Source: Patescibacteria group bacterium (GTDB lineage: Bacteria > Patescibacteriota > Patescibacteriia > Buchananbacterales > UBA6539). Taken from it: a stretch of 64,000 bases of DNA. The notes under the pieces were generated by a model. It saw nothing but the letters and a program-made list of their open reading frames with translations. It was not told the DNA's origin and searched no databases. Of the stretch, positions 1 to 64,000 are shown piece after piece (the stretch's first letter is position 1; each line of letters opens with the position of its first letter). The DNA is taken from the NCBI GenBank assembly GCA_041662625.1, contig JBAZSB010000001.1, positions 791,710 to 855,709 on the forward strand, written 5' to 3'. Position numbers and translations under genes: made by a program.

Positions 1-49
1 TTAACTTCTGAATTCTGGCAGAAAGCTTCATTAACGAGAATGAAAATTC

Positions 50-337
50 TTACTTTTTATCACTTGGCCGATTAAGCTGTTTGGCTAAATTCACCGCCCG
101 GCCTAATTGAACCGTAATAATTACCACAATAATGGTAATAAATAAGGCATAAATAAATAAAGCAAAAATGTTACCGCCGGGTTCAGGAAAAAAAGTGGCA
201 AATAACGCTTTGATTGCCTCGTTCCAGGCCAAAGCCGCCACTAAACCAAAGCCGCTGGTGGCAAGCGCTGCGATCTGTTCCAAAATTTCAATTTTTAATG
301 ATTTTTTTTCTGCTGATGTTCGTTTTTTGTTAGGCAT
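50..337 (-). CDS. small membrane protein, function unknown (two hydrophobic segments)
   Basis: 95-aa ORF with hydrophobic core; end overlaps start of downstream HAD gene by 8 nt (operon-like). Confidence 0.4.
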   Translation of the reverse strand: MPNKKRTSAEKKSLKIEILEQIAALATSGFGLVAALAWNEAIKALFATFFPEPGGNIFALFIYALFITIIVVIITVQLGRAVNLAKQLNRPSDKK

Positions 338-995
338 ATTTTTTAATATAATTTAATAATCTTCGGCTATTTAATTTAGTGACAATCAAATCAGCATTGC
401 TAAACTTTATCTGTCGGTGATGCTTATCCCGAACCACGGCACAGCGGAAGCCGCCATTCTTTGCCGCCGCTAGGCCATTACTGGCGTCCTCTAAGACTAA
501 AATATTTTTTGGCAAAATACCAAGCTGCTTGGCTGCTTTCAAAAAAATATCAGGCGATGGCTTACCCCGTCGGACTTGGTCAGCGGTGACAATCACGGAA
601 AAATATTTTTTAACACCATATTGTTTATTAATGGCGTTGAGCCATTTTAGGCTAGCCGAAGTAGCAATGGCTAGCTTAAAATTGTTTTTCTTTAAAAATT
701 TCAGCAGATCAAATAAACCGAACATGGGCCGAAGCTTGGACTCTAAAAGTTTATAAACTACCAGGCTCCGTTGTTTAAAAAGCAGTTTAGGATTTTCTTT
801 GATTTCTAAATCTTTGGCGAAAACTTTCATTGATTCCAAACCCAACAATCCTTGCATCCGATGGAATGTATCTCTGGTCATTTTTCTGCCGTATTGTTTT
901 GCCAGTTTTTTTTCGGCAATCAAAAACAGGCTTTCCGTATCAAACATTAAGCCGTCCATGTCAAATATTATGCCAAGCAACTTATAATGTTTCAT
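330..995 (-). CDS. HAD-superfamily hydrolase (subfamily IA, beta-phosphoglucomutase-like)
   Basis: Motif I 'IIFDMDGLMFDTE' (DxDGxxxDT), C-terminal 'VLEDASNGLAAAKNGG' motif typical of HAD IA. Confidence 0.8.
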   Translation of the reverse strand: MKHYKLLGIIFDMDGLMFDTESLFLIAEKKLAKQYGRKMTRDTFHRMQGLLGLESMKVFAKDLEIKENPKLLFKQRSLVVYKLLESKLRPMFGLFDLLKFLKKNNFKLAIATSASLKWLNAINKQYGVKKYFSVIVTADQVRRGKPSPDIFLKAAKQLGILPKNILVLEDASNGLAAAKNGGFRCAVVRDKHHRQIKFSNADLIVTKLNSRRLLNYIKKYA

Positions 996-1018
996 ACGAA
1001 AAATTATAACAGAATCTA

Positions 1019-2770
1019 TTATTCTTCCCTAAGGTAAATATAGTTTAAATCGGTTTTTAGGTCAAAGAATTTTCCCTGCCGGCTTTTATAAAAATTAACA
1101 AAATTCCATTCATTAAACCGCCAAATGCTCAAATTCCGTAGGTGCGATTCGCGAATCGCACCTACGGAATTGGTATCTTCCAAAACCACCAATTCATTTT
1201 TACTATCACCGTCTAAATCAGCCAAAGCCATTTCCCGAATCGGCTGATCTAGGGCCGAGGAACCCCAAATCATTTGTAGAGACGCAATATTGTGCGTCTC
1301 TACAAATTGATATAAGAATAAATGATTAGAAATATTTTTGTCGTTTTCTTCTTCCCAAAAAGGCAAATCCGGACCAAAGCTGCCTTCCTTCCATAAAGAA
1401 AAGCCAACTTCGATTTTGCCGTCATTGTTAAAATCACCAATTAAGACATTATCCAGCTGCCAATTTTTATCACTTTGCCATAACACTTTATCATTTTTAA
1501 TTAAATAACCAACTTGCCCGACAATTACCGCCTCTTCGGGCTGACCGTCAGAATCCAAATCAGCGGCCCCGAAGGTGCGATTCGCGAATCGCACCTTCGG
1601 AGAAATTGGAGATGAAGACAGATTAATCTGCCAACTCGTTGTTTCTTGGTATTCCTTGCCATTCCAAAAAAATCTTGGCTGGCTAAAAATAGGCTGGGCC
1701 AAACGGTTAATGATATTCTGACTGGTTTTATCATCGGCTAATTCCGGCTGAAAATTGGTATTGATTTTAAGCGGAATAAATTCAATGTTTTTTATCTCTT
1801 GAGGCGAAAAAACAATCTTTGCCGCCACTCCCTGTTGAGCATCGGCTGACCAGATCTGATCAAAAATAAAATTACCCAAACTATAAATAACATAACCATT
1901 GCCATATTTTTCAAAAGTCTGGACCACATGCGGATGATGGCCAAGCACTAAGCTGGCACCAGCATCAATTGCCGTATGGGCAAATTCGATCTGGTGCTGA
2001 CTAGGCTTGGTATCATATTCCACCCCGCCATGCATTGAAACAATCACAAAATCCACTTGCGGCTTTAAATTAGCAATATCAGTTTTAAGTTGGTCTAAAT
2101 TCATAAAATTGACACCAGGCTGATTTTCAGTTGCCTGATAACTTTTTGGCAAATCCGAAGAAACATAAGCCAAAAATCCAAACTTAATCCCTTGTTTTTC
2201 AATGATAACTGGCTTTTGCGCTTCAACTAGATTACGACCAGCGCCGATATAGCTAATCTGATTTTTTTCTAGTTCACTAAACGTGCTTTCTAAACCCGCT
2301 TGACCAAAATTAGGCGTGTGGTTATTGGCCAAGGAAACTAAATCAAAACCTGCTAGTTTCAAACCAGCAATGGCCGCAGGGTCAACCCGAAAATTTAATT
2401 CACCAGCCATAATCGGCCGACCGGCCAAAATTGCTGTTTCTAAATTACCCAAAGTAATATCGGCTGCACTGGTAATTTTTTCTAGCGGCTTAAAGGGTAA
2501 AATAAAATCATTTTTTTTAACCAGCAACTGCTCAACACTGCGGGAAAGCATAAGGTCACCGGTGGCAATCAAAGATACTTCTGGTTTTGGTTTATCATAG
2601 GTTGGCAACGGAATAACTATTGGCTGATTAGTATTGACCGGCCCCTGATTAGAAGTCTCAACTGGCGTGATAACTTGAGGCGATAAATTCTTGGCAACTA
2701 AAACGCCGCAGACAACTGCGGCAATGGTTAATAAAACTACTACAAAGATTATTGGGATTAACTTTTTCAT
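1019..2770 (-). CDS. membrane-anchored CapA/PGA-capsule-type metallophosphatase fused to FG-GAP-like repeats
   Basis: N-terminal TM helix; 'VSMHGGVEYDTKPS...ASLVLGHHPHVVQ' CapA/calcineurin-like motifs; C-terminal D-x-D-x-DG repeats (DLDGDSKNELVV, GDFNNDGKIEVG, ADLDSDGQPEEA). Contains three in-frame palindromic elements (see repeat features). Confidence 0.7.
   Translation of the reverse strand: MKKLIPIIFVVVLLTIAAVVCGVLVAKNLSPQVITPVETSNQGPVNTNQPIVIPLPTYDKPKPEVSLIATGDLMLSRSVEQLLVKKNDFILPFKPLEKITSAADITLGNLETAILAGRPIMAGELNFRVDPAAIAGLKLAGFDLVSLANNHTPNFGQAGLESTFSELEKNQISYIGAGRNLVEAQKPVIIEKQGIKFGFLAYVSSDLPKSYQATENQPGVNFMNLDQLKTDIANLKPQVDFVIVSMHGGVEYDTKPSQHQIEFAHTAIDAGASLVLGHHPHVVQTFEKYGNGYVIYSLGNFIFDQIWSADAQQGVAAKIVFSPQEIKNIEFIPLKINTNFQPELADDKTSQNIINRLAQPIFSQPRFFWNGKEYQETTSWQINLSSSPISPKVRFANRTFGAADLDSDGQPEEAVIVGQVGYLIKNDKVLWQSDKNWQLDNVLIGDFNNDGKIEVGFSLWKEGSFGPDLPFWEEENDKNISNHLFLYQFVETHNIASLQMIWGSSALDQPIREMALADLDGDSKNELVVLEDTNSVGAIRESHLRNLSIWRFNEWNFVNFYKSRQGKFFDLKTDLNYIYLREE
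1132..1171. repeat. palindromic element family A, copy 1 (40-nt perfect palindrome; core GGTGCGATTCGCGAATCGCACC) inside CDS
   Basis: aattccgtaggtgcgattcg|cgaatcgcacctacggaatt is its own reverse complement; translated in frame as NSVGAIRESHLRN in the CapA-like protein. Confidence 0.9.
1273..1306. repeat. palindromic element family B, copy 1 (13-bp stem TTTGTAGAGACGC/GCGTCTCTACAAA, 8-nt loop) inside CDS
   Basis: Read directly; encodes VETHNIASL in frame in the CapA-like protein. Confidence 0.9.
1569..1600. repeat. palindromic element family A, copy 2 (32-nt perfect palindrome with same 22-nt core) inside CDS
   Basis: ccgaaggtgcgattcg|cgaatcgcaccttcgg; translated in a different frame (VRFANRTFGAA) from copy 1, so the repeat is DNA-level and not protein-level. 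Confidence 0.9.
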
Positions 2771-2956
2771 TTTTATTATCTAAATAAATCCAAAACAAAA
2801 AATTACAAACTCCAAGCGCCAAGCTCCAAACAAATTACAATTACCAAAATTTCAAATCACAAACCCCTTGAGATCAACGTTTGGAATTTTTAATATTGTG
2901 ATTTGGAATTTGTTTGATATTTGTAATTTTGGATTTGGTGCTTTTCAATATGGATA

Positions 2957-5347
2957 TTACTTGGCCACAAACGCACTGGTCCAGTCAGGCAAAGCTGGAG
3001 CTTGGTTGTTATCAACCATCCCCCGCCACTTTTCATCAGTTAACCGGTCAGTAATCGGCCAAGAAAATTCATAGTAAGAGAAAACCCCGCCTTTAGCAAT
3101 TCGCAATTTACCTTCAACTGGCACGACAGCATAAATATCATAAATTCGGCCAGTGCCTTCTTCCAAAACCTGACCAGCCGGATCGGAGGCAACATCAGCC
3201 ACTAAAGCAGCCGGCTCTTGATAAATTTGGCTTGGACTTTCAATACCTAAATCTTTATAAGCTTCCAGCCATAAGTGTTCCAGGCTGCCACCATAAGTCC
3301 GGATAAAATCATAATCATCATCGCTCAAAGCCTGATTACTTAATTCTTTTTCCGAAATATCTTTTAACCGTGAAACTAAAATTTCCAGGCGGTCTAAAAA
3401 CTCAGTACTATTTTCGGAAAGCAAACTCCGCAGCTGCAAACCTTCTTTCATCATTTTGGTTAAAGCTGCCAGGCGGGCGTAAACATAAACATTGGGCTCA
3501 ACATAACCCCGATCATCTTTTTGATCAGGCGAGCCGCCGCCAAGTTCGGCATAAACCTGCTTAGCATATAAAATCGTGTCATGTTTTAATTCAGTCCAGT
3601 TGGCTAAGAAAGTATTCATATCCTTTTTCTGCCAGGCAACATTAGTCATAAAGCTGGGATAACCCTGAGTCTTTTCCGCCAAAAGTGGTCGAAGCGAATA
3701 AAGCCAACCCCAGTATAAATTCTGCGTCCAGGTTTTACCATCAAGACTAGCGACATATTGCCGCATCTTATTGGAATTTTCCACATAACAGGCATAAGCG
3801 GTTTCGCCTTTGTCTTCCTGGAGTTTAGCCGCCACGTTTGAGCCAAAAGCTGAAACTACATCCAGACCAGAAGGGAGGCGGCGCGACTGTTCCGGCACCC
3901 AGGTCGTGGGGTCAGAATCACAAGTATGATCTTTGTCACCGACCTCGCGATAAACCAGACGCTGGAAAATATCCGCATCCAAAGTATAACGCTGGCCCAT
4001 GAAACGAAAACCTTTAATTGCTGCCGTTCGGTCAGGCTGGAACCGGGCATCCAAAATCGGCATTGAATTAATTTTCGGTCCAGCTAAATTGGCCGCTTGG
4101 GTCAAAAGGCCTTGAAATTTAGCTTCATCATATAAATCCGTTAAAGTATAATCCGCACCATAGCTATCAGTTATCAATTTGCCATAATCATTAAAGGTTA
4201 AATCATCAGCCAAGCCAACAAAGAAAGCAGTTGGTTCATAAATTTTATCCCACAAATTCTTTAACGCTTCAGAATTTTGCAGCGCTTGGGTAATTAGCAC
4301 TGCTGAGCGGGTTTCATCTTCGGACTTCAAGCGAAAAGTCAGCCGACCCAAATACATCATCGATTTGAAATAAATTTTTAAATCATCGGTTCGGGTGTAA
4401 TGGCCGCGGGGAATATATTGGGTGTAATCTTCTAAATTATATTGGGCCGGATCAGTCACACCAAGATTCATCACCGGCGAAGGCATGCCGACTTGGGTCT
4501 GACCTTCAATTAGCGCCAATTCATCAGTAACTTCTTTAGCAACATAGCTGGCGGGCTCAGCACTGGGATAAACCAATTTATTTGCCACGGCGAAAAAAGC
4601 TACGTTGCGCTTGGCGGCATTTTCCCAGGGTGTGCCTTGCAACTGCTCATATTGCTCCTGACTGGCCTGAACCATCCCATAAGTCAGTTCGGTTAAAACT
4701 TGCTTTAATTTGTCAGTTTCCAAGGTACGGAGTAAAAAATCAAAAGCTAAATGATAATTATGTAAAATCGAGTCAGTGGTAATAAAGCTTGGCGTAAAAC
4801 TATAACGATTACTTTCATATATGCTGAAAAATTCCTGGGAGTACCCGGGGACGACCGCAAAGCCATTTTGACTCAAAAGGTTTTTTGCTGAATCAGAAAG
4901 CGTAAAATCACTTTTATTTTCTACATTACTTAAATCCGCGGCCACTTGATAGGCTGAAACGGTCGGCACGACATTGACGGCTGGCTCGGTAAAAATTGCA
5001 AACTCATTGGCCTCAGCAATCGGAGCGCCAATTAAATTACTGATGGCTTCAATCAAAGTTTTGACTGGCTCAGGCGGTGGGGTTTGATTAGTATTTTGAT
5101 TAGTGTTGACCGGCGCAGACTTAGGCGCGAAAAACTGTAGGTAAACAAAAAAGCCGCCACCCCCAGCTAAAGCTAAAACAACCAAAATCGCCGCTAAAAT
5201 TCCGGCTGAAGTGATTTTGCCGGTGGTCTTTATCTTCGGCTTAGGTGGCTTGGACACTGACGGGCCGAAAGGTGAAACCGGCGGTGTTTGGGGTTGATTT
5301 GACGAAGGATTAATTGAGGATTGAGGTGGAGTTTGATTTTCAAACAT
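2957..5347 (-). CDS. large extracellular protein with N-terminal Pro-rich linker and TM anchor, function unknown
   Basis: 796-aa ORF; N-terminus 'PPQSSINPSSNQPQTPPVSPFGPSVSKPPKPK' followed by hydrophobic helix; no recognisable catalytic motif. Confidence 0.5.
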   Translation of the reverse strand: MFENQTPPQSSINPSSNQPQTPPVSPFGPSVSKPPKPKIKTTGKITSAGILAAILVVLALAGGGGFFVYLQFFAPKSAPVNTNQNTNQTPPPEPVKTLIEAISNLIGAPIAEANEFAIFTEPAVNVVPTVSAYQVAADLSNVENKSDFTLSDSAKNLLSQNGFAVVPGYSQEFFSIYESNRYSFTPSFITTDSILHNYHLAFDFLLRTLETDKLKQVLTELTYGMVQASQEQYEQLQGTPWENAAKRNVAFFAVANKLVYPSAEPASYVAKEVTDELALIEGQTQVGMPSPVMNLGVTDPAQYNLEDYTQYIPRGHYTRTDDLKIYFKSMMYLGRLTFRLKSEDETRSAVLITQALQNSEALKNLWDKIYEPTAFFVGLADDLTFNDYGKLITDSYGADYTLTDLYDEAKFQGLLTQAANLAGPKINSMPILDARFQPDRTAAIKGFRFMGQRYTLDADIFQRLVYREVGDKDHTCDSDPTTWVPEQSRRLPSGLDVVSAFGSNVAAKLQEDKGETAYACYVENSNKMRQYVASLDGKTWTQNLYWGWLYSLRPLLAEKTQGYPSFMTNVAWQKKDMNTFLANWTELKHDTILYAKQVYAELGGGSPDQKDDRGYVEPNVYVYARLAALTKMMKEGLQLRSLLSENSTEFLDRLEILVSRLKDISEKELSNQALSDDDYDFIRTYGGSLEHLWLEAYKDLGIESPSQIYQEPAALVADVASDPAGQVLEEGTGRIYDIYAVVPVEGKLRIAKGGVFSYYEFSWPITDRLTDEKWRGMVDNNQAPALPDWTSAFVAK

Positions 5348-5380
5348 AATTGTAATTATTAAAATTTAACGCTTAAAAAA

Positions 5381-7066
5381 TTATAATTTCCCTGAACCTT
5401 TGGGATTATATCCTTTTAGAACTTCCGCTCCGTCCAGATAACTATCACCGTCAGTGTCAGGATTATTTTTATCGGTACCATACTTTTCTTCAGAATAATT
5501 GGCTAAACCATCTTTATCTGGGTCCAGACAGACCTCTCTTAACACAAACTCGGCGCCATCGTTTTGGGGATAAATTCCCGAAGGAGTGGCATAATTCTTG
5601 CCGGCTTTAAGATTGCCCACATCTTGGCTAATACTAAATTCGATAACATAATCGTTGTCCGCACATGAGTAATAAAGATAATCTGCTACTGGCGAGTTGG
5701 GGTGGGCGGGTAATAAAGCCATGTAGGTATTACCTGTACAGGTAGTCCCCAGCTGACTGAATCCTCCCTCGCTCAGACAGGTTGTATCAACTCCCAAACG
5801 ATTACCACCTACTGGCGGTAAAGGATAATTCATAAAATCATTAAAATATAATTCTAAGGCAGTTTGGGTTTGTTTAACATCAGCAATAGTTTTAGCATCA
5901 CTTGCCTTCTCCCGACTAGTTTCTAGGGCAGTACCCATCATTGAATCCATTAATTCCTTAAAAGACATCGCGTTGGTTGGTTCATCAATTTTAATCGGCT
6001 GATTATAATTGGTTAACACAATAGTACTTTTAACCTCACTACTATAATTTGGGTCATTCATTAATAAATTAGCTACTGCCTTTTTTATAATCCTGCCCTT
6101 TTTGGCAATCCAAATTTCGCCGGAAAAATCAAGTTTAGCCAATACTTCATCCAGACTCTTCAACTGATCTTCAAGATTAAGATTATAATCTTTATCTAAT
6201 CCCTCCTGTTTAGATAATTCATCCAAAGCGGTGATAAACTTTTTGAAAGCTTCTTTGTCTAAAGTTATCGCGTAATGATAACTAGCAGCATTATCAATTG
6301 TTTCACTTTTTAATTTCTGCCACTTAAAAAAACTGTTCTTTTTATACACATCAGTAAATTTTTGTAAAAAATCTTTAACTTTAGCGGAATCGTTCTCAGC
6401 TGACGGCTTGATCTTTAGGCCATACTGCGCTTGCAATTCCTGAAAATTAATTTTTATCCATTGATTATTAATTTTGCTCGCATCAAAAAAAGGCAATACT
6501 GGTATACCTTCAATTTTGGCGTATAAATTTTCTTTATCAACGGACACAATACTTATCTTTGGGCTATAAGTCATCTGCCCAACTAGAGGAATCTGCGTCC
6601 CAGCCGGGATATCAATATTTATTTCCGAGGCAGTTTGAACAAAATCATTATTTTTTGCGAAATTAATTGTCGCTGCAGCTGAAAGATTAAATTCCTGGGG
6701 CATAAGAAGCGAAAGCGAAGTTGCGGCTGAAGGCTGATTTGCTTGATTTGATAGACTTGGCTTCATCGAAATGCTAATTTCGTAATCCAACTTACCAGAA
6801 TCCAATTTAGTCAAATTTTTGATAGCATCTTCAAATACCTTTTCCGGTGCTAGATAAATGTTAGAGTAATAATAAAAAGCTCCCGCCCCCGCTGCCATTA
6901 AAAATATAAACCCGGCAACAATAGCAATAATCAAGCCTTTCTTACTTGATTTGCCTTCTGGTGCCAAAGGTTGTGGCATATTTGATGAAAAACTTTGTAA
7001 TTGCCGACCATTTAAATACTGATTCTCTGTAGGTTGATTGGGTCTAAAATTTTGGTCATTAAACAT
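5381..7066 (-). CDS. membrane-anchored extracellular protein with pseudopilin-like segment and thrombospondin-type-3-like Ca-binding repeats
   Basis: N-terminal TM helix; 'TQTALELYFNDFMNYPLPP' resembles GspG-type pseudopilin globular domain; C-terminus 'DPDKDGLANYSEEKYGTDKNNPDTDGDSYLDGAE' DxDxDG repeats. Confidence 0.5.
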   Translation of the reverse strand: MFNDQNFRPNQPTENQYLNGRQLQSFSSNMPQPLAPEGKSSKKGLIIAIVAGFIFLMAAGAGAFYYYSNIYLAPEKVFEDAIKNLTKLDSGKLDYEISISMKPSLSNQANQPSAATSLSLLMPQEFNLSAAATINFAKNNDFVQTASEINIDIPAGTQIPLVGQMTYSPKISIVSVDKENLYAKIEGIPVLPFFDASKINNQWIKINFQELQAQYGLKIKPSAENDSAKVKDFLQKFTDVYKKNSFFKWQKLKSETIDNAASYHYAITLDKEAFKKFITALDELSKQEGLDKDYNLNLEDQLKSLDEVLAKLDFSGEIWIAKKGRIIKKAVANLLMNDPNYSSEVKSTIVLTNYNQPIKIDEPTNAMSFKELMDSMMGTALETSREKASDAKTIADVKQTQTALELYFNDFMNYPLPPVGGNRLGVDTTCLSEGGFSQLGTTCTGNTYMALLPAHPNSPVADYLYYSCADNDYVIEFSISQDVGNLKAGKNYATPSGIYPQNDGAEFVLREVCLDPDKDGLANYSEEKYGTDKNNPDTDGDSYLDGAEVLKGYNPKGSGKL

Positions 7067-7133
7067 AAACTTTATTATTAAGGCTTACTTAACAATTATA
7101 CCATAATAAAAAAAATCCTGCTCTCAGGATCTT

Positions 7134-7220
7134 TGGTGCCGAAGGAGAGACTCGAACTCTCAATCCCTTGCGGGAACATGGTCCTAAGCCATGCGCGTAT
7201 ACCAATTCCGCCACTTCGGC
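7134..7220 (-). tRNA. tRNA-Leu (anticodon UAG), CCA encoded
   Basis: Reverse complement folds as acceptor GCCGAAG/CTTCGGC, anticodon stem CATGG/CCATG with loop CTTAGGA, long variable arm, T-arm GAGAG-TTCGAGT-CTCTC, 3' ACCA. Confidence 0.85.
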
Positions 7221-7557
7221 CCGTCTTGAGTGAAAACAAGAGATATCATCTTTTATCATGGCTAATTTTGGCCTAATTGTCAACGATGCCTTTTGTCGGG
7301 GGCATATTTTTTTACACTTGACAAAGATTTTTCACTATGATAATTTGAAAATGAGCTTTAGGCTCAACATAGCGCGAAAAGCCCGGATTTTTCCGGGTTT
7401 TCGTTTGTCTAATTTTTAGTATCAATCATTAATTTAAAATCAAAAAGGTAATCAATATGGCGCAAACCAATTTTGGTTGTGCGCTTTTATTATTAAAATT
7501 TTGAATTTTTAAATTCGAATTTTGACTCAATATTATAATATCTTAATTTATAAATGT

Positions 7558-7917
7558 ATGACCAAAACTAATAATAAATTTGACTTGGAGGAAAGAACGG
7601 CAAAATTCGGAGGAGACATTATTGAATTTTGTAAATTACTAACGGAAAACACTATTACTAGACCTCTTATAAGCCAGGTTGTCCGTTCCGGTACTAGTAT
7701 CGGTGCAAATTATATGGAAGCAAACGGTGGTAGTTCAAAAAAAGACTTCAAAAACAAAATTTTCTACTGTAAAAAAGAATGCCAAGAGACAAAACACTGG
7801 TTAAGAATGATAGCTAAGGCTTGTCCAAATAATTTAAAAGATTGCCAAAAACTTTGGCAAGAAGCTCAAGAATTAACTTTAATTTTTGGCAAAATAATTT
7901 CAACTTTAAAATATTAA
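7558..7917 (+). CDS. four-helix-bundle protein (23S rRNA intervening-sequence protein family)
   Basis: 'LEERTAKFGGDIIEFCKLL...SQVVRSGTSIGANYMEANGGSSKKDFKNKIFYCKKECQETKHWL' matches the family signature; ATG at 7558 preferred over TTG at 7522; gene flanked by AT-rich inverted repeats. Confidence 0.85.
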   Translation: MTKTNNKFDLEERTAKFGGDIIEFCKLLTENTITRPLISQVVRSGTSIGANYMEANGGSSKKDFKNKIFYCKKECQETKHWLRMIAKACPNNLKDCQKLWQEAQELTLIFGKIISTLKY

Positions 7918-7970
7918 ATTATTCGAAATTGAATCAAAATTCAAAATTCGAAATTAAAAATTATAAATCT

Positions 7971-9851
7971 ATGAAAAAACTTCTATTTCTTCTCCTCTTA
8001 CTCACCCCTTTACTAGCCACAGCCACTGAACCAACCGTGCTAATTAATGAAATCTGTTGGATGGGCACGGAAATCTCCAGCAATGATGAATGGATTGAGC
8101 TTTATAACCCAACTGAAAATGAAATTGATTTAACCGGCTGGACTTTAGAAGCAACTGACGGCAGTCCAAAAATAAATTTGACCGGGATTATTCCAGCGGC
8201 GGGCTATTTTTTGCTGGAACGGACCGATGACGAAACAGTACCGGCAGTTCCGGCCGACCAAATCTACACTGGAGCACTAAGCAATACCAGCGAATGGCTG
8301 AAACTTTATGATACCCAAAATAATCTCATTGATGAAATTGATGCTAGTTCTGGCTGGCCCACTGGTGATAATGCCACCAAACAAACTCTGGAAAGAACAG
8401 CGAATTATAACTGGCAAACCAGTGCTGCTGGTGGCGGCACGCCCAAGGCCAAAAATAGTACCGCCACTTCTGAAACTGAAGAACCTCCTAGCGACGAGCC
8501 GGAAGTAAAGCCAGAGCCAGAAGAAACATCTTCTTCTCCATCGTCTGTCCCGGAAAGTGGGGCGAAAAAAGGTGACATTATTTTCACTGAAATTTTCCCT
8601 AATCCAATTGGCCCCGATACCGTGGGTGAATTTATTGAGATTAAAAATGTCAGTGTCACTAATATTAATTTGACTGATTGGCAAATTAGAAATGCTGCCA
8701 AACAAATTTTTACCATTCCGGCCTGGACAATGACACCAAAAAGTATACTAGTCTTCTATCGCCCCGAAACTAAGTTGGCATTAAATAATGAAAAAGAACA
8801 AATCAAGCTTTATTCGAAATCCGGCTCAATTATTGATCAGATAGAATATAAAGCCGCACCAGATGGCCAAAGTTACCAACTAAGCGATGGCAAATGGTAC
8901 TGGGCGCAAGCTTCAGGGGGCCAAGAAAATATTTACCAAACTTCAATTATACCAAAAGCAATCATTACCGGACCAAAGGAAGCAAAGGTTGGTGAGATTA
9001 TTACTTTCGATGCCTCTGATTCTTTTGATCCAGAAAATCGCCCGTTAAGTTTTTTTTGGGATTTCGGCGACGGCCGGACTGATACTGGCGTTTTGGCCCG
9101 CCAGATTTATCTAGGGCCAGAAAACTACGAAATAAAACTCAAAGTTTCAGCCGATCAGGCAAGTAGCACGGAAAAATTTAAAATAAAAATTACCGGCGAA
9201 AAAAAGGAAGAACAAAAAGATAACTCCGGGTCGGCAACCACAACCGAAGTAACTACCACCCCAATGACTAGCCTAAAAGACATTCCTTTCATTTTTATTT
9301 CCGAATTTTTACCTAATCCCCAGGGTTCAGACGACCAAGAATTTATCGAAATCTTCAGTAATCACACTCAGCCGGTCAACCTGGCGGGCTGGCAGCTTGA
9401 TGATGCCGAAGGCGGCAATAAGCCTTACCAAATCCCGGAAGGAACAATTATCAAACCCGACCAGTATTTAGCTTTCTATAAAACCGAAACTAAAATTTCT
9501 CTAAATAATAGTAATGATGCCATTCGCCTGCTGGCCCCCGACGGCACTTTAGTTGATTATACTGACTACGAAGAAACCGAAGAGGGAGTAAGTTTTGTCT
9601 TGGATGAAGAGTTCAACTGGCAGCCAAGTCAGACACCAACACCGGGTGAAATCAATGTCTTACAACAACCACCTGAAGCTGAGTCAACCACCGCTAGTAC
9701 CAGCACACCAAAAGTTTTAGGTGCCCAACTAAACCAAGAAGACTTACTGACTGAACCGCCGAAAAACAAAAATAAATATATCTTTGCTGGCATTTCTGCC
9801 GTTGTGGTTTTGGGTTTAGGTACGGTTTTAAAGTTAAAAAAGAAAAATTAA
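7971..9851 (+). CDS. secreted/C-terminally anchored protein with three lamin-tail-domain (LTD) repeats and a PKD domain
   Basis: Signal peptide MKKLLFLLLLLTPLLATA; LTD signatures 'PTVLINEICWMG...EWIELYNPTENEIDLTGW', 'GDIIFTEIFPNPIGPDTVGEFIEIKN', 'ISEFLPNPQGSDDQEFIEIFSN...LAGWQLDD'; PKD 'FWDFGDGRTDTG'; C-terminal TM helix + KKKN. Confidence 0.75.
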   Translation: MKKLLFLLLLLTPLLATATEPTVLINEICWMGTEISSNDEWIELYNPTENEIDLTGWTLEATDGSPKINLTGIIPAAGYFLLERTDDETVPAVPADQIYTGALSNTSEWLKLYDTQNNLIDEIDASSGWPTGDNATKQTLERTANYNWQTSAAGGGTPKAKNSTATSETEEPPSDEPEVKPEPEETSSSPSSVPESGAKKGDIIFTEIFPNPIGPDTVGEFIEIKNVSVTNINLTDWQIRNAAKQIFTIPAWTMTPKSILVFYRPETKLALNNEKEQIKLYSKSGSIIDQIEYKAAPDGQSYQLSDGKWYWAQASGGQENIYQTSIIPKAIITGPKEAKVGEIITFDASDSFDPENRPLSFFWDFGDGRTDTGVLARQIYLGPENYEIKLKVSADQASSTEKFKIKITGEKKEEQKDNSGSATTTEVTTTPMTSLKDIPFIFISEFLPNPQGSDDQEFIEIFSNHTQPVNLAGWQLDDAEGGNKPYQIPEGTIIKPDQYLAFYKTETKISLNNSNDAIRLLAPDGTLVDYTDYEETEEGVSFVLDEEFNWQPSQTPTPGEINVLQQPPEAESTTASTSTPKVLGAQLNQEDLLTEPPKNKNKYIFAGISAVVVLGLGTVLKLKKKN

Positions 9852-9854
9852 AAT

Positions 9855-10412
9855 ATGACGGCTAAATCTAAATTAAAACAACCTAAAACGGCCTCTCTAA
9901 TTCCGGCCGAGACAATTACCCAATCAATTTTGTTTATCCGCGGCCAAAAAGTAATGTTTGATGAAACTTTGGCTCAACTTTACGGCGTTAAAACAAAGGT
10001 TCTAAATCAGGCAGTAAAAAGAAATCGTAGTCGGTTTCCTAAAGATTTTATGTTTCAACTAACAAATGAGGAATTAGAAAATTGGAGGTCACAATTTGTG
10101 ACCTCCAATCCGTCAGCAAAAATGGGGCTGAGACGCAAACCTTATGCCTTTACCGAACAAGGTATTGCTATGCTTTCAAGTGTCTTAAATAGTAAACGTG
10201 CTGTTCAAGTTAACATTGAAATTATGAGAACCTTTGTTCGCCTCCGCCAAATGCTGGCTTCGCACCAACAGCTTGGCCGAAAAATGGAAGCTTTGGAAAA
10301 AAGGTATGATCGGCGGTTCAAAATTATCTTTGATGTCCTTCGCCAGCTAATGAAGCCACCGGAACCAAAACCTAAGCCGATTGGCTTTGAAGATCGCCAA
10401 AAAAGAAAGTAA
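9855..10412 (+). CDS. ORF6N-domain protein (KilA-N-like DNA-binding, phage-associated family)
   Basis: 'IRGQKVMFDETLAQLYGVKTKVLNQAVKRNRSRFPKDFMFQLTNEE' is the ORF6N signature. Confidence 0.8.
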   Translation: MTAKSKLKQPKTASLIPAETITQSILFIRGQKVMFDETLAQLYGVKTKVLNQAVKRNRSRFPKDFMFQLTNEELENWRSQFVTSNPSAKMGLRRKPYAFTEQGIAMLSSVLNSKRAVQVNIEIMRTFVRLRQMLASHQQLGRKMEALEKRYDRRFKIIFDVLRQLMKPPEPKPKPIGFEDRQKRK

Positions 10413-10468
10413 CTTAAAACTATTAACAATAAATAATAGAAAAATGAAAAAACGAATCTAACTAATGA

Positions 10469-10497
10469 TTTGACAAATTATTTGAATAAGGGTAAAT
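10469..10497 (+). promoter_or_regulatory. sigma70-like promoter (TTGACA-17-TAAATA) for GC-rich small ORF
   Basis: Read directly; followed by RBS AAAGGAGA and ATG 10552. Confidence 0.4.
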
Positions 10498-10551
10498 AAA
10501 AAAGGGGGCTTACCAAAACCGCACTTAAAAGTAGCGGGGAAAGGAGACGGT

Positions 10552-10788
10552 ATGACTGAAGACAGGCAACTGCCCAAAGACTTGAGACCGGGCGATATCC
10601 TGGTCTTCGATAGCAACACAGAAACACCGGTTCAGGCGGTGGTTGATCGTGGAGGGCCAGACGTCCAGATAATACTGGCCAGCGGGCCACCAGACCGAAG
10701 GAACAATTCCCTCTTTCCTATCACCATTAGCAAAAATGGGAATGGCGGCTTGCGCTATCCCGCCAACATCACCACGGTGAAGCGGTAA
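10552..10788 (+). CDS. small GC-rich hypothetical protein (78 aa)
   Basis: ORF with GGAGA RBS, GC-rich codons, followed by hairpin terminator at 10811-10845. Confidence 0.35.
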   Translation: MTEDRQLPKDLRPGDILVFDSNTETPVQAVVDRGGPDVQIILASGPPDRRNNSLFPITISKNGNGGLRYPANITTVKR

Positions 10789-10869
10789 TTGTTTGCGGAC
10801 TTATCTTATTGTGGCTCAGCCTCGCCTGAGCCCTTTCTTTTTTAAGACTTACTGATATAATAAATATAT

Positions 10870-11043
10870 ATGCTTTTGCTCAACACAAGCGCCAAAACCG
10901 GCTGGTTTCAGCTGGGAATAATAGTGGTAATGACAATTATTAGCTTTTATTTTATCAAAGAAGCTTTTGCCAAAACCCTGATTGAATGGCAAAATGTAAA
11001 TGAACTCCAGCAGACCGAAATCCAAGGAATGTTAGACCAATAG
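10870..11043 (+). CDS. small hydrophobic peptide (57 aa), hypothetical
   Basis: ORF MLLLNTSAKTGWFQLGIIVVMTIISFYFIKEAF... followed immediately by a strong terminator. Confidence 0.25.
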   Translation: MLLLNTSAKTGWFQLGIIVVMTIISFYFIKEAFAKTLIEWQNVNELQQTEIQGMLDQ

Positions 11044-11046
11044 ATT

Positions 11047-11102
11047 AAAAAATCACCCGGCCAAAATATTGTAGAACCATTTTTTGGCCGGGTGATTTTT
11101 TG
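11047..11102 (+). terminator. rho-independent terminator (18-bp stem AAAATCACCCGGCCAAAA/TTTTGGCCGGGTGATTTT + T-run)
   Basis: Perfect inverted repeat read directly; flanked by A-run and T-run (bidirectional). Confidence 0.8.
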
Positions 11103-11214
11103 TTAGAAACAATAGAATTGACAAGGTTAAGAAGAAGGTGTTAATTTAAAATATCCTGACAAAGAGCAGGATGAAGCAGCTAACCATAGGCTCAAACGGA
11201 GGAGGTCAAGACAT

Positions 11215-12264
11215 ATGGATACATCGGTTTACGCCGCCTTTGCAGACGGCACAAGAGTTGAAGAAAAGGTCCTCAGAGTACTAAAGAGGTTCGCGCCCGA
11301 CGGGCACCTCGACGTCCTGGCCTGCGACCAGGACAACTCGTTCCGCTCGATGTTGAAGAAGTTCCACACCAACTGCCGGGCCGCGGGCGGCAGAACCGAG
11401 GATTATCCGGAAGTTCCGGAGGATTTGCATGTAACCATTCTCAGCCGGCTGCTGGCGAGGACATTGGGCCGCGGCCATCACGCCGCCTTGTTCAACCAGC
11501 TTGGCTTCAAGAAAGGCGGGTTCCGCGAGGACCTGGGCGAGGAAACAATGTTGCTCGGCCGTCTCGAGAACACCAAGTTCGCCGATGGACCGGACGGCGG
11601 GCAAGTTGCCCAACTGGCCATCGAGCCTGAAGAAGCCGACCCGTACGTCGACGGTTTCAAGACGCTGGTCAAGGTCGATCCGGCCAAGCCGGCGAGTTGG
11701 GAGGCCAATCTTGCGTGGCTGCGCGACGTTGACGCGCGGTGCAAGGCACTCGGCAAACCGCTATTTAACGAGACCTTGTACACGCCGCCGGCCGATGTCT
11801 CCAAACTCGTGATGGCCCAGAACTTACCCGGCGCCCTGCTGAAAATCGCCCTCGCCTTCGGTCCCTTTGGCACCTTTTACAAAACCCAGGTGCCACTGGC
11901 ATGGGTCGAAGGCGTCGCGGTCGGCCATTCCGGCGGTATCAGAACCAACATCGGCTTCATGGCTGAGCTCATCAAACGCCCGCTGTTGATCCTATCGGCA
12001 GCAGTCGACTTCGACCAGTACGCGCTGCAATTCGCGTCGATTGCCGATTTGGCCGTCGGGCCGATGTGCGGACGGGCCTATTTCAAAGACCCGTTCAGCG
12101 ACCCGGCCGTGAGCAACTGGGAACTGCTCGAGCACGCCATCGCCGAAATCGCCCTGCCGCGCATGAAACTGATCCGCGGCATGATGCAAAATGTCGGCCG
12201 ACCCTGGTGGGCGGACTTCAAGGAAGTATCGCCGGCGGCGAAAACGCTGCTCGGCCTCAGCTAG
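11215..12264 (+). CDS. class I aldolase of the LacD/DUF2090 family (tagatose-1,6-bisphosphate-aldolase-like), GC-rich
   Basis: 'VLACDQDNSFRSML' resembles LacD 'ALAFDQRGALKRMM'; C-terminal 'GPMCGRAYF' resembles LacD 'GVLCGRATW'; strong RBS GGAGGAGG; high GC3. Confidence 0.5.
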   Translation: MDTSVYAAFADGTRVEEKVLRVLKRFAPDGHLDVLACDQDNSFRSMLKKFHTNCRAAGGRTEDYPEVPEDLHVTILSRLLARTLGRGHHAALFNQLGFKKGGFREDLGEETMLLGRLENTKFADGPDGGQVAQLAIEPEEADPYVDGFKTLVKVDPAKPASWEANLAWLRDVDARCKALGKPLFNETLYTPPADVSKLVMAQNLPGALLKIALAFGPFGTFYKTQVPLAWVEGVAVGHSGGIRTNIGFMAELIKRPLLILSAAVDFDQYALQFASIADLAVGPMCGRAYFKDPFSDPAVSNWELLEHAIAEIALPRMKLIRGMMQNVGRPWWADFKEVSPAAKTLLGLS

Positions 12265-12300
12265 GCCCCAAATCCGAGGAGGGCAGAACAATTACAACAA

Positions 12301-12336
12301 CGCCGCGTCGGCTTTCCGATGCGGCGAATTTTTTTA
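12301..12336 (+). terminator. rho-independent terminator after aldolase-like gene
   Basis: CGCCGCGTCGGCTTTCCGATGCGGCG hairpin + AATTTTTTT. Confidence 0.7.
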
Positions 12337-12378
12337 CTTAACTTATTAACTTGCCAACTTACAAACTTAGCAGCTGAT

Positions 12379-14181
12379 CTATTCCCACTCAATCGTGGCG
12401 GGCGGTTTATTGGTTACATCATATAAAACTAAATCAATGCCGGGAATTTGTAAAATCTTTTTCGCTATTTTATCCAAAACTTTTTTGTTCATTTGGTAAA
12501 AATTAACGGTCATGGCTTCCTGTGATTCCACTGGCCGCAAAATTATAGTTTGACCACCTTTTAAACCAAGCGGCGCTAAAACTACCGGGAACTGCCAGAT
12601 GTCATTATAAATTTTTGCTTTTTTAATTTCCTCATTGACCAAAGCATCAACTCGGCGAAGTAAGTCCAACCGGTCTTTAGTCAAATAAGCTTTTTTTACT
12701 TTTAAATTGCTTAACTTAACTTTGGCCGGCGCCACTAAATAAACCACCCGGTTAATCTCATGGACTTCGTTAGTAATTCTGATTGAAAAATCATGAAGTT
12801 TATTCCAATCAAGCGACCCACTGAGTAAAACCGGCTGCCGGTAAGTCCGATTATCGCCCTGCACCCCGACACTTTTGAGCGGTAAAATTATTGATTTCAA
12901 TTTCTGACCAACAATTCTTTGCAGATTGATTTTTTGATTTTTTGATTTTTTGATTTCTTGACCGCTACTGCAAAGCACCCTGATAAACAACCCCGGCCCG
13001 GGAAATGGATGGCGATTAATTAAACTTGCAGGCAAACCCAGTTTTTTGGCTACTTGCCGGACCTCATCTTTGTATAATTCTGACAGCGGCTCAACTAAAG
13101 CACCCAGCCGCATCAGCTTTAAAATTTCTTTGACGCGATTATGATGGGTTTTGATTTTATCCGCATGCTTGGTGCCGCCGGTTTCAATGGTATCGGGATA
13201 AATTGTGCCTTGGCCCAAAACCCAATCTTTGGGCTTAAGGCCATTTTTTTTCATTACTTCATCTTTTATCTGCAAAAACGTCCGGCCGATGATCTCCCGT
13301 TTTTTTTCCGGGTCAACTACGCCTTTCAAAGCTGCCAAAAACTTGGCTGAAGCATCATATACGTGCAAATTACCAAACCCGGCTTGGGCTAAAGCCGTTT
13401 TAACCTGGGCTGACTCATTCAAACGCATGGAACCAGAATCGATATGTAGGCCAAAAACCCGGTTTTTGCCTAAAATTTTCTCCAGCAAGGCAAAACAAAC
13501 TGTCGAATCAACTCCGCCGGAAACCAATAAAAATACGTTACGTTTGCCAACGACAGCTTTAACTTTTTTTACCATCTGACTAAAATATTTTTCCAGCGAC
13601 CAGTCTTTTTGACAGTGGCAAATCTTAAAAACAAAATTACTTAAGACCAACTGACCGGCTTTGGTATGAGCCACTTCGGGATGAAATTGCAGGCCATAAA
13701 TATTTTTACTGGCGCAAGCCATAGCCGCCACATTACAGTCACTAGTCTTAGCGCAATTGATAAAGCCCGGCGGCAACTGCACAACGCTATCACCATGACT
13801 CATCCAAATCCGGCTTTGCTTGGGCACACCGGCTAAAATTCTGCCATCAACAATTTTTTCCAAATTGGCAAAACCATATTCTTTAACTCTGCCTTTCTGG
13901 ACTTTGCCACCCAAATGCTGGGCAACTAATTGATGACCATAGCATAGACCTAAAATCGGCACCTCTAATTTAAATAGTTGTGGATTATATCTTACCGCGG
14001 TTTGGTCATAAACACTATTTGGCCCCCCAGATAAAATTATTCCCCTTACTCCTTTTAATTCTTGAGTAGAAACTAGCGGCGGAAAAATCTTAGCTAAAAC
14101 GCCCAGCTGTCTGATCCGCCGGGTAATTAAATGAGTGTATTGCGAGCCAAAGTCGATAATGGCGATTTGTGATGGCTTCAT
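12379..14181 (-). CDS. guaA: GMP synthase (glutamine-hydrolysing)
   Basis: N-terminal class-I GATase (LGLCYGHQL, HPEV), PP-loop 'LVSGGVDSTV', conserved GMP-synthase C-terminal dimerisation domain; contains Lys-rich insert encoded by (TTTTTTGAT)n tandem repeat at 12925-12960. Confidence 0.9.
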   Translation of the reverse strand: MKPSQIAIIDFGSQYTHLITRRIRQLGVLAKIFPPLVSTQELKGVRGIILSGGPNSVYDQTAVRYNPQLFKLEVPILGLCYGHQLVAQHLGGKVQKGRVKEYGFANLEKIVDGRILAGVPKQSRIWMSHGDSVVQLPPGFINCAKTSDCNVAAMACASKNIYGLQFHPEVAHTKAGQLVLSNFVFKICHCQKDWSLEKYFSQMVKKVKAVVGKRNVFLLVSGGVDSTVCFALLEKILGKNRVFGLHIDSGSMRLNESAQVKTALAQAGFGNLHVYDASAKFLAALKGVVDPEKKREIIGRTFLQIKDEVMKKNGLKPKDWVLGQGTIYPDTIETGGTKHADKIKTHHNRVKEILKLMRLGALVEPLSELYKDEVRQVAKKLGLPASLINRHPFPGPGLFIRVLCSSGQEIKKSKNQKINLQRIVGQKLKSIILPLKSVGVQGDNRTYRQPVLLSGSLDWNKLHDFSIRITNEVHEINRVVYLVAPAKVKLSNLKVKKAYLTKDRLDLLRRVDALVNEEIKKAKIYNDIWQFPVVLAPLGLKGGQTIILRPVESQEAMTVNFYQMNKKVLDKIAKKILQIPGIDLVLYDVTNKPPATIEWE

Positions 14182-14328
14182 ATTATGAATTGATTATATC
14201 GCAGTTTTAGGTTATTATAAAGTAAATTAGAAGGTAGATTGGTAGAACGGTAGGGCTGTAGAGCCTAATTAGTCAGCTACTTACCTACTGATCTACCAAT
14301 CTACTAACCTACTTACCTAAACTATACT

Positions 14329-15408
14329 ATGCGCGAAGCCCTAACTTTTGACGACGTCTTGCTCGTCCCCCAAAAATCCAATGTTTCACCAGGTAAAGTC
14401 TCAACCCAGACTTTTTTAACTAAAAGAATTAAGTTAGATATTCCAATTTTATCTGCCGCCATGGATACGGTGACCGAAAGCCCAATGGCCATTGCTTTAG
14501 CTAAGGCCGGGGGTTTAGGTATTATTCATAAAAACATGACGGCTCAACAGCAGGCCAGTGAAGTTAAAAAAGTTAAAGCCAAAAAACTGCTGTGCGGCGC
14601 TTCAGTTTCAGTTGGTGACGAAGCAATTGCCCGAGCAAAACTTTTAGCCGCCGCAGGAGTTGACGCCATTGTTATTGATGTGGCTCACGGCCATTACTAT
14701 AAAGTAGCGGAAACTATCAAAGCTTTGAAAAAACTGATTGGCAAAAAAGTTGTCATTATCGGCGGCAATGTTGCCACTGGCCAAGCCACCTCTGACTTAA
14801 TCAAAGCCGGAGTTGATGTGGTTAAAGTCGGCGTCGGTCCAGGTTCAATTTGCACCACCCGAATCATTGCCGGCATTGGCGTGCCCCAGCTGACCGCGGT
14901 CATGGATGCGGTGGCGGCCGCCAGAAAAACCAAAACTCCGATTATTGCTGATGGCGGCATTAAATTCTCTGGTGACCTAGTTAAAGCTTTGGCCGCCGGA
15001 GCCAGTGCGGTGATGCTTGGCGGACTTTTGGCCGGAACTGACGAAGCACCCGGTAAACTGTTAACTGTTAACGGTCAACGGGTAAAAACTTACCGCGGCA
15101 TGGGCTCAATTGATGCCATGCAAAAAGGCAGCAAAGACCGCTATTTGCAAGGCGACAAAAGCGGCAAAGAACTGATTGCCGAAGGCGTGGTCGGCCACGT
15201 GCCTTATAAAGGTTCAGTTGATAACGTGATTAGCCAATTGATCGGCGGGCTGCGGCAGGGCTTAGGCTACTGCGGTTCTAAAGATATTACCGAACTTTGG
15301 AAGAAAGCTGAATTTGTCAAAATTTCACCAGCTGGTCTGAAAGAAAGCCATCCGCACAGTCTGCAGCAAATCAAAGAAGCACCAAATTATAGAAGCGAAT
15401 TTATATAA
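14329..15408 (+). CDS. guaB: IMP dehydrogenase-like enzyme lacking the CBS subdomain
   Basis: Catalytic loop '[14 protein letters not shown]', flap 'GSKDRYLQ...[10 protein letters not shown]' typical of IMPDH and not GMP reductase; no CBS pair; divergent from guaA. Confidence 0.8.
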
Positions 15409-15430
15409 AATTAAAATTGCCTTTAAATAA

Positions 15431-15481
15431 AAGAAACAGTCTGTCCTTACTGCCTCCTTGCTTTCAGACAGACTGTTTTTC
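15431..15481. terminator. bidirectional rho-independent terminator between guaB and the pilin gene
   Basis: 12-bp stem AAACAGTCTGTC/GACAGACTGTTT with U-runs on both strands. Confidence 0.8.
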
Positions 15482-15525
15482 AAATTGTGCCTTGGGAAGG
15501 GTCTGGCGCACGACGCTACTCGGCG

Positions 15526-15951
15526 CTACTCTTTGGCGGGTTCGCTGTCGGCCTTGGCTGGATTGTGCATATTCTGCCGAACGGTACCGGATTGGTCGAC
15601 ATAGAAGAAGCGATTGCCCGTCTCGCTATCAGCTACGGGTTCGGCCGTGGCAGCAAAGTTGTCGCCGCTACCCGTCAGATCGAACTTGTAGCCCCTCTTT
15701 TGTGCTACCTGATTCCCATCGAGGAACGGCGGCGTAGCCGCAGTTAGCTCTTCGAGAGTGCTGGCGTACTTGCCGTTGGTGGACTTGAAAGCCTGTTGGG
15801 CCCCAACGACGGCACGCAGACTGCCGATCGCAGCGGCTTCATTCGATTGCATCCGCGACCGGAGCAGGTTGGGGATCGCGATCGCCGCGATGATCGCAAT
15901 AATCGCAACAACAATCATCAACTCAATCAGTGTGAACCCGTTCTTTCTCAT
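15526..15951 (-). CDS. type IV pilin / pseudopilin (prepilin-type N-terminal cleavage-methylation domain), GC-rich
   Basis: 'MRKNGFTLIELMIVVAIIAIIAAIAIP' class-III signal peptide; RBS GGAGGA; high GC3. Confidence 0.8.
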   Translation of the reverse strand: MRKNGFTLIELMIVVAIIAIIAAIAIPNLLRSRMQSNEAAAIGSLRAVVGAQQAFKSTNGKYASTLEELTAATPPFLDGNQVAQKRGYKFDLTGSGDNFAATAEPVADSETGNRFFYVDQSGTVRQNMHNPAKADSEPAKE

Positions 15952-16159
15952 GTAGTGTCCTCCATTCTATTCGAGGCGCTATGGCCTCACCCAATTGCTG
16001 GCGTGATTCGCCGGATTGGCAAATCAAACTCGCCAAGCTTCTAAAGACATTAGCAAAAGTCCACTATCTTGTCAAAGGTCTTTTGGCGTATTCATCAAAT
16101 ATAAAAGAAGGTAACCTTGGTTAAGCTACCTTCTCTATTATTTTATTACCTATTTAAAT

Positions 16160-16672
16160 TTATTCGCCCAAAATCAAAGTCTGAATGATACTGAAACCAG
16201 TTTTATCTTCTGGGATGCTGGTACCGACTGTTGCTGACCACTTGTCTTTTTTAAACACTAAAACCGTATTGCCATTAACAGTTGAATCCATTTGTTTTTC
16301 CCAGCCAGCCGCAGCAAAAGCCTCCTTATAGTAATTTATGATTTCTTCTTGACTGTTATTAGTATTGATGGCCATGGTAAAACTTCTGCCACCGGGTAAA
16401 TCCAAAACTGAAGAATTTTCAATTGTGCCATTTTGATAATAAGGCACTTCGCTCGGCCAGCCCTCCGGTAAAGTATTATTGCTTTTGACCGAAATAATAT
16501 TACCATCCTTATCCTTAATAGTTGTTTCTTCATCATTGATATTAATGTTCGCACCAGTTTTGGTCTCAACATACTTCTCAGCAGCTTTTTGGCCTAAACT
16601 TTTACCACAACCAAAAAGCACAAGCGTCAAAACCACTATAATCCCCAAAAATAATGTTTTTTTACTAAGCAT
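16160..16672 (-). CDS. putative lipoprotein, function unknown
   Basis: Signal peptide with lipobox 'LVLFGCG'. Confidence 0.5.
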   Translation of the reverse strand: MLSKKTLFLGIIVVLTLVLFGCGKSLGQKAAEKYVETKTGANININDEETTIKDKDGNIISVKSNNTLPEGWPSEVPYYQNGTIENSSVLDLPGGRSFTMAINTNNSQEEIINYYKEAFAAAGWEKQMDSTVNGNTVLVFKKDKWSATVGTSIPEDKTGFSIIQTLILGE

Positions 16673-16705
16673 AGATTTTTATCTTAATTTTAAAATTCAC
16701 TAATT

Positions 16706-18145
16706 TTATTTCAGCCGCTTTCTTAAAGCCATGTGGGCAGTTTGTAACTCCAAAATCAATTGGCTTTCATCAATTAAATTATGAATCCGATTGGAAATTA
16801 TAAATTCGCCGTTAATCATCAAATCGCGGACGTTGCGGCCGCCATGGGTAATCATATTACCGATTAAACTGACTGGTTTATGTTCGTTATAAGGCATAAA
16901 ACCCCGGTCGCGCAGTTTCCAAAAAGCCAAATCTGCCCGAAAGCCCGGCAAAATCCGGCCAACCGATCCGAGCTTAAGAATTTCTGCGGCCTGCGAAGTC
17001 ATCATCTTAAATAAATCTTCGTATAGCACCCGATGTTTGTCTTGATGCATAATCCGCATTTGTAAAGATTCCGAAAGTAAATCCAAACTGTTTTTAGAAA
17101 CCACACTATCGGTACCTAAACAAATCTGTTTATCAGCTTTAAATTTAACAAATGAGGGATATTTAAATTCACCGCTTTTGTGCAGTTTGTTGGAAGTCGG
17201 CAAATGAACAATGCCGATTTTATATTTTTTAACCAATTTAATTTCTTCATCATTCAAATGAACCGCGTGCGACAAAATCGTGTTTGAATTGGCCAAACCC
17301 AGCTTCACTAAAGCCTTGATGGTTGGCTGACCAAGTTTTTCAATACATTCTTGAACCCACTCTTCAGTTTCCGCGGCATGCATCGTCAACAAAACCTTGT
17401 ACTTTCTAATTAGTTCTTTAATTTTCTTCAGTTGCGCCGGAGTTGGCTTATGGAGATAATGAATGGCAATCGCTGGTTGGGAAAAATAATTTTTTTTCTT
17501 TTTTAAAATTTGTTCCACCAAGGCCGGAGAATTCTGGGGATGGGAATTCGAAACCGCCGAAATGGCGTTAATCACTCTTTGTTTAGTAATGAAAGCTGCC
17601 TGCTCAATCGGTTCAAATACTCCATAATGGCTGAAAGTGGTAGTAATACCGTTCTTCTGCTCCTCGGTAAAATCACCAACTGCTCCCAAAAAGAAGTCTT
17701 GGTTTTGCATTCTCGCTTCCAGTTCACCCATCCTCTGAACCTGATCAACAATATTGCCTTTGTCTAAGGTCATTGATGAGCGCAAAAGATACATCGGCGG
17801 ATGAGCATGGGCATTAATAAAACCCGGCGTCACTACAATGCCGCTGCGTTTACCAGCATCATAAATTAAATCAACTTTGCTGGCCAAGTTTTTGCTTTTT
17901 TTGGCCACAAAGACATCCTTAATAATGCCATCAACAATATAGATTGAACGGTTGGGCCAAACCTGAAGCTTATTGCGCTGGTCAGTCGTAATCACAAAAG
18001 CTGCATTATTAATCAGCACCCGCCGGATCTTTTTAGGGCTACCCATTAAAATATAACGGCTGTGTTTCTGCCGTTCTAAAAGGTAAGTCGGTTCAGCATT
18101 AATGGCATCAAAAACTGTATTATTTTTTTTAATGATTTCCTGCAT
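16706..18145 (-). CDS. amidohydrolase-family metal-dependent deaminase/hydrolase (MtaD/SsnA/cytosine-deaminase-like)
   Basis: 'GFINAHAHPPMYLLRS' HxH metal-binding motif, 'VHLPTSNKL', 'GTDS' typical of amidohydrolase_1. Confidence 0.75.
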   Translation of the reverse strand: MQEIIKKNNTVFDAINAEPTYLLERQKHSRYILMGSPKKIRRVLINNAAFVITTDQRNKLQVWPNRSIYIVDGIIKDVFVAKKSKNLASKVDLIYDAGKRSGIVVTPGFINAHAHPPMYLLRSSMTLDKGNIVDQVQRMGELEARMQNQDFFLGAVGDFTEEQKNGITTTFSHYGVFEPIEQAAFITKQRVINAISAVSNSHPQNSPALVEQILKKKKNYFSQPAIAIHYLHKPTPAQLKKIKELIRKYKVLLTMHAAETEEWVQECIEKLGQPTIKALVKLGLANSNTILSHAVHLNDEEIKLVKKYKIGIVHLPTSNKLHKSGEFKYPSFVKFKADKQICLGTDSVVSKNSLDLLSESLQMRIMHQDKHRVLYEDLFKMMTSQAAEILKLGSVGRILPGFRADLAFWKLRDRGFMPYNEHKPVSLIGNMITHGGRNVRDLMINGEFIISNRIHNLIDESQLILELQTAHMALRKRLK

Positions 18146-18220
18146 AATTTAGAGCTAGAAGTTGATTTAATTTTATGATAGCCTAGATTTATGATATAAT
18201 CAATCTACCATCTATATACT

Positions 18221-18391
18221 ATGAGCATAAGATTCAATGAAATTATCACCAAAGCCGATTGGGCAAAAATCATTATCTTAGTAGTAATTTCAACGATTTG
18301 CTGGATTTGGGTCTGGCGCGAATATCAAAAACCAGTCATCCCGCCGGAGTGGGATCAGGAATGGAGCCAAACAGTAGATATTCAAGATTAA
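18221..18391 (+). CDS. small membrane peptide (56 aa), hypothetical
   Basis: ORF MSIRFNEIITKADWAKIIILVVISTICWIWVW... not in supplied track (<60 aa); one TM helix. Confidence 0.3.
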   Translation: MSIRFNEIITKADWAKIIILVVISTICWIWVWREYQKPVIPPEWDQEWSQTVDIQD

Positions 18392-18541
18392 TTTAGACTG
18401 GCCGGAATTGACAAAATCGGCTAATTAAACTTAAGATATAAGCACGTGGAAGGAGGCACAGGGCCTCTTTTTTCGCACCTTTGACAACAGGATAAGGCAC
18501 GCTGAGCGTGTAGCTACATAACTAGACGGAGGATAACTGCT

Positions 18542-19831
18542 ATGCCAATGAACCAAGGCTTCACCCAAGAGTTGTTTCCAATTCTGGACCAACTGCTGGC
18601 TGCTTTTCCCGCACCGTTCCATATCATGCATGAACGAGGGATAATCGATACAGCTCAGCAACTTCACCGCGTACTGCGCCAAGCGTGCCCGCAGTTCCGC
18701 AACTTCTTTGCCGTCAAGGCCAATTCCAACCCGGAAGTTCTCCGACTGCTCTACGAGCAAGGTATGGGGTTTGACTGCAGCTCAATCGTCGAACTTCGGC
18801 TGGCGCGAGCAACAGGTGCTAAACCGGAAGACATCTTCTTCACTTCGAATGACACTTCGCAGGAAGAGTTTGAAGAAGCAATGTCGGCCGGTGGCTGCAT
18901 TCTCAACCTCGATGACAAGGGATTGATTCCGAAAGTACCAGAGCCATTCCCGAAGTCGATCTGTTTCCGCTGGAACGCAGGCAAACTGCGCGTCTTGGAC
19001 AGCGTCATCGGCAACCCAGAAACCTGCAAGTACGGAGTACCGCACGAACAGATTGTTGATGCCTATCGGCTTGCCCAAGAACGTGGCGCCGAGCGCTTCG
19101 GCCTGCATGCGATGCTTGTTTCAAATGAACGAAACTGGGAATGTCATGCCCAGACCGTCGGCATGCTACTGGAAACCGCCGCGCTACTGGAAACCGAACT
19201 CGGCATCCGCGTTGAGTTCATTAATATGGGCGGCGGGCTTGGTATTCCCTACCGTCCTGAAGATGAACCGGTAGCGCTCGAACAACTGGCCGAAGCGATT
19301 AGCAAAGCTATGGCAGCTTTCGAGGCAGAACACAAATGGCGGCCGCTGCTGCGTTCGGAAAACGGCCGCTACGTTACCGGTCCACACGGTGTCTTCATTG
19401 CCCGATGCATCAATGAAAAGCACGGCTACCGCGAATTCCGAGGCGTTAATGTCTCAGCAATGGCTGCCGTGATGCGTCCGACAATGTATCACCCCAAAGG
19501 TGGCTATCACCACATTACCGTTTTTGAACCCCCTTTGGATGAACCGGTCATATGTAGTGTAGTCGGTCCGGCCTGCGAAGATAGCGATCGCTTTGGCTGG
19601 GATCGGCTACTCTCACTTCACGAAGGTCAGCACGTTTTTGTCCATGACATCGGCGCCCACGCTACGGAAATGGGAAGTAACTACAATAACCGCCCCAAGC
19701 CGCCGATGCTGATGTTGCGCCAAAACGGCCAAATTGATCTGATTGAGCCGGGCCAGACCGTCGAAGAATTGGTGGCGAAACGCTTTCGCTACCTCGAGCA
19801 GCCATGGTCATTTAAGCCTGCTGGGCAATGA
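18542..19831 (+). CDS. PLP-dependent decarboxylase, Orn/DAP/Arg decarboxylase family 2 (diaminopimelate-decarboxylase-like), GC-rich
   Basis: 'FFAVKANSNPEVL' PLP-lysine motif, 'GGGLGIPY', 'CEDSDRF' ; RBS GGAGGA. Confidence 0.8.
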   Translation: MPMNQGFTQELFPILDQLLAAFPAPFHIMHERGIIDTAQQLHRVLRQACPQFRNFFAVKANSNPEVLRLLYEQGMGFDCSSIVELRLARATGAKPEDIFFTSNDTSQEEFEEAMSAGGCILNLDDKGLIPKVPEPFPKSICFRWNAGKLRVLDSVIGNPETCKYGVPHEQIVDAYRLAQERGAERFGLHAMLVSNERNWECHAQTVGMLLETAALLETELGIRVEFINMGGGLGIPYRPEDEPVALEQLAEAISKAMAAFEAEHKWRPLLRSENGRYVTGPHGVFIARCINEKHGYREFRGVNVSAMAAVMRPTMYHPKGGYHHITVFEPPLDEPVICSVVGPACEDSDRFGWDRLLSLHEGQHVFVHDIGAHATEMGSNYNNRPKPPMLMLRQNGQIDLIEPGQTVEELVAKRFRYLEQPWSFKPAGQ

Positions 19832-19870
19832 CCACCACCCAAACTTCACAACACAGAGAAGGGAGAATTG

Positions 19871-21148
19871 ATGATGACACAAAGCCCCATAGACATCCGC
19901 CGCTCTTTCGGAGCGGGAATCGGTGGCGCCACCTTTGGTGACGATACCGCCGAGTATCTGTTCGGCCGAATCAAACGGCTCCGCCTGAAGTTTCAAATCG
20001 AACATCCGGACATCACAGTGCTAAACTTCGGCATTGGCGAACCGTATAACGGTCCGGATCATATCGTGCGGGAAGCGGCTGTAACGGCTATCCGCGATTC
20101 CCGGTTTGACGGGTACCCGGACCTTGGTTTGGCTAAACTAAGAGAAGCAGCGGCTTCTCATTTCCAAACCGTCTTCGGACTAAGCTACCAGCTCGACCCG
20201 GAAACCCATGTCCAGGACTGTTGGGGAATCAAGCCTAGCCTTGACGCCTTAACCAAGGTGTTCTGCTCTCCCGGCAATCAGGAGTGGCCGGTTGCGCGAA
20301 TCCAGGTCGCGGTGACTACACCAGGCTACCCGGTTTTTGGCACCCAGGCCGCCAAACTCGGCGCCCAAGTTATCACCATGCCAGTGACCAGAGAAAACGG
20401 TTACCTACCGGACATCTCGGTTCTGGAGAAAGCCGCGCACCTTCACGCCATCTACCTGATTAGTCCGCACAATCCGACTGGCCGAGCCTACGATACCGAG
20501 GCTGGCTGGTGGCAGAAAGTCGTGGACTTCTGCCGCGAGAGAAGTGTCGCGTTGATCGTCGATGAAGCCTACTGCCATCTGCGCTGGGCGCCGGGCAAGC
20601 CGTTCACCGCTCTGTCTATTCCGGGTTTCATGGATGTCGGCGTTGTTTTGCACTCCGTCTCCAAAACCTTGGACTGGACCAGCGGCCGCATCGGCTGGGT
20701 GGTCGGCAATCCGATGATTATCCGGGCATACCGGAAAGAGTACGAAGACTCTTCTTCTGGCCAAACCCTGGCTCTGCAATGGGCCGCGGCAGAAGCGCTG
20801 AACAACTTCGGCTTGATCGTACCTAAAATCCAAGCCGACTATCGGCGGCGGCTGGAGGGACTGATCAAGATACTCCAAAGCCGGGGCTTCCCCGTTCAAA
20901 TGCCCGACGGCGGGTTCTTCATCTTCAGTCCGGCGCCGACGTATTGCGGCGGTCAGACTATTGCCGATGCCGAGGAGTTCATGCAGTACCTACTGAATGA
21001 GCACGGCATCGTCAGCGTTCCTTTCGGCGACCATATCCGGTTCGCCAGCACAGTCAAAGTCGGCGGTCCAGGCCAGCCGGCAACATACGAACGGGCACTA
21101 GAAATGCTCAACGAACGCCTGCCTGAAGTGTTCCAATTCAAATCGTAA
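19871..21148 (+). CDS. class I/II aminotransferase (LL-diaminopimelate-aminotransferase-like), GC-rich
   Basis: 'LNFGIGEPY', PLP lysine region 'HSVSKTLDWTSGRIGWVVGN'; RBS AAGGGAG; 36 nt downstream of the decarboxylase (operon). Confidence 0.8.
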   Translation: MMTQSPIDIRRSFGAGIGGATFGDDTAEYLFGRIKRLRLKFQIEHPDITVLNFGIGEPYNGPDHIVREAAVTAIRDSRFDGYPDLGLAKLREAAASHFQTVFGLSYQLDPETHVQDCWGIKPSLDALTKVFCSPGNQEWPVARIQVAVTTPGYPVFGTQAAKLGAQVITMPVTRENGYLPDISVLEKAAHLHAIYLISPHNPTGRAYDTEAGWWQKVVDFCRERSVALIVDEAYCHLRWAPGKPFTALSIPGFMDVGVVLHSVSKTLDWTSGRIGWVVGNPMIIRAYRKEYEDSSSGQTLALQWAAAEALNNFGLIVPKIQADYRRRLEGLIKILQSRGFPVQMPDGGFFIFSPAPTYCGGQTIADAEEFMQYLLNEHGIVSVPFGDHIRFASTVKVGGPGQPATYERALEMLNERLPEVFQFKS

Positions 21149-21167
21149 CGGAGGGAAGAATACAATT

Positions 21168-21221
21168 CCTGCACTAACTTGCGTCGAAACAAGACGTCGG
21201 GTTGGTGCAGGTTCTTTTTTT
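21168..21221 (+). terminator. rho-independent terminator after aminotransferase (overlaps stop of transposase gene on opposite strand)
   Basis: CCTGCACTAAC...GTTGGTGCAGG stem + TTCTTTTTTT. Confidence 0.7.
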
Positions 21222-21870
21222 ACATATTTAACCCCTCCGGATTATTTCTGTCTCGCCACCATTTTTTAGGATTTTCAATAATATATTGCCGGATATTATT
21301 TAATGATTCTTCGTTACGAATAATATGATCATAAAAACGTGATTGCCAGCCAAATTCAATATTGTTACTATTGCCATATTTTTTAACGCTTGATTTAAAT
21401 GCCCGAACCGCAGCAGAAATATTTTTGGATTGCGGGCCAAATTTATTTTCGTATTGTACCGCCGGGCAATTGCGCATTTGAATATTTTGACAACAATTAT
21501 TATCACGTTGTAGAGACGCACAATTGTGCGTCTCTACCCGATTATTAATGTCGTCCAAAAAACCATCAGCGCAATTGCCCGGTACCTGTTTTTTAATTTT
21601 CAATATGGCGTGAATATGATTGGGCATTACAATAAATGAATCTATTTTTATATGTTTGTAATATTTTGGTATTACCTTAAAAAATCTTTTGGCAACATAA
21701 CCAATCCTGTTTAGATGCGCCTTGCAATTAATGACGTCTCCAAAATAACAAATTCTGTCTTTAGCACAAATAGTAATAAAATAATAGCCCGGCCAGGAAT
21801 AATCCCAACCCTTCAATCGGACGGAATCAATTCGATATTTATTTTTAAATAATTCATTATTTTGATACAT
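21220..21870 (-). CDS. HUH Y1 transposase of the IS200/REP-associated (RAYT-like) family, with internal palindromic element
   Basis: 'FIVMPNHIHAIL' HUH motif, C-terminal 'GWQSRFYDHIIRNE' catalytic Tyr region; 216 aa with an insert containing the family-B palindrome. Confidence 0.7.
   Translation of the reverse strand: MYQNNELFKNKYRIDSVRLKGWDYSWPGYYFITICAKDRICYFGDVINCKAHLNRIGYVAKRFFKVIPKYYKHIKIDSFIVMPNHIHAILKIKKQVPGNCADGFLDDINNRVETHNCASLQRDNNCCQNIQMRNCPAVQYENKFGPQSKNISAAVRAFKSSVKKYGNSNNIEFGWQSRFYDHIIRNEESLNNIRQYIIENPKKWWRDRNNPEGLNM
21510..21537. repeat. palindromic element family B, copy 2 (28-nt perfect palindrome GTAGAGACGCACAA|TTGTGCGTCTCTAC) inside transposase CDS
   Basis: Read directly; encodes RVETHNCASLQ in frame, the same peptide (VETHNxASL) as copy 1 in an unrelated gene. 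Confidence 0.9.
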
Positions 21871-21931
21871 AAAAACGCATCTTATGATGCGCTACGTTGA
21901 TTATTAAATTATGTTAATTTTTAATATTTTC

Positions 21932-22006
21932 TGGAGCGGGTGAGCGGAGTTGAACCGCCGTCTCAACCTTGGCAAGGTTGCATAATAGCCGTTATACGAC
22001 ACCCGC
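21932..22006 (-). tRNA. tRNA-Gly (anticodon GCC), CCA encoded
   Basis: Reverse complement: acceptor GCGGGTG/CACCCGC, anticodon stem CAACC/GGTTG loop TTGCCAA, T-arm GGCGG-TTCAACT-CCGCT, 3' TCCA; D-arm pairing irregular. Confidence 0.75.
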
Positions 22007-22054
22007 AAAAGTTACAGAAAGAATTATAACAGAAAGAGAAAAAAATACAAGCCC

Positions 22055-22516
22055 TTAATTCCTTAACCGATATAAAGCCACCGCTGAGGCTACCGCCACA
22101 TTCAACGACTCCTTCTTCCCCAACATCGGAATCTTAACTATATCATCAGCTAAAGCTAAAATCTTTTTACTCACTCCTTTGGTTTCACTGCCGACCACCA
22201 AAGCCAAAGGAAATTTTGGTTTGAAACTAGGCAGAGACTGACTTTTTTTGCCCGTTTCTAAAACCACAATCTTAATCCCCTGTTTTTTTAATTTCTTTAT
22301 CAATAAATGTGTTTGCCAATGTCTTTCCCAAACGATCCACTCATCTGCCCCTAAAGCGGTCTTGGAAATTTCTTTCCGCACTGGAAAACCGGTGTAGCCA
22401 CATAAATAAATCTTTTTAACGCCAAAAACATCGGCACAGCGGAAAAGCGCACCAACGTTATATAGACTGCGGATATTTTGAGCAATTAGATATACTTCTT
22501 TATTTTTTATTGACAT
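22055..22516 (-). CDS. SpoU/TrmH-family RNA 2'-O-methyltransferase (TrmL-like)
   Basis: 153 aa; 'LYNVGALFRCADVFG', 'LVVGSETKGVS...SLNVAVASAVALYRL' SPOUT motifs. Confidence 0.75.
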   Translation of the reverse strand: MSIKNKEVYLIAQNIRSLYNVGALFRCADVFGVKKIYLCGYTGFPVRKEISKTALGADEWIVWERHWQTHLLIKKLKKQGIKIVVLETGKKSQSLPSFKPKFPLALVVGSETKGVSKKILALADDIVKIPMLGKKESLNVAVASAVALYRLRN

Positions 22517-22564
22517 ATCGACATTTTTATCTTAATATAGTTAAAGTTTATAAGCAATAATTTT

Positions 22565-22648
22565 GCCCAGGTGGTGGAACTGGTATACACGCAGGACTTA
22601 AAATCCTGTGGCTGCAAAGCCATGCGGGTTCGATTCCCGCCCTGGGCA
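22565..22648 (+). tRNA. tRNA-Leu (anticodon UAA), CCA not encoded
   Basis: Acceptor GCCCAGG/CCTGGGC, anticodon stem CAGGA/TCCTG loop CTTAAAA, long variable arm, T-arm GCGGG-TTCGATT-CCCGC. Confidence 0.85.
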
Positions 22649-22722
22649 TATAAATCGAAAATGAGTTCGCCTGCCCCACCCGTTATAACAACGTAACAAT
22701 TTATTCACCCAACTTAACTACT

Positions 22723-22746
22723 ACAACCATAATGGTTGTTTTTTGT
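22723..22746 (+). terminator. rho-independent terminator after tRNA-Leu
   Basis: ACAACC-ATAA-GGTTGT + TTTTTTG. Confidence 0.6.
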
Positions 22747-22864
22747 TTGAGATAAATTGACATATCAAAAAAAATCTGTTAAGGTTTTGGAAACTACAGT
22801 GGAAGGAGTAGAAGTTTAACCCAAGGGAAGTACTCTACAATTGAATCGGAAGGAGAAACAACTG

Positions 22865-24586
22865 ATGGAATATGCGCAAGGAGTAACCGACCTAAGCCGA
22901 GACCAACTGCGGATCCTCCTTGAAATCGCGGGGATGATCAACACCACCGGCGATCTGAAAGGTCCCCTCTCCCAAGCACTGAGGATGGCCATTGAGGCTA
23001 TCGGCGGCGAGGAAGGCTCCATCTTGATGCTGAATCACGATGGGCTCCTAAGGATCTATGCAGCGTTAGGCATTCCCGAAGAGACTATTCGAACTGTCAA
23101 TGCGAAGGGGATCCAGCTAGGTGAAGGCTTCGCTGGCTGCGTCGCCCAGACGAATAAGCCACTGCTCTTGAATAAAGGCAATGGCCATAGCGTTCGAATC
23201 CAGTCCGCCATCTCTGTCCCGCTATCAGTAGACCATAGGGTAATCGGGGTCCTGAATGTCAGCCGAATCAAATCGGATTTACCCTTCAACGAGCTAGACT
23301 TGGCCATGCTTGTCCATGTGGCAAGGGAACTCTATCCGGTTATCGGCAAACGACGGAACCTCGAAGCCATCTACGAAGCAGCAGTCGCTTTAGCCGCCGC
23401 TACCAGTCTGCCAGAAACTATCTTCGCCATGATGGTGATGAAACAGGCTTTGCTCGTCAACGAGCTTGCTCTGTTCATAGTCGCTGGAGAATATCTGGAA
23501 GAAGTAACCAGCACGACCACTGGCCCTTCGCAGGTCAAGATTCCGCTGGCTGGAGAACCGGCAACTGACGACACGACAACGGCTGCAGTCATAATCCAAT
23601 CCCTCCGTGGGAAAAAGATGATTGTCTGCAACGAAGTGACGCCTGGAGCTAGTGACCAACGCCCATTTGCCGTTATTCCCTTCTTCGATCCGCGGCAAAA
23701 GCCAGAAGGGGCAATAGTCATCTACGGCGAAGTCGGCTGCGCGGTCACCCAGGAGGAAACCACGGTCATCCAAACCTTTGCCCGCATTGTTGCCCTGCAA
23801 ATCTCCCACCTCCAAGATATAGCGGACAAAAAACAAGGTCAGCAACGGATGGTCTTTATCCTCGCCGCCGCCTTGGAATTCCGCAGCCACTACACCGCCG
23901 GGCACTCCAACCGCGTCAGCACCTATGCCGTCGCCGTAGGGAAAAAACTCGGCCTCCGTCCCGAGGAACTCCTGCTTTTGGAGCACGGCGGGCTAATCCA
24001 CGATATCGGCAAAATCGGAATTCGCGACGAGGTCTTGGAAAAACCTGGCCAGCTCACTGTGGAAGAATGGGCCGAGATGAAACAACATCCCGATCGTGGC
24101 GTGGCGATGATTAAGGATGGCGGCGCTTTCAGTGAAGGTGTCGCGCGGTTCATCCTAAGACACCACGAACGTCCGGATGGTAAAGGTTATCCCAATGGGA
24201 TTGGTGAAGATCAGCTCACGACCGCCGAGCTCATCCTTGGGGCAGTGGACTGTTTTGATGCCATGACCTCCCGCCGTAACTACCGGCAGGAACATAAAGA
24301 CGGGATGCCGATCGAAGCCGCCATCCTGGAAATGATCCGGTGCAGCGGCACGCAGTTCAACACCCAGGTGGTCCAAGCGCTGATTAGCGCCTTGAAAGAT
24401 GGGATCCAGATCGACGAAGATGGTGGTAGCCGAACAATGCTACTTGGGCCAACCGAGTGTCAAGCCATCGCGACCGCCCTCCTTCACCGGTCAACGCCGG
24501 ATCCCAACCCAGCCGACAGGCAACAGATCAGTAGCCAAATCGCTACCCAGTTCGCGACCCTGTTTCCGTTGACAACTGCGGGCTGA
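22865..24586 (+). CDS. GAF-domain / HD-GYP-domain protein (putative c-di-GMP phosphodiesterase), GC-rich
   Basis: HD-GYP signature 'HDIGKIGIRDEVL...HHERPDGKGYPNGIGEDQ'; N-terminal GAF-like region; ATG 22865 with RBS GGAAGGAG preferred over TTG 22841. Confidence 0.8.
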   Translation: MEYAQGVTDLSRDQLRILLEIAGMINTTGDLKGPLSQALRMAIEAIGGEEGSILMLNHDGLLRIYAALGIPEETIRTVNAKGIQLGEGFAGCVAQTNKPLLLNKGNGHSVRIQSAISVPLSVDHRVIGVLNVSRIKSDLPFNELDLAMLVHVARELYPVIGKRRNLEAIYEAAVALAAATSLPETIFAMMVMKQALLVNELALFIVAGEYLEEVTSTTTGPSQVKIPLAGEPATDDTTTAAVIIQSLRGKKMIVCNEVTPGASDQRPFAVIPFFDPRQKPEGAIVIYGEVGCAVTQEETTVIQTFARIVALQISHLQDIADKKQGQQRMVFILAAALEFRSHYTAGHSNRVSTYAVAVGKKLGLRPEELLLLEHGGLIHDIGKIGIRDEVLEKPGQLTVEEWAEMKQHPDRGVAMIKDGGAFSEGVARFILRHHERPDGKGYPNGIGEDQLTTAELILGAVDCFDAMTSRRNYRQEHKDGMPIEAAILEMIRCSGTQFNTQVVQALISALKDGIQIDEDGGSRTMLLGPTECQAIATALLHRSTPDPNPADRQQISSQIATQFATLFPLTTAG

Positions 24587-24634
24587 ACCAAGTCCGCTGA
24601 AGTAATCGGAGGATTGGAGGGAACACTTTGAGAC

Positions 24635-24725
24635 ACTCGCACAGACAAGGAAGGGAATGTGCGAGTCTTTTTTTATGTTCAATTTAGCACCTCGAGTTAA
24701 GTCGAGAGGTGCGAGTCTTTTTTTA
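24635..24725 (+). terminator. tandem rho-independent terminators sharing the 3' half GTGCGAGTCTTTTTTTAT
   Basis: Hairpins ACTCGCACA...TGTGCGAGT + T7 (24635-24675) and GCACCTC...GAGGTGC + T8 (24687-24725). Confidence 0.7.
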
Positions 24726-24764
24726 TTTGTTTTTTTGGCCTAAAAACGGTAAGATACTATTGAT

Positions 24765-25802
24765 ATGACAAAAACAAAACCAACAGAAAAAAACCGAATC
24801 ATCGATCCTCAGGAACTAAAAAATGAGGAGAATTTTGATTTGACTTTACGGCCAAAAAATCTCGATGAATTTGTCGGCCAACATAAAATTAAAGAAAATC
24901 TGAAAATTTTTATGCAGGCGGCAAAAAACCGCCAAGAGCAAATTGAACATGTCCTGCTTTATGGCCCGCCCGGTTTAGGCAAAACTACCTTAGCTCATAT
25001 TATTGCCAAGGAAATGGCAGTTAACATCCGCATCACTTCCGGTCCGGCGCTGGAACGAAGCGGCGACCTGGCCGCCATCCTGACTAATCTGGAAGATGGC
25101 GATATTTTATTTATTGATGAAATCCACCGCCTAAACAAAGTAATTGAAGAAATTTTATACCCGGCTATGGAAGATTATGCTTTGGATATTGTTATTGGCA
25201 AAGGACCTTCAGCCCGAACCTTAAGGCTGGAGCTCCCCCATTTCACTATTGTCGGCGCCACCACCAAAATCAGCCTGCTTTCTTCACCGCTGCGCGACCG
25301 GTTTGGTAATATTTATCATCTGAATTTTTATCAAGATGATGAAATTGAACAGATTCTTGCCCGCTCGGCCAAAATTTTGGCAATTGAAATGGAAAAAAAT
25401 TCAGCCGGCCAAATTGCAAGGCGAGCACGCAAAACTCCCCGGGTGGCTAATCGTCTTTTAAAACGGGTTCGCGATTTCTGCCAGGTCAAAGCGGACGGCA
25501 AAATCAATCCGGATATTACCCAACAAGCTTTAACTATGCTTGATATTGATGAATTCGGCCTCGACGAAATTGACCGGCGGATTTTGGAAATTATTATCAA
25601 CAAATTTGGCGGCGGACCGGTGGGTTTGAACACAATTGCCGCGGCCACTGGTGAAGAAATGGCCACAATCGAAGACGTTTATGAGCCGTTTTTAATCCAA
25701 ATCGGCATGCTTAAAAGAACCGCCAAAGGCCGGGTTGCCACCGAAAATGCCTATAAACATTTGGGTCTGGATGGTGTTAACCAAACCAATAAACTGCTAT
25801 AA
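24765..25802 (+). CDS. ruvB: Holliday junction branch-migration helicase RuvB
   Basis: '[21 protein letters not shown]', '[10 protein letters not shown]', conserved RuvB N/M/C domains; no ruvA adjacent. Confidence 0.95.
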
Positions 25803-25817
25803 TAATCTTGGAGACAT

Positions 25818-26057
25818 ATGGAAATTTCCCTTAGCATCTTCTACTACATTTATTTAATCTTTGTTATAATTTATTTATTTTACACTTTTTCTAATATCTA
25901 CCATCTGGTACGATTTGGTTTTCTAAGTGTCAGCAATATCACGCTGATATTTTTTTATCTGGCAGTTTCAATTTTAATTTTGACGATTTCCTGGCGCTAT
26001 ATTAGCCAAATTAACTGGCACCAAATGATTTCACTTATTCCCCAATTCCAATTTTAA
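25818..26057 (+). CDS. small membrane protein, hypothetical
   Basis: 79-aa ORF, two hydrophobic helices, starts 13 nt after ruvB. Confidence 0.35.
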   Translation: MEISLSIFYYIYLIFVIIYLFYTFSNIYHLVRFGFLSVSNITLIFFYLAVSILILTISWRYISQINWHQMISLIPQFQF

Positions 26058-26065
26058 GCAAACCT

Positions 26066-26629
26066 ATGTTTCACTTTAATATTCCCAACGGCGAAAAAGG
26101 AGAAAAAGTTATTATGTTGCTTAGGCGGCATCCTTTTATTATTTTAGTGAGAATTATCAGCTGGGCAATTATTGCTTTACTACCTCTTATTTTCTATTTA
26201 ATTTTGGGTGAAATTGTTGCTGGGTTTTTTACCCATGAAGTTTTTTGGCCAATTTTGGTTTTATTCACTAGCATCTATTATCTTTACATTTGGCTCTTTA
26301 TGTTTTCTAGTTTTGTCGACTATTATCTTGATGCCTGGGTGGTGACTAACTACAGAATTATTAATATCGAGCAGAAAGGACTTTTCCACCGAGTGATTTC
26401 CGAACAAAGGCTATACCGAATCCAAGATGTTACTTCGGAATTAAAGGGTTTCTTCCCTACCTTTCTGAACTTTGGCAATATTTACGTCCAAACTGCCGGC
26501 GAAGCGGAAAGATTTGTTTTCAAACAAGTGCCCAACCCTTACCAGGTGGTCAGCAAAATTACTAAGTTAGTTGAGGAAAATAAAAAATTCCATAATCTGA
26601 TGATGGCTGAGGATAAAATCTCCACTTAA
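26066..26629 (+). CDS. membrane protein with bacterial PH-like (bPH_2/YdbS-type) domain
   Basis: Two N-terminal TM helices then 'VVTNYRIINIEQKGLFHRVISEQRLYRIQDV...NFGNIYVQTAG'. Confidence 0.5.
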   Translation: MFHFNIPNGEKGEKVIMLLRRHPFIILVRIISWAIIALLPLIFYLILGEIVAGFFTHEVFWPILVLFTSIYYLYIWLFMFSSFVDYYLDAWVVTNYRIINIEQKGLFHRVISEQRLYRIQDVTSELKGFFPTFLNFGNIYVQTAGEAERFVFKQVPNPYQVVSKITKLVEENKKFHNLMMAEDKIST

Positions 26630-26644
26630 TTTTCCTTGGTCAAT

Positions 26645-27958
26645 ATGGACAAAAAGATATTTGCCATTCTAATCGCCTTAAGTTTTTTTGCTTTTATTAT
26701 CCCAAATCTTTCTCCGGCAATAAAAATCAGCGGCGACGGCATCGGGTATTACAGCTGGTTACACAGCGTTTTTTTTGATCAAGATATTAATTTTAGAAAC
26801 CAAGCAGAAAATTGCGCCGCGTGGGATAACAATTGCCGCACCATTATTGAAAGAAACCTGGTAACTCATAGCGGAAAAACGAATAATCCTTACGCTTTTG
26901 GCACTGCAATTATGTGGTTGCCAGCTTTTTTAATTGCTCATTTTCTATCTCTGATTTTAAGCCAAATAAATCCAGATTTCTTTCAGCCAGATGGCTATTC
27001 TTATCTTTATTTTTTAGCAATTTTCTTCGCCACTTGGCTTTTTAGTATTTTGGCTTTGCTTCTAAACTATAAAATTCTTAAAAAAGTTTTTAATGACAAA
27101 TCTAGTTTTGGTTTTTCCAGCTTAGCTTTAATAGCGGGCTGGCTGGCCACCCCTTGGATTTATTATCAAACCCTTTCTTTAAGTATGGCTCACATTCCTT
27201 CGCTGCTAGTGGTCAGCTATTTTTTGTATTTGCTTATCAAAATGTGGAAAAAAGAAAAAGTGAGCGGTTGGGTGTTGGCCATTATAATTTTTTTGATGAT
27301 TTCCATTCGCTGGCAAAATCTAATTTTTACCCTGATTTATTTACCATTATTAATTGAGCAAAAACGGGAAAAAACGCCCACAAATAATATTTTAAAAACT
27401 AGCCTTCTGTTTATTGTCCCCGTAGCAATTTTTTGGTTATTGCAATGCTTGATCTGGAAATATATTTATGGCAGTTTATTCTTATTCACCTTTAATTGGT
27501 ACTTTGCAGAAATAAAACCTTTTGGTTTTTTGCATATCCTTTTTTCTTCCGATCGCGGTTTATTTCTCTGGTCACCCATTCTAATACTGGCCATTCTCGG
27601 CTGGTATTGGCTTTATAAAAAAATACCATTTTTAGGCATGGCTGTAGCTTTGGCTTTTGTTGGTCAATGGCTGGTCAACGGTTCACTGGCTGATTTGGGC
27701 GGCGGCTGGGCCTTTGGGTCAAGACGATTTATTGAAACCCTCCCCTTCTTAATTTTAAGCTTAGCTGCTTTATTTCAAAAATTCCAGAAAAAAATCAAAA
27801 TTTTTTATGTTATTGTAATCATCGCCATAATTTGGAATTTTATTTTGATCGGAAATTACCAGATTGGTGTAATTCCACCCGGCGGTGAATTTAACTTTTT
27901 TGGGACTGATTATTTCAGCCAAATTGGGCCGGGGATTACCAAAAGGTTAGGCTGGTAA
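26645..27958 (+). CDS. polytopic membrane protein (possible GT-C-type glycosyltransferase), function unknown
   Basis: About 10 predicted TM helices; ATG 26645 preferred over TTG 26636. Confidence 0.45.
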   Translation: MDKKIFAILIALSFFAFIIPNLSPAIKISGDGIGYYSWLHSVFFDQDINFRNQAENCAAWDNNCRTIIERNLVTHSGKTNNPYAFGTAIMWLPAFLIAHFLSLILSQINPDFFQPDGYSYLYFLAIFFATWLFSILALLLNYKILKKVFNDKSSFGFSSLALIAGWLATPWIYYQTLSLSMAHIPSLLVVSYFLYLLIKMWKKEKVSGWVLAIIIFLMISIRWQNLIFTLIYLPLLIEQKREKTPTNNILKTSLLFIVPVAIFWLLQCLIWKYIYGSLFLFTFNWYFAEIKPFGFLHILFSSDRGLFLWSPILILAILGWYWLYKKIPFLGMAVALAFVGQWLVNGSLADLGGGWAFGSRRFIETLPFLILSLAALFQKFQKKIKIFYVIVIIAIIWNFILIGNYQIGVIPPGGEFNFFGTDYFSQIGPGITKRLGW

Positions 27959-28043
27959 ACTGGATCCGCGGACAAAATATTAGAGGATTTTCTAAAAAAT
28001 CCAATAAATAAGGGGTATTAGGCCCTATTTTTTTTGTTGACCC

Positions 28044-28071
28044 TTGACAAAATGGAAATAATCTGTATACT
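28044..28071 (+). promoter_or_regulatory. sigma70-like promoter TTGACA-16-TATACT for GC-rich permease gene
   Basis: Near-consensus hexamers read directly; followed by RBS AAGGAGGAG and ATG 28142. Confidence 0.55.
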
Positions 28072-28141
28072 TGCTCCATTATCATGGAAAACCATGATAA
28101 AAACTGGTTGCGTGAACGCAGGAACAAGGAGGAGAAACAGC

Positions 28142-29602
28142 ATGTTGAAAAAATCCGTTCTGGTCGTAGTAGTCGTAGTTTTGTTCCTTACAATACCCGT
28201 CACAAGTTTTGCCAGTGACGAAAATGAAGGCCCAAGTCCCTATTGGTTAATCCCGTTCGCGACAGTGCTTCTGTCCATCGCGGTGATACAATTCATCACC
28301 AAACGTCGGTGGGACATGAATGTAGCGGTCGGTCTAGGTCTGCTAGTCATCGGCTACTACATGTCAGAAAACCCACAAAGGATGACCGAGACAGGTTTGG
28401 AGTATTTCAGTTTCCTTTCCTTGATCGGCTCGCTGTTTGTGGTTTCCGGCGGAATTTATATCAATGTTCCATCGGGCAGGGCGACACCTCTGACTAACGT
28501 CGGACTTTTGGCAATAGGTGCAGTGGTGGCGAATATTGTTGGTACAACCGGTGCCAGTATGATGTTGATCCGGCCATACCTTCAGCTCAACAAAGGCCGG
28601 GTCAGACCTTACCACATTGCATTTTTTATCTTTGTGGTAAGCAATATCGGCGGTGCCGTAACACCAGTTGGCGATCCGCCACTGCTGATGGGCTATCTCC
28701 AGGGAATCCCATTTTTCTGGATCAGCGGCCGGGTACTCCCCATCTGGTTCATGACTGTAGGTATCGTGTTAGTGGAGTTCTTCATCATCGACCTGCTCCA
28801 CTTCCAGAAATTGCCCAAGGGACAAGAGGCGATAACAAAAGCCGAAGCAGAACCAGGGCAGAAAACCGGAGGATTGCTGAATGTTATCTTCATCTGTGTT
28901 ATCCTCGGAGCGGTTTTCTGGACTACTCCCTGGCGGGAAGTGGTAATGATTGGTAGCGCTGCGGGCTCGTGGGTCTACACTCGTCTGATGGAACCTTGGA
29001 TCCACCAGAACAACAAGTTCAGCTTTGCACCAATCACCGAAGTGGCGATTCTCTTCTTTGGAATTTTCGCCACGATGGTTCCAGCCCTGGAATGGCTAGA
29101 AACGAATGCCGCAAGCCTGGGAATTCAAACGGCCGGCCAATTCTTCTGGGCAACCGGATCGCTGTCGGCAGTGCTGGACAATACGCCGACGTACCTGAAT
29201 TTCCTATATACTGCGATGGGATTACTGGTGAATCCAGAAACCATTGCTCAGGTGCAAGCTGTCTTGAATAACCCCGAGCTGCTCTTGGCAAGTAGTCAGA
29301 ATGTCCAGACGTTGGTTGCGGGGATCAATCAGTACTTCCCCGGGCAGGTACTTTCTGCCGACCAGATGCAGGTTGCTTACTTGATGATTTTGTGGCCAAA
29401 GTTCTTGGTCGCAATCTCAATCGGGGCCGTGTTCTGTGGTGCCATTACCTACATTGGTAATGGCCCGAATCTGATGATCTGGGCCTTCGTGAAGGAACAT
29501 GAATTACCGTGTCCGAGCTTCTTCGGGTACATATTCAAGTATTCCCTGCTGTACCTAATTCCAGTCTTCGTCCTGGTATGGCTGGTCATGTTCGTCCTTT
29601 AG
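28142..29602 (+). CDS. ion-transporter-superfamily permease (ArsB/NhaD-like), GC-rich
   Basis: Signal peptide + about 12 TM helices; 'GGAVTPVGDPPLLMGY' motif shared with ArsB/NhaD-family 'GG..T..GDPPN'; ATG 28142 preferred over upstream start. Confidence 0.6.
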   Translation: MLKKSVLVVVVVVLFLTIPVTSFASDENEGPSPYWLIPFATVLLSIAVIQFITKRRWDMNVAVGLGLLVIGYYMSENPQRMTETGLEYFSFLSLIGSLFVVSGGIYINVPSGRATPLTNVGLLAIGAVVANIVGTTGASMMLIRPYLQLNKGRVRPYHIAFFIFVVSNIGGAVTPVGDPPLLMGYLQGIPFFWISGRVLPIWFMTVGIVLVEFFIIDLLHFQKLPKGQEAITKAEAEPGQKTGGLLNVIFICVILGAVFWTTPWREVVMIGSAAGSWVYTRLMEPWIHQNNKFSFAPITEVAILFFGIFATMVPALEWLETNAASLGIQTAGQFFWATGSLSAVLDNTPTYLNFLYTAMGLLVNPETIAQVQAVLNNPELLLASSQNVQTLVAGINQYFPGQVLSADQMQVAYLMILWPKFLVAISIGAVFCGAITYIGNGPNLMIWAFVKEHELPCPSFFGYIFKYSLLYLIPVFVLVWLVMFVL

Positions 29603-29793
29603 TAGTCTCCTAGTAGTCTCCCTGTAAGACAATGCTATGCCCCGATATCAAGGAAGATATCTGGGCTTTTATTATAATATTTAATGATTTTTTATTGATT
29701 TTGTGGTATAATTAAGACTAGATAAATTAATTTTTGTCATTTTTAGCCAAAATTTCACGGGCAAAATTGTTACCGATATTTTATAAAAAACCC

Positions 29794-29821
29794 TTGACTA
29801 TTTCACTAAAACTAGTATAAT
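29794..29821 (+). promoter_or_regulatory. sigma70 promoter TTGACT-16-TATAAT for the ATP synthase operon
   Basis: Consensus hexamers; about 140-nt structured leader precedes atpZ-like gene. Confidence 0.6.
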
Positions 29822-29963
29822 TGTCACATCAAAATTATGAACCCGGTAGTGATCCCGCCCTTTAATCTAAATATACGAATTATTACTAGGATTAAATAAA
29901 AAAAATAATTAATATGATTTTCTCGCCGATTGTCAAGGAAAAAGAGCGGGACTACTACCGGGT

Positions 29964-30278
29964 ATGAGTGGGACGCAAAAGCAAGACCAAGCCCAGCAAA
30001 ATCCCAGTAAAACCCAGCAAAACAAGTGGCAGCAGACCGGCTTAAAACTGGCATTTGAACTCTCCGGCTGGTTGGTTGGACCATTGGTCTTAGCGCTATT
30101 TGTTGGTAACTGGTTAGACAATAAATACCAAACAAAGCCCTGGCTATTTTTATTATCAGTGGGTATTGCCTTTGCCATTACCTGCATCGGCATTGTTAAG
30201 GAAACCATGCAATATATCAAAGATATTGAAAAGGAAGCTGAACAAAAAAAATCTCAACAAAATCAGGAATTAAAATAA
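29964..30278 (+). CDS. AtpZ/AtpI-like small membrane protein of F-ATPase operons
   Basis: 'LAFELSGWLVGPLVLALFVGNWLDNKYQTKPWLFLLSVGIAFAI' resembles AtpZ family; first gene of atp operon. Confidence 0.6.
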   Translation: MSGTQKQDQAQQNPSKTQQNKWQQTGLKLAFELSGWLVGPLVLALFVGNWLDNKYQTKPWLFLLSVGIAFAITCIGIVKETMQYIKDIEKEAEQKKSQQNQELK

Positions 30279-30283
30279 AGATA

Positions 30284-31171
30284 ATGACTAACGAAATAAA
30301 CCAAATCAACGAACAACCGATTACCCAAACTCAGGAGATAAAAACCGAGTCAACACTTTTTGCTGAGCCAATTTACAAAGTTAATGGCTTTACTATTACC
30401 AATTCGCTTTTAACTTCCTGGCTGGCCGTTGCCGTCATTATTTTGTTTTCTTTAGTTATCCGCAAAAAAATCGCCACTGTCCCCAAAGGGATAATGAACT
30501 ATGTTGAGATAATTTTGGATGAAGCTTTAAAAATGGCGGATTCAGTTACCGGCTCACGCCAAAAGACCTTGAAATTCATGCCCATTGTCTTTCCACTTTT
30601 CATTTTTATTTTACTGAACAACTGGTTTGGGCTTTTGCCCGGTGTGGGCTCAATCGGCTTTGTCCAGCATCACGGTGCTGAAGCAATCTTTATCCCCTTT
30701 TTACGCGGTGGTACGGCTGATTTAAACACCACTTTGGCTTTGGCAATTATGGCAATTGTTTTAACCCATATTTTTGGCGTGGTTTTAGTCAGCGGCTGGT
30801 CGCATTTAAATCGTTTTATCGGCCTCAATTTATTTTTAGAAATTCCCAAAAAAATCATCAAAGAAAAAGATTACAATGTTTTGTTTGTCAACCCAATTAA
30901 ATTTTTTGTCGGCTTAATTGAAATTATCGGTGAATTTGCCAAAGTCGCTTCACTTTCTTTCCGGTTATTCGGCAATATCTTTGCTGGCGAAGTGTTGCTT
31001 GGCGCCATGGCGGCGATTTTCGCTTTTGTTCTGCCAATTCCGTTTATCTTTTTAGAAATTATCGTCGGCATTATTCAGGCTTTAATTTTTGCGATGCTAA
31101 CCTTGGTATTTTTGACAATTATGACAACCAGCCATGATGGGGAAGAGGGACATGCGGAAGCAAGACATTAA
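30284..31171 (+). CDS. atpB: F0F1 ATP synthase subunit a
   Basis: 'LSFRLFGNIFAGEVLL' signature with essential Arg. Confidence 0.95.
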   Translation: MTNEINQINEQPITQTQEIKTESTLFAEPIYKVNGFTITNSLLTSWLAVAVIILFSLVIRKKIATVPKGIMNYVEIILDEALKMADSVTGSRQKTLKFMPIVFPLFIFILLNNWFGLLPGVGSIGFVQHHGAEAIFIPFLRGGTADLNTTLALAIMAIVLTHIFGVVLVSGWSHLNRFIGLNLFLEIPKKIIKEKDYNVLFVNPIKFFVGLIEIIGEFAKVASLSFRLFGNIFAGEVLLGAMAAIFAFVLPIPFIFLEIIVGIIQALIFAMLTLVFLTIMTTSHDGEEGHAEARH

Positions 31172-31362
31172 AATTAATTTCAAAATCATAATTTCAAATG
31201 TCAAATCAAATCCAAAGCTCAAATATCAAATTTCATTTGGATTTTAGATTTTGAACTTGATTTGTAATTTGGATTTTGACATTTGGATTTAATTAATAAT
31301 ATTAATAATTAATTTATTAGTAGGTATGCCAAAAAAGCTTTGACAACCTACTTGAGAGGTAA

Positions 31363-31584
<222 letters not shown>

Positions 31585-31682
31585 AACCGCCAAGGTAAAA
31601 TTGATTAATGCCAATTATTTCCGCATTTTTCGCGTTTAATTCCGCGTCATTCCGCGTTTAATTAACTAAGATCAGTTATTTT

Positions 31683-32177
31683 ATGGGTGAAATTATAAAC
31701 ACCTTTCACATTGATTACAAAATCATTATTGCCCAGTTAATTAACTTTGGCATTGTGGTTTTTGTTTTATGGTTTTTTGCCTTAAAGCCGCTAGCCAAAA
31801 AAATGAGTGAAAGAAGCGACAAGATCGAAAAAAGCCTGAATGACGCCAAAGTGATTGAAGAAAAACTCCAGCATGTCAGTGCCGAAGAAAAACGGCAAAT
31901 GATTGAGGCAAAAAAGGAGGCGGAAAAGATTTTAGCTTCTGCTCAACAATTGGCAGATAAGCAAAAACAGGAAACTGTTGACAAAGCTAAAGTGGAAGTG
32001 GCCAAAATCGTTGAAGCGTCAAAAAAACAAATTGCCCAGCAAAAACAGGAAATGGTCGCTGACGTTAAAAAAGAAGTGAGTGAACTGGTCATTTTGACTA
32101 CTGAAAAAATCATTGGCGAAAAACTGAACCAAGCCAAAGATCAAAAAATTATTGAGGATGTTATTAAAAAAGTTTAA
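31683..32177 (+). CDS. atpF: F0F1 ATP synthase subunit b
   Basis: N-terminal TM helix then long charged coiled coil; operon position. Confidence 0.85.
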   Translation: MGEIINTFHIDYKIIIAQLINFGIVVFVLWFFALKPLAKKMSERSDKIEKSLNDAKVIEEKLQHVSAEEKRQMIEAKKEAEKILASAQQLADKQKQETVDKAKVEVAKIVEASKKQIAQQKQEMVADVKKEVSELVILTTEKIIGEKLNQAKDQKIIEDVIKKV

Positions 32178-32274
32178 TATAATGCGAATCTACGAATGAT
32201 ATACTAATGATACAAATGGCTAATTCGTAGCATTCGCAATATTCGCATCAATTCGCATTCATTAGTATTATATT

Positions 32275-32676
32275 ATGAAGATTTCCGCTAAAAAATATGC
32301 CATCAGCTTGTTTGAGGCTGTGCAAGACTTAGACCACAAGCAGGCTGACAAAGTAATTAAAAAATTTGTTTTGGTTTTAGCAAAAAACCAAGCTTTGTCT
32401 TTGGCGCCAAAAATTATTGAAGAATTTGAAAACTATTCGCGCCAAAAGCAAGGCATCCAAAAAGTGGAAATTAAAACAGCCCGACCGCTTAGTAAATCAG
32501 ATGAAAAAGAAATTACTAGCCAGCTGAAAAAACGACTTGGTAAGGAAATCCAGGCAGAAAAAATCGTGGACGAAAGCCTGATCGGAGGAATGATTATCAA
32601 AATTGGTGACAATTTAATCGACGGCAGTATAAAAATGCAATTAATAAATTTAAAAAATAATTTGATCAATAACTAA
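32275..32676 (+). CDS. atpH: F0F1 ATP synthase subunit delta (short form)
   Basis: C-terminal '[20 protein letters not shown]' OSCP signature; operon position; only 133 aa. Confidence 0.7.
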
Positions 32677-32677
32677 T

Positions 32678-34186
32678 ATGGCAGATCAGAACAAAGATTA
32701 CATAATTTCGAGTCTGAAAAAACAAATCAGTGATTATCAGACCGAGGTTAAAACTGAAAAAACCGGCACTGTCGTGGAAGTCGGCGACGGCATTGCCAAA
32801 ATTTCCGGACTTTCTGAAGCGATGTCTTCGGAAATGCTTGACTTCGGCAATGATATTTTTGGCGTAGCTCTAAACTTGGATGAGGATTTCGTCGGCGCCA
32901 TTATTTTGGGTAACTACGGTAAAATTAAACAAGGCGACACGGTTAAATCAACTGGCCGAATTCTGGAAGTACCAGTTGGTCCGGCGGTAGTTGGTCGCGC
33001 GGTAAATCCACTTGGCCAGCCGATTGACGGCAAGGGCACAATCAAAAGTGAAAAATTCTATCCGGTGGAAAAAATTGCTCCCCGCGTCATTACCCGCCAA
33101 GGCGTTAATACGCCGCTACAAACCGGCATTAAATCAATTGACGCGATGTTTCCCATCGGCCGTGGGCAACGCGAATTAATCATTGGCGACCGGCAAACCG
33201 GCAAAACCGCTTTAGCCATTGACGCCATTATCAACCAAAAAGGCCAGAATGTTACCTGCATTTACATCAGTATCGGCCAAAAAGAAGCTAAAGTCGCCAG
33301 AATTATTGCGGAACTGGAAGCACGCGGCGCCATGGAATACACCACCATTGTTGCAGCTAATGCTTCGGATCCGGCGGCTTTGCTTTACTTAGCGCCGTTT
33401 GCCGGCTGTGCCATGGGCGAGTTCTTTATGGACCAAGGTAAAGACGCTTTGGTAATTTATGATGACTTATCCAAACAAGCCGCCGCTTACCGCCAGATTT
33501 CTTTGCTTTTAAAACGCCCGCCTGGCCGTGAAGCTTATCCCGGCGATGTCTTTTATCTTCATTCCCGGCTTTTGGAACGCGCTGCCCGGCTTAATGCCGA
33601 TTATGGCGGCGGGTCACTGACCGCTTTGCCAATTATTGAAACGCAAGCCGGTGATATTGCCGCTTATATTCCCACTAATGTTATTTCCATTACTGACGGC
33701 CAGATTTTTTTGGAAAGCGATTTGTTCTACCAAGGCATCCGGCCGGCCATTAACACCGGGCTATCTGTTTCCCGCGTCGGCTCGGCTGCTCAGATTAAAG
33801 CGATGAAACAGGTCGCCGGCAAGATGAAACTGGAAATGGCCCAGTACCGCGAATTGGCCGCTTTTGCCCAATTCGGTTCGGATTTGGATGAAGCCACCAA
33901 AAAACAGATTAACTTAGGCGCGCGGCTGACTGAAGTTTTAAAGCAGCCGCAATATGAACCCGTACCCGTTCAATATCAGGTTTTGATAATTTATGCAGTC
34001 ATTAACGGCTTCTTGGATGATATCGCTGTTGAAAAAGTCCGGGATTTTGAAACCGGCTTAGTTAAATACACCGGCGCGCACGCTAAAGCGGTAATGGAAA
34101 AAATTGTTAAAGAAAAGCAGTTAACCCCGGAAATTGAAGAACAAATTAAAAAATTAATAACGGACTACAAGCAAACTATTGCTTAG
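32678..34186 (+). CDS. atpA: F0F1 ATP synthase subunit alpha
   Basis: Walker A 'GDRQTGKT', conserved alpha-subunit sequence throughout. Confidence 0.97.
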
Positions 34187-34224
34187 CCCCTACTACCTAC
34201 CTCCTACTTCCTACTTTCTAACCT

Positions 34225-35127
34225 ATGGCCGTTTCAAGCAAAATAATTAAAAAAAGAATCCGGTCGATTTCTAATACCAAAAAAATTACCCGGGCGATGG
34301 AAATGGTTTCCGCCGTCAAGATGAGAAAAGCGGTGATGGCGGTTTTAGCTTCGCGTGATTACGCCGCCACGGCCTGGAATTTAGTTTTAGGCTTAGCCGG
34401 AAAAACTACCGCCGAAGATCATCCGCTTTTGGCCAGCCGGAAAGAAATAAAAAAAATCGGCGTAGTTATCATTTCGGCCAACCGGGCGCTTTGCGGCGGT
34501 TTCAATGTCCAAATAACTGGTAAAGCCATACAATACGCCCAAAGCCAAAAAGCCGAAATTGAATGGATTGCTGTTGGCCGCAAAGGTGCAGAGTTTCTGG
34601 TCAGAAACGGCCAAAAAGTCGTGGCCGAATTTGAAAAACCGGATGTAGTTAGTGGCACTAAAGAAATTCTGCCGATTGCCAAAATGATCACTTCTGACTT
34701 TTTAGCCGGCACTTATGACAAAATTATTTTAGTTTATACTGATTTTCGTTCGGCCATGGTCCAAAAGCCAAAAATCCGCCAGCTTTTACCATTTGAGCCG
34801 ACACCTGATTCCGACTTAGGCAGTGTCGGCGAAACAGATAAACAAACTGCGCCAACTGATTTTGAAATTTTTGAATATTTATTTGAACCGAATAAAACTG
34901 AAATTTTAAATCAATTCTTGCCGCGGCTGATAGAAATTCAGCTTTATCAGGCTTTGCTTGAATCAGCTGCTTCCGAACATTCAGCCCGCATGCTGGCGAT
35001 GAAAAATGCCACCAGTGCTGCCGGCGATATGATTGACAGCCTAACGTTAGCCTTTAACCAAGCCAGACAAGCAGCGATTACCCGAGAGATTGCTGAAATT
35101 ACCGGCTCTAAAGCCGCTTTGGAATAA
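34225..35127 (+). CDS. atpG: F0F1 ATP synthase subunit gamma
   Basis: 'ITREIAEI' C-terminal helix, 'SNRALCGGFN' region. Confidence 0.95.
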   Translation: MAVSSKIIKKRIRSISNTKKITRAMEMVSAVKMRKAVMAVLASRDYAATAWNLVLGLAGKTTAEDHPLLASRKEIKKIGVVIISANRALCGGFNVQITGKAIQYAQSQKAEIEWIAVGRKGAEFLVRNGQKVVAEFEKPDVVSGTKEILPIAKMITSDFLAGTYDKIILVYTDFRSAMVQKPKIRQLLPFEPTPDSDLGSVGETDKQTAPTDFEIFEYLFEPNKTEILNQFLPRLIEIQLYQALLESAASEHSARMLAMKNATSAAGDMIDSLTLAFNQARQAAITREIAEITGSKAALE

Positions 35128-35148
35128 TTAATAAATATTATTTTATAA

Positions 35149-36522
<1,374 letters not shown>

Positions 36523-36597
36523 ACATTAAATATCTGATTCAGTAAATTAAGCATCTGAACTCGCTGAATTTACTGAACTCGCTGATCTCGCTATATT

Positions 36598-37041
36598 ATG
36601 CCTAAACTAAAGTTCAAAATTGTCACCCCGGAAAAAGTGGTTTTCGAGCAAGAAATCGACCAAGTGACTTTGCCGACCCAAACCGGCCAGATTACGGTTT
36701 TGCCAAATCACATACCTTTGCTCTCCGCTTTGCAGGCCGGCGAACTGGTGATTAAATCCGACGGCAAAGAAACTCCTTTGGCTATTGCTGGTGGCTTTGT
36801 TGAAGTCAAACCTGACAGTGAAATAGTTGTCCTAACGGAAAATGCCGAACATGCGCAAGAGATTGATATTGCCCGCGCCGAAGAAGCTAAAAAGCGCGCT
36901 GAAGATTTATTAAAAAATACTAAAGATAAAGAAGCGGTTGACTATACTGCCCTAACAGCCAAAATTGAAAGAGAACTGGCCCGGCTCAAAGTCGCCCGCA
37001 AGCATAAACCCAGCCATCAACCCACTATCAAAACCGACTAA
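36598..37041 (+). CDS. atpC: F0F1 ATP synthase subunit epsilon
   Basis: N-terminal beta-sandwich + C-terminal helices; operon position. Confidence 0.9.
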   Translation: MPKLKFKIVTPEKVVFEQEIDQVTLPTQTGQITVLPNHIPLLSALQAGELVIKSDGKETPLAIAGGFVEVKPDSEIVVLTENAEHAQEIDIARAEEAKKRAEDLLKNTKDKEAVDYTALTAKIERELARLKVARKHKPSHQPTIKTD

Positions 37042-37090
37042 AGCCTAACCTCCTAAATTCCTAACTTCCTAAATTCCTAATTTCTAGCTT

Positions 37091-37495
37091 ATGAGTCATA
37101 CCTGCCAAGCCATCGTTTTCCGCTGCATTGATTTCCGGATTCAATCCGGGGTCTTTGCTAAACTCCTGGCGGAAAACGGCATTTGCGCCGCTGACCAATT
37201 TGACTTGGTTTCCTTAGCTGGTGCAGCTAAAGTGTTTCTAACTGATAGCCGAGATTTACTATTGTCACAAATTGATATTTCCAGCCGGCTCCATGGCATC
37301 AAAAAAGTCGTGCTGGTGATGCACGACAATTGCGGCGCTTACGGCATTGCTGATCCGGCTGAAGAGGAAAAAATCCAAAGACAGGACTTAGCAGAAATCG
37401 CTGGTCTGATTGCGGCAAAGTTTTCCCAACTGACAGTAGAAAAATTCATTCTCCAAGGCACAGCCAGCGGTAACTTTTCACTCCTGAAAATCTAA
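37091..37495 (+). CDS. small protein with beta-carbonic-anhydrase-like Cys-x-Asp-x-Arg / His-x-x-Cys-Gly motifs
   Basis: 'FRCIDFRI' and 'VVLVMHDNCGAYG' match the two zinc-ligand motifs of beta-class CA, but only 134 aa. Confidence 0.4.
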   Translation: MSHTCQAIVFRCIDFRIQSGVFAKLLAENGICAADQFDLVSLAGAAKVFLTDSRDLLLSQIDISSRLHGIKKVVLVMHDNCGAYGIADPAEEEKIQRQDLAEIAGLIAAKFSQLTVEKFILQGTASGNFSLLKI

Positions 37496-37575
37496 ACCAG
37501 GCTGGTTTAGCTGGTTTCGACTTACTGCCAAACGGTAGGTCTTTTTTTATTAAAATTAAAAACAAAAGAAGCTAT

Positions 37576-38473
37576 TTACCAATTGCTCCTTCTGGTTCTG
37601 ATATCTAAATTATTTTTTGAAAAAGGGTGACGACGGACCAAGTCACTTCGCTTCGACTCCAAAGGAGTGAATTGAGGTGAACGGACTGGTCCGTCGTCGA
37701 TTGACTGGCTTCCGACCATCGGGAGATTTTCCTCTCCAGGTCGCTTCCGCAGGAAGCTACGTAACGATGAGCCCGAAAGCCTTCGCGTGTACGCCGGCGG
37801 CACCGAGACCCTGTACGCGTTTCTTCTGCGCGATGTCATGGCTGCCGGCCAACTTCTTCCGATTACGCGTCTCAACGATCTCAGCAAATGGTCCCATGGG
37901 TAACCTCCAATCTTTTGGGGGCTCGATGGCTCCCCACCTAGTTACGGACCTCCATGTTGGTCCGATTATTCGTATATTAACAAAAAATAATAAATTATAC
38001 AAGCCTTTTTGTTTGCCATGCCGGCCTACGAGCCGGCATCTGGGATTCTGCGACAAAACTCTGGATTCCGGATTCACATTTTAAGGCTATTATTGACAAA
38101 AAATGAGAGTTGAACTATATTGGAAAAGTGCCGCTTGGGCCGCTATAAAAAGGCCCATAGCGACCAGTGTCGCCGCGGTCAAAGCGGACAACGGCGACGT
38201 TGATCGGTCCGGACCAGGCGTGGTCCGAGGCCACAGAAGTGGAAACGAAAAGGCGACAACCTCTATAGGAGAAAAAGGTTCGGGGAATTTAAGGGTCTGA
38301 CCAGCCTCTGGCAAATCAGGTGGAATTCCTGAACAGCTAGTAGAGCAAACGTGCTCTTGCCATATTCCCCTTGCTTACTTAAAATTAGGATGAAATACTA
38401 GAGTTTAATGCCAAGGGTAAAACTAAGGCATTTTTTTATAAAAAAATATATGGCCCACAGGCCATATATTTTT
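37576..38473 (+). other. GC-rich non-coding island (about 0.85 kb) with sigma70-like promoters (TTACCA-17-TGATAT at 37576-37604; TTGACA-17-TATATT at 38094-38122) and two tandem terminators (38407-38437, 38446-38473); candidate structured ncRNA(s) or decayed acquired gene
   Basis: No ORF >135 aa on either strand despite high GC; long-range complementary segments GACGACGGACCA (37630-37641) / TGGTCCGTCGTC (37687-37698); hairpins GCTTCC-GCA-GGAAGC, ATGCCGGC-CTACGA-GCCGGCAT; I could not match tmRNA, RNase P or SRP consensus. Confidence 0.3.
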
Positions 38474-38573
38474 GGTTTTTGTTTTGGTTGTACTAAAAAG
38501 GACAACTATCTTAACGCCAAGGATTTTAGCTGCCTTAACAAGGTAAGGCAACGCTAGACTGGCGAAATAAAAA

Positions 38574-38858
38574 TTATCTCAGCTCCATATAACCCTGCCT
38601 AATTTTGTCGCTGACAAACTGTCCCGGGGTAAAAGCGACTTTTTCTTCGGTTAGTGAAACCGCCTCAGCGGCTGGCGTGGATTTTTCCAAGGCCGAAGTT
38701 GCAATACCCAAAACTAGACTGATAGCCAAGACAACAAAAAAAGCACTGATTAAACTGCCGAAAAGTCCAAAACTGGCAATTTTTTTATTCAGTACTGTCG
38801 GGTATTTGGCTATCCCAAATAAGGATAATACTTCGCGACCGGCTTGAATTGATGACAT
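38574..38858 (-). CDS. small membrane protein, hypothetical
   Basis: 94 aa with central TM helix; preceded by two strong hairpins at 38875-38937. Confidence 0.35.
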   Translation of the reverse strand: MSSIQAGREVLSLFGIAKYPTVLNKKIASFGLFGSLISAFFVVLAISLVLGIATSALEKSTPAAEAVSLTEEKVAFTPGQFVSDKIRQGYMELR

Positions 38859-39142
38859 ATTTTTGTTTTTGTCCCGATTTCTCCCAAATCTTTGATTTGG
38901 TGAGAAATCGAGGATCCCGACAGCAGTCGGGATTTTTATTTTGGGTTTTATAAAAGAGAGTACTTCTCAACTCTCTAAATACAGTATAGCACATCTAAAA
39001 AATTTTGTCAAATATTTAAATTGAAAAAATAGCTAAAATTTGCTAGAATAGAACTAGCAAAAAAGTAAGAAAATAAGAAATTAAGAAAATCAAGGCTTTA
39101 ATTTTTTAATTTCTTATTTTGTTAATTTCTTATTCTTCAACC

Positions 39143-40582
39143 ATGACCGAAGTCCGAAAAATTGCCCACAACACGATTATCCAAGTTTTTGGTAAAGTTA
39201 TAACTATTGCTTTAGCCCTCTTTGGTTTTGGCTTAATGACTCGTTACTTAGGTCAAGAAGGAGTTGGCTACTATTCGACAATTTACGCTTTTTTAGCCAT
39301 CTTTGGCATTCTAGTCGATCTGGGCCTGCAAATGACCACGACCCAATTGATTTCTGACCCCAAAGAAAATGAAAGCCAAATTTTAAGTAATGCTCTAACC
39401 ATTCGTCTGATTGCGTCCGCTACCTTTTTAAGCCTGGCGCCAATTTTGGCAATATTTTTCCCTTATCCATTGGTAGTCAAAGTCGGCATGTTAATTTCTG
39501 TTTTTGGCTTTGTAGCGGCTTCACTCACCTCAACTCTAACCAGCTTCTTTCAAAAAAAATTTTTAATGGTCCAAGTGGTACTGTCGGAAGTCACCGCTAA
39601 ACTAATTTATCTACTGTTAATTATTATCACGATTTATTTTGATTGGGGGCTTTACGGAATTTTACTGGCCGCTGCCTTAGACAGTTTGCTGATCTTTTTA
39701 ATTTTATTGTTTTTTGCGGCAAAAAAAGTTTTGCTCAAACCCAGGTTTGAACTGGCAGTCTGGAAAAAAATCTTAATCAAAACCTGGCCAGTGGCTTTAA
39801 CGATTGCTTTAAACCTAATTTATTTTAAAGGCGATATTTTCATCATGTCTTTGATGCGGCCTCAAACTGAAGTTGGACTATATGGTGCCCCTTACAAAAT
39901 TCTGGAAGTTCTAATTAACATTAATTATTTATTTTTGGGTTTAATTTTGCCGGTCTTAGCTACCGCCGTTGCGATTCAAAACTTTGCTAAATTAAAAACT
40001 ATCATTCAAGTAGCATTTGATTTTTTGATTATTATTATCATCCCGATGATTGTTGGCGGCTATTTTCTCGGCGTACCCTTAATGGTTTTGATGGCCGGCA
40101 CCGACTTTACCATTTCTGGTGAAATTATAAAAATCCTTTTAATTGCCACCGGTATCATTTTTATTGCCGGATTATTTGGTTATGCCGTTGTGGCCTTAAA
40201 TCAACAGAAAAAAATGATAAAATTTTATGCCATTAACGCGGCAGTTTCCATTATCGGTTACATTATTTTTATTTATAAATACACTTACTGGGGTGCGGCC
40301 TGGATGACGGTGTTTACCGAAACTTTTATTTTATTTACTGCCGCTTATGTGATGTACCAAAATTTAAAATTTCTGCCAAAATTAAAAATGCTAGGCAAAT
40401 CAATTATTGCCAGTCTGGTAATGGCTATCCCCCTTTGGTTTTTACCTAATTTACCGCTAGGGCTGTCAGTTAGCTTGGGAATTTTGGTTTATTTTGCCGC
40501 TTTGTACTTACTCAAAGGCTTTGACAAACAGATAATTTTAGACATTGTTAAAATAAAAAAGGATGAAACCGCTGATTATTAA
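39143..40582 (+). CDS. polysaccharide biosynthesis protein / Wzx-type oligosaccharide flippase (MOP superfamily)
   Basis: About 12-14 TM helices, N-terminal 'IAHNTIIQVFGKVITIALALFGFGLMTRYLGQEGVGYYS' typical of Wzx/RfbX; ATG 39143 preferred over TTG 39119. Confidence 0.7.
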   Translation: MTEVRKIAHNTIIQVFGKVITIALALFGFGLMTRYLGQEGVGYYSTIYAFLAIFGILVDLGLQMTTTQLISDPKENESQILSNALTIRLIASATFLSLAPILAIFFPYPLVVKVGMLISVFGFVAASLTSTLTSFFQKKFLMVQVVLSEVTAKLIYLLLIIITIYFDWGLYGILLAAALDSLLIFLILLFFAAKKVLLKPRFELAVWKKILIKTWPVALTIALNLIYFKGDIFIMSLMRPQTEVGLYGAPYKILEVLININYLFLGLILPVLATAVAIQNFAKLKTIIQVAFDFLIIIIIPMIVGGYFLGVPLMVLMAGTDFTISGEIIKILLIATGIIFIAGLFGYAVVALNQQKKMIKFYAINAAVSIIGYIIFIYKYTYWGAAWMTVFTETFILFTAAYVMYQNLKFLPKLKMLGKSIIASLVMAIPLWFLPNLPLGLSVSLGILVYFAALYLLKGFDKQIILDIVKIKKDETADY

Positions 40583-41546
40583 CCATAAAATCTACGGCCG
40601 TTTTATTATTACTGAACCGGTTTTAATTGAGTTGATTAAATCTCCGGCCCTGCAGCGTCTTAAAGGAGTTGGCCAAAATGGCGCTCATGATTTTCATTAC
40701 ACCTCACCGGGGCCTTTTACTCGTTTTCAACATTCAATCGGCGTTATGCTCCTGCTCAGAAAATTTAATGCCCCGCTAACCGAGCAAGTTGCCGGCCTTT
40801 TACATGATGTTTCTCATACGGCTTTTTCCCATGTTGCCGATTTCGTTTTTAATTCTCACACCACTCAAAGTTACCAGGACACAAAATTAGCCCAAGCCTT
40901 GGAAATTCAGGGAATAAATAAAATTTTAACCAAACATCACATTAAACCTAAAGAAATTTTGGCTCAAGAAAATCTTCCTCTTTTAGAAAAAAAATTGCCT
41001 GATCTTTGCGCTGACCGTCTTGATTATACTTTGCAGGAGCCAACTTTAAAAAAGCTCAAAATGACCGATCCAAAGTATCTTTTGGAGAATTTAACGGTCT
41101 GGCATAATCAATTCATTTTCAAAAATAAAAAATCAGCAAAAATTTTTGCCGCACTTTATCTAAAAATGAATCAGGTTTTATGGTGTAACCCCCTGGAAGC
41201 AACTATTTATCAGGTATTAGCCGACATTATAAAATTAGGCTTGGAAAAAAAGTTAATTCAAAAAAAGGATTTATTTACGACTGACCAACTGGTTTTAACT
41301 AAATTAAAAAAAGACCCTATCCTTGCCCAAAAAATAATAAAATTGAAAACAATTAGAGCAAAGGTAGTGCCAAAGAGCCAAGCTGAACTTCATATTTATT
41401 CCAAAACTCGAGTCGTTGATCCCTACTTTATGAAAAATAATAAATTGGTTAGACTGTCAATGGTGGACAAAGGTTACAATAAACAAACTGGGGCCTGGCT
41501 CAAAACCGCCAAAAAAGGTTTTTATATCAAAATCCTAAATTCCTAA
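40563..41546 (+). CDS. HD-domain metal-dependent phosphohydrolase
   Basis: 'FQHSIGVMLL...VAGLLHDVSHTAFSHVADF' H...HD...H..D motif arrangement. Confidence 0.7.
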   Translation: MKPLIINHKIYGRFIITEPVLIELIKSPALQRLKGVGQNGAHDFHYTSPGPFTRFQHSIGVMLLLRKFNAPLTEQVAGLLHDVSHTAFSHVADFVFNSHTTQSYQDTKLAQALEIQGINKILTKHHIKPKEILAQENLPLLEKKLPDLCADRLDYTLQEPTLKKLKMTDPKYLLENLTVWHNQFIFKNKKSAKIFAALYLKMNQVLWCNPLEATIYQVLADIIKLGLEKKLIQKKDLFTTDQLVLTKLKKDPILAQKIIKLKTIRAKVVPKSQAELHIYSKTRVVDPYFMKNNKLVRLSMVDKGYNKQTGAWLKTAKKGFYIKILNS

Positions 41547-41582
41547 CCCTACTTCCTACAACCTACTTCCTACTTGCTAACT

Positions 41583-42911
41583 ATGTTCATCTTCGACTTC
41601 AACTGGCAAATTCAAAGTTTTCTCAATCAATTCTGGTACCAGATCAATTTTTTGCTTTTGGTAATTTTAGTAATTCTCGGTTATCTAGCTTACAAAAAAC
41701 CGGCTTACGCCGTTGGTCTAACCATTATTTTACTGCCGACCTATCTTTTTCGTTCCAAAATCTGGTTTCTTCCTTTCACCTATCTAGAACTTTGCATCTG
41801 GGTCACCTTCCTTGTCCCTTTCATCAAATCACTTTTAACCAAATCCTACCACCTACAACCTACCTCCTACTTCCTAAAATGGCCAATCCTTTTAATCATC
41901 ATTGCCTCAACAATCGGCGTAATACTTTCTCCCGATAAAACTGCTGCCGCCGGTCTTTGGAAAGCCTATTTTATTGAACCCCTCTTATTTTACTTAATAT
42001 TGATTAACGTCTTAAAAACACAGAAAGACAAAGAAATTCTTCTATGGTCTTTAGGTATTTCCACCCTTGTCATTTCTCTGCTGGCCATTTATCAAAAGTT
42101 TACCGGCTTTGGTATTGCTGAGGCGGGCTGGGTTGCTGCTGAACACCGGCGAGTCACTTCGATTTTTACTTCGCCGAATGCAATCGGCTTATACTTAGGA
42201 CCAATTTTGGCCATCTATTTCGGTTGGTTGCTTTCGGAAATTAAAAACTTCAAAGCTACCATTTTAAAATTACTGATAATTATCCCCTCAATCCTGGCGG
42301 TAATATTTACTGTTTCCCAAGGCACCTGGCTGGGCTTGGCCGCGGCTATTGTCTTTTTAGCATTCTTTGGCTGGAATAAACCCGCACACCAAAATTTTTG
42401 GTGTGCGGGTAAAAAATGGACAACTTTAATTGTCCTGGTTCTGATTATTACCTGTCTGGTAATTCCAATAACTCAGCACCAAGTTTTAGACTTAATTACT
42501 CTTCAGGACACATCAGGCCAAAATCGTCTGATTTTATTACAAATGAGTTGGCAGCATCTTTTGACCAACCCGCTAAATTTTATTTTTGGTGCTGGAATAA
42601 ATGGCTTTGCCCAAATTCAAGACCAACTGCGTGATCCTTTAAAAATGGAGGCTCTCCTCTATCCTCATAATATTCTTCTGAATTTTTGGCTGGAAATCGG
42701 GCTGCTGGGTTTAATTGCCTTTGTTTGGATAATAATCAAATTCTTTAAGACTGGCTTTAGAAGCTCGGGGCTCGGGGCTCGGGGCTCGGGGCTTCTAATT
42801 CTAGGCGTACTCGCCGCCATGATAACCATTCTCGTCCACGGTCTAATCGATGTCCCCTATTTCAAAAATGATTTAGCCGTTTTATTCTGGGTAATTATTG
42901 GTTTGCTTTAA
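41583..42911 (+). CDS. O-antigen ligase / polymerase family (Wzy_C-like) membrane protein containing a heptanucleotide SSR
   Basis: About 10 TM helices, 'SQGTWLGLAAAIVFLAFFGWNK' loop typical of O-antigen ligase family; ATG 41583 preferred over TTG 41574. Confidence 0.55.
   Translation: MFIFDFNWQIQSFLNQFWYQINFLLLVILVILGYLAYKKPAYAVGLTIILLPTYLFRSKIWFLPFTYLELCIWVTFLVPFIKSLLTKSYHLQPTSYFLKWPILLIIIASTIGVILSPDKTAAAGLWKAYFIEPLLFYLILINVLKTQKDKEILLWSLGISTLVISLLAIYQKFTGFGIAEAGWVAAEHRRVTSIFTSPNAIGLYLGPILAIYFGWLLSEIKNFKATILKLLIIIPSILAVIFTVSQGTWLGLAAAIVFLAFFGWNKPAHQNFWCAGKKWTTLIVLVLIITCLVIPITQHQVLDLITLQDTSGQNRLILLQMSWQHLLTNPLNFIFGAGINGFAQIQDQLRDPLKMEALLYPHNILLNFWLEIGLLGLIAFVWIIIKFFKTGFRSSGLGARGSGLLILGVLAAMITILVHGLIDVPYFKNDLAVLFWVIIGLL
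42764..42791. repeat. simple sequence repeat (CTCGGGG)x4 inside O-antigen-ligase-like CDS
   Basis: Four exact tandem 7-nt units read directly; unit length not a multiple of 3. Confidence 0.9.
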
Positions 42912-42980
42912 TCAACATTACTAAAAAATAAAGACACAATTTTTTAGATTGCGTCTTTATTTATAGTATATCGAAACGTC

Positions 42981-43343
42981 TTAAACAGCACCTGTGGCCG
43001 AAATCAACTGATTGATGACAAAGGTAGCAATAGCGTAGGAAATAAAGATAATAACTAAACCAATAACCCCGGCGCTGATGATTTTCTTGGCCTGACCCAC
43101 TTTTTCTTCATTACCACCTGCAATCATCCAAGTAAAGCCACCATATAAGACAATTAAAATTGCAATAATTCCAAGAAATCCTAATAGAATACTAACAATA
43201 GCCATTACCCCTTCGCGGATATCTTTAGTCCCTAAACCAGTATAAGTACCATATTCAAGACCGGTCTCTAAGGCTAGGGCTGGTAAAGTCGTTAAAGCAA
43301 AAATTGTTCCTAAAACTACAAAAACTATAATCTTTTTCTTCAT
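42981..43343 (-). CDS. VirB2/TrbC-like (T4SS-pilin-family) small secreted membrane protein, paralog 1
   Basis: Signal peptide MKKKIIVFVVLGTIFALTTLPALA, two hydrophobic helices separated by 'GGFTWMIAGGNEEKVGQAKKII'; strong RBS AAGGGGGTG; internal Met start chosen (track ORF starts 63 nt upstream). Confidence 0.55.
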   Translation of the reverse strand: MKKKIIVFVVLGTIFALTTLPALALETGLEYGTYTGLGTKDIREGVMAIVSILLGFLGIIAILIVLYGGFTWMIAGGNEEKVGQAKKIISAGVIGLVIIFISYAIATFVINQLISATGAV

Positions 43344-43465
43344 TTTTTCACCCCCTTCCTGCTTTTTAAAAATAACGAGATAATCCCTCTTCCCAAAGAA
43401 TACCATAAAGAAAATAAAAAAGAAACCCCCACTAAAAGCGAGGGCTCCTTTTCTATTTTAAATTT

Positions 43466-44140
43466 TTATTTTTTACTCAACTGATCTAATATTTCCTTAG
43501 CTTTATCTTTACCCGCTAAACCAAAGGCAATACCACCAGCCAAAGAAAACATCAAAATTAAACCAGTAAAAAGAATTTGGATTAATTCTGTTGCCACTTT
43601 CAACTGAAGCAAGGCTGCCATCAAAGTAAAAACTAAAATGGCCCATCTCGCAACAGAAGCTAAGAAATCTGATGCCTTTAATTTGGCCGCCAGAGATGTT
43701 TCCTTGACCAAGGTATAGATAAAATTACTAACTACAATCCCAACGATCAGAATGACAATAGCAATAATTACATTGGGAATGTACAAAACTACTGCTTGCA
43801 GAAATCCAGAGATTTGGCTTAAGCCTAAAATATCAGCTGCCACCACTAAAACAATGGCATACAAAAACCAAGTAACCAATAGACTTAAAGCTTTACTGAT
43901 TTCAATCTTGAAACCAATTCGTTCCAAAATCTTTTTCAGGCCAGTTGTTTCCGTCACCCGATCGACATAAAGTCTTTTCAGAATTTTGGCGGTAACTCTA
44001 CCTAAAAATTCGGCAATAAATAAACCGGCAATAAAAATTATTACTGCCACTAAAATCTTTGGCACTAAACCAATGATTTCAAGCCAAATTTCGCCGACAG
44101 AAACATCCAAAGCTGACCCAAAATTATTGAAATTGGACAT
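43466..44140 (-). CDS. membrane protein with repeated 'conserved TM helix' (MscS-N-terminal-like) segments, function unknown
   Basis: 224 aa, 4-5 TM helices, short amphipathic linkers; lies between two pilin paralogs. Confidence 0.4.
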   Translation of the reverse strand: MSNFNNFGSALDVSVGEIWLEIIGLVPKILVAVIIFIAGLFIAEFLGRVTAKILKRLYVDRVTETTGLKKILERIGFKIEISKALSLLVTWFLYAIVLVVAADILGLSQISGFLQAVVLYIPNVIIAIVILIVGIVVSNFIYTLVKETSLAAKLKASDFLASVARWAILVFTLMAALLQLKVATELIQILFTGLILMFSLAGGIAFGLAGKDKAKEILDQLSKK

Positions 44141-44197
44141 AAATTAGCATCTCTCCTTGTATTACTTAAGTAAAGTTTAGTCTTGGCTGATAATTCT

Positions 44198-44557
44198 TTA
44201 GACTGCGCCTGTTGCGGTAATCAACTGATTGATGACAAAGGTAGCAATAGCGTAGGAAATAAAGATAATAACTAAACCGATAACCCCGGCGCTGATAATC
44301 TTTTTGGCCTGACCCACTTTTTCTTCATTACCACCTGAAGTCAGCCAAACAAAACCTCCGTAAAGAATAATGATAATAGCAATAATACCTAAAAAGCCTA
44401 ATAAGACATTAACAATTGCCATTATTCCTTCACGGATATCTTTAGTGCCTAAACCAGTATAAGTACCGTATTCAATACCAGTCTCCAAGGCTAAAGCCGG
44501 CAAAACAGTTAGCGTAAAAATTACTGCTAGAGTTGTTAAAGTTGCGATTTTTTTCAT
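44198..44557 (-). CDS. VirB2/TrbC-like pilin-family protein, paralog 2
   Basis: 119 aa; about 95% nucleotide identity to paralog 1 over about 125 nt of the 3' half (44219-44338 vs 42995-43120), same RBS. Confidence 0.6.
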   Translation of the reverse strand: MKKIATLTTLAVIFTLTVLPALALETGIEYGTYTGLGTKDIREGIMAIVNVLLGFLGIIAIIIILYGGFVWLTSGGNEEKVGQAKKIISAGVIGLVIIFISYAIATFVINQLITATGAV

Positions 44558-44728
44558 TTTTTCACCCCCTTCCTTGTTAATTGAAATTATCTAAATCTAA
44601 TATACCACAAAGCTAAAAAAAATACTAGCTTATTCCAACTTTGTCATCAAGAACAAAAACGACAAAAAAGTAGTAATGGGATTTACAAAAAGGAAAAAAT
44701 ATGCTAAAATATAAGTAGATTCAAAACT

Positions 44729-46957
44729 ATGGCCTTTTTTCAACCTTTTACTAAAACAAAAACAAAAATTAAGAAAAGACTTACTCTCAAGCTAAGTATC
44801 GTAATCTTAGCTTTTTTTGTCTTATCTGCCCCAAATACTTGGGCCCGAACGTTTAATCCCCATAATATAATCACTGACCAAGACTTGATTAATAAAGATT
44901 CACTGTCTCAGGCAGCAATTCAGAAATTTTTGGAACGGGAAAACAGCGTTTTAGCCCGTTATAGCCAAGTTATTGATGGCCAAACATTGAAAGCTTCAGC
45001 AATGATTTGGGAAATTGCCCAAAAACATAGCATTAGCCCAAAATTTTTATTAACTACCCTGGAGAAAGAGCAAAGCTTAATTCATAAAGAGCAAGCAACG
45101 GAAAAAGCTTTGGACTGGGCGACTGGTTATGGTTGCTATGGTGGTGGCTGCAAAGAAAAATACCGCGGGTTTTATAATCAAGTTGAGGCTACCGCCGAAA
45201 CGCAACAAATTTATTGGCAGAAAGCCGGTCAGTTTTCCTTTACTAGTGGCCAGACCACTACCACTTTTGATGGCTACAAAGTCACCCCCGCCAATAAAGC
45301 CACAGCAAATTTATATATCTATACTCCCTATGTTGGTTATGCACCGGAATTGGGAGTAACCCAACCCGCTGGCGGCAATAAATTATTTTGGCGAATTTGG
45401 TCCCGCTATTTTACTGAACAAAAATTTCTTGATGGCCAAATCCTTACCCACGATGGTAACTATTGGCTAATTAAAAATAATAAAAAAAATAAATTCGCGT
45501 CAGCAACATTATTTTTAAAAGATTACAAAACAACTGACGCCATCAATGTTTCTTCTGATGATTTGGCTGCTTATCCTGACGGACCAGAAATTATTTTTGC
45601 TGATAACACTTTGGTTAAGTCGACTGATTCAGGTCAAATCTATTTGCTTACGGAAAACCAAAAACGACCAATCATTAATAATTCAGCTTTAGCTTTGCTT
45701 GAAGATTTTCAAATTGCTATTACCGAGAATGAAATTACCACGGTTTCCGAAACTCAAATTGCTGATTACACTTTAGGTACCCTGATTTCTGATTCTGCAA
45801 TTTTTCCTCAAGGAAAATTATTTAAAGATGAAACCGGAAAAATTTGGCAGGTTCAAGACGGATTAAAACATGAGGTTAACCAATCAGTTTGGCAGAATCG
45901 ATTTGATTCCGCAGAACCAGAAACTATTAGTATGAGTGATTTAGAAAAATATCCAACCGGCAGTCCGATCAAATTAAAAGATGGAACCTTTGTAACAATT
46001 GACGGCAAATATTATTTAATCACTGGTGGTGAACGGATGAAAGTTGAAGATTTAGCTATCTTTGACCGGAATTTTGGCCCAAGCAAAAAAACTGGGGCTT
46101 TAACAGTTAATTCTGCCCTTCTAGAAATCCATGGTGCCAGTGATTATATTGATTATGTTGATGATACAATTCAAGATGCTGTTGTTGCTACTCCCACTAA
46201 CACCGTGACTGGAAATTTTGCCGCCACTTTTGATTCAATAAGTCCTGATGGCCTAATTATGGTCAACGGTGCCACTCAATCAGTAACTATTAAATTCAAA
46301 AATAATGGCAGCACTAATTGGCAGGCAGGCGACGTTTGGCTAAAGGTTACGGATAAAGATAAAGAAACCAGCTCTTTTAGCGTGCCAGATAAAGTTAACT
46401 TTACGGAGACTTCAGTTGCCAGCAGCCAATTGGCTAGTTTTACCTTCAATTTGACTGCTCCCTCTGACCAAAGTGGCCTTTTAAACCAGGAATTTAGCCT
46501 ATATTACAACAAAAATGGCACCCCGACTAAAATTACCTCAATTGCCAAATTTATCATCGTCAAAGCCGGACTATCCGCTCAAATTTTAGAACATAATATT
46601 CCTGCGGCTGTTCGTAACACCTGGAAGCCAATCCAAATTACGATGAAAATAAAAAATACCAGCGCTGATACCACTTGGCTGGCCCGCAAAACTGCCTTAG
46701 AGCTTTATAACCAAGATGGCTCCACCAGTTATTTTTATGACCAAAGCGACTGGGTAAGAGAAGAAGTTGCCGCCGTGCCGGTTGGTAAAACTTATATTCA
46801 ACCCGGCGAAACCGGTGAATTTAAATTCACTTTAGATCCGCGCGGCATTAAAAAAGGCACTTACGTTTTGAACTTCAAACTCAAATTATTGGATAAAGAG
46901 AAAGACGTTTATCTAAACGGCGGCTTAGAATGGCATCGCGAGATTCGGGTGGATTAA
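44729..46957 (+). CDS. large secreted protein with four 'G-x-YWLI/YLLT' repeat modules, function unknown
   Basis: Signal/TM 'LKLSIVILAFFVLSAPNTWA'; repeats GNYWLIKNNKK, GQIYLLTENQKRPI, GKIWQVQDGLKHEV, GKYYLITGGERMKV. Confidence 0.5.
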   Translation: MAFFQPFTKTKTKIKKRLTLKLSIVILAFFVLSAPNTWARTFNPHNIITDQDLINKDSLSQAAIQKFLERENSVLARYSQVIDGQTLKASAMIWEIAQKHSISPKFLLTTLEKEQSLIHKEQATEKALDWATGYGCYGGGCKEKYRGFYNQVEATAETQQIYWQKAGQFSFTSGQTTTTFDGYKVTPANKATANLYIYTPYVGYAPELGVTQPAGGNKLFWRIWSRYFTEQKFLDGQILTHDGNYWLIKNNKKNKFASATLFLKDYKTTDAINVSSDDLAAYPDGPEIIFADNTLVKSTDSGQIYLLTENQKRPIINNSALALLEDFQIAITENEITTVSETQIADYTLGTLISDSAIFPQGKLFKDETGKIWQVQDGLKHEVNQSVWQNRFDSAEPETISMSDLEKYPTGSPIKLKDGTFVTIDGKYYLITGGERMKVEDLAIFDRNFGPSKKTGALTVNSALLEIHGASDYIDYVDDTIQDAVVATPTNTVTGNFAATFDSISPDGLIMVNGATQSVTIKFKNNGSTNWQAGDVWLKVTDKDKETSSFSVPDKVNFTETSVASSQLASFTFNLTAPSDQSGLLNQEFSLYYNKNGTPTKITSIAKFIIVKAGLSAQILEHNIPAAVRNTWKPIQITMKIKNTSADTTWLARKTALELYNQDGSTSYFYDQSDWVREEVAAVPVGKTYIQPGETGEFKFTLDPRGIKKGTYVLNFKLKLLDKEKDVYLNGGLEWHREIRVD

Positions 46958-47091
46958 AAATAAAAAATTGAAAAAATAAAAATACTAATCCAACTTAACT
47001 AATATATCTAACTATTATTCATAAAAGTAGGAAGGAGATAACTATGATCCATTAATTACACCTACTATTTACAAATAATTTTAACGTTTTT

Positions 47092-48033
47092 ATGACAACA
47101 ATACCAAATAAAAATCAAGATACGGCAACTAAAACCAAAATAAGTAATAAGGTAATTATGCTTGTGCTTGCTAGTTTAGTTATTATATGTACAGGTATTG
47201 TCAGTATGAATTTACTGCCGGCAATTTTTGGCAAAAGCAATACAATTTTTAAGAGTACTAGAGTCTCCTGCAGTTTAATGGGTGACGTGGATAGAAATGG
47301 TATTATTAATTGCACTGACGTAAATCTTATATTCGATCGATATCTAAAAAAACCAAGTGCCAACAACATTAATATTTATTGCGCTAATGTTAATGGTATT
47401 GATGGCTTGGAACCAACACCGGCAGATGCACGAGCGTTAGTACAAGTGCATAAACTAGTTTGTGGCACTGGATCTTGCAATTTAATTGGCGACGTTGATA
47501 GCGATGGCAAACAAACATGCACCGATGCTTCATTAATTTTCAACTACTACCTAGATAACCTAAGTAACACGCAACCCTTTAACCTTTATTGCGCCGATGT
47601 CGACAATGATAATCACGTCACGCCGGCAGATGCACAAGAGTTAATCCTCTACTACCCAGTAAATTGCCCCGAACAGCAATGCGCGGAAACCGACAATGGT
47701 AATGATCCAGCGCATAAGGGTACCATTTTATACAAGTCCTTGCCTGCAGCAGAAGCAAAAGCAACTGACTATTGTGTAACTTATAGTTCGAAGACTATGG
47801 TTGAGTATTTCTGTGTTGGTAACAGTGGTGACTTTAGCTCTGCAAGTATTGTTTGTGATAATGGGTGCTTTGACGGTCGATGTACCAATCGCGGTGAAAA
47901 ATGTATTCCTGGCAGATACTGCTATAATAACTATTCCCATGCCGCAGTTGATAGTAACTGTCGCTGGAGCGATTTTCGGGCATGCAATGTTGGTGAAGTC
48001 TGTCAAAATGGTGGCTGTATACCAGCACTCTAA
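47092..48033 (+). CDS. membrane-anchored protein with dockerin-type (EF-hand-like Ca-binding) repeats and Cys-rich C-terminal domain
   Basis: 'GDVDRNGIINCTDVNLIF', 'GDVDSDGKQTCTDASLIF', 'ADVDNDNHVTPADAQELI' dockerin type-I-like repeats; 16 Cys in C-terminal 120 aa. Confidence 0.5.
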   Translation: MTTIPNKNQDTATKTKISNKVIMLVLASLVIICTGIVSMNLLPAIFGKSNTIFKSTRVSCSLMGDVDRNGIINCTDVNLIFDRYLKKPSANNINIYCANVNGIDGLEPTPADARALVQVHKLVCGTGSCNLIGDVDSDGKQTCTDASLIFNYYLDNLSNTQPFNLYCADVDNDNHVTPADAQELILYYPVNCPEQQCAETDNGNDPAHKGTILYKSLPAAEAKATDYCVTYSSKTMVEYFCVGNSGDFSSASIVCDNGCFDGRCTNRGEKCIPGRYCYNNYSHAAVDSNCRWSDFRACNVGEVCQNGGCIPAL

Positions 48034-48125
48034 TATTAATCTACTGAAAAACACCTCGGTAAATCCCGAGGTGTTTTTATTTATTGAAGCTTGAATTTTA
48101 TAACTTTACCATTTTCATTCTAAAC

Positions 48126-48677
48126 TCACTTCACCTTAAATATACCTCCATGGCCGGGAATAATGTAATTGGCAATATCCAAAACTTTTTTCCGGCTGGC
48201 TTCTAATTTTTTCGAATCAGTCGCATAGGGGTCAGCTTTAGGATAATCTTTTCTCCAAAAAACATCGCCAACAATTGCGACTAAACCAACGTCAGTTTTG
48301 ACCAGTAAACTCAAAGCATCATAATTATGCCCAGGAGTTTTAATTATTTCAATATCATCAGTTAACTGGTCTGGCCAGTCATCACAATTGCCTTTATCCC
48401 AAACGCCAAAATATTCCACAGTTTTAGCTTCGGGAAACATGCCAATATTACGATAATGATCCAAGTGGGAATGAGTGACAAAAACATAATTAACATCAGA
48501 AACCTTCAGACCTTCTTTGTTTAAAGCTTCTATTAAAAGATTTTGACTTTCTAAAACTCCCGGGTCAACTACCATAATGATATGTTGATCACGGACTAAA
48601 GTGATAGTCGGACAAGTTTGGCCTTCACCAGAATCACCACTAGTATAACCTTCAATTAAAATTTTTGCAGAAGCCAT
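48126..48677 (-). CDS. MBL-fold metallo-hydrolase
   Basis: 'VFVTHSHLDHYRN' HxHxDH motif, downstream His/Asp ligands. Confidence 0.8.
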   Translation of the reverse strand: MASAKILIEGYTSGDSGEGQTCPTITLVRDQHIIMVVDPGVLESQNLLIEALNKEGLKVSDVNYVFVTHSHLDHYRNIGMFPEAKTVEYFGVWDKGNCDDWPDQLTDDIEIIKTPGHNYDALSLLVKTDVGLVAIVGDVFWRKDYPKADPYATDSKKLEASRKKVLDIANYIIPGHGGIFKVK

Positions 48678-48686
48678 AAGGTATTT

Positions 48687-49211
48687 TTAACTATTGATTA
48701 ACTGCTGAATAATACTTAACCTTTCTTCCAAGGATTGCGCCATGTTCATTTCAATATATGGCAAATCAAATTCTAAAGCCAGTTTAATATGATTATCCGG
48801 AAATACCCGTTGAAATTTCGCCGCCAAGTCAAGCGGACTGATCACCCTTTTTTGATCTCCTTGGGTTCGGTCCAACACCCGTTGGATACAAGTTTCCGCA
48901 TCCAGCAGACAGAATATAACTTTAATATTAAATTTATCTTTCAAATTATTAATGCCACTCATATTTAATTCCTCCCGATTGGTGCCAATTTCCAAAATTA
49001 AATTTTTATCCATTTTACCTAAATCCTGATGCATCTCTTGATGAGCGGCCAAAGATCCTGCCGGCTCAATGTGTCCGGTTTCATCTTTATACTTTTGAAT
49101 ATAATTAAAAACATCAATAAAATCAAAGTCCGGGTATTGTTCAATAATTTTTCCAATCAAAGTTGATTTGCCGCAAGCAGACGGACCGCAAAAAACAATT
49201 AGGTTATTCAT
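48687..49211 (-). CDS. P-loop NTPase, putative nucleoside/nucleotide kinase
   Basis: 'VFCGPSACGKSTL' Walker A; size 174 aa. Confidence 0.55.
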   Translation of the reverse strand: MNNLIVFCGPSACGKSTLIGKIIEQYPDFDFIDVFNYIQKYKDETGHIEPAGSLAAHQEMHQDLGKMDKNLILEIGTNREELNMSGINNLKDKFNIKVIFCLLDAETCIQRVLDRTQGDQKRVISPLDLAAKFQRVFPDNHIKLALEFDLPYIEMNMAQSLEERLSIIQQLINS

Positions 49212-49311
49212 AATTAATAAATTTGGGTTGACAAAATCAATTCACTGTGTTATTTTAAGAAGTCACTGGCAGGATTGGTCTCAATCAGAAATCATAGAAA
49301 GGAATGGATGG

Positions 49312-50001
49312 ATGGAAACTTTTGGCAAGGTGACCAACACCTCTGTCAGACTCTTGCTCTTTGATGTAGATCGGACTCTCTATCCGAGCGATGAAGCGGG
49401 TGAAGCTTTCATTAAAGGCAGAGGGTTGACAGAGCTTGAGCAATTAGCCACTCTCTTTCGGTGGTCAACCGAGCTGATGCAAAGGGCAATTGCCCGACAT
49501 AGGGCTATAGCGGCAGACCAAGACCGGCCAATCAGCAGGACCGAGGCAGTCTATCGGCTTTTGCAGGACTGGCAAATTGATGCTGCCAAGTGGAGTCAGC
49601 GGCGGGCCGAGATTTACTGCCCGGACGGTAAAATAACCATTGTACCGGAGGTTAAGGTGGCAATGGAGCAACTCGCTCCGCACTACCAGATTTGCTTCGG
49701 GACGACTTCACCACCAGCGATGGCTCAGCGGGTTTTGGAGCTAACTGGTATTACTGAAGTGATACCACAGGCCAAGGTGTTTGGCGATGAGAGCTTCAGT
49801 CTGGAAGCCATCAAGCCCAATCCAATGTTCTTTACCCGGATTTCCCAAGCCTTCGGCTTCACACCAGACCAGGTAGTCTCGATCGGCGATCGAAAAGATC
49901 GGGACATTGACCCGGCCTTGGACGCTGGCTATGCCGGCGGAATCCTCATTACTGGGCCAGCCGAGCTACCCCAAGTGGTAGAACTGCTTAAGCGCGCCTA
50001 A
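49312..50001 (+). CDS. HAD-family hydrolase, GC-rich
   Basis: Motif I 'LLFDVDRTLY', motif IV 'SIGDRKDRDIDPALDAG'; internal ATG with RBS AGGAATGG chosen because track start would overlap the upstream gene; sigma70-like promoter TTGACA-17-TATTTT at 49228-49256. Confidence 0.65.
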   Translation: METFGKVTNTSVRLLLFDVDRTLYPSDEAGEAFIKGRGLTELEQLATLFRWSTELMQRAIARHRAIAADQDRPISRTEAVYRLLQDWQIDAAKWSQRRAEIYCPDGKITIVPEVKVAMEQLAPHYQICFGTTSPPAMAQRVLELTGITEVIPQAKVFGDESFSLEAIKPNPMFFTRISQAFGFTPDQVVSIGDRKDRDIDPALDAGYAGGILITGPAELPQVVELLKRA

Positions 50002-50006
50002 ACTGC

Positions 50007-50048
50007 AGATCACTCGGTCTTGCCACGGATCAAGTGATCTTTTTTTAT
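50007..50048 (+). terminator. rho-independent terminator after HAD gene
   Basis: AGATCACT...AGTGATCT stem + TTTTTTT. Confidence 0.7.
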
Positions 50049-50266
50049 TTTCTTAAATATTTAAACCGCGGGACAATTTTGCCACCCACTTTTACTTTTC
50101 CCAAAAACATCTTTTTCGGCCGAACCCAAAGCTTAGAAACTTTATTATTATACAAAGCTTTATAAACTACCAATTCTTCCAGAGTTTCACTGTGCTTAGC
50201 TAAACCAATCACTAAATAATTCTTTCCTTTATAATGACAATATTTTCCTAATTTTAATTTCGCCAT
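50045..50266 (-). CDS. DUF1653-family small protein
   Basis: 'YCHYKGKNYLVIGLAKHSETLEELVVYKALY...KLWVRPKKMF' matches DUF1653 pattern. Confidence 0.6.
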   Translation of the reverse strand: MAKLKLGKYCHYKGKNYLVIGLAKHSETLEELVVYKALYNNKVSKLWVRPKKMFLGKVKVGGKIVPRFKYLRK

Positions 50267-50288
50267 AACTAAAACCTTTATTAAAAAA

Positions 50289-51083
50289 TTACTTAGTTGA
50301 AACTAATGAATCAGCAATTAAACGAGCGGTCTCAATATTTTTGTTCATTTCTTCAGAATAGGTGTTAGCCAATATCTTAGCTGCGACTTTTTGATAACCC
50401 GCGCGCAAATTACAAGCAGCACCGTATTGCGCCGCTTGCTGCGCCTCCTCAGCTTTAATTATTGGATCATTTTGCATCGCGGAGGTGGAAATACTAATCT
50501 CAAAGTTTGGATAAGCTTCACTAAACGGCGTTAAAATAACTAACCGCATCATTGGCGAGCATTCCGGCGATTCATAAAGGGCAACTAACATTGATTTTTC
50601 ACTTAATTTTTTGGTAAACAAGATATCGGCGATATCCCCAACGCCCATATTGGCGGCGAATTGAGAAGTGGTCCAATTAACATCCACTGATTTTTTATTT
50701 AAGATCGAGCCTTCATATTCTTCAAAATCTTTTGAATAGAAAGCAAAGAAAAAAATCTGACCCGGGTCAAAATAATTTACACTAGTGTCAGTACCACTAC
50801 TATAAACTGTGCCAGCTAAAAAATTAACAATATTACCCTGCTTATTCAGCTGGATGGTTTGCCAATCTGCTGGGTATTTAAAACTAATACCCAAATCTTC
50901 ATTTTCATAAGTCTTCCAGCCAGTGGTTGAATCATAACCAGCTGATGGCATTGACTGAGAAGTTGAGGGTAAATTTTTGGTTTGTACTGGTACAACATGA
51001 ATTGTTGTTTGCCAAAGATAAACTCCACTGCCAATAATTAGAGCCGCTAAAATGATAATAAATAAAATGTTTTTGGCTTTCAT
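50289..51083 (-). CDS. secreted/membrane-anchored hypothetical protein
   Basis: N-terminal TM/signal helix, no recognisable motifs. Confidence 0.45.
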   Translation of the reverse strand: MKAKNILFIIILAALIIGSGVYLWQTTIHVVPVQTKNLPSTSQSMPSAGYDSTTGWKTYENEDLGISFKYPADWQTIQLNKQGNIVNFLAGTVYSSGTDTSVNYFDPGQIFFFAFYSKDFEEYEGSILNKKSVDVNWTTSQFAANMGVGDIADILFTKKLSEKSMLVALYESPECSPMMRLVILTPFSEAYPNFEISISTSAMQNDPIIKAEEAQQAAQYGAACNLRAGYQKVAAKILANTYSEEMNKNIETARLIADSLVSTK

Positions 51084-51089
51084 AATTTC

Positions 51090-51596
51090 TTAGCTATCTT
51101 TTATTAAATTAAAATCAGTTGCTTCCCTCACCCGGTTTAATAAACTGCCAAAAACTTGTTTCAAATCAGCTCCCCTAACCTGCACGGTTTTAGTTGAAAG
51201 TAATGGGCTAAATAAAAACCATTCCTGCTGATAAATTATTGGGTCAATATAAATATCAATTCCCTCAGCAAAACCAAAAGGATAAGCACAGCCGGGTTCA
51301 GCCGCAAAAGATTCTTTTAATTCCTCGGCTGTGGCCAGCCTAATAGTTTTGGCACCAACGACTTCACTTATTCGTTTGAAATTTACTTTGCAGCCCTGAA
51401 TTGTAACATAAACAATAAATTTATCATCAGCTTTTAAAACTAAGCATTTACCTTCAGTGCCGAAAAACCCGGCTTCTTTTTGGACCACTGCCAGGTCCTC
51501 ATAAGTCAAAGCTGACCGATGGCTGAAAAGTTTATAATCAGCCTGGTTACTATCCAAAAGACTAATAATTTTTTGAAATATTTCTTGTGCTTCCAT
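51090..51596 (-). CDS. YbaK/ProX-type aminoacyl-tRNA deacylase (trans-editing domain) protein
   Basis: 168 aa; 'KCLVLKADDKFIVYVTIQGCKVNFKRISEVVGA' resembles YbaK/ProX editing fold. Confidence 0.6.
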   Translation of the reverse strand: MEAQEIFQKIISLLDSNQADYKLFSHRSALTYEDLAVVQKEAGFFGTEGKCLVLKADDKFIVYVTIQGCKVNFKRISEVVGAKTIRLATAEELKESFAAEPGCAYPFGFAEGIDIYIDPIIYQQEWFLFSPLLSTKTVQVRGADLKQVFGSLLNRVREATDFNLIKDS

Positions 51597-51701
51597 TTAA
51601 ATCATTTTAGCTTTAAATTCAGTAAAAAACAATGGTGGATTTTTGCCTACCTGGTCCTTATAGAGTACAATAAACCCATAAGCCATAAGCTCCAAAACTT
51701 T

Positions 51702-53870
51702 ATGAAAAAGAAATTAATTTTAGGGCTAATCGTCCTAGTTATTATCATTGCCAGTGCGGCTTTATTTTTTATTCTGCCCAAGGGAGAGAAAACTACTGAG
51801 GCTGATCAATTTACCGACCCTCGCTATTCTACTGAACCAACCGGTATAAATTTGATTCAAACCGCTTTAGATGAAGGTAAAATTGATTTAGAAACGGCTT
51901 TGATTTACAAAGTAAAATTTTTGTTTAATGATCCGACTTTGCCCAAGGAATATTTAACGGAAAATAAGCCTTTTGAAGATGCCGGCGCTTTTGCTGAAGT
52001 TCAGGAAAACTGGGATAAACTTTCTGCCGAAACTAAAAAAACTTTGGCGCCCTATTTTTTGCGGCCGGACAATCCAGAAAGTTTTATTAGTAAAATGTTA
52101 AACGGCGAAATCCAAACACCGCAAACGGGATTTTTAAAACTGATTGATCAGACCAAGGCTTTTGACCGGCCCCTCTCTTATAAATCCGACGATACTTTGA
52201 ATACTGCTGACGGCAAAATCAAAGTCTGGTATCTGGAAAAAAAAGAAACAGTTAACGGTGAAGAAAAAATCACCAAACTTTATTATGGCCCCGCCCAAAA
52301 AATTGTGGCCAATTTAAATACTGACCAGGCTTATGCCCAATATGTCGGACTTTTGGGAAAAACTCCCCCGTCTGACGGCACTTTGGGCGGGGACGAAAAA
52401 ACTGACATTTTTTTAGGTCCAACCGGTTTTGCCCAACTTGGCTCTTCTTACGGCGTTAACGTTCCAGACAACGGCAACAGCCGAAGCAGCTTCATTATTA
52501 TTCAGGAAAATTTGGATGATAAAAATTTGAAAACCACGACTGTTCATGAACTCTTCCATGCTTTCCAGCGCGCTTTTGACTGCTGGCTTTATAAAGCCAA
52601 CTGGTGGTGGATTGAAGGCACGGCAACCTGGTCGGAAGATTTCATTTATCCAAAAGATAATACCGAGCAAGGTTATGTTGAGAAATTTATTCCCAAATCG
52701 GAATTAAGTTTATTTAAAAATGGCGACAATTTTGAATACGGCGCCTATGTTTTTCCTTTTTATCTTTCAAGAACTTATGACCGAATGGTAATTACTAAAA
52801 TCTTTGAAGGCTGTAAAGGTAATGGTGATCCACTTGTCTCTGCCGAAAAAAATATTGACGGCGGATTCAAAAAAAATTGGAAAGAGTTTACTTTATGGAA
52901 TTATAATAAAAAACCGGCTGAATTCTATAAAAATGGCGACCAAAGTAAAACTTTTACGGCTCATTCTTCAGAATCGGGTGGTAACTCAGACATGCAGTTC
53001 ATCAATGGCATAGGTGAAATGCCTTATCCAACCAAAGAGCTGGCGCCGCTGACCGCTCAGGTAATAAGCTTCAGCGTAGGAGATGATACTAATCAAATCC
53101 GGAAAATAATTTTCAAAAACCTGAAAAATTTCACCGGCAAAACCGATAAAGCGGCAATCAAAGCCGTTGTTTATCCCAAAACCGGTTCGCCTTATACCGA
53201 AGATTGGACCGACAAAGAAAGCCGAAGTTTTTGTTTTGACAAGTCTGATGAAAATATTGATAGAGTAATTTTAATCTTCAGTAATGCCGAAACTAAAAAT
53301 AAGATCGTCGCGATTGAAATCAAAGGTAGGGCTGCTGATACCTGTTTCGAAATTAACCAGGGTGAAACCATGGTTTCTAAACCGGTATTTGGCGTTGATC
53401 CAAACTATACTGGTACCGTCAAATATCAAGCCGAAGGCGAATTAGTGAAAGACTCCGTACCGGCCAAAGCGAAATACGCCTACTTGGGTAAATGGAAAGT
53501 TAAAGTCATTTACCGGGAAGATTGGCCAAGCCAAACTGTTATGTTTATCACTTCAAGTGGAATGTATTTTTCTTATGACCATTATTTGGAATTTGATTTG
53601 AGCGCCGAATCAGTCGAAAAAGACGGCACTTTTGAAGCAATAACCAAAGAAGGTAAATTTGAAACCCCGGGTTGGACTGTTACTAATCAAATTTCCGGCG
53701 AGAGTGTAACTATTCCCGAGAATACCACTCCTTGGGATGTTCCTAAAAAAGGCGTGATTTCGGAAATGACAGAAGACGGCTGTAAAATCAGTTTGCCGGA
53801 TTTTGTCTTGTACAATTCTGGCGGCTACCGCGACTTGCCTCACCCGATTATCTTTGAAATTAAAAAATAG
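51702..53870 (+). CDS. secreted protein with HExxH zinc-metallopeptidase motif
   Basis: Signal/TM 'MKKKLILGLIVLVIIIASAALFFI'; 'TVHELFHAFQRAFD' HExxH; internal Met chosen over upstream track start that overlaps opposite-strand gene. Confidence 0.5.
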   Translation: MKKKLILGLIVLVIIIASAALFFILPKGEKTTEADQFTDPRYSTEPTGINLIQTALDEGKIDLETALIYKVKFLFNDPTLPKEYLTENKPFEDAGAFAEVQENWDKLSAETKKTLAPYFLRPDNPESFISKMLNGEIQTPQTGFLKLIDQTKAFDRPLSYKSDDTLNTADGKIKVWYLEKKETVNGEEKITKLYYGPAQKIVANLNTDQAYAQYVGLLGKTPPSDGTLGGDEKTDIFLGPTGFAQLGSSYGVNVPDNGNSRSSFIIIQENLDDKNLKTTTVHELFHAFQRAFDCWLYKANWWWIEGTATWSEDFIYPKDNTEQGYVEKFIPKSELSLFKNGDNFEYGAYVFPFYLSRTYDRMVITKIFEGCKGNGDPLVSAEKNIDGGFKKNWKEFTLWNYNKKPAEFYKNGDQSKTFTAHSSESGGNSDMQFINGIGEMPYPTKELAPLTAQVISFSVGDDTNQIRKIIFKNLKNFTGKTDKAAIKAVVYPKTGSPYTEDWTDKESRSFCFDKSDENIDRVILIFSNAETKNKIVAIEIKGRAADTCFEINQGETMVSKPVFGVDPNYTGTVKYQAEGELVKDSVPAKAKYAYLGKWKVKVIYREDWPSQTVMFITSSGMYFSYDHYLEFDLSAESVEKDGTFEAITKEGKFETPGWTVTNQISGESVTIPENTTPWDVPKKGVISEMTEDGCKISLPDFVLYNSGGYRDLPHPIIFEIKK

Positions 53871-53930
53871 CTAAAAATAGATTAAATAATTATCCTTGAC
53901 AGTTTCAAAAATAAAACTACTATTAAAAAT

Positions 53931-54404
53931 ATGAAGCAAAAAAAACAATACTTGATCAAAGATTACATGTCCGATCACGGCGGTGTTATTATTCAGGAAT
54001 CGGCTGATTTTCACCAAGCCGTTAATTTAATGATCAAGAAAAAAACTAATGGTTTGGTTGTCGTTGATGAAAAAAATAAAGTAACTGGTATTCTCTCCAG
54101 CTGGGACCTTATCAGACAAGTAGTCCCCAACTATCTTGAAGGCGAAGAAAATCTTTCCTCCTTTGAAGATGCCGACATTTTTAGCCAACGGATTAATGAA
54201 GTCAAAAATCTGCCAATCAAAAAATTCATGACTAAAAATGTCCATGCGGTTCATCCTGAAGGTACTCTAATGGAAGCCTCAACACTTTTAGCCAAACATG
54301 GCATCCGCCAACTGCCGGTGACTGACCAGAATGGAACTTTGGTTGGTTATCTCAATCGGACCGACATCAAACGGGCAATTGGTGACATCCTTAATTTAAA
54401 TTAA
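53931..54404 (+). CDS. CBS-domain pair protein
   Basis: Two CBS motifs ('GLVVVDEKNKVTGILSSWDL', 'RQLPVTDQNGTLVGYLNRTDI'). Confidence 0.8.
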   Translation: MKQKKQYLIKDYMSDHGGVIIQESADFHQAVNLMIKKKTNGLVVVDEKNKVTGILSSWDLIRQVVPNYLEGEENLSSFEDADIFSQRINEVKNLPIKKFMTKNVHAVHPEGTLMEASTLLAKHGIRQLPVTDQNGTLVGYLNRTDIKRAIGDILNLN

Positions 54405-54423
54405 TAAACCCAAAAACAAAAAT

Positions 54424-55689
54424 ATGTTTTTAGCTGTTATTATTATTTTCATTTTCGCCTACGGCTTAATTATTTCGGAAAAAATTCATCGCACGGTTGT
54501 GGCTTTGACTGGTGCGATTTTATTAATTTTGATTGGGGTTATCACTCAAGAAGAGGCGGTGGCTGGGGTTGATTTCAATACTTTGGGACTTTTAATCGGG
54601 ATGATGATTATTGTTGGCATTGCCAAAAATTCAGGCATGTTTCAATATGTGGCAATTTGGGCTTCCAAAATGGGCCGGGGCAAACCAATTCCGATTTTTT
54701 TGCTGCTTGGTTTGATTACAGCCGTGTTCTCCGCTTTTTTGGACAATGTCACTACGGTTCTTTTGATGATTCCCGTGGTTTTTGTGGTGGCTAATAATCT
54801 TAAACTTAATCCTAAGCCTTTTTTAATTTCGGCTATTTTACTTTCCAATGTCGGTGGAACCGCCACTCTAATTGGTGACCCGCCGAACATTTTGATCGGT
54901 AGCGCCGCCAAAATTAATTTTAATGAATTTATAGTCAACATGGGTCCGATTTCTTTAATAATCACCTTTTTGACTTTAGGCCTGCTTTATTTTTGGTACC
55001 GAAAAAAATTGGTTGCAACGCCCGCGGCTCAAGCTAAAATTATGAAATTTAAACCGGCCGAAGCCATTACTGACAAAAAGTTGCTGATTAAATCGCTTTT
55101 GGTTTTAGGTATAGTTTTATTTGGTTTTTTCACCCATAGCTTCACTCATTTTGAAGCGGCAACGATTGCTTTAACTGGCGCCGCCTTGCTTTTAATTTTG
55201 ACGATGACTGACCCAGAAAGCCATCTTAAAGAAGTGGAATGGACAACAATTTTTTTCTTTATCGGTTTATTCATCTTAGTCACTGGATTGGTAAAAGTTG
55301 GTGCGATCAGAATTTTGGCCGAACAACTTTTAAATTTAACCGGCGGTAATTTGACCACTACCACCATGGCGATTCTTTGGGGTTCGGCTTTTTTCTCGGC
55401 CGTGATAGACAATATTCCTTTTGTCACTACAATGATTCCGCTGATTAAAGACATTGGTGCAATATCTGGCATCAACTTGACGCCGCTTTGGTGGGCTTTG
55501 GTAATCGGAGCTGATATCGGCGGCAATGCTACAATTGTTGGCGCTTCGGCCAATGTAGTGGTTTCCGGCATCGCTAAACGCGAGGGCCATGAAATCAAAT
55601 TTTTGGAATATTTAAAAATTGCCGTTCCTATTACTTTTGCCGGCTTAATTTTGGCTACCGGTTATATTTGGTTCCGCTATCTTGCCTAA
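54424..55689 (+). CDS. ArsB/NhaD-family permease (IT superfamily)
   Basis: 'LIGDPPNILIGSAAKI', 'ADIGGNATIVGASANVVVSGIAKREG' duplicated-half motifs; 10-12 TM helices. Confidence 0.7.
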   Translation: MFLAVIIIFIFAYGLIISEKIHRTVVALTGAILLILIGVITQEEAVAGVDFNTLGLLIGMMIIVGIAKNSGMFQYVAIWASKMGRGKPIPIFLLLGLITAVFSAFLDNVTTVLLMIPVVFVVANNLKLNPKPFLISAILLSNVGGTATLIGDPPNILIGSAAKINFNEFIVNMGPISLIITFLTLGLLYFWYRKKLVATPAAQAKIMKFKPAEAITDKKLLIKSLLVLGIVLFGFFTHSFTHFEAATIALTGAALLLILTMTDPESHLKEVEWTTIFFFIGLFILVTGLVKVGAIRILAEQLLNLTGGNLTTTTMAILWGSAFFSAVIDNIPFVTTMIPLIKDIGAISGINLTPLWWALVIGADIGGNATIVGASANVVVSGIAKREGHEIKFLEYLKIAVPITFAGLILATGYIWFRYLA

Positions 55690-55711
55690 AGTAAAATAAA
55701 TAACCAATTTG

Positions 55712-55752
55712 AAAATTCCGCGGGGTAAGTCGCCCCGCGGAATTTATTTTTA
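55712..55752. terminator. bidirectional rho-independent terminator (12-bp GC-rich stem AATTCCGCGGGG/CCCCGCGGAATT)
   Basis: Perfect IR with A/T runs on both sides; sits between convergent permease and rubrerythrin genes. Confidence 0.85.
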
Positions 55753-55767
55753 ATGCATTATTCTAGT

Positions 55768-56343
55768 TTACCGCACCACCTTCAATGCCATGTAATAGCC
55801 TTGCGGTTTTTGGCAAAGCGGACATTTATCCGGCGCGCTTGTGCCTTTATGAATATAGCCGCAGTTCAAACACTTCCATTCAATTTCCTCGTCACTTTTA
55901 AATAATTTTTTCTGTTCCAACCGATCACCTAAAATCTTGTAGCGCTCAGCATGCTTTTCTTCAACTTCACTAATTTCTTTAAATAAATCAGCAATATCTT
56001 TCTCCCCTTCTTCGCGGGCCACTTTTTCAAAATCCGGGTACATCGTGCCAAATTCATATTCTTCTCCCGCCTGGGCATTACGCAGATTCTCCAAAGTTTT
56101 TCCCAATGGATGAATGCCATAAGTATTGGTCATTTCTACCGGCGCTTTTAATTTCTCCAGTTCTTCCTGAGCATGCGCCCGCTCATTATCCGCGGTTTCT
56201 TCAAAGACTTTGGCAATCCAGACTAAGCCCTCTTTCATCGCGATTTCGGCAAAATAGGTGTACTTATTGCGCGCCATTGATTCGCCGGCAATGGCTTTGA
56301 GCAAATTTTCATGAGTTTTTTTAGTCATATTTTCTCCTTTCAT
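55768..56343 (-). CDS. rbr: rubrerythrin
   Basis: Ferritin-like diiron E..H motifs plus C-terminal rubredoxin-like 'CLNCGYIHKG...CPLCQ'. Confidence 0.9.
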   Translation of the reverse strand: MKGENMTKKTHENLLKAIAGESMARNKYTYFAEIAMKEGLVWIAKVFEETADNERAHAQEELEKLKAPVEMTNTYGIHPLGKTLENLRNAQAGEEYEFGTMYPDFEKVAREEGEKDIADLFKEISEVEEKHAERYKILGDRLEQKKLFKSDEEIEWKCLNCGYIHKGTSAPDKCPLCQKPQGYYMALKVVR

Positions 56344-56371
56344 TTAAATTATCTTAAAATAATTATTAAAA

Positions 56372-57616
56372 TTAATTTCGCCTAACCTTAATTTTAATAC
56401 TTTTTGGCGTCATCATCAAAAGAATCAGGGAAACTAACACGCCAGTAGCACCAAGAATAGAAAAAGTAATTTGATGACCAAAATATTGGCCAAAAATCCC
56501 GGCCATAATCGGCCCAACGACATAACCAATATTAACAAAAGAATCCTGCAAGGTTTCAATTTCAGTCGCCACCTGCGGCGCTTCAGCAATATAATCAGCA
56601 TAAGCGCCTTGAATTGCCGGCCAAGCTAAGGCGAGAAAAAAAGAAGCGACAAAACTAATTAAAATCAAAATTAATGGATTACTAACTAAAAACAAACTAG
56701 ACAGGATCAAGGAACCGATCATTAAAGAAATAAAAGCGGTTTTTTTCTGGCCAAATCGAGCGGTAATTGAACCAATAAACCAACCAATAAATAAAGGCGG
56801 TAAACCATAGGCGACCATAAATAAACTGCCAAAACCGCTATGAGCAAAAAGACTTTCGGAAAACAATGGCCCAATCGTCCAAAAAAATGAATCATTAATA
56901 TTCAAAACGAAAGTTAGAATTAAAACTGGTAAAATTAATTTGCCAATTTTTTTCCAAAGCCGGTATTCCCTGAAAAAATTCAAGGATTGAAAATTCGTCT
57001 TTTGGTTATAACTTTTTGTCTTTTGAGTAAAAATTAAAAGTAAAAAATAAAAAACAAAAGCCAGACCCAAAAAAATCAAAGCCATCACAAATGGTTTAAA
57101 ATTAACCACCTCCCCAATTAAAAATCCGGCAATCAGCGGGGCCATTAAATACCCCAGTGAAATAAAAACCTGCATCACACCAAAACCAGTTGAACGTTCA
57201 CCATTATTTGGCACCCGACTAACAAAATCAAAGTTACCAATGTGATACAAATCATAATATAGCCCCCAAATTGCCATCGCCAGCAAATAAAGCCAGATGG
57301 TTTTGGCTTGCCATAAAACTAAAGGAAAGGTCACTGAAACCGCCAGCATCAAAAAATAAAGCCGGCGAAAATTGACATTAACTAAAAATCGGCACAATAA
57401 AAAATCAAATAGGGCACCAGCAATCGAAGAAGAACCAATAATTATCCCCATCCAAGTTTCTGAAATTCCTATTTCGGTAATACTGACAGGCAAAATAAAT
57501 GATAGAATTCCGTCGCTGATTGCCCAGAAAAAAATCATGATTGAAGCCAAATACAAAGAATGCTGCTTTAAACCATTGGTTTTAAAACTTTTGTAGAGAT
57601 AACTAATATTGGGCAT
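56372..57616 (-). CDS. MFS transporter
   Basis: 12 TM helices, 414 aa. Confidence 0.7.
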   Translation of the reverse strand: MPNISYLYKSFKTNGLKQHSLYLASIMIFFWAISDGILSFILPVSITEIGISETWMGIIIGSSSIAGALFDFLLCRFLVNVNFRRLYFLMLAVSVTFPLVLWQAKTIWLYLLAMAIWGLYYDLYHIGNFDFVSRVPNNGERSTGFGVMQVFISLGYLMAPLIAGFLIGEVVNFKPFVMALIFLGLAFVFYFLLLIFTQKTKSYNQKTNFQSLNFFREYRLWKKIGKLILPVLILTFVLNINDSFFWTIGPLFSESLFAHSGFGSLFMVAYGLPPLFIGWFIGSITARFGQKKTAFISLMIGSLILSSLFLVSNPLILILISFVASFFLALAWPAIQGAYADYIAEAPQVATEIETLQDSFVNIGYVVGPIMAGIFGQYFGHQITFSILGATGVLVSLILLMMTPKSIKIKVRRN

Positions 57617-57632
57617 GTTTTCTATTTAATAT

Positions 57633-58367
57633 TTATTTGCTAAATTCAAAAGTTTGAGCGATTTTTTCCAAAATTCCGGAAAATTTGGCTTTATCAAATT
57701 CTACCACTGTCCCCGGCGTATAATTATAGATATTGCCCGAATGCAATACCTCAACAATTTCATAGCAGCTATTATTTTTAATTACACGGTAAATTGTCGA
57801 TTCGTACAAATTGCCCGCGCCGATTCCGGTCGAAGAAAATTTGTGGAATTGCACGCCGTTGATCACTGCCAAACCTAAATCTTTTTCATCATTATATGTA
57901 TCAGCTTGATTGCACTTGTTCAAAGTTTCAGTATCGGAACCGCTACCAACCACCACAACAGCTTCACCCAAGTTAGTGCCCGCAAAAAAATTTTGGTCTA
58001 ACAAAACTGCAACAAGCGGATTTTTAGTCACGCTTAAATACCCTGCAAAACTTTGTTTCTCGATTTTTGAACCTTCAGGATACCAAAGCTGAAAGCCAAA
58101 CTCCTGGTCATCATAAAGCAAGGAATTTACGCCAGAAATAATTACTGGCGGCTGATTTTGGATTTGCTCAACAAAATTTCGGCCATCCGGCGTCCGGCAT
58201 TGCCTTGGATAGCTTTCCATGACTGGATAACCGGCGGCCTCGCAATCGGTAAAGTTTTGAATGTTTTTTTGTGGTACTGATAAATTGGTAAAAACAAAAT
58301 AGCCAATCACCACTATAGCAATTAGTATTAATACCAATAAAATTACTAAAATATTTTTATTTTTCAT
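57633..58367 (-). CDS. secreted/membrane-anchored hypothetical protein
   Basis: N-terminal TM helix 'ILVILLVLILIAIVVIGYFVF'. Confidence 0.45.
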   Translation of the reverse strand: MKNKNILVILLVLILIAIVVIGYFVFTNLSVPQKNIQNFTDCEAAGYPVMESYPRQCRTPDGRNFVEQIQNQPPVIISGVNSLLYDDQEFGFQLWYPEGSKIEKQSFAGYLSVTKNPLVAVLLDQNFFAGTNLGEAVVVVGSGSDTETLNKCNQADTYNDEKDLGLAVINGVQFHKFSSTGIGAGNLYESTIYRVIKNNSCYEIVEVLHSGNIYNYTPGTVVEFDKAKFSGILEKIAQTFEFSK

Positions 58368-58377
58368 ATTTTTTCAT

Positions 58378-59160
58378 TTATTTTGCCCGATAAACCCATT
58401 TTTCTCCCGGACCTTCGTGCTCAAATCCTAATTGATTGAGCATCTCTTCGCCTAGCATATCTCCGCGAAACAAATCACACTGTAATACCACCTGATGCTT
58501 CAACAAATATTGAAGTAAATCCTGGGCATGCCCCTCTTTTCTTTTATCATCAGCGGTGTAGATATAATCAAGGTATAAAATATGATCGGGTCGTTGATGG
58601 GCAACAGCCACTGATGCTAATTTGTTACCGTCAGTCCGTAGAGTAAAAACTGCTCCTTCCTTAAAACATCTAGACAACCAGTCTCTATTTTTTGCTAAGG
58701 CAGGAACTAAAGAAGTAACTTCATCCAGGGTCAGCTCAGTGGCCATTTCAAATTTACCGGCCTCAGTTTCCAAAATCGCCCTGGGATCCCCTAACTCCTT
58801 TAAAGTATCAATGGCTTCTTGAGAAGATGCTGGGTTATGGGCAAATTGAAAAAGAATCCAATCAATAGTATGGATATCTCTGGCGTACTTGGGATCCTGT
58901 CTTAATTCCAAAAGTAATTCAATGGTTTCTGGTTGGGGAAACTCTTTCATTAAATTAATGGCGGCACCAAAAAATTCTGGCCTAGCAGAAATCAATAGCT
59001 CAAACGCTTCCCTCGGTGGCAGCTGCTTTAGAGCATTAATATGTTTTTGATCTAAATAGGGACGTTCGGAAAAATACTGAGCAATTTCCTCTCGGCTAAT
59101 TTCAGAATCACCATTTCCCTCTGACTGCCCTGGTATAATTTTAGATTCTGTTTCTTGCAT
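58378..59160 (-). CDS. protein with C-terminal GNAT acetyltransferase-like domain
   Basis: C-terminal 'LYLDYIYTADDKRKEGHAQDLLQYLLKH...LFRGDMLGEEMLNQLGFE' resembles GNAT motifs A/B; N-terminal 150 aa unassigned. Confidence 0.45.
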   Translation of the reverse strand: MQETESKIIPGQSEGNGDSEISREEIAQYFSERPYLDQKHINALKQLPPREAFELLISARPEFFGAAINLMKEFPQPETIELLLELRQDPKYARDIHTIDWILFQFAHNPASSQEAIDTLKELGDPRAILETEAGKFEMATELTLDEVTSLVPALAKNRDWLSRCFKEGAVFTLRTDGNKLASVAVAHQRPDHILYLDYIYTADDKRKEGHAQDLLQYLLKHQVVLQCDLFRGDMLGEEMLNQLGFEHEGPGEKWVYRAK

Positions 59161-59175
59161 ATTAATCTATAATCT

Positions 59176-59658
59176 TTAATCAATCTGTGCAAAAAGCACC
59201 ACGTAATTTTTGCCGTAAGCTTTGGCGCACTTTGGGCAAGTAGTATAGGAAAAATACAGTTTTTTCAATTCTTTGCCTTTACTTTTAACATATTCTTGCA
59301 TCTCAATCGCCCACTTGCCGGCATTTTGATAAGGCCCTTCAAAAACTTTGGTCAAAAAAGTACCGGAAAGTTTTGCCATCTGCGCGCCGGGGACTTCCTT
59401 GGCGACATCAATATAAAGATCAGAACCCCAAAGCGATTCGTCACAAAGCATCAGCTGATACGGCGAACGGGCACTGGCCTTTTCAATCAAAGCCATGTTT
59501 TTGACGACTTTCTTGCCAAAGTTAAGCGGAATGTGCAAAAAACTCGTCACGCGGTCTTTGACAAACAATTTGTCTTGCCAGATGATTTCTTTGTCTTGCC
59601 AAGGCGTTGGATTAAACGGCTCACAGCAGCCGGTTGATTTTACTGTTTGATTTTCCAT
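59176..59658 (-). CDS. hypothetical protein
   Basis: 160-aa ORF, no motif recognised. Confidence 0.35.
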   Translation of the reverse strand: MENQTVKSTGCCEPFNPTPWQDKEIIWQDKLFVKDRVTSFLHIPLNFGKKVVKNMALIEKASARSPYQLMLCDESLWGSDLYIDVAKEVPGAQMAKLSGTFLTKVFEGPYQNAGKWAIEMQEYVKSKGKELKKLYFSYTTCPKCAKAYGKNYVVLFAQID

Positions 59659-59800
59659 ATTTTTACTTTAAATATAATTTATTTTTATTCTTTGGCGGAG
59701 AGGCAGGGATTCCCCGCCTTCATAAATAAATTTATTTCGGCGGGTCCGCCATAATTTTTTTAAAAATGGAGGCGGAGAACCCAGCTGATCCCGCATAAAA

Positions 59801-59885
59801 CGGAGGGGACAGGATTCGAACCTGCGATCCCTTGCGGGAAAACGGTGTTCGAGACCGTCGCTTTGAACCACTCAGCCACCCCTCC
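59801..59885 (-). tRNA. tRNA-Ser (anticodon CGA), CCA not encoded
   Basis: Acceptor GGAGGGG/CCCCTCC, anticodon stem ACGGT/ACCGT loop CTCGAAC, long variable arm TCCC-GCAA-GGGA, T-arm GCAGG-TTCGAAT-CCTGT. Confidence 0.8.
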
Positions 59886-59899
59886 GTTTTATGCGGGAC

Positions 59900-59926
59900 G
59901 CTTTGAACCACTCAGCCAACCCACCA
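59900..59926 (-). pseudogene. truncated tRNA 5'-half remnant (Ser-type acceptor/D-arm, acceptor GGTGGGT)
   Basis: 20/20 nt identical to the D-arm region of the adjacent tRNA-Ser (CGCTTTGAACCACTCAGCCA) then a different acceptor sequence; no anticodon or T-arm follows. Confidence 0.6.
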
Positions 59927-59970
59927 AAATAACCATTAACTAGCCAATACAATAGCATATTTAGCCATTT

Positions 59971-59999
59971 TTTACAATTCTTGATTTTTTTGTTATAAT
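59971..59999 (+). promoter_or_regulatory. sigma70 promoter TTTACA-17-TATAAT for galU with structured leader
   Basis: Near-consensus hexamers; leader 60006-60081 contains mutually exclusive hairpins. Confidence 0.55.
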
Positions 60000-60081
60000 A
60001 AAAAAGTAAAACCAGTAAATCCAGTGGGCCAATTAGCCAGCTGGCTAACTGGATTTACTGGCTAACTGGATTTACTAACCT

Positions 60082-60948
60082 ATGTCCAAAATAAGAAAAG
60101 TTGTTATCCCTGTCGCTGGTTTGGGCACCAGGTTTTTGCCTGCCACCAAAGCCCAGCCCAAAGAAATGATGCCAATTGTTGATAAGCCGATTATCCAATA
60201 TATTGTTGAAGAAGCAGTTCGGGCCGGCATTACTGATATAATTTTGGTGACTGGCGCCACCAAGCGGGCGATTGAAGATCATTTTGATCGCAATGAAACT
60301 TTGGAAAGTTTATTAAAAAAATCGGGCAAAATTAATTATTACAGACAGATTAAAGAAGTAGCCGAGATGGCTAATTTTATTTATCTCCGCCAAAAAGGTC
60401 CTTACGGTAACGGCACACCGGTAATGAATGCCAAAAAAATAATTGGCGACGAGCCATTTGCCGTAGTCTGGGGTGATGACATTTGGGTTTGTCCCCATAA
60501 ACCCCAGCTTAAACAGCTGATTGAAGTTTACGAAAAATATGGTGATCCGGTTTTAACCGCGATGAAAACAGATGATGAAGGAACAAAAAAATACGGCATT
60601 ATTTCGGGCATCCAAGTTGAAGAAGGAGTTTTCCAGGTTAAGTCAATCAATGAAAAACCCGGGCCAAAAATTAAAAGCCGCATCGCTTCTTTGGGCGGTT
60701 TTATTTTTACTCCCGATATTTTTACCGCTTTGGAAAAAACAAAGTTAGGCAAAGGCAATGAACTCTGGCTGGTTGATGCCGTTGGTCACTTAATGAAGAA
60801 GCGACCAATTTACGCCAAAGTAATTGACGGGAAATATTACGACCCCGGTTCAAAACTGGGCTGGCTGAAAGCTAACGTTGAATTTGGTTTGAAGGATAAA
60901 GAAATTAGAGGTGAGTTTAAAAAATTTTTAAAAAAAGAAATTAAATAG
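60082..60948 (+). CDS. galU: UTP--glucose-1-phosphate uridylyltransferase
   Basis: 'KVVIPVAGLGTRFLPATKAQPKEMMPIVDKPIIQYIVEEA' canonical GalU N-terminus. Confidence 0.9.
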   Translation: MSKIRKVVIPVAGLGTRFLPATKAQPKEMMPIVDKPIIQYIVEEAVRAGITDIILVTGATKRAIEDHFDRNETLESLLKKSGKINYYRQIKEVAEMANFIYLRQKGPYGNGTPVMNAKKIIGDEPFAVVWGDDIWVCPHKPQLKQLIEVYEKYGDPVLTAMKTDDEGTKKYGIISGIQVEEGVFQVKSINEKPGPKIKSRIASLGGFIFTPDIFTALEKTKLGKGNELWLVDAVGHLMKKRPIYAKVIDGKYYDPGSKLGWLKANVEFGLKDKEIRGEFKKFLKKEIK

Positions 60949-61035
60949 AATTAAGAATCATGAATCAAGAATTAAGGTAACGTAGCAATATTCCCTTAAT
61001 TCATACTTCTTAATTCTTGATTCTTGTAAATTAAT

Positions 61036-62412
61036 ATGCACAAATTTTCAAAAATAAAAATTATCATTTTAATTCTTGTGGCCGTAATTATCACGACCGG
61101 CGGATTTCGCTGCAAATGGATTAGCCCAAAACAACAAGCGCTGCTGGAACCCGTTGAACTAACCTGGTGGGGTGTTTTCGATGACTCCCAAAATTTCACC
61201 GAAGTTATTAATGACTATAAGCAGCTTCATCCGCATATCACTATTAATTACCGCAAGCTCAGAGCGGAAGAATTTGAAAATGAATTATTGGATGCTTTAG
61301 CCGAAGATCGTGGGCCAGATATTTTTTCGATTCAAAATACTTGGGTGACTAAATATTTAGCCAAGATTGAACCCCTACCGGCCAAAACCACCATCGCTTA
61401 TGAAATAACCCAAAAAAGTTTAGGCATTAAGGAAGAAACGTTAGTTGAAATTCGCGATAATATTAGTATTACTCCACCGCAGCTAAAAAATGAATATCTT
61501 GATGTCGTATATGAAGATGTAGTAAGGGACAATAAGATTTATGGCTTACCGCTTAGCGTTGATACTTTGGGCTTATTTTTCAATCGCGATTTACTCAATA
61601 ACGCCGGGATTCCCTTACCCCCAACAAATTGGCTAACTTTACAGGAAAATGTCAAAAAATTAACGTACCAGGATCAAAGCGGTAATTTAATTCAGTCCGG
61701 AGTAGCATTAGGTACTGCTGACAATGTGGAAAATTTCGCTGACATTCTTTCAATTTTAATGCAGCAAAACGGAGCGGAAATGAATCAGGATAATCGAGTA
61801 ACTTTTGGTCTGATTCCTTCAAGCTTTCCTGATCGAACCTATAACCCTGGTCCGGAAGCGGTTCGGTTCTATACTGACTTTGCTAATCCCAGCAAAGAAG
61901 TCTACACCTGGAATGAAACTTTTTCTAATTCCATTGATGCTTTCTCCGAAGGCCGGGTAGCAATGATCTTTGGTTATAGTTATCATATCCCCTATCTCGA
62001 AGCAAAACGGCAAGGTAAGCTTAATTATGGCGTGACTAAAATGCCGCAGATTGAAGGCCGGCCGGAAATTAATGCCGCAAGCTATTGGCTGCAGACAGTT
62101 TCAAAAAAAAGTAAGCATGTTAATGAAGCCTGGGATTTTATTCAGTTTATCTCTAAAGAAAAAGAAGTTAAAAAATATTTAGACAAAACTTTAAAACCAA
62201 CCGCCCTAAGATCACTAATTGCAGAACAATTGACTAATGATAACCTAAAAGTTTTTGCTGACCAACTACTAACCAGTAAAAGCTGGTACAAAGGTAATGA
62301 TGCTTCGGTAGTTGAGAGTGCTTTTAAAGAACTGATTGATTCAATGAAAACCGAGGCTAGTTTGGAAGACTTAATCAATATTGCTGCCAGAAAAATTCAA
62401 CAAACTCTTTAA
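61036..62412 (+). CDS. ABC transporter substrate-binding protein (family 1, sugar-type), orphan
   Basis: Signal peptide + 'RCKWIS' ; SBP_bac_1-like sequence; no permease/ATPase genes adjacent. Confidence 0.65.
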   Translation: MHKFSKIKIIILILVAVIITTGGFRCKWISPKQQALLEPVELTWWGVFDDSQNFTEVINDYKQLHPHITINYRKLRAEEFENELLDALAEDRGPDIFSIQNTWVTKYLAKIEPLPAKTTIAYEITQKSLGIKEETLVEIRDNISITPPQLKNEYLDVVYEDVVRDNKIYGLPLSVDTLGLFFNRDLLNNAGIPLPPTNWLTLQENVKKLTYQDQSGNLIQSGVALGTADNVENFADILSILMQQNGAEMNQDNRVTFGLIPSSFPDRTYNPGPEAVRFYTDFANPSKEVYTWNETFSNSIDAFSEGRVAMIFGYSYHIPYLEAKRQGKLNYGVTKMPQIEGRPEINAASYWLQTVSKKSKHVNEAWDFIQFISKEKEVKKYLDKTLKPTALRSLIAEQLTNDNLKVFADQLLTSKSWYKGNDASVVESAFKELIDSMKTEASLEDLINIAARKIQQTL

Positions 62413-62419
62413 ATAGAGA

Positions 62420-62486
62420 GTAGGTTGTAGTGAGTAGGTAGTAGGCAGTTAATTTATTCTATTGCCACCTACTCACTACAACCTAC
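62420..62486. repeat. 67-nt hairpin with perfect 20-bp stem GTAGGTTGTAGTGAGTAGGT/ACCTACTCACTACAACCTAC built from CCTAC-family repeats
   Basis: Read directly; 27-nt loop; immediately after SBP stop. Confidence 0.85.
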
Positions 62487-62511
62487 AACCTAATCCCTAC
62501 AACTTAACCTT

Positions 62512-63054
62512 ATGCCCAACAAACTAAAAATTATTTTTCTCACAACCTTAGTAACTAGTGTCTTTCTAACTTTGCCTTTACCGCTTCTGGCCGCAGAGAA
62601 CTGCCCACAAACTGCTTGGCTAAAAACCATTGGAATTAAAGAAGGGCGCTTAATCCCCTGCGCCTGCATAACTTCGGAGATAAAAGAGGAAAAAGTTTTA
62701 AGTTGTGGCGTAACGGAGATGTTCCAAACCATTGTGAATTTTACCCAAATCCTTTTGGCCTTAACCGGCTCGGCCGCTCTATTGATGATTATCTATGGCG
62801 GGACCATGATGATTCTGGCTGGCGCTGGCATCACTGGCACAGGCGATAATAAAAAGAATATTAACCTGGGTAAAGATGCCATCCAGGCAGCCATTATTGG
62901 TCTAGCTATCATACTTGGTGCCTGGCTAATTGTTAATACAACAATTGCAGCCTTAACACAAGGAAAAGTTTCCGGACAAAGCTGGCTTTTTGAAGAAGGG
63001 CTGAGGTGGAATGTAGAAAGCAGTACTGGATCCTCAGAGGATTTTACACCTTAA
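62512..63054 (+). CDS. pilin-family-like secreted membrane protein with extra N-terminal Cys-containing domain
   Basis: Signal peptide, 'CPQTAWL...CACITSE...SCG', then two hydrophobic helices around 'GTGDNKKNINLGKDA'. Confidence 0.45.
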   Translation: MPNKLKIIFLTTLVTSVFLTLPLPLLAAENCPQTAWLKTIGIKEGRLIPCACITSEIKEEKVLSCGVTEMFQTIVNFTQILLALTGSAALLMIIYGGTMMILAGAGITGTGDNKKNINLGKDAIQAAIIGLAIILGAWLIVNTTIAALTQGKVSGQSWLFEEGLRWNVESSTGSSEDFTP

Positions 63055-63204
63055 AATAATTTTACAAAATGACTAGCTATGGCCTTTTCAGATTGACATT
63101 TCTGGATATTATTTATTATAATAAAAGCAGATGTTTAAAAAATAAAGCTATCAGACCCAAAACAATTTGATAATTGATAGCTATAAAAGAAAGGGGGTGG
63201 AAAA

Positions 63205-63564
63205 ATGAAAAAAATCGCAACTTTAACAACGTTAGGGGTAATTTTTGCCCTAACTGTTCTACCGGCCTTAGCTTTAGAAACCGGCCTAAATTACGGTACT
63301 TACACCGGTTTAGGCACTAAAGATATTCGCGAAGGTATCATGAATGTGGTTAACGTCTTATTAGGCTTTTTAGGTATTTTAGCGATTGTTATCATCCTCT
63401 GGGGTGGTTTCCGCTGGCTTACTTCTGGCGGCAATGAAGAAAAAGTGGGTGAAGCCAAAAAGATTATTACCGCTGGTATCATTGGTTTAGTCATTATCTT
63501 CACTGCTTACGCCATTGCTACCTTTGTCATTAATCAGTTAATTACCGCCACCGGCGCTGTCTAA
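63205..63564 (+). CDS. VirB2/TrbC-like pilin-family protein, paralog 3
   Basis: Protein about 85% identical to paralog 2 (same length, identical C-terminus VINQLITATGAV) but different codons; RBS AAGGGGGTG. Confidence 0.6.
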   Translation: MKKIATLTTLGVIFALTVLPALALETGLNYGTYTGLGTKDIREGIMNVVNVLLGFLGILAIVIILWGGFRWLTSGGNEEKVGEAKKIITAGIIGLVIIFTAYAIATFVINQLITATGAV

Positions 63565-63671
63565 ATCTGAACTGCTAATCTCAAATAACTACGGGGAGAC
63601 CCTTCTAGTTGTAAGCTGCTTTTTGGGGGCTGGCAACTGGATGGGTCTCCCCATCTACCAAATTTAAAAAA

Positions 63672-64000
63672 ATGAAAGTGACTAAGAAAAAAATAGTTTT
63701 TGTGCTTTTAACAATTGGTTTTCTAACGATTTTATTATCACCTCAAATAATTTTAGCTGCCGACTGTACTAGTGCTGACTGTGCTCTTAAAGGTTTAGAT
63801 GTCACTGCCACTAATGCGGGTTTTGGTGCCGGAGAAAAGCGTGACATCCCAACCATTATCGGTGAAGCAATTAATTATGTTTTTGGCATTGTCGGGGTGA
63901 TTTTTTTAACCATTATTTTAGTTGGCGGCTACCTTTGGATGACCGCGGGTGGCAGTGAAGAGAAAGTGGGTAAGGCTAAAAGCTTTATCGTTAATGGCAT
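63672..64000 (+). CDS. pilin-family-like protein, paralog 4 (partial, runs off window)
   Basis: Signal peptide, 'GGYLWMTAGGSEEKVGKAKSFI' matching the family's inter-helix motif. Confidence 0.45.
   Translation, partial: MKVTKKKIVFVLLTIGFLTILLSPQIILAADCTSADCALKGLDVTATNAGFGAGEKRDIPTIIGEAINYVFGIVGVIFLTIILVGGYLWMTAGGSEEKVGKAKSFIVNG

What the first reader, a model, noticed from the sequence alone, without database searches (positions are those of the whole stretch)
1132..21870. Two families of perfect palindromic DNA elements inserted in frame inside protein-coding genes, one copy inside a REP-associated-type HUH transposase
Four perfect or near-perfect palindromes 28-40 nt long sit inside ORFs without breaking them. 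Family A is at 1132-1171 and 1569-1600 and shares a 22-nt core GGTGCGATTCGCGAATCGCACC. The two copies are in the same CapA-like gene but in different reading frames. Family B is at 1273-1306 and 21510-21537 with a GTAGAGACGC...GCGTCTCTAC stem. It encodes the same peptide VETHN[I/C]ASL in two unrelated proteins: the CapA-like protein and an IS200/RAYT-like Y1 transposase. RAYT transposases are known to mobilise REP palindromes, but REPs are normally intergenic. In-frame palindromic insertions are known from Rickettsia RPEs, but I am not aware of them with this family and context. I found no intergenic copy in this window. The transposase carrying its own palindrome suggests a self-targeting or co-evolving element.
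Basis: partly seen in the sequence, partly recalled or inferred. Interest (0 to 1): 0.85.

Follow-up and report, generated by a model that had tools for sequence, protein, structure and literature searches.

The report
REP palindromes inside protein-coding genes
Four short perfect DNA palindromes sit in frame inside two genes of a Patescibacteria genome, one of them inside the RAYT transposase gene thought to move them; they are real, but this arrangement was already described in 2013 and 2018.

Summary
Four perfect or near-perfect palindromes lie at the stated coordinates, all in frame, and none is expected by chance.

They are 28-nt "double-foot" REP elements (5' GTAG ... CTAC 3'). The 216-aa ORF is a RAYT/TnpA_REP Y1 transposase. 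Its HUH motif, catalytic Tyr and GTAG-contact residues all align to E. coli TnpA_REP.

The claimed novelty does not hold:
- Di Nocera et al. 2013 described in-frame GTAG REPs inside genes.
- Quentin et al. 2018 described TnpA_REP subclass 2.4. It has double-foot REPs and REPs inserted in frame inside the transposase gene, between HUH and Tyr.
- Their Table S1 lists a REP with the same 12-nt arms as family B, and a GAAG/CTTC foot variant.

What I add:
- 94 of 120 homologues carry the same REP-encoded peptide at that loop.
- All four protein-selected homologues I fetched are palindromic at the DNA level, with compensatory stem changes.
- CapA-like orthologues carry different REP variants at the same three loops.
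- AlphaFold models place the inserts in disordered loops or at a beta-hairpin tip.
- A third, foot-less palindrome is a clean 11-aa insertion in an O-antigen ligase gene.

Verdict: a new member, from Patescibacteria, of a known kind. Interest is modest.

The parts
21220..21870 (-). RAYT / TnpA_REP-type HUH-Y1 transposase gene (216 aa). HUH is H85-I-H87. W175, Q176, D181, H182 and R185 are the GTAG-contact equivalents. The catalytic Tyr is Y196, in a Y-x3-N200 motif.
   Evidence: - NCBIfam REP_Tyr_transpos E=4.4e-15, in two stretches and below the cut-off.
- Aligns to E. coli TnpA_REP 4ER8 over the HUH and WQ..(E/D)H..R..Y...N motifs.
- 7950 homologues, many named RayT by JGI.
- The motif residues are invariant or nearly so in alignment A1.
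- AF2 core pLDDT is above 90.
- The locus is syntenic with a 55%-identical orthologue.
21510..21537 (.). Family B REP, a 28-nt perfect double-foot palindrome GTAGAGACGCACAATTGTGCGTCTCTAC. It lies in frame inside the RAYT gene and encodes VETHNCASL(Q), residues 111-120, between the HUH strand and helix alpha-C.
   Evidence: AF2 gives residues 93-146 low confidence, with block means of 38-53. It has the same 12-nt arms as the subclass 2.4 REP of Chloroflexus aggregans in Quentin 2018 Table S1.
1272..1307 (.). Family B REP inside the CapA-like gene. The core is 1276-1303, and native flanks extend the stem to 15 bp. It encodes QFVETHNIASLQ ('site 2').
   Evidence: Orthologues P0122 and P0123 and all distant ones have a loop 4-5 residues shorter here. 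The AF2 model places it at the tip of a beta-hairpin, strands 480-492 and 495-503.
1132..1171 (.). Family A REP, 40-nt perfect palindrome (21 of 22 pairs over 44 nt). The core is GTAG-GTGCGATTCGCGAATCGCAC-CTAC. It encodes NSVGAIRESHLRN ('site 3').
   Evidence: It lies in a loop between strands 526-532 and 545-552, where pLDDT is about 65.
1569..1600 (.). Family A REP, 32-nt perfect palindrome with GAAG...CTTC feet in place of GTAG...CTAC. It is read in the frame where TAG would be a stop codon, and encodes SPKVRFANRTFG ('site 1').
   Evidence: It falls in a low-confidence loop, residues 386-397.
1019..2770 (-). Host gene. It encodes a CapA/PGA_cap metallophosphatase-like domain plus a C-terminal FG-GAP-like beta-rich domain (583 aa), and carries three REPs in that C-terminal domain.
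   Evidence: Pfam PGA_cap 7.9e-74 and FG-GAP_3. Orthologues and alignment A2. AF2 mean pLDDT is 85.
42380..42410 (.). A third, separate palindrome family, ACCCGCACACCAAAATTTTTGGTGTGCGGGT (15-bp stem, no GTAG foot). It is in frame inside the O-antigen ligase gene 41574-42911(+) and encodes KPAHQNFWCAG. It shows the same phenomenon, but nothing links it to this RAYT.
   Evidence: It is a clean 11-aa insertion that is absent from 57 of the 58 aligned orthologues, including one that is 77% identical.

Best explanation
Families A and B are 28-nt 'double-foot' REP elements: a GC-rich hairpin with 5' GT[AG]G and 3' C[TC]AC. The 216-aa ORF is their type of domesticated Y1 transposase, a RAYT/TnpA_REP of subclass 2.4 (Bertels group 4).

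Inferred mechanism, taken from E. coli TnpA_REP and IS200/IS608: the RAYT binds the REP hairpin in single-stranded DNA, reads the GTAG foot, and cuts and rejoins there. Copies are thereby seeded or replaced at new sites.

This genome is gene-dense. The surviving copies are therefore those that landed in one of the two stop-free frames, added a whole number of codons, and fell in surface loops or hairpin tips where about 10 extra residues are tolerated.

The copy inside the RAYT gene sits in a disordered linker between the HUH strand and helix alpha-C. That position is occupied by a REP in most of the family. It is probably favoured for two reasons: the transposase acts preferentially near its own gene, and selection on the RAYT shelters that copy.

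Shown here: the sequences, frames and homology; conservation of the catalytic residues; acquisition of the inserts relative to orthologues; DNA-level palindromy with compensatory changes; and loop locations in the models.

Inferred only: that this RAYT mobilises these REPs, the cis preference, and the neutrality of the encoded peptides.
For: 1. The elements are real and non-random.
2. The ORF is a RAYT. HUH, W175/Q176/D181/H182/R185 and Y196/N200 align to W94/Q95/E100/H101/R104 and Y115/N119 of 4ER8. These residues are invariant or nearly so across 35 homologues.
3. The features of subclass 2.4 are present:
   - an HUH-to-Tyr distance of about 110 aa;
   - a 28-nt double-foot REP;
   - a REP in frame inside the gene.
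   Table S1 lists a REP with the same arms, and a GAAG/CTTC variant.
4. 94 of 120 homologues have a VET..ASL-type peptide that back-translates to at least 12 of 14 pairs. Only about 1% of background 10-mers do so.
5. All four homologues chosen by protein similarity have perfect or near-perfect DNA palindromes there, with compensatory stem changes (ACG/CGT to GCG/CGC) or different centres (AAAATTTT, ATTGCAAT).
6. The same DNA is read in different frames: VET or RDA for family B, VGAIRESHL or KVRFANRTF for family A. It also occurs intergenically next to RAYT genes in L217 and L218. The conserved unit is therefore DNA, not peptide.
7. The inserts are absent from distant CapA-like orthologues.
8. 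They lie in loops or at a hairpin tip in the AF2 models.
9. The RAYT locus is syntenic at 55% identity. This matches the vertically inherited, single-copy behaviour reported for RAYTs (PMC5581495).
Against: - No activity data exist for any subclass 2.4 RAYT, and nothing here shows mobility.
- The CapA-like sites are not clean insertions. The net gain is 4-7 codons for 28-44-nt elements, so native sequence was replaced or trimmed.
- No RAYT carrying a family A REP is in the window.
- No REP flanks this RAYT within 1 kb, unlike most described REPtrons.
- One family A copy has GAAG feet, which lack the T of the GTAG guide.
- Genome-wide copy number could not be obtained. The source genome was not retrieved by the genome or metagenome scans.
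- The exact symmetry kept across orthologues suggests selection or homogenisation beyond passive tolerance.
Confidence: 0.8

Rival explanations
1. The hairpins are kept by selection because they do something in cis. They could act as RNA structures in the mRNA (translation pausing, RNase processing, stability), or as a ssDNA/RNA operator through which the RAYT regulates its own gene. This does not exclude a REP origin. It adds a function.
For: - The internal REP recurs at the same loop in 94 of 120 RAYT homologues.
- It stays a perfect palindrome in genes only 33-65% identical.
- The window and P0123 carry orthologous 44-nt palindromes that differ at 7 positions. Six of these form 3 compensated pairs, with P about 5e-5 under random substitution.
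- Predicted hairpins are strong, -22.7 to -29.1 kcal/mol.
- In two related genomes the only REP in 17-20 kb is the one inside the RAYT.
Against: - Concerted replacement from the genome's REP pool would produce the same symmetry and identity without any selection on function.
- Copies sit in unrelated genes, in both open frames and in intergenic DNA. This argues against a gene-specific role.
- No Rfam family matches.
- No expression data are available.
Confidence: 0.2
2. The segments are conserved protein motifs (VETxNxASL, GAIRESxL) selected at the peptide level, and the DNA palindromy is incidental.
For: The peptide is very common at one position of the RAYT family.
Against: - The same DNA is translated in other frames: RDAKFCVST-type for family B, KVRFANRTF for family A.
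- It occurs intergenically.
- Amino-acid changes come in coupled pairs that preserve base pairing, for example T/S to A/P and Q/F to H/C.
- The region is predicted disordered, pLDDT below 50.
Confidence: 0.02
3. Chance palindromes or assembly artefacts.
For: None beyond the small copy number, two per family in 64 kb.
Against: - Zero matches in 100 shuffles.
- Identical sequence in independent assemblies.
- More than 119 metagenome stretches and 86 viral-contig stretches carry family B.
Confidence: 0.01
4. The elements are relics that no longer move. The RAYT is fully domesticated for another host function, and the intragenic REPs are fossils held in place only because excising them would damage the genes.
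For: - Density is low: 4 copies in 64 kb, and 1-3 per 17-20 kb in related Patescibacteria loci.
- GAAG feet occur in several copies.
- Group 4 RAYTs are associated with only about 14 repeats per replicon (PMC5581495).
- The RAYT locus is stably syntenic.
Against: - Fossils should decay, yet most copies are perfect palindromes.
- Different REP variants occupy the same loop in orthologues that are 57-69% identical. This implies turnover after speciation.
- The O-antigen ligase insertion is absent from a 77%-identical orthologue, so it is recent.
Confidence: 0.15

Closest known systems
TnpA_REP (RAYT) subclass 2.4 with 'double-foot' REPs (Quentin, Siguier, Chandler & Fichant 2018, BMC Genomics 19:475, PMC6006769); equals RAYT group 4 of Bertels et al. 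2017 (PMC5581495)
   Same: - The HUH and Y1 core is conserved.
[quoted passage not shown]
- The REPs are 28-nt with GTAG at the 5' end and CTAC at the 3' end.
- REPs are inserted in frame inside the tnpA gene, between HUH and Tyr.
- The family B arms GTAGAGACGCAC/GTGCGTCTCTAC are identical to the REP listed for Chloroflexus aggregans ACL24330.1.
- A GAAG/CTTC foot variant is listed for Caldilinea aerophila.
- Repeat abundance is low.
   Different: - The host is a Patescibacteria (CPR) MAG. That study reported the subclass as abundant in Cyanobacteria and Bacteroidetes and scattered across other phyla, and my literature search found no paper linking RAYTs to Patescibacteria.
- No REP flanks the gene within 1 kb here. 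The internal copy is the only one at the locus.
- Assignment to the subclass with the authors' own profiles or tree was not done.
Intragenic GTAG-tagged REPs (Di Nocera, De Gregorio & Rocco 2013, BMC Genomics 14:522, PMC3733652)
   Same: Short GTAG-tagged palindromes lie inside known genes without breaking the frame, sometimes twice in one gene, and encode about 10-30 extra residues.
   Different: - That paper found most REPs to be intergenic and noted enrichment in DNA replication and repair genes.
- Here all copies in 64 kb are intragenic, and the hosts are envelope-related proteins.
- Recurrent occupation of the same loops in orthologues by different REP variants is not mentioned in the passages I read.
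E. coli TnpA_REP / REP-BIME system (PDB 4ER8; Messing et al. 2012, PMC3479197; Ton-Hoang et al. 2012, cited from my own knowledge and through PMC6006769)
   Same: The catalytic and GTAG-recognition residues align, and the REP has a GTAG foot next to a GC-rich hairpin.
   Different: - E. coli REPs are imperfect, single-foot and extragenic, and are often paired as BIMEs or REPINs.
- The E. coli protein lacks the insert of about 55 aa and has a C-terminal extension.
Rickettsia palindromic elements (RPE)
   Same: Palindromic repeats inserted in frame into unrelated protein genes, adding surface peptides. Di Nocera 2013 discusses them alongside intragenic REPs.
   Different: - Di Nocera 2013 places RPE-4 and RPE-6 in the CGTC-tagged class and calls RPE-1 a longer palindromic insertion.
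- They report no transposase associated with CGTC repeats.
- The elements here are GTAG-tagged, 28-44 nt long, and come with a RAYT.

Membership tests
RAYT / TnpA_REP (HUH-Y1, class 2 TnpA_Y1) | HUH motif on a beta-strand | tested here: met
   MPNHIHAIL, H85 and H87. It aligns to PEHMHCIW of 4ER8. H87 is invariant and H85 is at least 90% conserved in A1. It lies on strand 85-92 in the AF2 model.
RAYT / TnpA_REP (HUH-Y1, class 2 TnpA_Y1) | Catalytic Tyr in a Y-x3-N helix (IS200 transposases have Y-x3-Q) | tested here: met
   Y196-I-I-E-N200 aligns to Y115...N119 of 4ER8. Y196 is invariant.
RAYT / TnpA_REP (HUH-Y1, class 2 TnpA_Y1) | GTAG-contact residues W94, Q95, E100, H101, R104 (E. coli numbering) | tested here: met
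   W175, Q176, D181 (E to D), H182 and R185 have the same spacing. All are invariant or at least 90% conserved.
RAYT / TnpA_REP (HUH-Y1, class 2 TnpA_Y1) | Scores above the curated profile thresholds | tested here: inconclusive
   NCBIfam NF047646 scores 55.8 bits against a cut-off of 80, with E=4.4e-15. Pfam Y1_Tnp scores 18 against 23. The match is split in two by the 55-aa insert. JGI and NCBI name the identical protein RayT or transposase.
RAYT / TnpA_REP (HUH-Y1, class 2 TnpA_Y1) | Single copy, vertically inherited | tested here: inconclusive
   There is one copy in 64 kb. The neighbourhood SpoU / RAYT / aminotransferase / Orn-Arg decarboxylase is shared with a 55%-identical orthologue. 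The whole-genome copy number could not be tested.
RAYT / TnpA_REP (HUH-Y1, class 2 TnpA_Y1) | Cleaves and rejoins its cognate REP in ssDNA | not testable with these tools
   This needs biochemistry.
TnpA_REP subclass 2.4 (Quentin 2018) | Insert of variable length and sequence between beta-3 (HUH) and alpha-C, with an enlarged HUH-Tyr distance (median 88 aa against 58-67) | tested here: met
   Residues 93-146 are variable in A1 and low-confidence in AF2. H87 to Y196 is 109 aa.
TnpA_REP subclass 2.4 (Quentin 2018) | Double-foot REP (5' GT[AG]G plus 3' C[TC]AC) | tested here: met
   GTAGAGACGCACAATTGTGCGTCTCTAC. Table S1 lists the same arms.
TnpA_REP subclass 2.4 (Quentin 2018) | REP inserted in frame inside the tnpA gene, between HUH and Y | tested here: met
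   21510-21537 encodes residues 111-120.
TnpA_REP subclass 2.4 (Quentin 2018) | REPs flanking the gene within +/-1000 nt (a REPtron) | tested here: not met
   Allowing up to 3 mismatches, no family B copy other than the internal one lies near the gene. Homologues L217 and L218 do have flanking copies. The paper says 'large majority', not all.
TnpA_REP subclass 2.4 (Quentin 2018) | Placement in the subclass by the authors' MCL clustering, HMMs or tree | not tested
   No reference subclass 2.4 protein sequences were available to the tools.
REP (repetitive extragenic palindrome), GTAG super-family (Di Nocera 2013) | 20-40 bp palindrome tagged by GTAG at one end | tested here: met
   Three of four copies have GTAG feet. 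The copy at 1569-1600 has GAAG.
REP (repetitive extragenic palindrome), GTAG super-family (Di Nocera 2013) | High copy number in the genome | not testable with these tools
   The source genome was not retrieved by either large scan. Only 2 + 2 copies were seen in 64 kb.
REP (repetitive extragenic palindrome), GTAG super-family (Di Nocera 2013) | Predominantly extragenic location | tested here: not met
   All four copies in the window are intragenic. Of 202 family B copies in environmental loci, about 50% lie in ORFs of at least 120 codons, 3% in RAYT genes and 18% in clearly intergenic DNA. Intragenic REPs are a documented minority state.
Rickettsia palindromic elements | CGTC-tagged palindromes (RPE-4, RPE-6) or longer palindromic insertions (RPE-1), with no associated transposase | tested here: not met
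   The elements here are GTAG-tagged, 28-44 nt long, and come with a RAYT. The resemblance is in consequence only.

The most novel reading that the evidence does not exclude
In streamlined Patescibacteria genomes the REP inside the RAYT reading frame is the protected master copy of a minimal one-gene REPtron. From it, REPs are repeatedly written into, and overwritten at, a few permissive loops of envelope proteins (the CapA-like protein and the O-antigen ligase). Hairpin symmetry is actively restored through compensated changes. The system would then work as a loop-diversifying, concerted-evolution mechanism rather than as passive junk. Recurrent occupation of the same three loops by different REP variants in orthologues is the observation that hints at this.
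Probability: 0.12. Interest if true: 0.6.

Novelty: new member of a known kind. Interest (0 to 1): 0.3.

Why it matters
The finding extends a documented but little-studied RAYT subclass, and its coding-sequence REPs, to Patescibacteria.

It also offers a compact natural test case:
- one RAYT gene carrying its own substrate;
- a second REP copy 20 kb away;
- orthologues that show REP turnover at fixed loops.

This could help answer how REPs are inserted, which is still unknown for any RAYT. It could also show whether intragenic REPs are neutral passengers or are maintained.

In practice, these elements create recurrent pseudo-motifs such as VETQNFASL, RDAKFCVST and GAIRESxL in metagenomic proteins. 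Such motifs can mislead alignment, clustering and domain calling.

Tried and rejected
1. Whole-genome census of both families.
   - The single genome-contig scan, using the family A core, returned 8 single hits in unrelated phyla and not the source genome.
   - Coding versus intergenic counts for the source genome therefore could not be obtained. I used 202 environmental copies as a proxy.
2. Literal searches of the literature for the peptides and sequences found nothing. The relevant papers came from keyword searches.
3. A second RAYT, cognate to family A, is not in the window.
4. No Rfam family matches any of the palindromes.
5. The idea that the GAAG foot at 1569-1600 arose to remove a TAG stop is weakened.
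   - GAAG feet also occur in orthologues read in the frame where GTAG would be harmless: P0122, P0123 and P0127.
   - GAAG feet also appear in a published REP list.
   - It remains true that only a GAAG-type copy could survive in that frame.
6. A simple cut-and-paste insertion model fits the O-antigen ligase case, which gains exactly 11 aa. It does not fit the CapA-like loops, where the net gain is smaller than the element.
7. The palindrome at 10081-10109 looked like a fourth family. It lies in a conserved ORF6N motif with no added length, so I did not count it.


Full report
**1. The observation**

- 1132-1171: 40-nt perfect palindrome.
- 1569-1600: 32-nt perfect palindrome.
- 1272-1307: 15-bp stem with a 6-nt loop.
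- 21510-21537: 28-nt perfect palindrome.

The family A core GTGCGATTCGCGAATCGCAC and the family B pattern GTAGAGACGC-N8-GCGTCTCTAC each occur exactly twice, even with 3 mismatches allowed. No match appeared in 100 dinucleotide-preserving shuffles.

All four lie inside long ORFs on the minus strand:
- 1019-2770 (583 aa): PGA_cap domain plus FG-GAP-like repeats.
- 21220-21870 (216 aa).

- Family B gives VETHNIASL in one gene and VETHNCASL in the other.
- Family A gives VGAIRESHL in one frame and KVRFANRTF in another.

The RAYT gene with its palindrome is identical in two independent assemblies. As RNA, the elements fold at -22.7 to -29.1 kcal/mol, z = -5 to -9.

**2. What the elements are**

Both families share one architecture. 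Each is 28 nt long, starts with GTAG, ends with CTAC, and has a GC-rich stem between. The copy at 1569-1600 has GAAG...CTTC instead.

The 216-aa ORF is a RAYT:
- NCBIfam REP_Tyr_transpos matches at E=4.4e-15, in two stretches.
- The identical protein is named RayT by JGI and comes from a Patescibacteria MAG with a 922-kb contig.
- It aligns to E. coli TnpA_REP (4ER8) at HUH (H85/H87), at W175/Q176/D181/H182/R185 (E. coli W94/Q95/E100/H101/R104, the GTAG contacts), and at Y196/N200 (Y115/N119).
- These residues are invariant or nearly so in 35 homologues.

The AlphaFold model has a confident core. Residues 93-146 form a low-confidence linker that contains the REP-encoded residues 111-120.

**3. 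The internal REP is family-wide, not a local accident**

In alignment A1 almost every homologue (41-69% identity) has VETQNFASL or a variant directly after the HUH strand. Some have 2-6 copies, and some have one at the C-terminus or read in the other frame, RDAKFCVST-like.

Of the 120 best homologues, 94 have a segment that back-translates to at least 12 of 14 pairs in this frame. About 1% of background 10-mers do so.

All four homologues chosen by protein similarity, for which I fetched DNA, carry a perfect or near-perfect palindrome at this place:
- CGTAGAGGCGCAAAATTTTGCGCCTCTACG
- TGTAGAGACGCAAAATTTTGCGTCTCTACA
- GTAGAGACGCATTGCAATGCGTCTCTAC
- TAGAGACGCAAAATCTTGCGTCTCTA

Stem differences are compensated. 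The peptide variants are coupled accordingly: T/S becomes A/P, and Q/F becomes H/C.

Two of these loci also have intergenic copies next to the RAYT gene. Further RAYT genes on metagenome contigs carry one to three copies, and one carries two different REP types.

The RAYT locus is syntenic with that of a 55%-identical orthologue.

**4. The inserts in the CapA-like gene**

Distant orthologues lack all three segments. Closer ones (53-69% identity) often have palindrome-encoded peptides at the same three loops.

DNA for four close orthologues shows palindromes at orthologous positions with different sequences:
- Site 3: GTAGGTGCGATTCGCGAATCGCACCTAC (window), GAAGGCGCGATTCGCGAATCGCGCCTTC (P0123), GAAGGTGCGACGTCGACGTCGCACCTTC (P0122), GTAGGGGCGTATTGCAATACGCCCCTAC (P0125).
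- Site 2: family B in the window and in P0125, but a GGTGCGGTGACGTCACCGCACC element in P0127.

The 44-nt palindromes of the window and P0123 differ at 7 positions, 6 of which form 3 compensated pairs. The probability of that under random substitution is about 5e-5.

Net length gains are only 4-7 codons, so these are not simple insertions.

In the AlphaFold model:
- Site 1 is a low-confidence loop.
- Site 2 is the tip of a beta-hairpin.
- Site 3 is a loop between strands.

**5. Distribution elsewhere**

Family B occurs on 86 IMG/VR stretches and on more than 119 metagenome stretches. The 202 copies on those loci split as follows:
- About 50% lie in stop-free ORFs of at least 120 codons that are not RAYT genes.
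- 3% lie in RAYT genes.
- 28% are ambiguous.
- 18% have no spanning ORF.

Both open frames are used, 57 in the VET frame and 45 in the RDA frame.

The exact family A core with GTAG/CTAC feet also occurs, apparently intergenically, in a cyanobacterial MAG and an Omnitrophota MAG.

**6. What is already known**

- Di Nocera et al. 2013 (PMC3733652) defined the GTAG-tagged REP super-family. They reported REPs inside genes in several species, sometimes twice per gene, and treated the Rickettsia RPEs in the same context.
- Quentin et al. [quoted passage not shown] They modelled this region as a peripheral extension.
- Their Table S1 lists GTAGAGACGCACGGCCGTGCGTCTCTAC (Chloroflexus aggregans), which has the same 12-nt arms as family B. 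It also lists GTAGGGGCGAAAAATTTTTCGCCCCTAC together with its GAAG...CTTC variant (Caldilinea aerophila).
- Subclass 2.4 corresponds to RAYT group 4 of Bertels et al. 2017. That group is found in many classes and has low repeat abundance.
- My keyword search found no paper linking RAYTs or REPINs to Patescibacteria.

**7. Mechanism**

The most likely account is as follows. These are double-foot REPs handled by a subclass 2.4 RAYT through hairpin and GTAG recognition on single-stranded DNA. This step is inferred from E. coli TnpA_REP.

In a gene-dense genome the surviving copies are those in one of the two stop-free frames and in permissive loops. The RAYT linker is such a loop. It is also next to the enzyme's site of synthesis, which may explain why it is nearly always occupied.

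The compensated differences and the variant turnover at fixed loops point to one of two things. Either copies are replaced from each genome's own REP pool, or selection acts on the hairpin. I cannot tell these apart.

No step of mobility is demonstrated here.

**8. Verdict**

Identifying the elements as RAYT plus REP is right. The novelty claim is not, because both central features are published.

The finding is a new member of a known kind, from Patescibacteria. It adds some modest observations: orthologous-loop turnover, compensated evolution, an internal-only REPtron, and a third palindrome family that lacks a foot.

Noticed in passing
window 42380-42410 (inside ORF 41574-42911 +): A 31-nt palindrome ACCCGCACACCAAAATTTTTGGTGTGCGGGT with no GTAG foot encodes KPAHQNFWCAG. 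It is a clean 11-aa insertion in an O-antigen ligase (Wzy_C) gene and is absent from 57 of 58 aligned orthologues, including one that is 77% identical. One orthologue (P0253) has a longer insert at the same site with similar ends (SPPH...RCGG). About ten others have an ACPPKP...GGRRWGW-type insert a few residues upstream.
   Followed up: partly
window 10081-10109 (inside ORF 9855-10412 +): A 29-nt palindrome ATTGGAGGTCACAATTTGTGACCTCCAAT (14-bp stem) encodes NWRSQFVTSN inside an ORF6N-domain protein. The Pfam match runs through it without added length, so it is not an insertion. Why a conserved motif is encoded by a perfect palindrome is unexplained.
   Followed up: partly
window 55713-55745: A 13-bp-stem hairpin AAATTCCGCGGGGTAAGTCGCCCCGCGGAATTT lies between convergent ORFs (54424-55689 + and 55768-56343 -) and looks like a bidirectional terminator. 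Its outer arms AATTCCG/CGGAATT are the same as those of the family A copy at 1132-1171.
   Followed up: no
window 21871-21931: tRNA-Gly(GCC) at 21932-22006 (-) lies directly upstream of the RAYT gene. An 8-bp hairpin followed by UUUUU ends immediately before the RAYT ATG. On the gene strand it is preceded by GTAG (CGTAGCGCATCATAAGATGCGTTTTTATG). It is probably the tRNA terminator, and the GTAG may be coincidence.
   Followed up: partly
window 11001-12000, 15001-16000, 19001-21000, 23001-24000: Blocks with 51-57% G+C stand out against a 35-42% background. They include the aminotransferase gene (19868-21148) next to the RAYT and the GAF/HD-domain gene (22841-24586). Both have counterparts in the related FLOH01001141 locus: the aminotransferase next to the RAYT, and an HD-domain gene further upstream.
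   Followed up: no
L001-L086 (IMG/VR contigs): Family B REPs occur on 86 stretches of contigs classed as viral, up to three per locus. None of these loci encodes a RAYT homologue detectable by tblastn.
   Followed up: partly
P0095, P0038, P0007 (RAYT homologues); L118, L122, L172, L205: Some RAYT genes carry arrays of REP-encoded repeats. P0095 has at least 6 copies of an ERQNFASP/ETQNLASL-type unit before the core. One gene (L118) holds two different REP types, GTAGAGACGC... and GTAGGGGCATG....
   Followed up: no
L216 and L219 (related Patescibacteria loci, 17-20 kb each): The only double-foot REP in each locus is the one inside the RAYT gene. In L217 there are three: one inside the RAYT, one 13 nt after its stop codon, and one in frame near the 3' end of a methyltransferase gene.
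   Followed up: partly

What the first reader, a model, noticed from the sequence alone, without database searches (positions are those of the whole stretch)
10469..50048. Compositional mosaic: seven short GC-rich islands, six each carrying one or two genes with canonical GGAGG ribosome-binding sites and a terminator, the seventh non-coding, embedded in a Shine-Dalgarno-poor AT-rich backbone
Seven GC-rich islands interrupt a backbone that is roughly 35-40% GC by eye. They are at about 10500-10850, 11200-12340, 15480-16050, 18420-21220, 22800-24740, 28040-29640, 37580-38400 and 49260-50040. Each coding island carries one or two GC3-rich genes:
- a LacD-like aldolase;
- a type IV pilin;
- a PLP decarboxylase plus an aminotransferase;
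- a GAF/HD-GYP protein;
- an IT-superfamily permease;
- a HAD hydrolase.
Each of these genes is preceded by a strong AGGAGG-type RBS, and all but the aminotransferase have a TTGACA-type promoter or an AT-rich upstream flank; each gene or gene pair is followed by a stem-loop terminator. Backbone genes, for example atpA, atpD, ruvB and galU, mostly lack any SD. This points to repeated single-gene acquisition from a high-GC donor, for example an actinobacterial host if this is an epibiont. A chimeric assembly is the alternative. HD-GYP c-di-GMP signalling and a DAP-type decarboxylase/aminotransferase pair would be unusual cargo for a reduced genome.
Basis: partly seen in the sequence, partly recalled or inferred. 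Interest (0 to 1): 0.8.

Follow-up and report, generated by a model that had tools for sequence, protein, structure and literature searches.

The report
Swappable GC-rich accessory genes in a Patescibacterium
An AT-rich ultra-small groundwater bacterium (Buchananbacteria-like Patescibacteria) carries GC-rich accessory genes with classic ribosome-binding sites at fixed chromosomal slots; these are real, horizontally exchanged genes, mostly shared with other Patescibacteria and mostly older than the species, not fresh imports from a high-GC host and not an assembly error.

Summary
Eight intervals (10.0 kb) average 53.7% GC against 39.0% for the rest of the window. All nine ORFs in them have a Shine-Dalgarno (SD) site, against 3 of 51 backbone genes. 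Each also has a TTGACA promoter in the AT-rich flank and an intrinsic terminator.

Chimerism is excluded: independent assemblies (99.97% identical) span five of the eight intervals, and related species carry GC-rich genes at the same positions.

- The genome is a Buchananbacteria-like Patescibacterium with a conserved gene order.
- The islands sit in recurrent variable slots: lysA-like plus dapL-like or ddh; GAF/HD-GYP; a transporter; pilins.
- Related species hold different, often only 27-31% identical, versions in shuffled combinations, or nothing.
- For the lysA-like, dapL-like, GAF/HD-GYP and permease genes the closest homologues found are in other Patescibacteria. For the aldolase, beyond one sister species, they are unidentified non-CPR bacteria and Planctomycetota/Omnitrophota. 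No closest homologue is actinobacterial.
- Six of nine island ORFs predate the split from the nearest relatives.
- The link between GC-rich genes and SD sites recurs in four related species.

This is a known kind of event (gene exchange among Patescibacteria). The notable parts are exchange of coding sequences inside conserved expression sites and the SD/GC split.

The parts
10552..10788 (+). Island 1: 78-aa ORF of unknown function. GC 0.54, GC3 0.62. SD is AAAGGAGA. The TTGACA promoter is at about 10470 and the terminator at 10813-10832.
   Evidence: A 65% identical ORF lies at the same position in relatives L004/L005.
11215..12264 (+). Island 2: distant LacD-like class I aldolase, 349 aa. 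GC 0.61, GC3 0.77. SD is GGAGGAGG. The TTGACA promoter is at about 11118 and the terminator at 12301-12326.
   Evidence: An ortholog (73% aa, GC3 0.66) sits in the same slot in L004/L005. The gene is absent from L009-L016.
15526..15951 (-). Island 3: type IV (pseudo)pilin with an N-terminal methylation motif, 141 aa. GC 0.57, GC3 0.68. SD is TGGAGGA. It has a TTGACA promoter and a terminator.
   Evidence: GC-rich, SD-led pilin paralogues lie in the same slot in L004/L089 and L013.
18542..19831 (+). Island 4a: lysA-like PLP decarboxylase (type DC-A), 429 aa. GC 0.54. SD is CGGAGGA. TTGACA promoters are at 18408 and 18482.
   Evidence: It is 81% identical to the L089 gene and 69% to the L010 gene in the same slot.
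19871..21148 (+). Island 4b: dapL-like class I/II aminotransferase (type AT-A), 425 aa. GC 0.57. SD is GAAGGGAG. It is co-transcribed with 4a. The terminator is at about 21165-21215.
   Evidence: It is 71% identical to the L009/L093 gene but only 26% to the aminotransferase of the closest relative, L089.
22865..24586 (+). Island 5: GAF + HD-GYP protein, 573 aa. GC 0.55. SD is GGAAGGAG. It lies downstream of tRNA-Leu (22564-22649). The resident promoter is at about 22757-22790 and the twin terminators at 24640-24730.
28142..29602 (+). Island 6: NhaD/CitMHS_2-type ion-transporter-superfamily permease, 486 aa. GC 0.50, GC3 0.60. SD is AAGGAGGAG. The promoter at 28044-28071 matches 11 of 12 consensus positions. 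The terminator is at about 29645-29675.
   Evidence: The slot is empty in L003 and holds a GC-rich Na+/H+ exchanger in L094. The junctions are confirmed by L097.
37580..38400 (.). Island 7, the 'non-coding' island. It contains a minus-strand 46-aa ORF (37757-37897) with a GGAGG SD and a long-stem terminator. It also contains a plus-strand TTGACA promoter (about 38094) followed by a 275-nt structured RNA candidate (38126-38400).
49312..50001 (+). Island 8: HAD-family hydrolase, 229 aa. GC 0.54, GC3 0.57. The SD is weak (AAAGGA). The TTGACA promoter is at about 49232 and the terminator at about 50006-50045.
   Evidence: The junctions are confirmed by L096. The gene is absent from the corresponding slot in relatives L098, L101 and L106.
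21220..22649 (.). Low-GC spacer between islands 4 and 5. It holds a RAYT-like ORF (21220-21870, minus strand), tRNA-Gly (21932-22006, minus strand), spoU-type methylase (22055-22516, minus strand) and tRNA-Leu (22564-22649, plus strand). This is conserved backbone that defines the two slots.

Best explanation
The window comes from a Buchananbacteria-like Patescibacterium (Parcubacteria) whose core gene order is conserved across species. The GC-rich islands are its flexible genome. They are single genes or two-gene operons sitting in a few recurrent intergenic slots: amidohydrolase|spoU, spoU-tRNA-Leu|ruvB, bPH|atp operon, guaA|LTD, guaB|amidohydrolase and DUF1653|MBL.

Genes in these slots are gained, lost and, above all, replaced by functionally analogous but distantly related versions. 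The replacements come from a gene pool shared mainly among Patescibacteria and seeded ultimately from higher-GC, SD-using bacteria.

I infer that replacement works by DNA uptake followed by recombination through the conserved flanks. The resident TTGACA promoter and the terminators stay in place, while the coding sequence with its SD is exchanged.

The islands differ in age. Aldolase, lysA, pilin, the 78-aa ORF, the dapL type and the GAF type predate splits from sampled relatives. HAD, the permease and the non-coding island are lineage-specific. Differing age explains the graded GC3 (0.57-0.77) as partial amelioration.

Core genes initiate translation without an SD, using A/U-rich unstructured leaders. 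The GC-rich imports keep an SD, probably because the ribosome still has a usable anti-SD and GC-rich 5' ends need it.

**Shown:** composition, the SD split, synteny, replacement, age, and the absence of chimerism.

**Inferred:** the recombination mechanism, the ultimate donors, and that the SD sites function.
For: **Identity and lineage**
- Source proteins are annotated 'Patescibacteria group bacterium' on a 922-kb contig.
- The nearest guaA loci are Ca. Buchananbacteria MAGs.

**Not chimeric**
- L001, L002, L097 and L096 come from ENA and Logan assemblies. They are 99.96-99.98% identical across 5081-16820, 25098-36064 and 43341-60001.

**Slots and replacement**
- The backbone order is conserved in at least 8 species, while slot content varies.
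- The lysA/dapL slot holds two decarboxylase types (about 27% identical), three aminotransferase types (27-31% identical) or Ddh, in shuffled combinations. It is empty in L011 and L016.
- The GAF/HD-GYP coding sequence is 29% identical between the window and L003, inside flanks that are 85-90% identical.
- The transporter slot holds an NhaD-like permease, a Na/H exchanger, or nothing.
- The HAD slot holds other genes in relatives.

**Age (identity at four-fold degenerate sites)**
- Aldolase 0.57, dapL 0.50 and GAF versus L094 0.56, against a backbone of 0.39-0.65.
- GAF versus L093 and L095 is 0.25, which is saturated, so those alleles are older than the species split.

**Donors**
- The closest homologues are mostly Patescibacteria. 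There the genes are again GC-rich and SD-led, for example in Jacksonbacteria locus L092, next to TraG/T4SS genes.
- The aldolase's nearest non-CPR relatives (53-56%) lie in contigs of 47% and 68% GC.

**The SD/GC link is clade-wide**
- In 91 genes from four related species, 14 of 16 GC-rich genes have an SD against 7 of 75 others (p = 1e-9).

**Literature**
- Most gene transfers into Patescibacteria come from other Patescibacteria and are not recent (PMC12455944).
Against: - No mobility genes, integrase or flanking direct repeats were found. There is only a weak RAYT-like ORF, and no target duplication at the permease junction. The insertion mechanism therefore remains inferred.
- Ultimate donors are unidentified for every island.
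- GC elevation of the lysA-like gene in three different CPR 'phyla' could instead reflect a maintained compositional state rather than turnover.
- The 16S rRNA 3' end was not available, and about half of Parcubacteria are reported to lack the anti-SD motif (PMC9297842). Function of the SD sites is therefore untested.
- Junctions at 16.8-25.1 kb and 36.1-43.3 kb are supported only by synteny, not by an independent assembly of the same genome. For the non-coding island (37580-38400) not even synteny is available, because the relative's contig ends just before it.
Confidence: 0.75

Rival explanations
1. Recent, repeated single-gene import from one high-GC donor, for example an actinobacterial host of an epibiont.
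For: - GC3 reaches 0.77, borders are sharp, and the SD sites are canonical.
- HAD, the permease and the non-coding island have no positional counterpart in sampled relatives.
Against: - No actinobacterial protein appears among the closest homologues of any tested island. The nearest hits are Patescibacteria, or Planctomycetota, Omnitrophota and Verrucomicrobiota at 56% identity or less.
- Six island ORFs are shared, in position, with species about 24% diverged in DNA.
- The aldolase has co-diverged with the backbone.
- The islands differ in GC3 (0.57-0.77), which argues against a single donor and a single time of transfer.
Confidence: 0.06
2. The genes are native and long resident. Their high GC and their SD sites are actively maintained rather than being relics of transfer. 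The cause would be GC-biased gene conversion at recombination hot spots, or selection on a separate SD-dependent expression class.
For: - The same gene families are GC-elevated and SD-led at the same slots in many species, and even in Jacksonbacteria.
- GAF alleles with saturated synonymous divergence are still GC-rich in the window and in L095 (GC4 0.70-0.73).
- A conserved strong SD on low-GC T4SS-pilin genes shows that an SD-dependent class exists.
Against: - Distribution is patchy, with empty slots.
- Replacements are non-orthologous: DapL types versus Ddh, two LysA types, two GAF types.
- GC elevation stops exactly at the ends of the coding sequence, SD and terminator, while the recombining flanks remain AT-rich.
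- In L093 and L094 the GAF GC4 (0.45 and 0.57) has fallen to backbone level, as amelioration predicts.
Confidence: 0.15
3. An assembly or binning artefact, in which contigs of a GC-rich organism were spliced into an AT-rich genome.
For: The only support is the composition itself. The source is a metagenome-assembled genome.
Against: - Four contigs from two other assemblies (MEGAHIT/ENA and Logan) reproduce the junctions of five islands at 99.97% identity.
- Orthologous GC-rich genes lie in the same positions in other species from other samples.
- Island borders coincide with promoters and terminators, not with arbitrary break points.
- There is no match to plasmid or phage collections.
Confidence: 0.02

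Closest known systems
Individually transferred genes and genomic islands in Patescibacteria (mSystems 2025, PMC12455944)
   Same: - Accessory metabolic, transporter and surface genes in streamlined CPR genomes.
- Donors are mostly other Patescibacteria, with Omnitrophota among the outside donors.
- Most transfers are not recent.
   Different: - Here the units are one or two genes, each with its own SD.
- They sit in recurrent slots of a conserved backbone and are replaced in situ.
- The link between these genes and SD usage was not seen in the passages of that paper that I read.
Replacement-type flexible genomic islands and xenologous gene displacement. This is a general concept recalled from my own knowledge.
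   Same: - The same chromosomal site in related genomes holds different, functionally analogous genes.
- The flanks are conserved and can serve recombination.
   Different: - Classical examples are multi-gene surface-glycan clusters within a single species.
- Here the units are single genes, the exchange crosses species and genera, and the cargo includes lysine/DAP end-pathway enzymes (DapL types versus Ddh).
Classical tRNA-linked, integrase-borne genomic islands
   Same: - Atypical GC content and patchy distribution.
- Two islands lie beside tRNA-Leu and tRNA-Gly.
   Different: - No integrase.
- No flanking direct repeats were seen.
- Each island is only 0.35-2.8 kb.
- No mobility genes apart from a weak RAYT-like ORF.
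SD-poor translation regimes. Examples are the Parcubacteria lacking the anti-SD motif (PMC9297842) and the Bacteroidetes-type sequestered anti-SD (my own knowledge).
   Same: Nearly all core genes lack an SD and have A/U-rich leaders.
   Different: A defined minority does carry strong SD sites, conserved across species: the imported GC-rich genes and the T4SS-pilin genes. This implies the anti-SD is probably still present. It was not tested.

Membership tests
Horizontally acquired flexible genes (replacement islets) | Composition atypical for the host genome | tested here: met
   GC3 z-scores are 3.9-7.8 against 51 backbone genes.
Horizontally acquired flexible genes (replacement islets) | Patchy presence, or different content, at the same site in related genomes with conserved flanks | tested here: met
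Horizontally acquired flexible genes (replacement islets) | Gene phylogeny incongruent with the species phylogeny | tested here: inconclusive
   No trees were built. Identity patterns are incongruent:
- The closest relative, L089, has AT-C, whereas the more distant L093 shares AT-A.
- GAF four-fold-site identity is saturated against L093 and L095 but not against L094.
Classical integrase-borne genomic island | Integrase or recombinase, flanking direct repeats, and insertion into a tRNA gene | tested here: not met
   - There is no integrase among the annotated ORFs (and the Pfam listings).
- No duplication is seen at the permease junction.
- The tRNAs are adjacent but intact.
Integron gene cassettes | An array of promoterless cassettes with attC sites next to intI | tested here: not met
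   Each unit has its own promoter and terminator, and the units are dispersed rather than arrayed. No intI is present.
Diaminopimelate decarboxylase LysA (TIGR01048) | Score above the curated equivalog cut-off (297.9 bits) | tested here: not met
   The score is 227.9 bits. Both Pfam domains are present, and identity to annotated proteobacterial LysA is about 50%. It is LysA-like, and its function is inferred.
LL-diaminopimelate aminotransferase DapL (NF004937) | Score above the curated cut-off (585 bits) | tested here: not met
   The score is 284 bits, and DapL models are the best hits. Pairing with lysA, and substitution by Ddh in L094 and L095, support a role in forming DAP.
HD-GYP c-di-GMP phosphodiesterase | HD_5 domain with the HD...HHE...GYP motifs | tested here: met
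   PF13487 scores 82.9 bits. The motifs HDIGK and HHERPDGKGYP are visible in the alignment. Enzymatic activity was not tested.
Type IV pilin or pseudopilin | N-terminal prepilin cleavage/methylation motif | tested here: met
   PF07963 scores 36.4 bits against a cut-off of 21.2, and TIGR02532 scores 37.6 against 16.3.
LacD-type tagatose-1,6-bisphosphate aldolase | Membership of the curated family, and catalytic residues | tested here: not met
   - NF009498 scores 40.5 bits against a cut-off of 184.
- There is no Pfam hit.
- A family profile reaches LacD structures only at E = 1e-6, although over the full length.
- It is a distant relative, and its substrate is unknown.
Known RNA families (for the non-coding island) | An Rfam covariance-model match | tested here: not met
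   Nothing reaches gathering scores. Only chance-level hits appear at E <= 1.

The most novel reading that the evidence does not exclude
In this SD-poor Parcubacteria lineage the genome may run two translation-initiation regimes, partitioned by gene class.
- Core genes would initiate without an SD.
- The exchangeable gene pool, together with the T4SS pilins, would form a stable SD-dependent, GC-rich class that persists through speciation.

The resident promoter and terminator 'expression sites' would then act as plug-in sockets into which SD-bearing coding sequences are swapped by recombination. On this reading GC content and the SD would be maintained features of a mobile gene pool shared among CPR bacteria, not merely decaying traces of foreign origin.
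Probability: 0.25. Interest if true: 0.6.

Novelty: new member of a known kind. Interest (0 to 1): 0.38.

Why it matters
- **Gene exchange in reduced genomes.** The window gives a clean, assembly-verified example of how an ultra-small, reduced genome renews its accessory functions. These include the end of the DAP/lysine pathway, c-di-GMP turnover, ion transport, pili and a sugar-phosphate aldolase. Renewal happens by swapping single genes at fixed sites.
- **Source of the genes.** The pool drawn on is mainly internal to Patescibacteria rather than host-derived.
- **A practical marker.** In SD-poor lineages of this kind, SD presence combined with high GC3 flags the flexible genome.
- **A testable question.** The result raises the question of whether these ribosomes keep a working anti-SD.
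- **A caution.** High-GC islands in CPR metagenome-assembled genomes should not be read automatically as host-derived or as contamination.

Tried and rejected
**Searches that returned nothing**
- Rfam at gathering and at permissive thresholds found nothing for the non-coding island.
- A single-sequence PDB search with the aldolase found nothing. A profile was needed.
- Plasmid and phage megablast of 10.4-30 kb gave no match.
- IMG/VR scans with the aldolase profile and with lysA found no relatives. There is therefore no sign of phage or plasmid carriage.
- A metagenome scan with the HAD protein found no close relative.
- A search for a 16S rRNA 3' end in the 177 fetched loci, to read the anti-SD, found none.
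- The supplements of PMC9297842 are not held.

**A look that was uninformative**
- I looked for a target-site duplication at the permease insertion and saw none.

**Ideas rejected**
- Integron cassettes and a classical integrase island were rejected. There is no attC, intI or integrase, and each unit has its own promoter and terminator.
- A synthetic or vector origin was rejected, because orthologues exist in other species.
- A protein-composition explanation for the high GC was rejected, because GC3 is the most elevated codon position.

**An error of mine**
- My first four-fold-site run for GAF used an out-of-frame start (22866). That row is invalid and was redone.

Full report

Yes.
- The 400-bp composition profile shows abrupt rises from about 35-40% to 50-60% GC at the stated positions.
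- The eight listed intervals total 10,008 bp at 53.7% GC. The remaining 54 kb is 39.0% GC, and the 300-bp flanks are 27-44%.
- The 51 backbone ORFs have GC3 of 0.382 +/- 0.050, with a maximum of 0.48. The nine island ORFs have GC3 of 0.57-0.77 (z = 3.9-7.8). GC3 is the most elevated codon position, so the effect lies in the nucleotides and not in amino-acid composition.
- I scored the 20 nt upstream of each start against CACCUCCUUU. All nine island ORFs pair at -7.2 kcal/mol or lower (median -9.4). Only 3 of 51 backbone ORFs do (median +0.3; Fisher p = 1.5e-8). The contrast survives giving each backbone gene its best alternative start.
- Every island unit has a TTGACA -35 box in the AT-rich flank and a stem-loop plus T-run terminator.

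Corrections:
- Eight intervals are listed, not seven.
- Interval 10500-10850 carries an unlisted 78-aa ORF.
- The 'non-coding' island contains a 46-aa ORF with a GGAGG site and a candidate RNA.
- Four starts lie downstream of the longest ORF.
- The HAD and aminotransferase SD sites are weaker than AGGAGG.

**2. Is it an assembly chimera?**

No.
- The proteins belong to an NCBI MAG ('Patescibacteria group bacterium', locus tags WC675_) on a 922-kb contig.
- Contigs from other assemblies (ENA ERZ27249449, Logan SRR18595301) are 99.96-99.98% identical over window 5081-13055, 10080-16820, 25098-36064 and 43341-60001. Together they span both borders of five of the eight intervals.
- The lysA/dapL and GAF islands are not covered that way. 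They are confirmed by GC-rich genes in the same positions in other species from other samples.
- The non-coding island (37580-38400) has neither kind of support, because the relative's contig ends just before it.
- There is no match to plasmid or phage collections.

**3. What is the organism, and what do its relatives look like?**

- A guaA-anchored scan of species-representative genomes puts the window among Ca. Buchananbacteria and related Parcubacteria MAGs.
- Across at least eight such species the backbone order is conserved: LTD - guaA - guaB - ... - amidohydrolase - spoU - ruvB - bPH. Certain intergenic slots vary.
- The closest sampled relative (contigs L003, L004 and L089) is about 76-82% identical in backbone DNA. 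RuvB and AtpA are about 90% identical in protein.

**4. What happens in the slots?**

(a) **amidohydrolase|spoU.**
- The window, L009/L093, L010, L012, L013 and L089 carry a lysA-like plus dapL-like operon.
- L014 keeps only the aminotransferase.
- L095 carries lysA plus a meso-DAP dehydrogenase (Ddh), and the end of L094 shows a Ddh gene in the same place.
- L011 and L016 have nothing.
- There are two decarboxylase types, about 27% identical to each other. There are three aminotransferase types, 27-31% identical. All best-match LysA and DapL models.
- The types occur in shuffled combinations:
  - window: DC-A + AT-A
  - L089, the closest relative: DC-A (81%) + AT-C
  - L093: DC-B + AT-A (71%)
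  - L010: DC-A + AT-C
  - L012 and L013: DC-B + AT-B
- In every genome these genes are 7-15 GC points above the backbone, and the first gene has an SD.

(b) **spoU-tRNA-Leu|ruvB.**
- A GAF/HD-GYP gene is present in the window, L093, L094 and L095 (type 1, 54-73% identical) and in L003/L089 (type 2, 29% identical). It is absent from L014 and L016.
- Between the window and L003, several elements align at 85-90% identity: the upstream terminator, the TTGACATATC promoter, the first 40 nt or so of the 5' UTR, and both downstream terminators. The coding sequences do not align at the DNA level.
- This is replacement of a coding sequence inside a conserved expression site.

(c) **bPH|atp operon.**
- The window has a low-GC glycosyltransferase-like gene plus the NhaD-like permease.
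- L094 has a GC-rich, SD-led Na+/H+ exchanger.
- L003 has 80 bp.

(d) **guaA|LTD.** The aldolase and the 78-aa ORF are present only in the window and in L004/L005.

(e) **guaB|amidohydrolase.** GC-rich, SD-led pilin genes occur in variable number.

(f) **DUF1653|MBL.** HAD is present only in the window. Relatives carry unrelated genes there.

**5. How old are the islands?**

I measured identity at four-fold degenerate sites of conserved residues.
- Backbone genes give 0.39-0.65, against 0.25-0.32 expected at saturation.
- The aldolase (window versus L004) gives 0.57. The dapL type A (versus L093) gives 0.50. GAF (versus L094) gives 0.56. These genes have co-diverged with the backbone since those splits.
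- GAF versus L093 and L095 gives 0.25, which is saturated. Those alleles are older than the species and must have been exchanged.
- GAF GC4 is 0.70-0.73 in the window and L095 but 0.45-0.57 in L093 and L094. This is what amelioration of differing duration predicts.
- Six of nine island ORFs therefore predate the nearest sampled splits. HAD, the permease and the non-coding island look lineage-specific.

**6. Who are the donors?**

- Aldolase: 73% in the sister species, then 53-56% in unidentified non-CPR contigs (47% and 68% GC, with GC3 up to 0.91). Identity is about 45-50% in Planctomycetota, Brocadiia and Omnitrophota.
- lysA type A: 81-67% in Buchanan-, Falkow- and Jacksonbacteria, then about 50% in Desulfobacterota, Proteobacteria and others. 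In Jacksonbacteria it is again GC-rich and SD-led, and it sits beside TraG/T4SS genes.
- GAF/HD-GYP: only Buchananbacteria score above 50%, then there is a drop to about 30%.
- Permease: 62% in Buchananbacteria, 47% in Verrucomicrobiota.
- No closest homologue is actinobacterial.
- This matches a published survey in which 83% of inferred transfers into Patescibacteria came from other Patescibacteria, most of them not recent (PMC12455944).

**7. Translation signals**

- The link between GC-rich genes and SD sites recurs in four related species. Of 91 called genes, 14 of 16 with GC >= 0.47 have an SD, against 7 of 75 others (p = 1e-9).
- A few low-GC genes also have very strong, conserved SD sites. 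These are the T4SS-pilin-like genes, with AAGGGGGTGAAAA in both the window and L093. This suggests the anti-SD is functional.
- A published analysis found the anti-SD motif missing in about half of Parcubacteria (PMC9297842).
- I could not obtain the 16S 3' end, so whether the SD sites function remains an inference.

**8. Most likely mechanism**

- Shown: a conserved backbone with a few recurrent slots; single-gene or operon units that are gained, lost and replaced by distant analogues; a resident promoter and terminators retained at the GAF site; islands of differing age; a gene pool mainly internal to CPR.
- Inferred: DNA uptake followed by recombination through the conserved flanks. A type IV pilin is itself among the islands, but competence was not tested. 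I also infer that the SD is kept because GC-rich 5' regions need it in a genome whose core genes rely on A/U-rich leaders, and that the ultimate origin lies in higher-GC, SD-using bacteria.
- No integrase, attC site, flanking repeat, phage link or plasmid link was found.

**9. Verdict**

- Horizontal origin and single-gene modularity hold.
- A recent high-GC or actinobacterial host donor, 'unusual cargo', and self-contained imported promoters and terminators do not hold.
- This is a well-documented instance of a known process, gene exchange among Patescibacteria at flexible sites.
- Two features are worth noting. One is in-situ exchange of coding sequences at fixed expression sites, including DapL-type versus Ddh substitution. 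The other is a clade-wide coupling of SD usage with the GC-rich flexible genes.
- Interest is moderate to low (0.38).

Noticed in passing
window 37580-38400: The 'non-coding' GC-rich island has two parts.
- A minus-strand 46-aa ORF (37757-37897) has a GGAGG SD and a long-stem terminator.
- A plus-strand TTGACA promoter (about 38094) is followed by a 275-nt GC-rich segment (38126-38400). That segment folds markedly better than shuffled versions (MFE -99.3 kcal/mol, z = -3.25).

There is no Rfam match and no homologue in the 97 loci held at that point. The relative's contig, L003, ends just before this region.
   Followed up: partly
window 44198-44557 (-), 63205-63564 (+), 42981-43406 (-), 62512-63054 (+); L093 20834-21638: Several small T4SS-pilin/TrbC-like genes (PF18895) are present. 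The two 119-aa copies (44198-44557 and 63205-63564) and an internal start of 42981-43406 carry an exceptionally strong SD, AAGGGGGTGAAAA, with a duplex energy of about -15.5 kcal/mol. The motif is conserved in a related species. These are the main SD-bearing genes of the low-GC backbone.
   Followed up: partly
window 14182-14331, 31172-31300, 59980-60084, 60949-61038, 62413-62514; also 34187-34227, 37042-37093, 41547-41575: Backbone intergenic regions contain long hairpins built from short degenerate repeat units (GTAGG... pairing with ...CCTAC). The pyrimidine-rich 3' arm ends directly at the next start codon. This is a different terminator and leader architecture from the compact GC-stem terminators of the islands.
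   Followed up: no
window 21220-21870 (-): A low-GC 216-aa ORF has a weak match, below the curated cut-off, to REP-associated tyrosine transposases (E = 4e-15). It lies between the lysA/dapL island and tRNA-Gly. Relatives have a TrmB-family gene at that place. It may be a trace of mobility.
   Followed up: no
window 18400-18541: The leader of the lysA-like operon has an unusual layout. A TTGACA/TAAGAT promoter comes first. It is followed by a short GGAAGGAGGCACAGGGCCTC hairpin with a T-run, and then by a second TTGACA box. This could be an attenuator or the remnant of an earlier cassette.
   Followed up: no
L094 24-620; L095 777-1871: In two related species the gene next to lysA is a meso-diaminopimelate dehydrogenase (DAPDH_C) instead of a DapL-like aminotransferase. 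This is a non-orthologous substitution of the DAP-forming step at the same locus.
   Followed up: partly
L092 1-7800 (Jacksonbacteria LCFM01000004.1): The closest lysA homologue outside Buchananbacteria lies immediately downstream of TraG-like and T4SS-pilin-like genes. It is itself a GC-rich, SD-led island there. This hints at conjugative spread within the CPR.
   Followed up: no
window 26636-27958 (+): A low-GC 440-aa glycosyltransferase-like gene (weak LA_3751/LA_3752 family match) is inserted together with the GC-rich permease, relative to L003. The inserted segment is therefore compositionally mixed.
   Followed up: no

Follow-up and report, generated by a model that had tools for sequence, protein, structure and literature searches.

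Short-period tandem arrays and hairpins in the intergenic spacers of Candidatus Buchananbacteria, a proposed analogue of cyanobacterial STRRs

The CCTAC/CCTAA repeats found upstream of several genes of a Candidatus Buchananbacteria (CPR) genome are probably one flavour of genome-wide short-period (7-9 nt) arrays, which slippage would create and selection sort into leaders and stem-loops; we put the probability of this explanation at about 0.55. The arrays are best read as the counterpart, in this lineage, of the heptamer repeats called STRRs in cyanobacteria. They neither mimic the anti-SD nor point to an altered 16S tail, and they do not form a discrete mobile element. Their promoters, leaders and function we infer from the sequence. 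CPR/Patescibacteria genomes are regarded as minimal and packed; here, about one third of the spacers hold rapidly evolving 7-8-nt arrays and hairpins with repeat arms.

CCTAC/CCTAA arrays in the window

Throughout, the window is the whole 64-kb stretch of DNA that was analysed, and coordinates refer to its + strand unless stated otherwise. It contains eight arrays of CTA[C/A] words at 7- or 8-nt spacing. The CTACNNNNCTACNNNNCTAC pattern has 5 matches for 0.00 expected, and CTAMNNNCTAMNNNCTAM has 14 for 0.03. The arrays are 30-56 nt long, those adjacent to a start spanning positions -3 to -45, and their CCTAC units are imperfect and degenerate, with a period of 7 or 8 and a variable copy number. 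All the array coordinates of the original prediction were borne out, including those of a copy inside the Wzy_C (ligase) coding sequence.

Two CTAC-type arrays face each other in the guaA-guaB spacer, at 14265-14320 on the + strand and at 14227-14272 on the - strand, their words 7 or 8 nt apart. A single CCTACnn heptamer array (34187..34224, words at 34190-34221) occupies the entire atpA-atpG spacer, with neither an inverted partner nor an SD; its leader has a predicted unpaired probability of 0.87 from -20 to +6. The spacer between atpC and a carbonic-anhydrase-like (CA-like) gene is occupied by a CCTAAATT/CCTAACTT octamer array (37038..37090, words at 37038-37080) that overlaps the atpC stop codon. 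Similarly, the CCTAA/CCTACTT array before the Wzy_C (O-antigen-ligase-like) gene (41535..41582, words at 41535-41580) covers the stop codon of an HD-domain gene and the spacer beyond it.

The CCTACnn heptamer array within the Wzy_C coding sequence (41844..41879, words at 41846-41877) encodes SYHLQPTSYFLK, in a loop that is variable between species, and has 19 nt in common with the atpG array. An insertion was rejected, the loop being equal in length to that of the relative L089, and so was a hidden second start: the frame opened by ATG 41879 differs from that of the gene and ends after 19 codons. The same coding sequence also carries a perfect GCTCGGG x4.4 array at 42763-42793.

The remaining two arrays lie upstream of a T4SS-pilin-like gene that starts at ATG 62512. 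A G-rich 5' arm of GTAG heptamers (62414..62445, words at 62420-62444 on the - strand) begins 2 nt past the stop codon of a solute-binding-protein gene. It is followed by a C-rich 3' arm of CTACAAC heptamers, whose G-free tail of ~25 nt reaches the ATG (62467..62511, words at 62469-62500; predicted unpaired probability of this leader, 0.98). The two arms pair in a perfect 20-bp stem (62420-62439/62467-62486), and the fold of 62410-62514 has an energy of -42.3 kcal/mol (z -7.5). As for an intrinsic terminator, the hairpin 62414-62499 is followed by AACCUAAUCCC, with no T run.

REP/BIME and other intercistronic stem-loops stabilise upstream mRNA, and the REPs of E. coli have a conserved GTAG head. 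The arrays recall these elements by their imperfect palindromes in intercistronic/3' regions, by their GTAG tetranucleotide and by a plausible mRNA-stabilising role. Together with the copy in a coding sequence and the presence or absence of elements between relatives, this could suggest a mobile palindromic family (REP, MITE or RPE type) that inserts in intergenic DNA and occasionally in genes. We nevertheless consider such a family very improbable. There is neither a full-length consensus nor any near-identical copies: the longest strings in common (19-20 nt) are internal to the arrays, and no unique or common flanks, defined terminal inverted repeats or target-site duplications accompany them. 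The arms are themselves tandem arrays, many arrays (three by count) have no inverted partner at all, and comparison with L089 shows that the copy in the coding sequence was not inserted there. Among the window proteins, Pfam scans revealed no Y1/RAYT or other transposase. The suggestion of a third mobile palindromic family, made in the original prediction, is therefore not supported.

A hairpin in the guaB leader

An overlapping, divergent promoter-like module is predicted at 14186..14225, between guaA and guaB. Both L084 and L086 share its block 'TTGATTATATCG...GTTAnnATAAAG' but not the sequence downstream. The predicted guaA promoter reads TTTATA-17-TATAAT, with the -10 box ending 11 nt upstream of the ATG, and the conservation of the block makes a leaderless guaA transcript likely. 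Leaderless transcripts as a general rule were rejected, since the distance from -10 box to ATG shows no positional peak. The predicted guaB promoter, TTGATT-17-TATTAT, ends at 14218.

Downstream of it comes a G-rich 5' arm of GGTAGA-type units with period 8 (14233..14261), then a C-rich 3' arm of CTACnnnn units, also with period 8, whose G-free tail of ~24 nt runs to the guaB ATG at 14329 (14277..14328). The resulting hairpin has a perfect 13-bp core (14234-14246/14292-14304); the fold of 14225-14331 has an energy of -37.3 kcal/mol (z -5.6), and the final 26 nt upstream of the AUG are predicted to be unpaired. No intrinsic terminator-like site was found in 14100-14400.

Both hairpins of the original prediction, with the 13-bp core at guaB and the perfect 20-bp stem before the 62512 gene, are thus confirmed, as is the more general statement that facing copies form long stem-loops. 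Its placement of the words immediately upstream of start codons holds for atpG, the CA-like gene, Wzy, the 62512 gene and guaB. It does not hold for guaA: the copy on that side ends 45 nt short of the guaA ATG, with the promoter-like module in between. The supposed copy in the guaA 5'-UTR belongs to the guaB leader, where it forms the 5' arm of the hairpin.

A hairpin is significant in the guaB leaders of four species (z -5.6, -7.4, -5.0 and -5.2), always downstream of the conserved promoter-like block, and according to species its arms consist of GGTAGA, TACGAAT, TTAGCT or GCGAAT arrays. Three further independent assemblies (L001, L002 and L215) have a guaA-guaB spacer identical to that of the window. 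This stability bears on phase-variable contingency repeats, in which changes of copy number would switch surface genes such as Wzy and pilin. Heptamer repeats do occur beside or inside genes for surface structures, the perfect GCTCGGG array among them; but such switching is scarcely credible, as the CCTAC units are imperfect, the housekeeping genes atpG and guaB carry arrays as well, and the guaA-guaB spacer is unchanged.

Array flavours and abundance

The arrays of the window come in at least eight unit flavours, and CCTAC is one flavour of a general habit of period 7-9. By TRF and autocorrelation, 11 of the 35 intergenic spacers in the window contain an array with a period of 7 (6 spacers), 8 (4) or 9 (1), compared with 1 of 41 length-matched coding controls. 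As a negative control we used 49 loci from diverse bacteria, restricted to distant phyla among the matches listed in a contig search with the GuaB protein; there, 12 of 383 spacers (3%) hold such arrays. The abundance in the window is thus about 10 times that in other bacteria. In addition, six hairpins of the window have arms made of repeats, with z from -3.4 to -7.5.

Several of these features lie in the atp region. A hairpin with AAATCA... / TTTGGAT... arms follows atpB(a) (31171..31294, z -3.4) and has an equivalent after atpB in L088, L089 and L090. A ATTCCGCGT array precedes atpF(b) (31615..31663) and a CTGAACTCG array of period 9 precedes atpC (36555..36597). ACGAAT / ATTCGCA arrays are found before atpH(delta) (32191..32274), a junction at which L088, L089 and L090 have a spacer of at most 5 nt or overlapping genes. 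Elsewhere, a AAAATAAG / TTAATTTC hairpin precedes a polysaccharide-synthesis gene (39059..39131, z -3.9), an AGAATCA / TTCTTGA hairpin separates NTP-transferase and solute-binding-protein genes (60939..61035, z -4.5), and CTGGCTAACTGGATTTA x2.1 (60041..60081) stands directly before ATG 60082. An AACTTAnn octamer array, of a flavour also present in L084 and L088, occupies a convergent (3'-3') spacer (12338..12369), so arrays also occur outside 5' leaders. The array at 2798-2830 is G-rich on the sense strand.

Canonical terminators occur elsewhere in the window (37519-37541, 38910-38937 and 11047-11101). An Rfam search of the window returned 4 tRNAs only, and four related loci gave no match to an Rfam family.

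Turnover at orthologous junctions

At orthologous spacers, relatives have arrays or hairpins with other units, a GGAGG SD, or almost nothing. The atpA-atpG spacer, 38 nt of CCTAC in the window, is a 121-nt AAATCC/GGATTT hairpin in L088, a CTTATCTCG x5 array in L089, and only 3-16 nt in L090, L211 and L212. In L214, whose AtpG is 93% identical to that of the window, it holds an entirely different array, a ATTGTTCA/TAACAATT hairpin. The atpG hairpins of L088 and L213 have a G/T-rich arm adjoining the ATG. At the junction from atpC to the CA-like gene (eps-CA), L090 has a related CCTAA array, and L088 and L089 have a GGAGG SD and no array. Judged by eye, the eps-CA array has diverged from that of L090 roughly like the flanking coding DNA; it appears to be common to both by descent, without clear extra constraint. 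The HD-Wzy junction has CCTA-type arrays in L088 and L089 too. Across species, the flavours ATTCGYA, CCTAA, AAATCC and AACTTA recur, which purely random slippage does not predict.

Such turnover invites a neutral explanation, namely that slippage-prone replication yields 7-8-nt arrays, sometimes with inverted copies, as functionless microsatellite-like junk wherever they are tolerated. Strand bias would then reflect mutational asymmetry, or selection against accidental SDs, starts or structure. The presence, length and unit of the arrays indeed vary between relatives at the same junctions, and some relatives have only 3-16 nt there, so the arrays are dispensable; arrays also occur in loops of coding sequences and in a convergent spacer. 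Moreover, the CCTACNN heptamer is generic, and widespread in unrelated metagenomic contigs: a search for CCTACNN x4 gave, among the matches listed, heterogeneous contigs with a GC of 0.35-0.71, including telomere-like CCCTACA and high-GC CCTACTG arrays, and no orientation rule was seen among the contigs listed. We find the neutral explanation doubtful all the same. It does not account well for arrays filling ~30% of the spacers of a small, dense genome, for the persistence of CCTA-type arrays across species at the eps-CA and HD-Wzy junctions, for a guaB leader hairpin kept in four species despite complete replacement of its sequence, or for the sense-strand bias of the arrays described below.

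The opposite extreme would be that CCUAC and the other flavours are sequence-specific elements, bound by a dedicated RNA-binding protein, a small RNA or a G-rich rRNA segment, and that they act as an initiation code without SD, through which guaB, atpG, Wzy and the CA-like and pilin-like genes would be regulated together. The CCTAC flavour does occur at 8 sites in 64 kb, the flavours, limited in number, reappear in other species, arrays and SDs exclude each other, and CCUCC is reported absent in some Parcubacteria (PMC10783764). We hold this to be improbable, as orthologous junctions have other flavours or none, units are degenerate with varying period (7 or 8) and copy number, and canonical SDs are correctly placed before other genes; Pfam scans gave no candidate binding protein among the window proteins. 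Highly unlikely, too, is a lineage-specific post-transcriptional code replacing the SD, in which each flavour (CCUAC, AUUCGYA, AAAUCC and others) would be read by its own factor, small RNA or rRNA segment, with the inverted copies as built-in anti-sense switches. The specific motif family first proposed thus gives way to one flavour among at least eight, whose place at the relatives' junctions is taken by other units, an SD or nothing.

Start context and strand bias

Sixteen of the 19 start-adjacent arrays have more C than G on the mRNA strand, whereas non-array leaders are balanced (45:54); the sample is small, and all nine cases from the window are on + strand genes, which leaves some room for mutational strand asymmetry. 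A general G depletion of all leaders was rejected (GC skew ~0), the C>G bias being specific to arrays. Of 108 non-array leaders 28 have an SD-like motif, and of the 19 array leaders none does. Statistically, start-adjacent arrays are filtered into a G-poor, SD-less orientation, and the existence of a repeat family upstream of starts is supported: it is strand-biased, G-poor and directly 5' of SD-less starts.

In this organism the majority of genes are without an SD, and their starts lie in a context rich in A and poor in G, with T at -1: over 206 starts, T is found at -1 in 68%, and G in at most 9% at -1 to -5. Before other genes, canonical SD sites (AGGAG/GGAGG) peak at -15 to -11, so the 16S tail, and with it the anti-SD, is very probably canonical.

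The CCTCC noted in the motif, and compared to the anti-SD, is indeed present in three of the eight arrays, at variable positions relative to the start; the other five lack it, and it is not enriched in the window as a whole (29 on the + strand, 27 on the - strand). Since CCTCC is the same sequence as the anti-SD, pairing with the latter is impossible. No GGAGG is present in the arrays, which show neither SD/anti-SD complementarity nor a fixed spacing of ~5-13 nt from the start. The comparison is not supported, and CCTCC within the arrays is incidental. Arrays of this kind can mislead motif finders, gene-start callers and readers seeking RBS motifs in CPR genomes.

Between -20 and +6, G-poor leaders have a mean predicted unpaired probability of 0.70 and the other leaders one of 0.52 (p=0.001), a difference that follows almost automatically from the depletion of G and is not independent evidence. 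In silico, the G-free tails of 21-45 nt upstream of starts are long enough for ribosome standby (at least 16-18 nt). The role in non-SD initiation or mRNA stability put forward in the original prediction would be compatible with the C>G bias, the absence of SDs and the higher predicted accessibility.

Rut sites, too, are typically unstructured RNA, rich in C and poor in G, with YC dinucleotides at regular intervals, and their usual region is ~70-80 nt. The arrays, with C>G, little structure and YC dimers every 7-8 nt, might accordingly be places where Rho loads and imposes polarity, or the coupling of transcription to translation, at the borders of cistrons. This is very unlikely: at 32-56 nt the arrays are shorter than a typical rut region, other flavours are not C-rich, and polarity would be harmful inside essential operons such as atpA-atpG.

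Proposed origin and function

In our preferred explanation, an array would be born from a local seed, and turn over, by replication slippage, and inverted copies would stem from template switching, a process that both makes and maintains RNA hairpins (PMC8794818). With such an origin, unit, length and presence are expected to differ at the same junction between close relatives; the heptamer arrays in tolerant loops of the Wzy coding sequence also fit a mutational origin. Selection would then retain start-adjacent arrays in the orientation that gives a G-poor, C-rich mRNA without an SD.

A G-free array that does not fold on itself could leave 20-45 nt of single-stranded RNA on which the 30S subunit lands or stands by, binding without an SD. 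G-less CA-repeat tails of 16-18 nt have been shown experimentally to act as ribosome standby sites (PMC5934652), and in Bacteroidetes, which lack SDs, initiation is tuned by structure and a Kozak-like context (PMC6847099). Where a G-rich inverted copy lies upstream, as for guaB and the 62512 gene, the two copies would pair into a long stem-loop, in the 5' leader or between cistrons, and leave the last 20-26 nt before the AUG free. The stem-loop would most likely serve mRNA stability or processing, or the insulation of neighbouring cistrons.

The arrays may therefore constitute a natural system for the de novo creation of SD-independent initiation regions and leader stem-loops, because architecture is conserved while sequence turns over, arrays and SDs exclude each other, the sense strand is G-poor, and relatives have an SD or a near-zero spacer.

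Comparison with known repeats

Canonical STRR1-3 units belong to heterocystous cyanobacteria. In cyanobacteria, STRRs have a 7-bp unit and fold into hairpins between genes, for example hupS-hupL; their function is unknown, and roles in transcript stability or translational coupling have been suggested (PMC2670836). The Buchananbacteria arrays share with them imperfect tandem units of ~7 bp, dispersal over many intergenic regions of one genome and hairpins between genes, here the six with repeat arms. They differ by their patescibacterial host, by far more varied units (CCTACnn, ATTCGCA, AAATCA and others) with periods of 7, 8 and 9, by often abutting a start codon and being biased to C>G on the sense strand, and by residing in a small, streamlined genome. 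By sequence they appear to be analogues of STRRs and not members. They would extend the STRR phenomenon, unexplained in cyanobacteria, to a second and very distant phylum.

S1-dependent standby sites, or 5' tails of CA or AU repeats, are likewise G-poor, single-stranded repeats of at least 16-18 nt, close upstream of the initiation region, that can work without an SD (PMC5934652; PMC6847099). Those are engineered dinucleotide repeats tested in E. coli, whereas the present units are natural and 7-8 nt long, and some of the arrays are sequestered in hairpins.

TIGR arrays too are short-period arrays of CPR, with conserved words interspersed with variable bases; their units of ~36 nt combine two alternating 8-12-nt repeats with two 9-nt spacers, occur 5-15 times and lie beside a Nop-domain Tas gene (PMC12045711). 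This identity was rejected for our arrays, which have a period of 7-9 nt and a length of 30-56 nt, with no Nop domain in Pfam scans of the window. Finally, the repeats of Borgs, which are archaeal extrachromosomal elements, are perfect, with units of ~18-21 nt in the examples considered, and genic units divisible by three (PMC9879509). Borg repeats resemble the Buchananbacteria arrays in being fast-evolving, of independent origin, both intergenic and genic, compositionally biased and often starting in gene ends; the Buchananbacteria units differ in being imperfect and 7-9 nt long.

CCTAC-type arrays and hairpins in the window

Both strands of the window were scanned for clusters of CTA[C/A] words no more than 12 nt apart. 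Eight clusters are found where the original prediction had placed such words: six on the + strand, at 14265-14320, 34190-34221, 37038-37080, 41535-41580, 41846-41877 and 62469-62500, and two on the - strand, at 14227-14272 and 62420-62444. Inside them, the words are nearly always spaced by 7 or 8 nt. Three-unit patterns are far beyond chance in the window, with 14 matches at period 7 (0.03 expected) and 5 at period 8 (0.00 expected). The predicted 13-bp core (14234-14246/14292-14304) and perfect 20-bp stem (62420-62439/62467-62486) are both present; as an observation on sequence, the prediction is correct. The fold of 14225-14331 reaches -37.3 kcal/mol (z -5.6 against shuffles), and that of 62410-62514 -42.3 kcal/mol (z -7.5).

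Genes associated with arrays encode GMP synthase, a CBS-less IMP dehydrogenase, the F1Fo ATPase operon, a Pro_CA_2 (carbonic-anhydrase-like) protein, an HD protein, a Wzy_C (O-antigen-ligase-like) protein, a solute-binding protein and a T4SS-pilin-like protein. The remaining window genes are usual CPR content; no transposase, Rho protein or Nop-domain protein is among them. The closest relatives of GuaB and AtpG carry the names Candidatus Buchananbacteria or Patescibacteria.

The copies had also been proposed to form a mobile palindromic family. This is not supported: what they share lies within the arrays and never exceeds 20 nt, with no unique flanks in common, three arrays lack an inverted partner, the copy within a CDS lies in a variable loop whose length is unchanged, and the window has no transposase. 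The array hairpins are not canonical terminators either, since no U tract follows them. Elsewhere in the window, canonical terminators with a GC stem and a T run do occur. At 11047-11101, a GC-cored palindrome of 26 bp, 92% complementary and bordered by runs of A and T, looks like a bidirectional intrinsic terminator, which shows that the organism uses canonical terminators beside the repeat-armed hairpins.

One flavour among many

We listed the 60 nt upstream of each long ORF and ran TRF on the window. Imperfect arrays with other unit sequences, or flavours, lie 5' of atpF (ATTCCGCGT), atpH (ATTCGCA), atpC (CTGAACTCG) and the genes at 60082 (CTGGCTAA), 61036 (TTCTTGA) and 39143 (AAAATAAG/TTAATTTC), 3' of atpB (AAATCA/TTTGGAT) and in a convergent spacer (AACTTAnn). 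CCTAC is thus a single flavour within a general habit of 7-9-nt arrays.

By an autocorrelation test against shuffles, significant arrays occur in 11 of the 41 window spacers measuring 36 nt or more (11/35 for those of 36-400 nt), compared with 1/41 length-matched coding controls. All 11 have a period of 7, 8 or 9. Other Buchananbacteria loci yield 8/75 spacers (6/62 in eight loci and 2/13 in locus L088), and 49 loci from diverse bacteria (977 kb) yield 12/383 (3%), with no period preference. In six window spacers, array pairs are inverted and fold into long imperfect hairpins.

Further heptamer arrays were noticed. At 42763-42793, within the Wzy_C CDS, GCTCGGG is repeated 4.4 times with 100% matches; the loop encoded there (RSSGLGARGSGL) is variable among species. 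Adding or removing a single unit would change the frame, making this a candidate site of slippage or phase variation. Inverted AATTTTG-type and TCAAAAT-type arrays (7489-7525 and 7932-7968), about 400 nt apart, bracket a small ORF (7522-7917) 5' of an LTD/PKD-domain gene.

Turnover of arrays among relatives

The window was compared with syntenic loci of seven other Buchananbacteria. In the guaA-guaB spacer, a conserved block of about 45 nt adjoining guaA fits two overlapping, divergent sigma-70-like promoters, with a predicted guaA -10 box 11 nt 5' of the guaA ATG and a predicted guaB transcription start near 14225. All sequence 3' of this block constitutes the guaB leader, which forms a hairpin in 4/4 species, with arms that differ: GGTAGA/TCTACC in the window, TACGAAT/ATTCGTA in L083, TTAGCT/AGCTAA in L084 and GCGAAT/ATTCGC in L086. 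This makes the CCTAC-type copy originally assigned to guaA as a 5' element the 5' arm of the hairpin in the guaB leader; the copy is situated 5' of the guaA -35 box. Spacer length is constant between the near-identical strains L001, L002 and L215.

The atpA-atpG junction carries 38 nt of CCTAC array in the window, a 121-nt AAATCC/GGATTT hairpin in L088, five copies of CTTATCTCG in L089, a CTAAT-type hairpin in L213 and only 3-16 nt in L090, L211 and L212. Locus L214, whose AtpG is 93% identical to that of the window, has a ATTGTTCA/TAACAATT hairpin, 108 nt or longer and wholly unlike the window array. At the atpC-CA junction, before the Pro_CA_2 gene, a CCTAA array is common to the window and L090 by descent; L088, L089 and L213 have GGAGG-type Shine-Dalgarno (SD) motifs in its place. 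CCTA-type arrays at the HD-Wzy junction start within the upstream stop codon in three species.

A limited set of flavours seems to be shared within the lineage. The ATTCGTAGATTCGGATAAT flavour is found at the atpD-atpC junction of both L090 (12313-12418) and L213 (12492-12577), fairly distant relatives, and ATTCGYA-type units are likewise present in each of the window, L083 and L086. In L211, a V/A-type ATPase operon (V_ATPase_I, vATP-synt_E, AC39, F, A; 14303-20903) lies directly 3' of the F-type operon.

Arrays and start context

The proposed anti-SD mimicry is not supported: CCTCC is the anti-SD core sequence itself and cannot pair with it. It is present in only 3/8 arrays, at no fixed spacing to the start, and the window shows no enrichment of it (+ strand 29, - strand 27). 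Among 206 pooled starts (window and related loci L083-L090 and L211-L213), AGGAG/GGAGG has a sharp maximum at -15 to -11, the bin holding 14/23 AGGAG occurrences; an SD-like motif precedes about 18-26% of genes. From these positions, the organism very probably uses a canonical anti-SD. CCUCC is reportedly absent from some other Parcubacteria (PMC10783764).

The region of about 10000-25000 differs from the rest of the window in composition and initiation signals: its GC is 0.45-0.50, higher than the 0.33-0.42 of most of the remainder, and it holds most strong GGAGG SDs (starts 11215, 15951(-), 18542, 19871).

Start codons have a strong, general Kozak-like context, similar to that of SD-less Bacteroidetes (PMC6847099): in the pooled starts, T occupies -1 in 68%, A accounts for about 50-56% at -3 to -5, and G never exceeds 9% from -1 to -5. 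Where the spacer measures 32 nt or more (155 starts), the last 45 nt hold a significant array in 19 cases. These arrays do show a preference of position and strand: C exceeds G on the sense strand in 16/19 array leaders (45:54 in non-array leaders), and an SD-like motif occurs in 0/19, against 28/108. The predicted unpaired probability around the start is 0.70 for G-poor, C-rich leaders against 0.52 (Mann-Whitney p = 0.001), largely because G is depleted.

Possible origin and function

An array role in non-SD initiation or mRNA stability, as originally suggested, is plausible but unproven. Local seeds may slip into arrays; slippage would fit the several arrays that start in an upstream stop codon and the heptamer arrays in tolerant CDS loops, including the perfect GCTCGGG x4.4. 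Template switching (PMC8794818) could supply inverted copies. A purely neutral origin is a serious rival. Under selection, the orientations retained would be those that leave the 20-45 nt just before the AUG poor in G and unpaired. This segment could serve initiation independent of an SD as a standby or landing site, in the way that CA-repeat tails do in E. coli (PMC5934652). Paired arrays would form leader or intercistronic stem-loops, probably affecting mRNA stability or processing.

The closest known counterpart is the cyanobacterial STRR: 7-bp tandem repeats scattered in intergenic DNA, forming hairpins between genes such as hupS/hupL, with a proposed role in transcript stability or translational coupling (PMC2670836). 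The window arrays fit this description but belong to another phylum and have different, more varied units. In the literature, of which our coverage is incomplete, we saw no account of comparable arrays from Patescibacteria; the window arrays are STRR-like arrays in a new phylum. Borg tandem repeats (PMC9879509) share a fast, independent origin but are perfect, with longer units in the examples considered. TIGR arrays, reported from CPR, have 36-nt units adjoining Nop-domain genes (PMC12045711); this identity is excluded.

Two further inverted repeats were observed. The 13-nt leader and trailer of tRNA-Ser(CGA) (59789-59915, - strand; tcccgcataaaac/gttttatgcggga) are perfectly complementary, lengthening the acceptor stem to 20 bp; just 5' of this tRNA lies a 17-nt copy of the tRNA D-arm region (ctgagtggttcaaagcg), which may be an integration or duplication remnant. 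At 1132-1171, within a PGA_cap-domain CDS, there is a perfect, spacer-less 40-bp palindrome (AATTCCGTAGGTGCGATTCG/CGAATCGCACCTACGGAATT).
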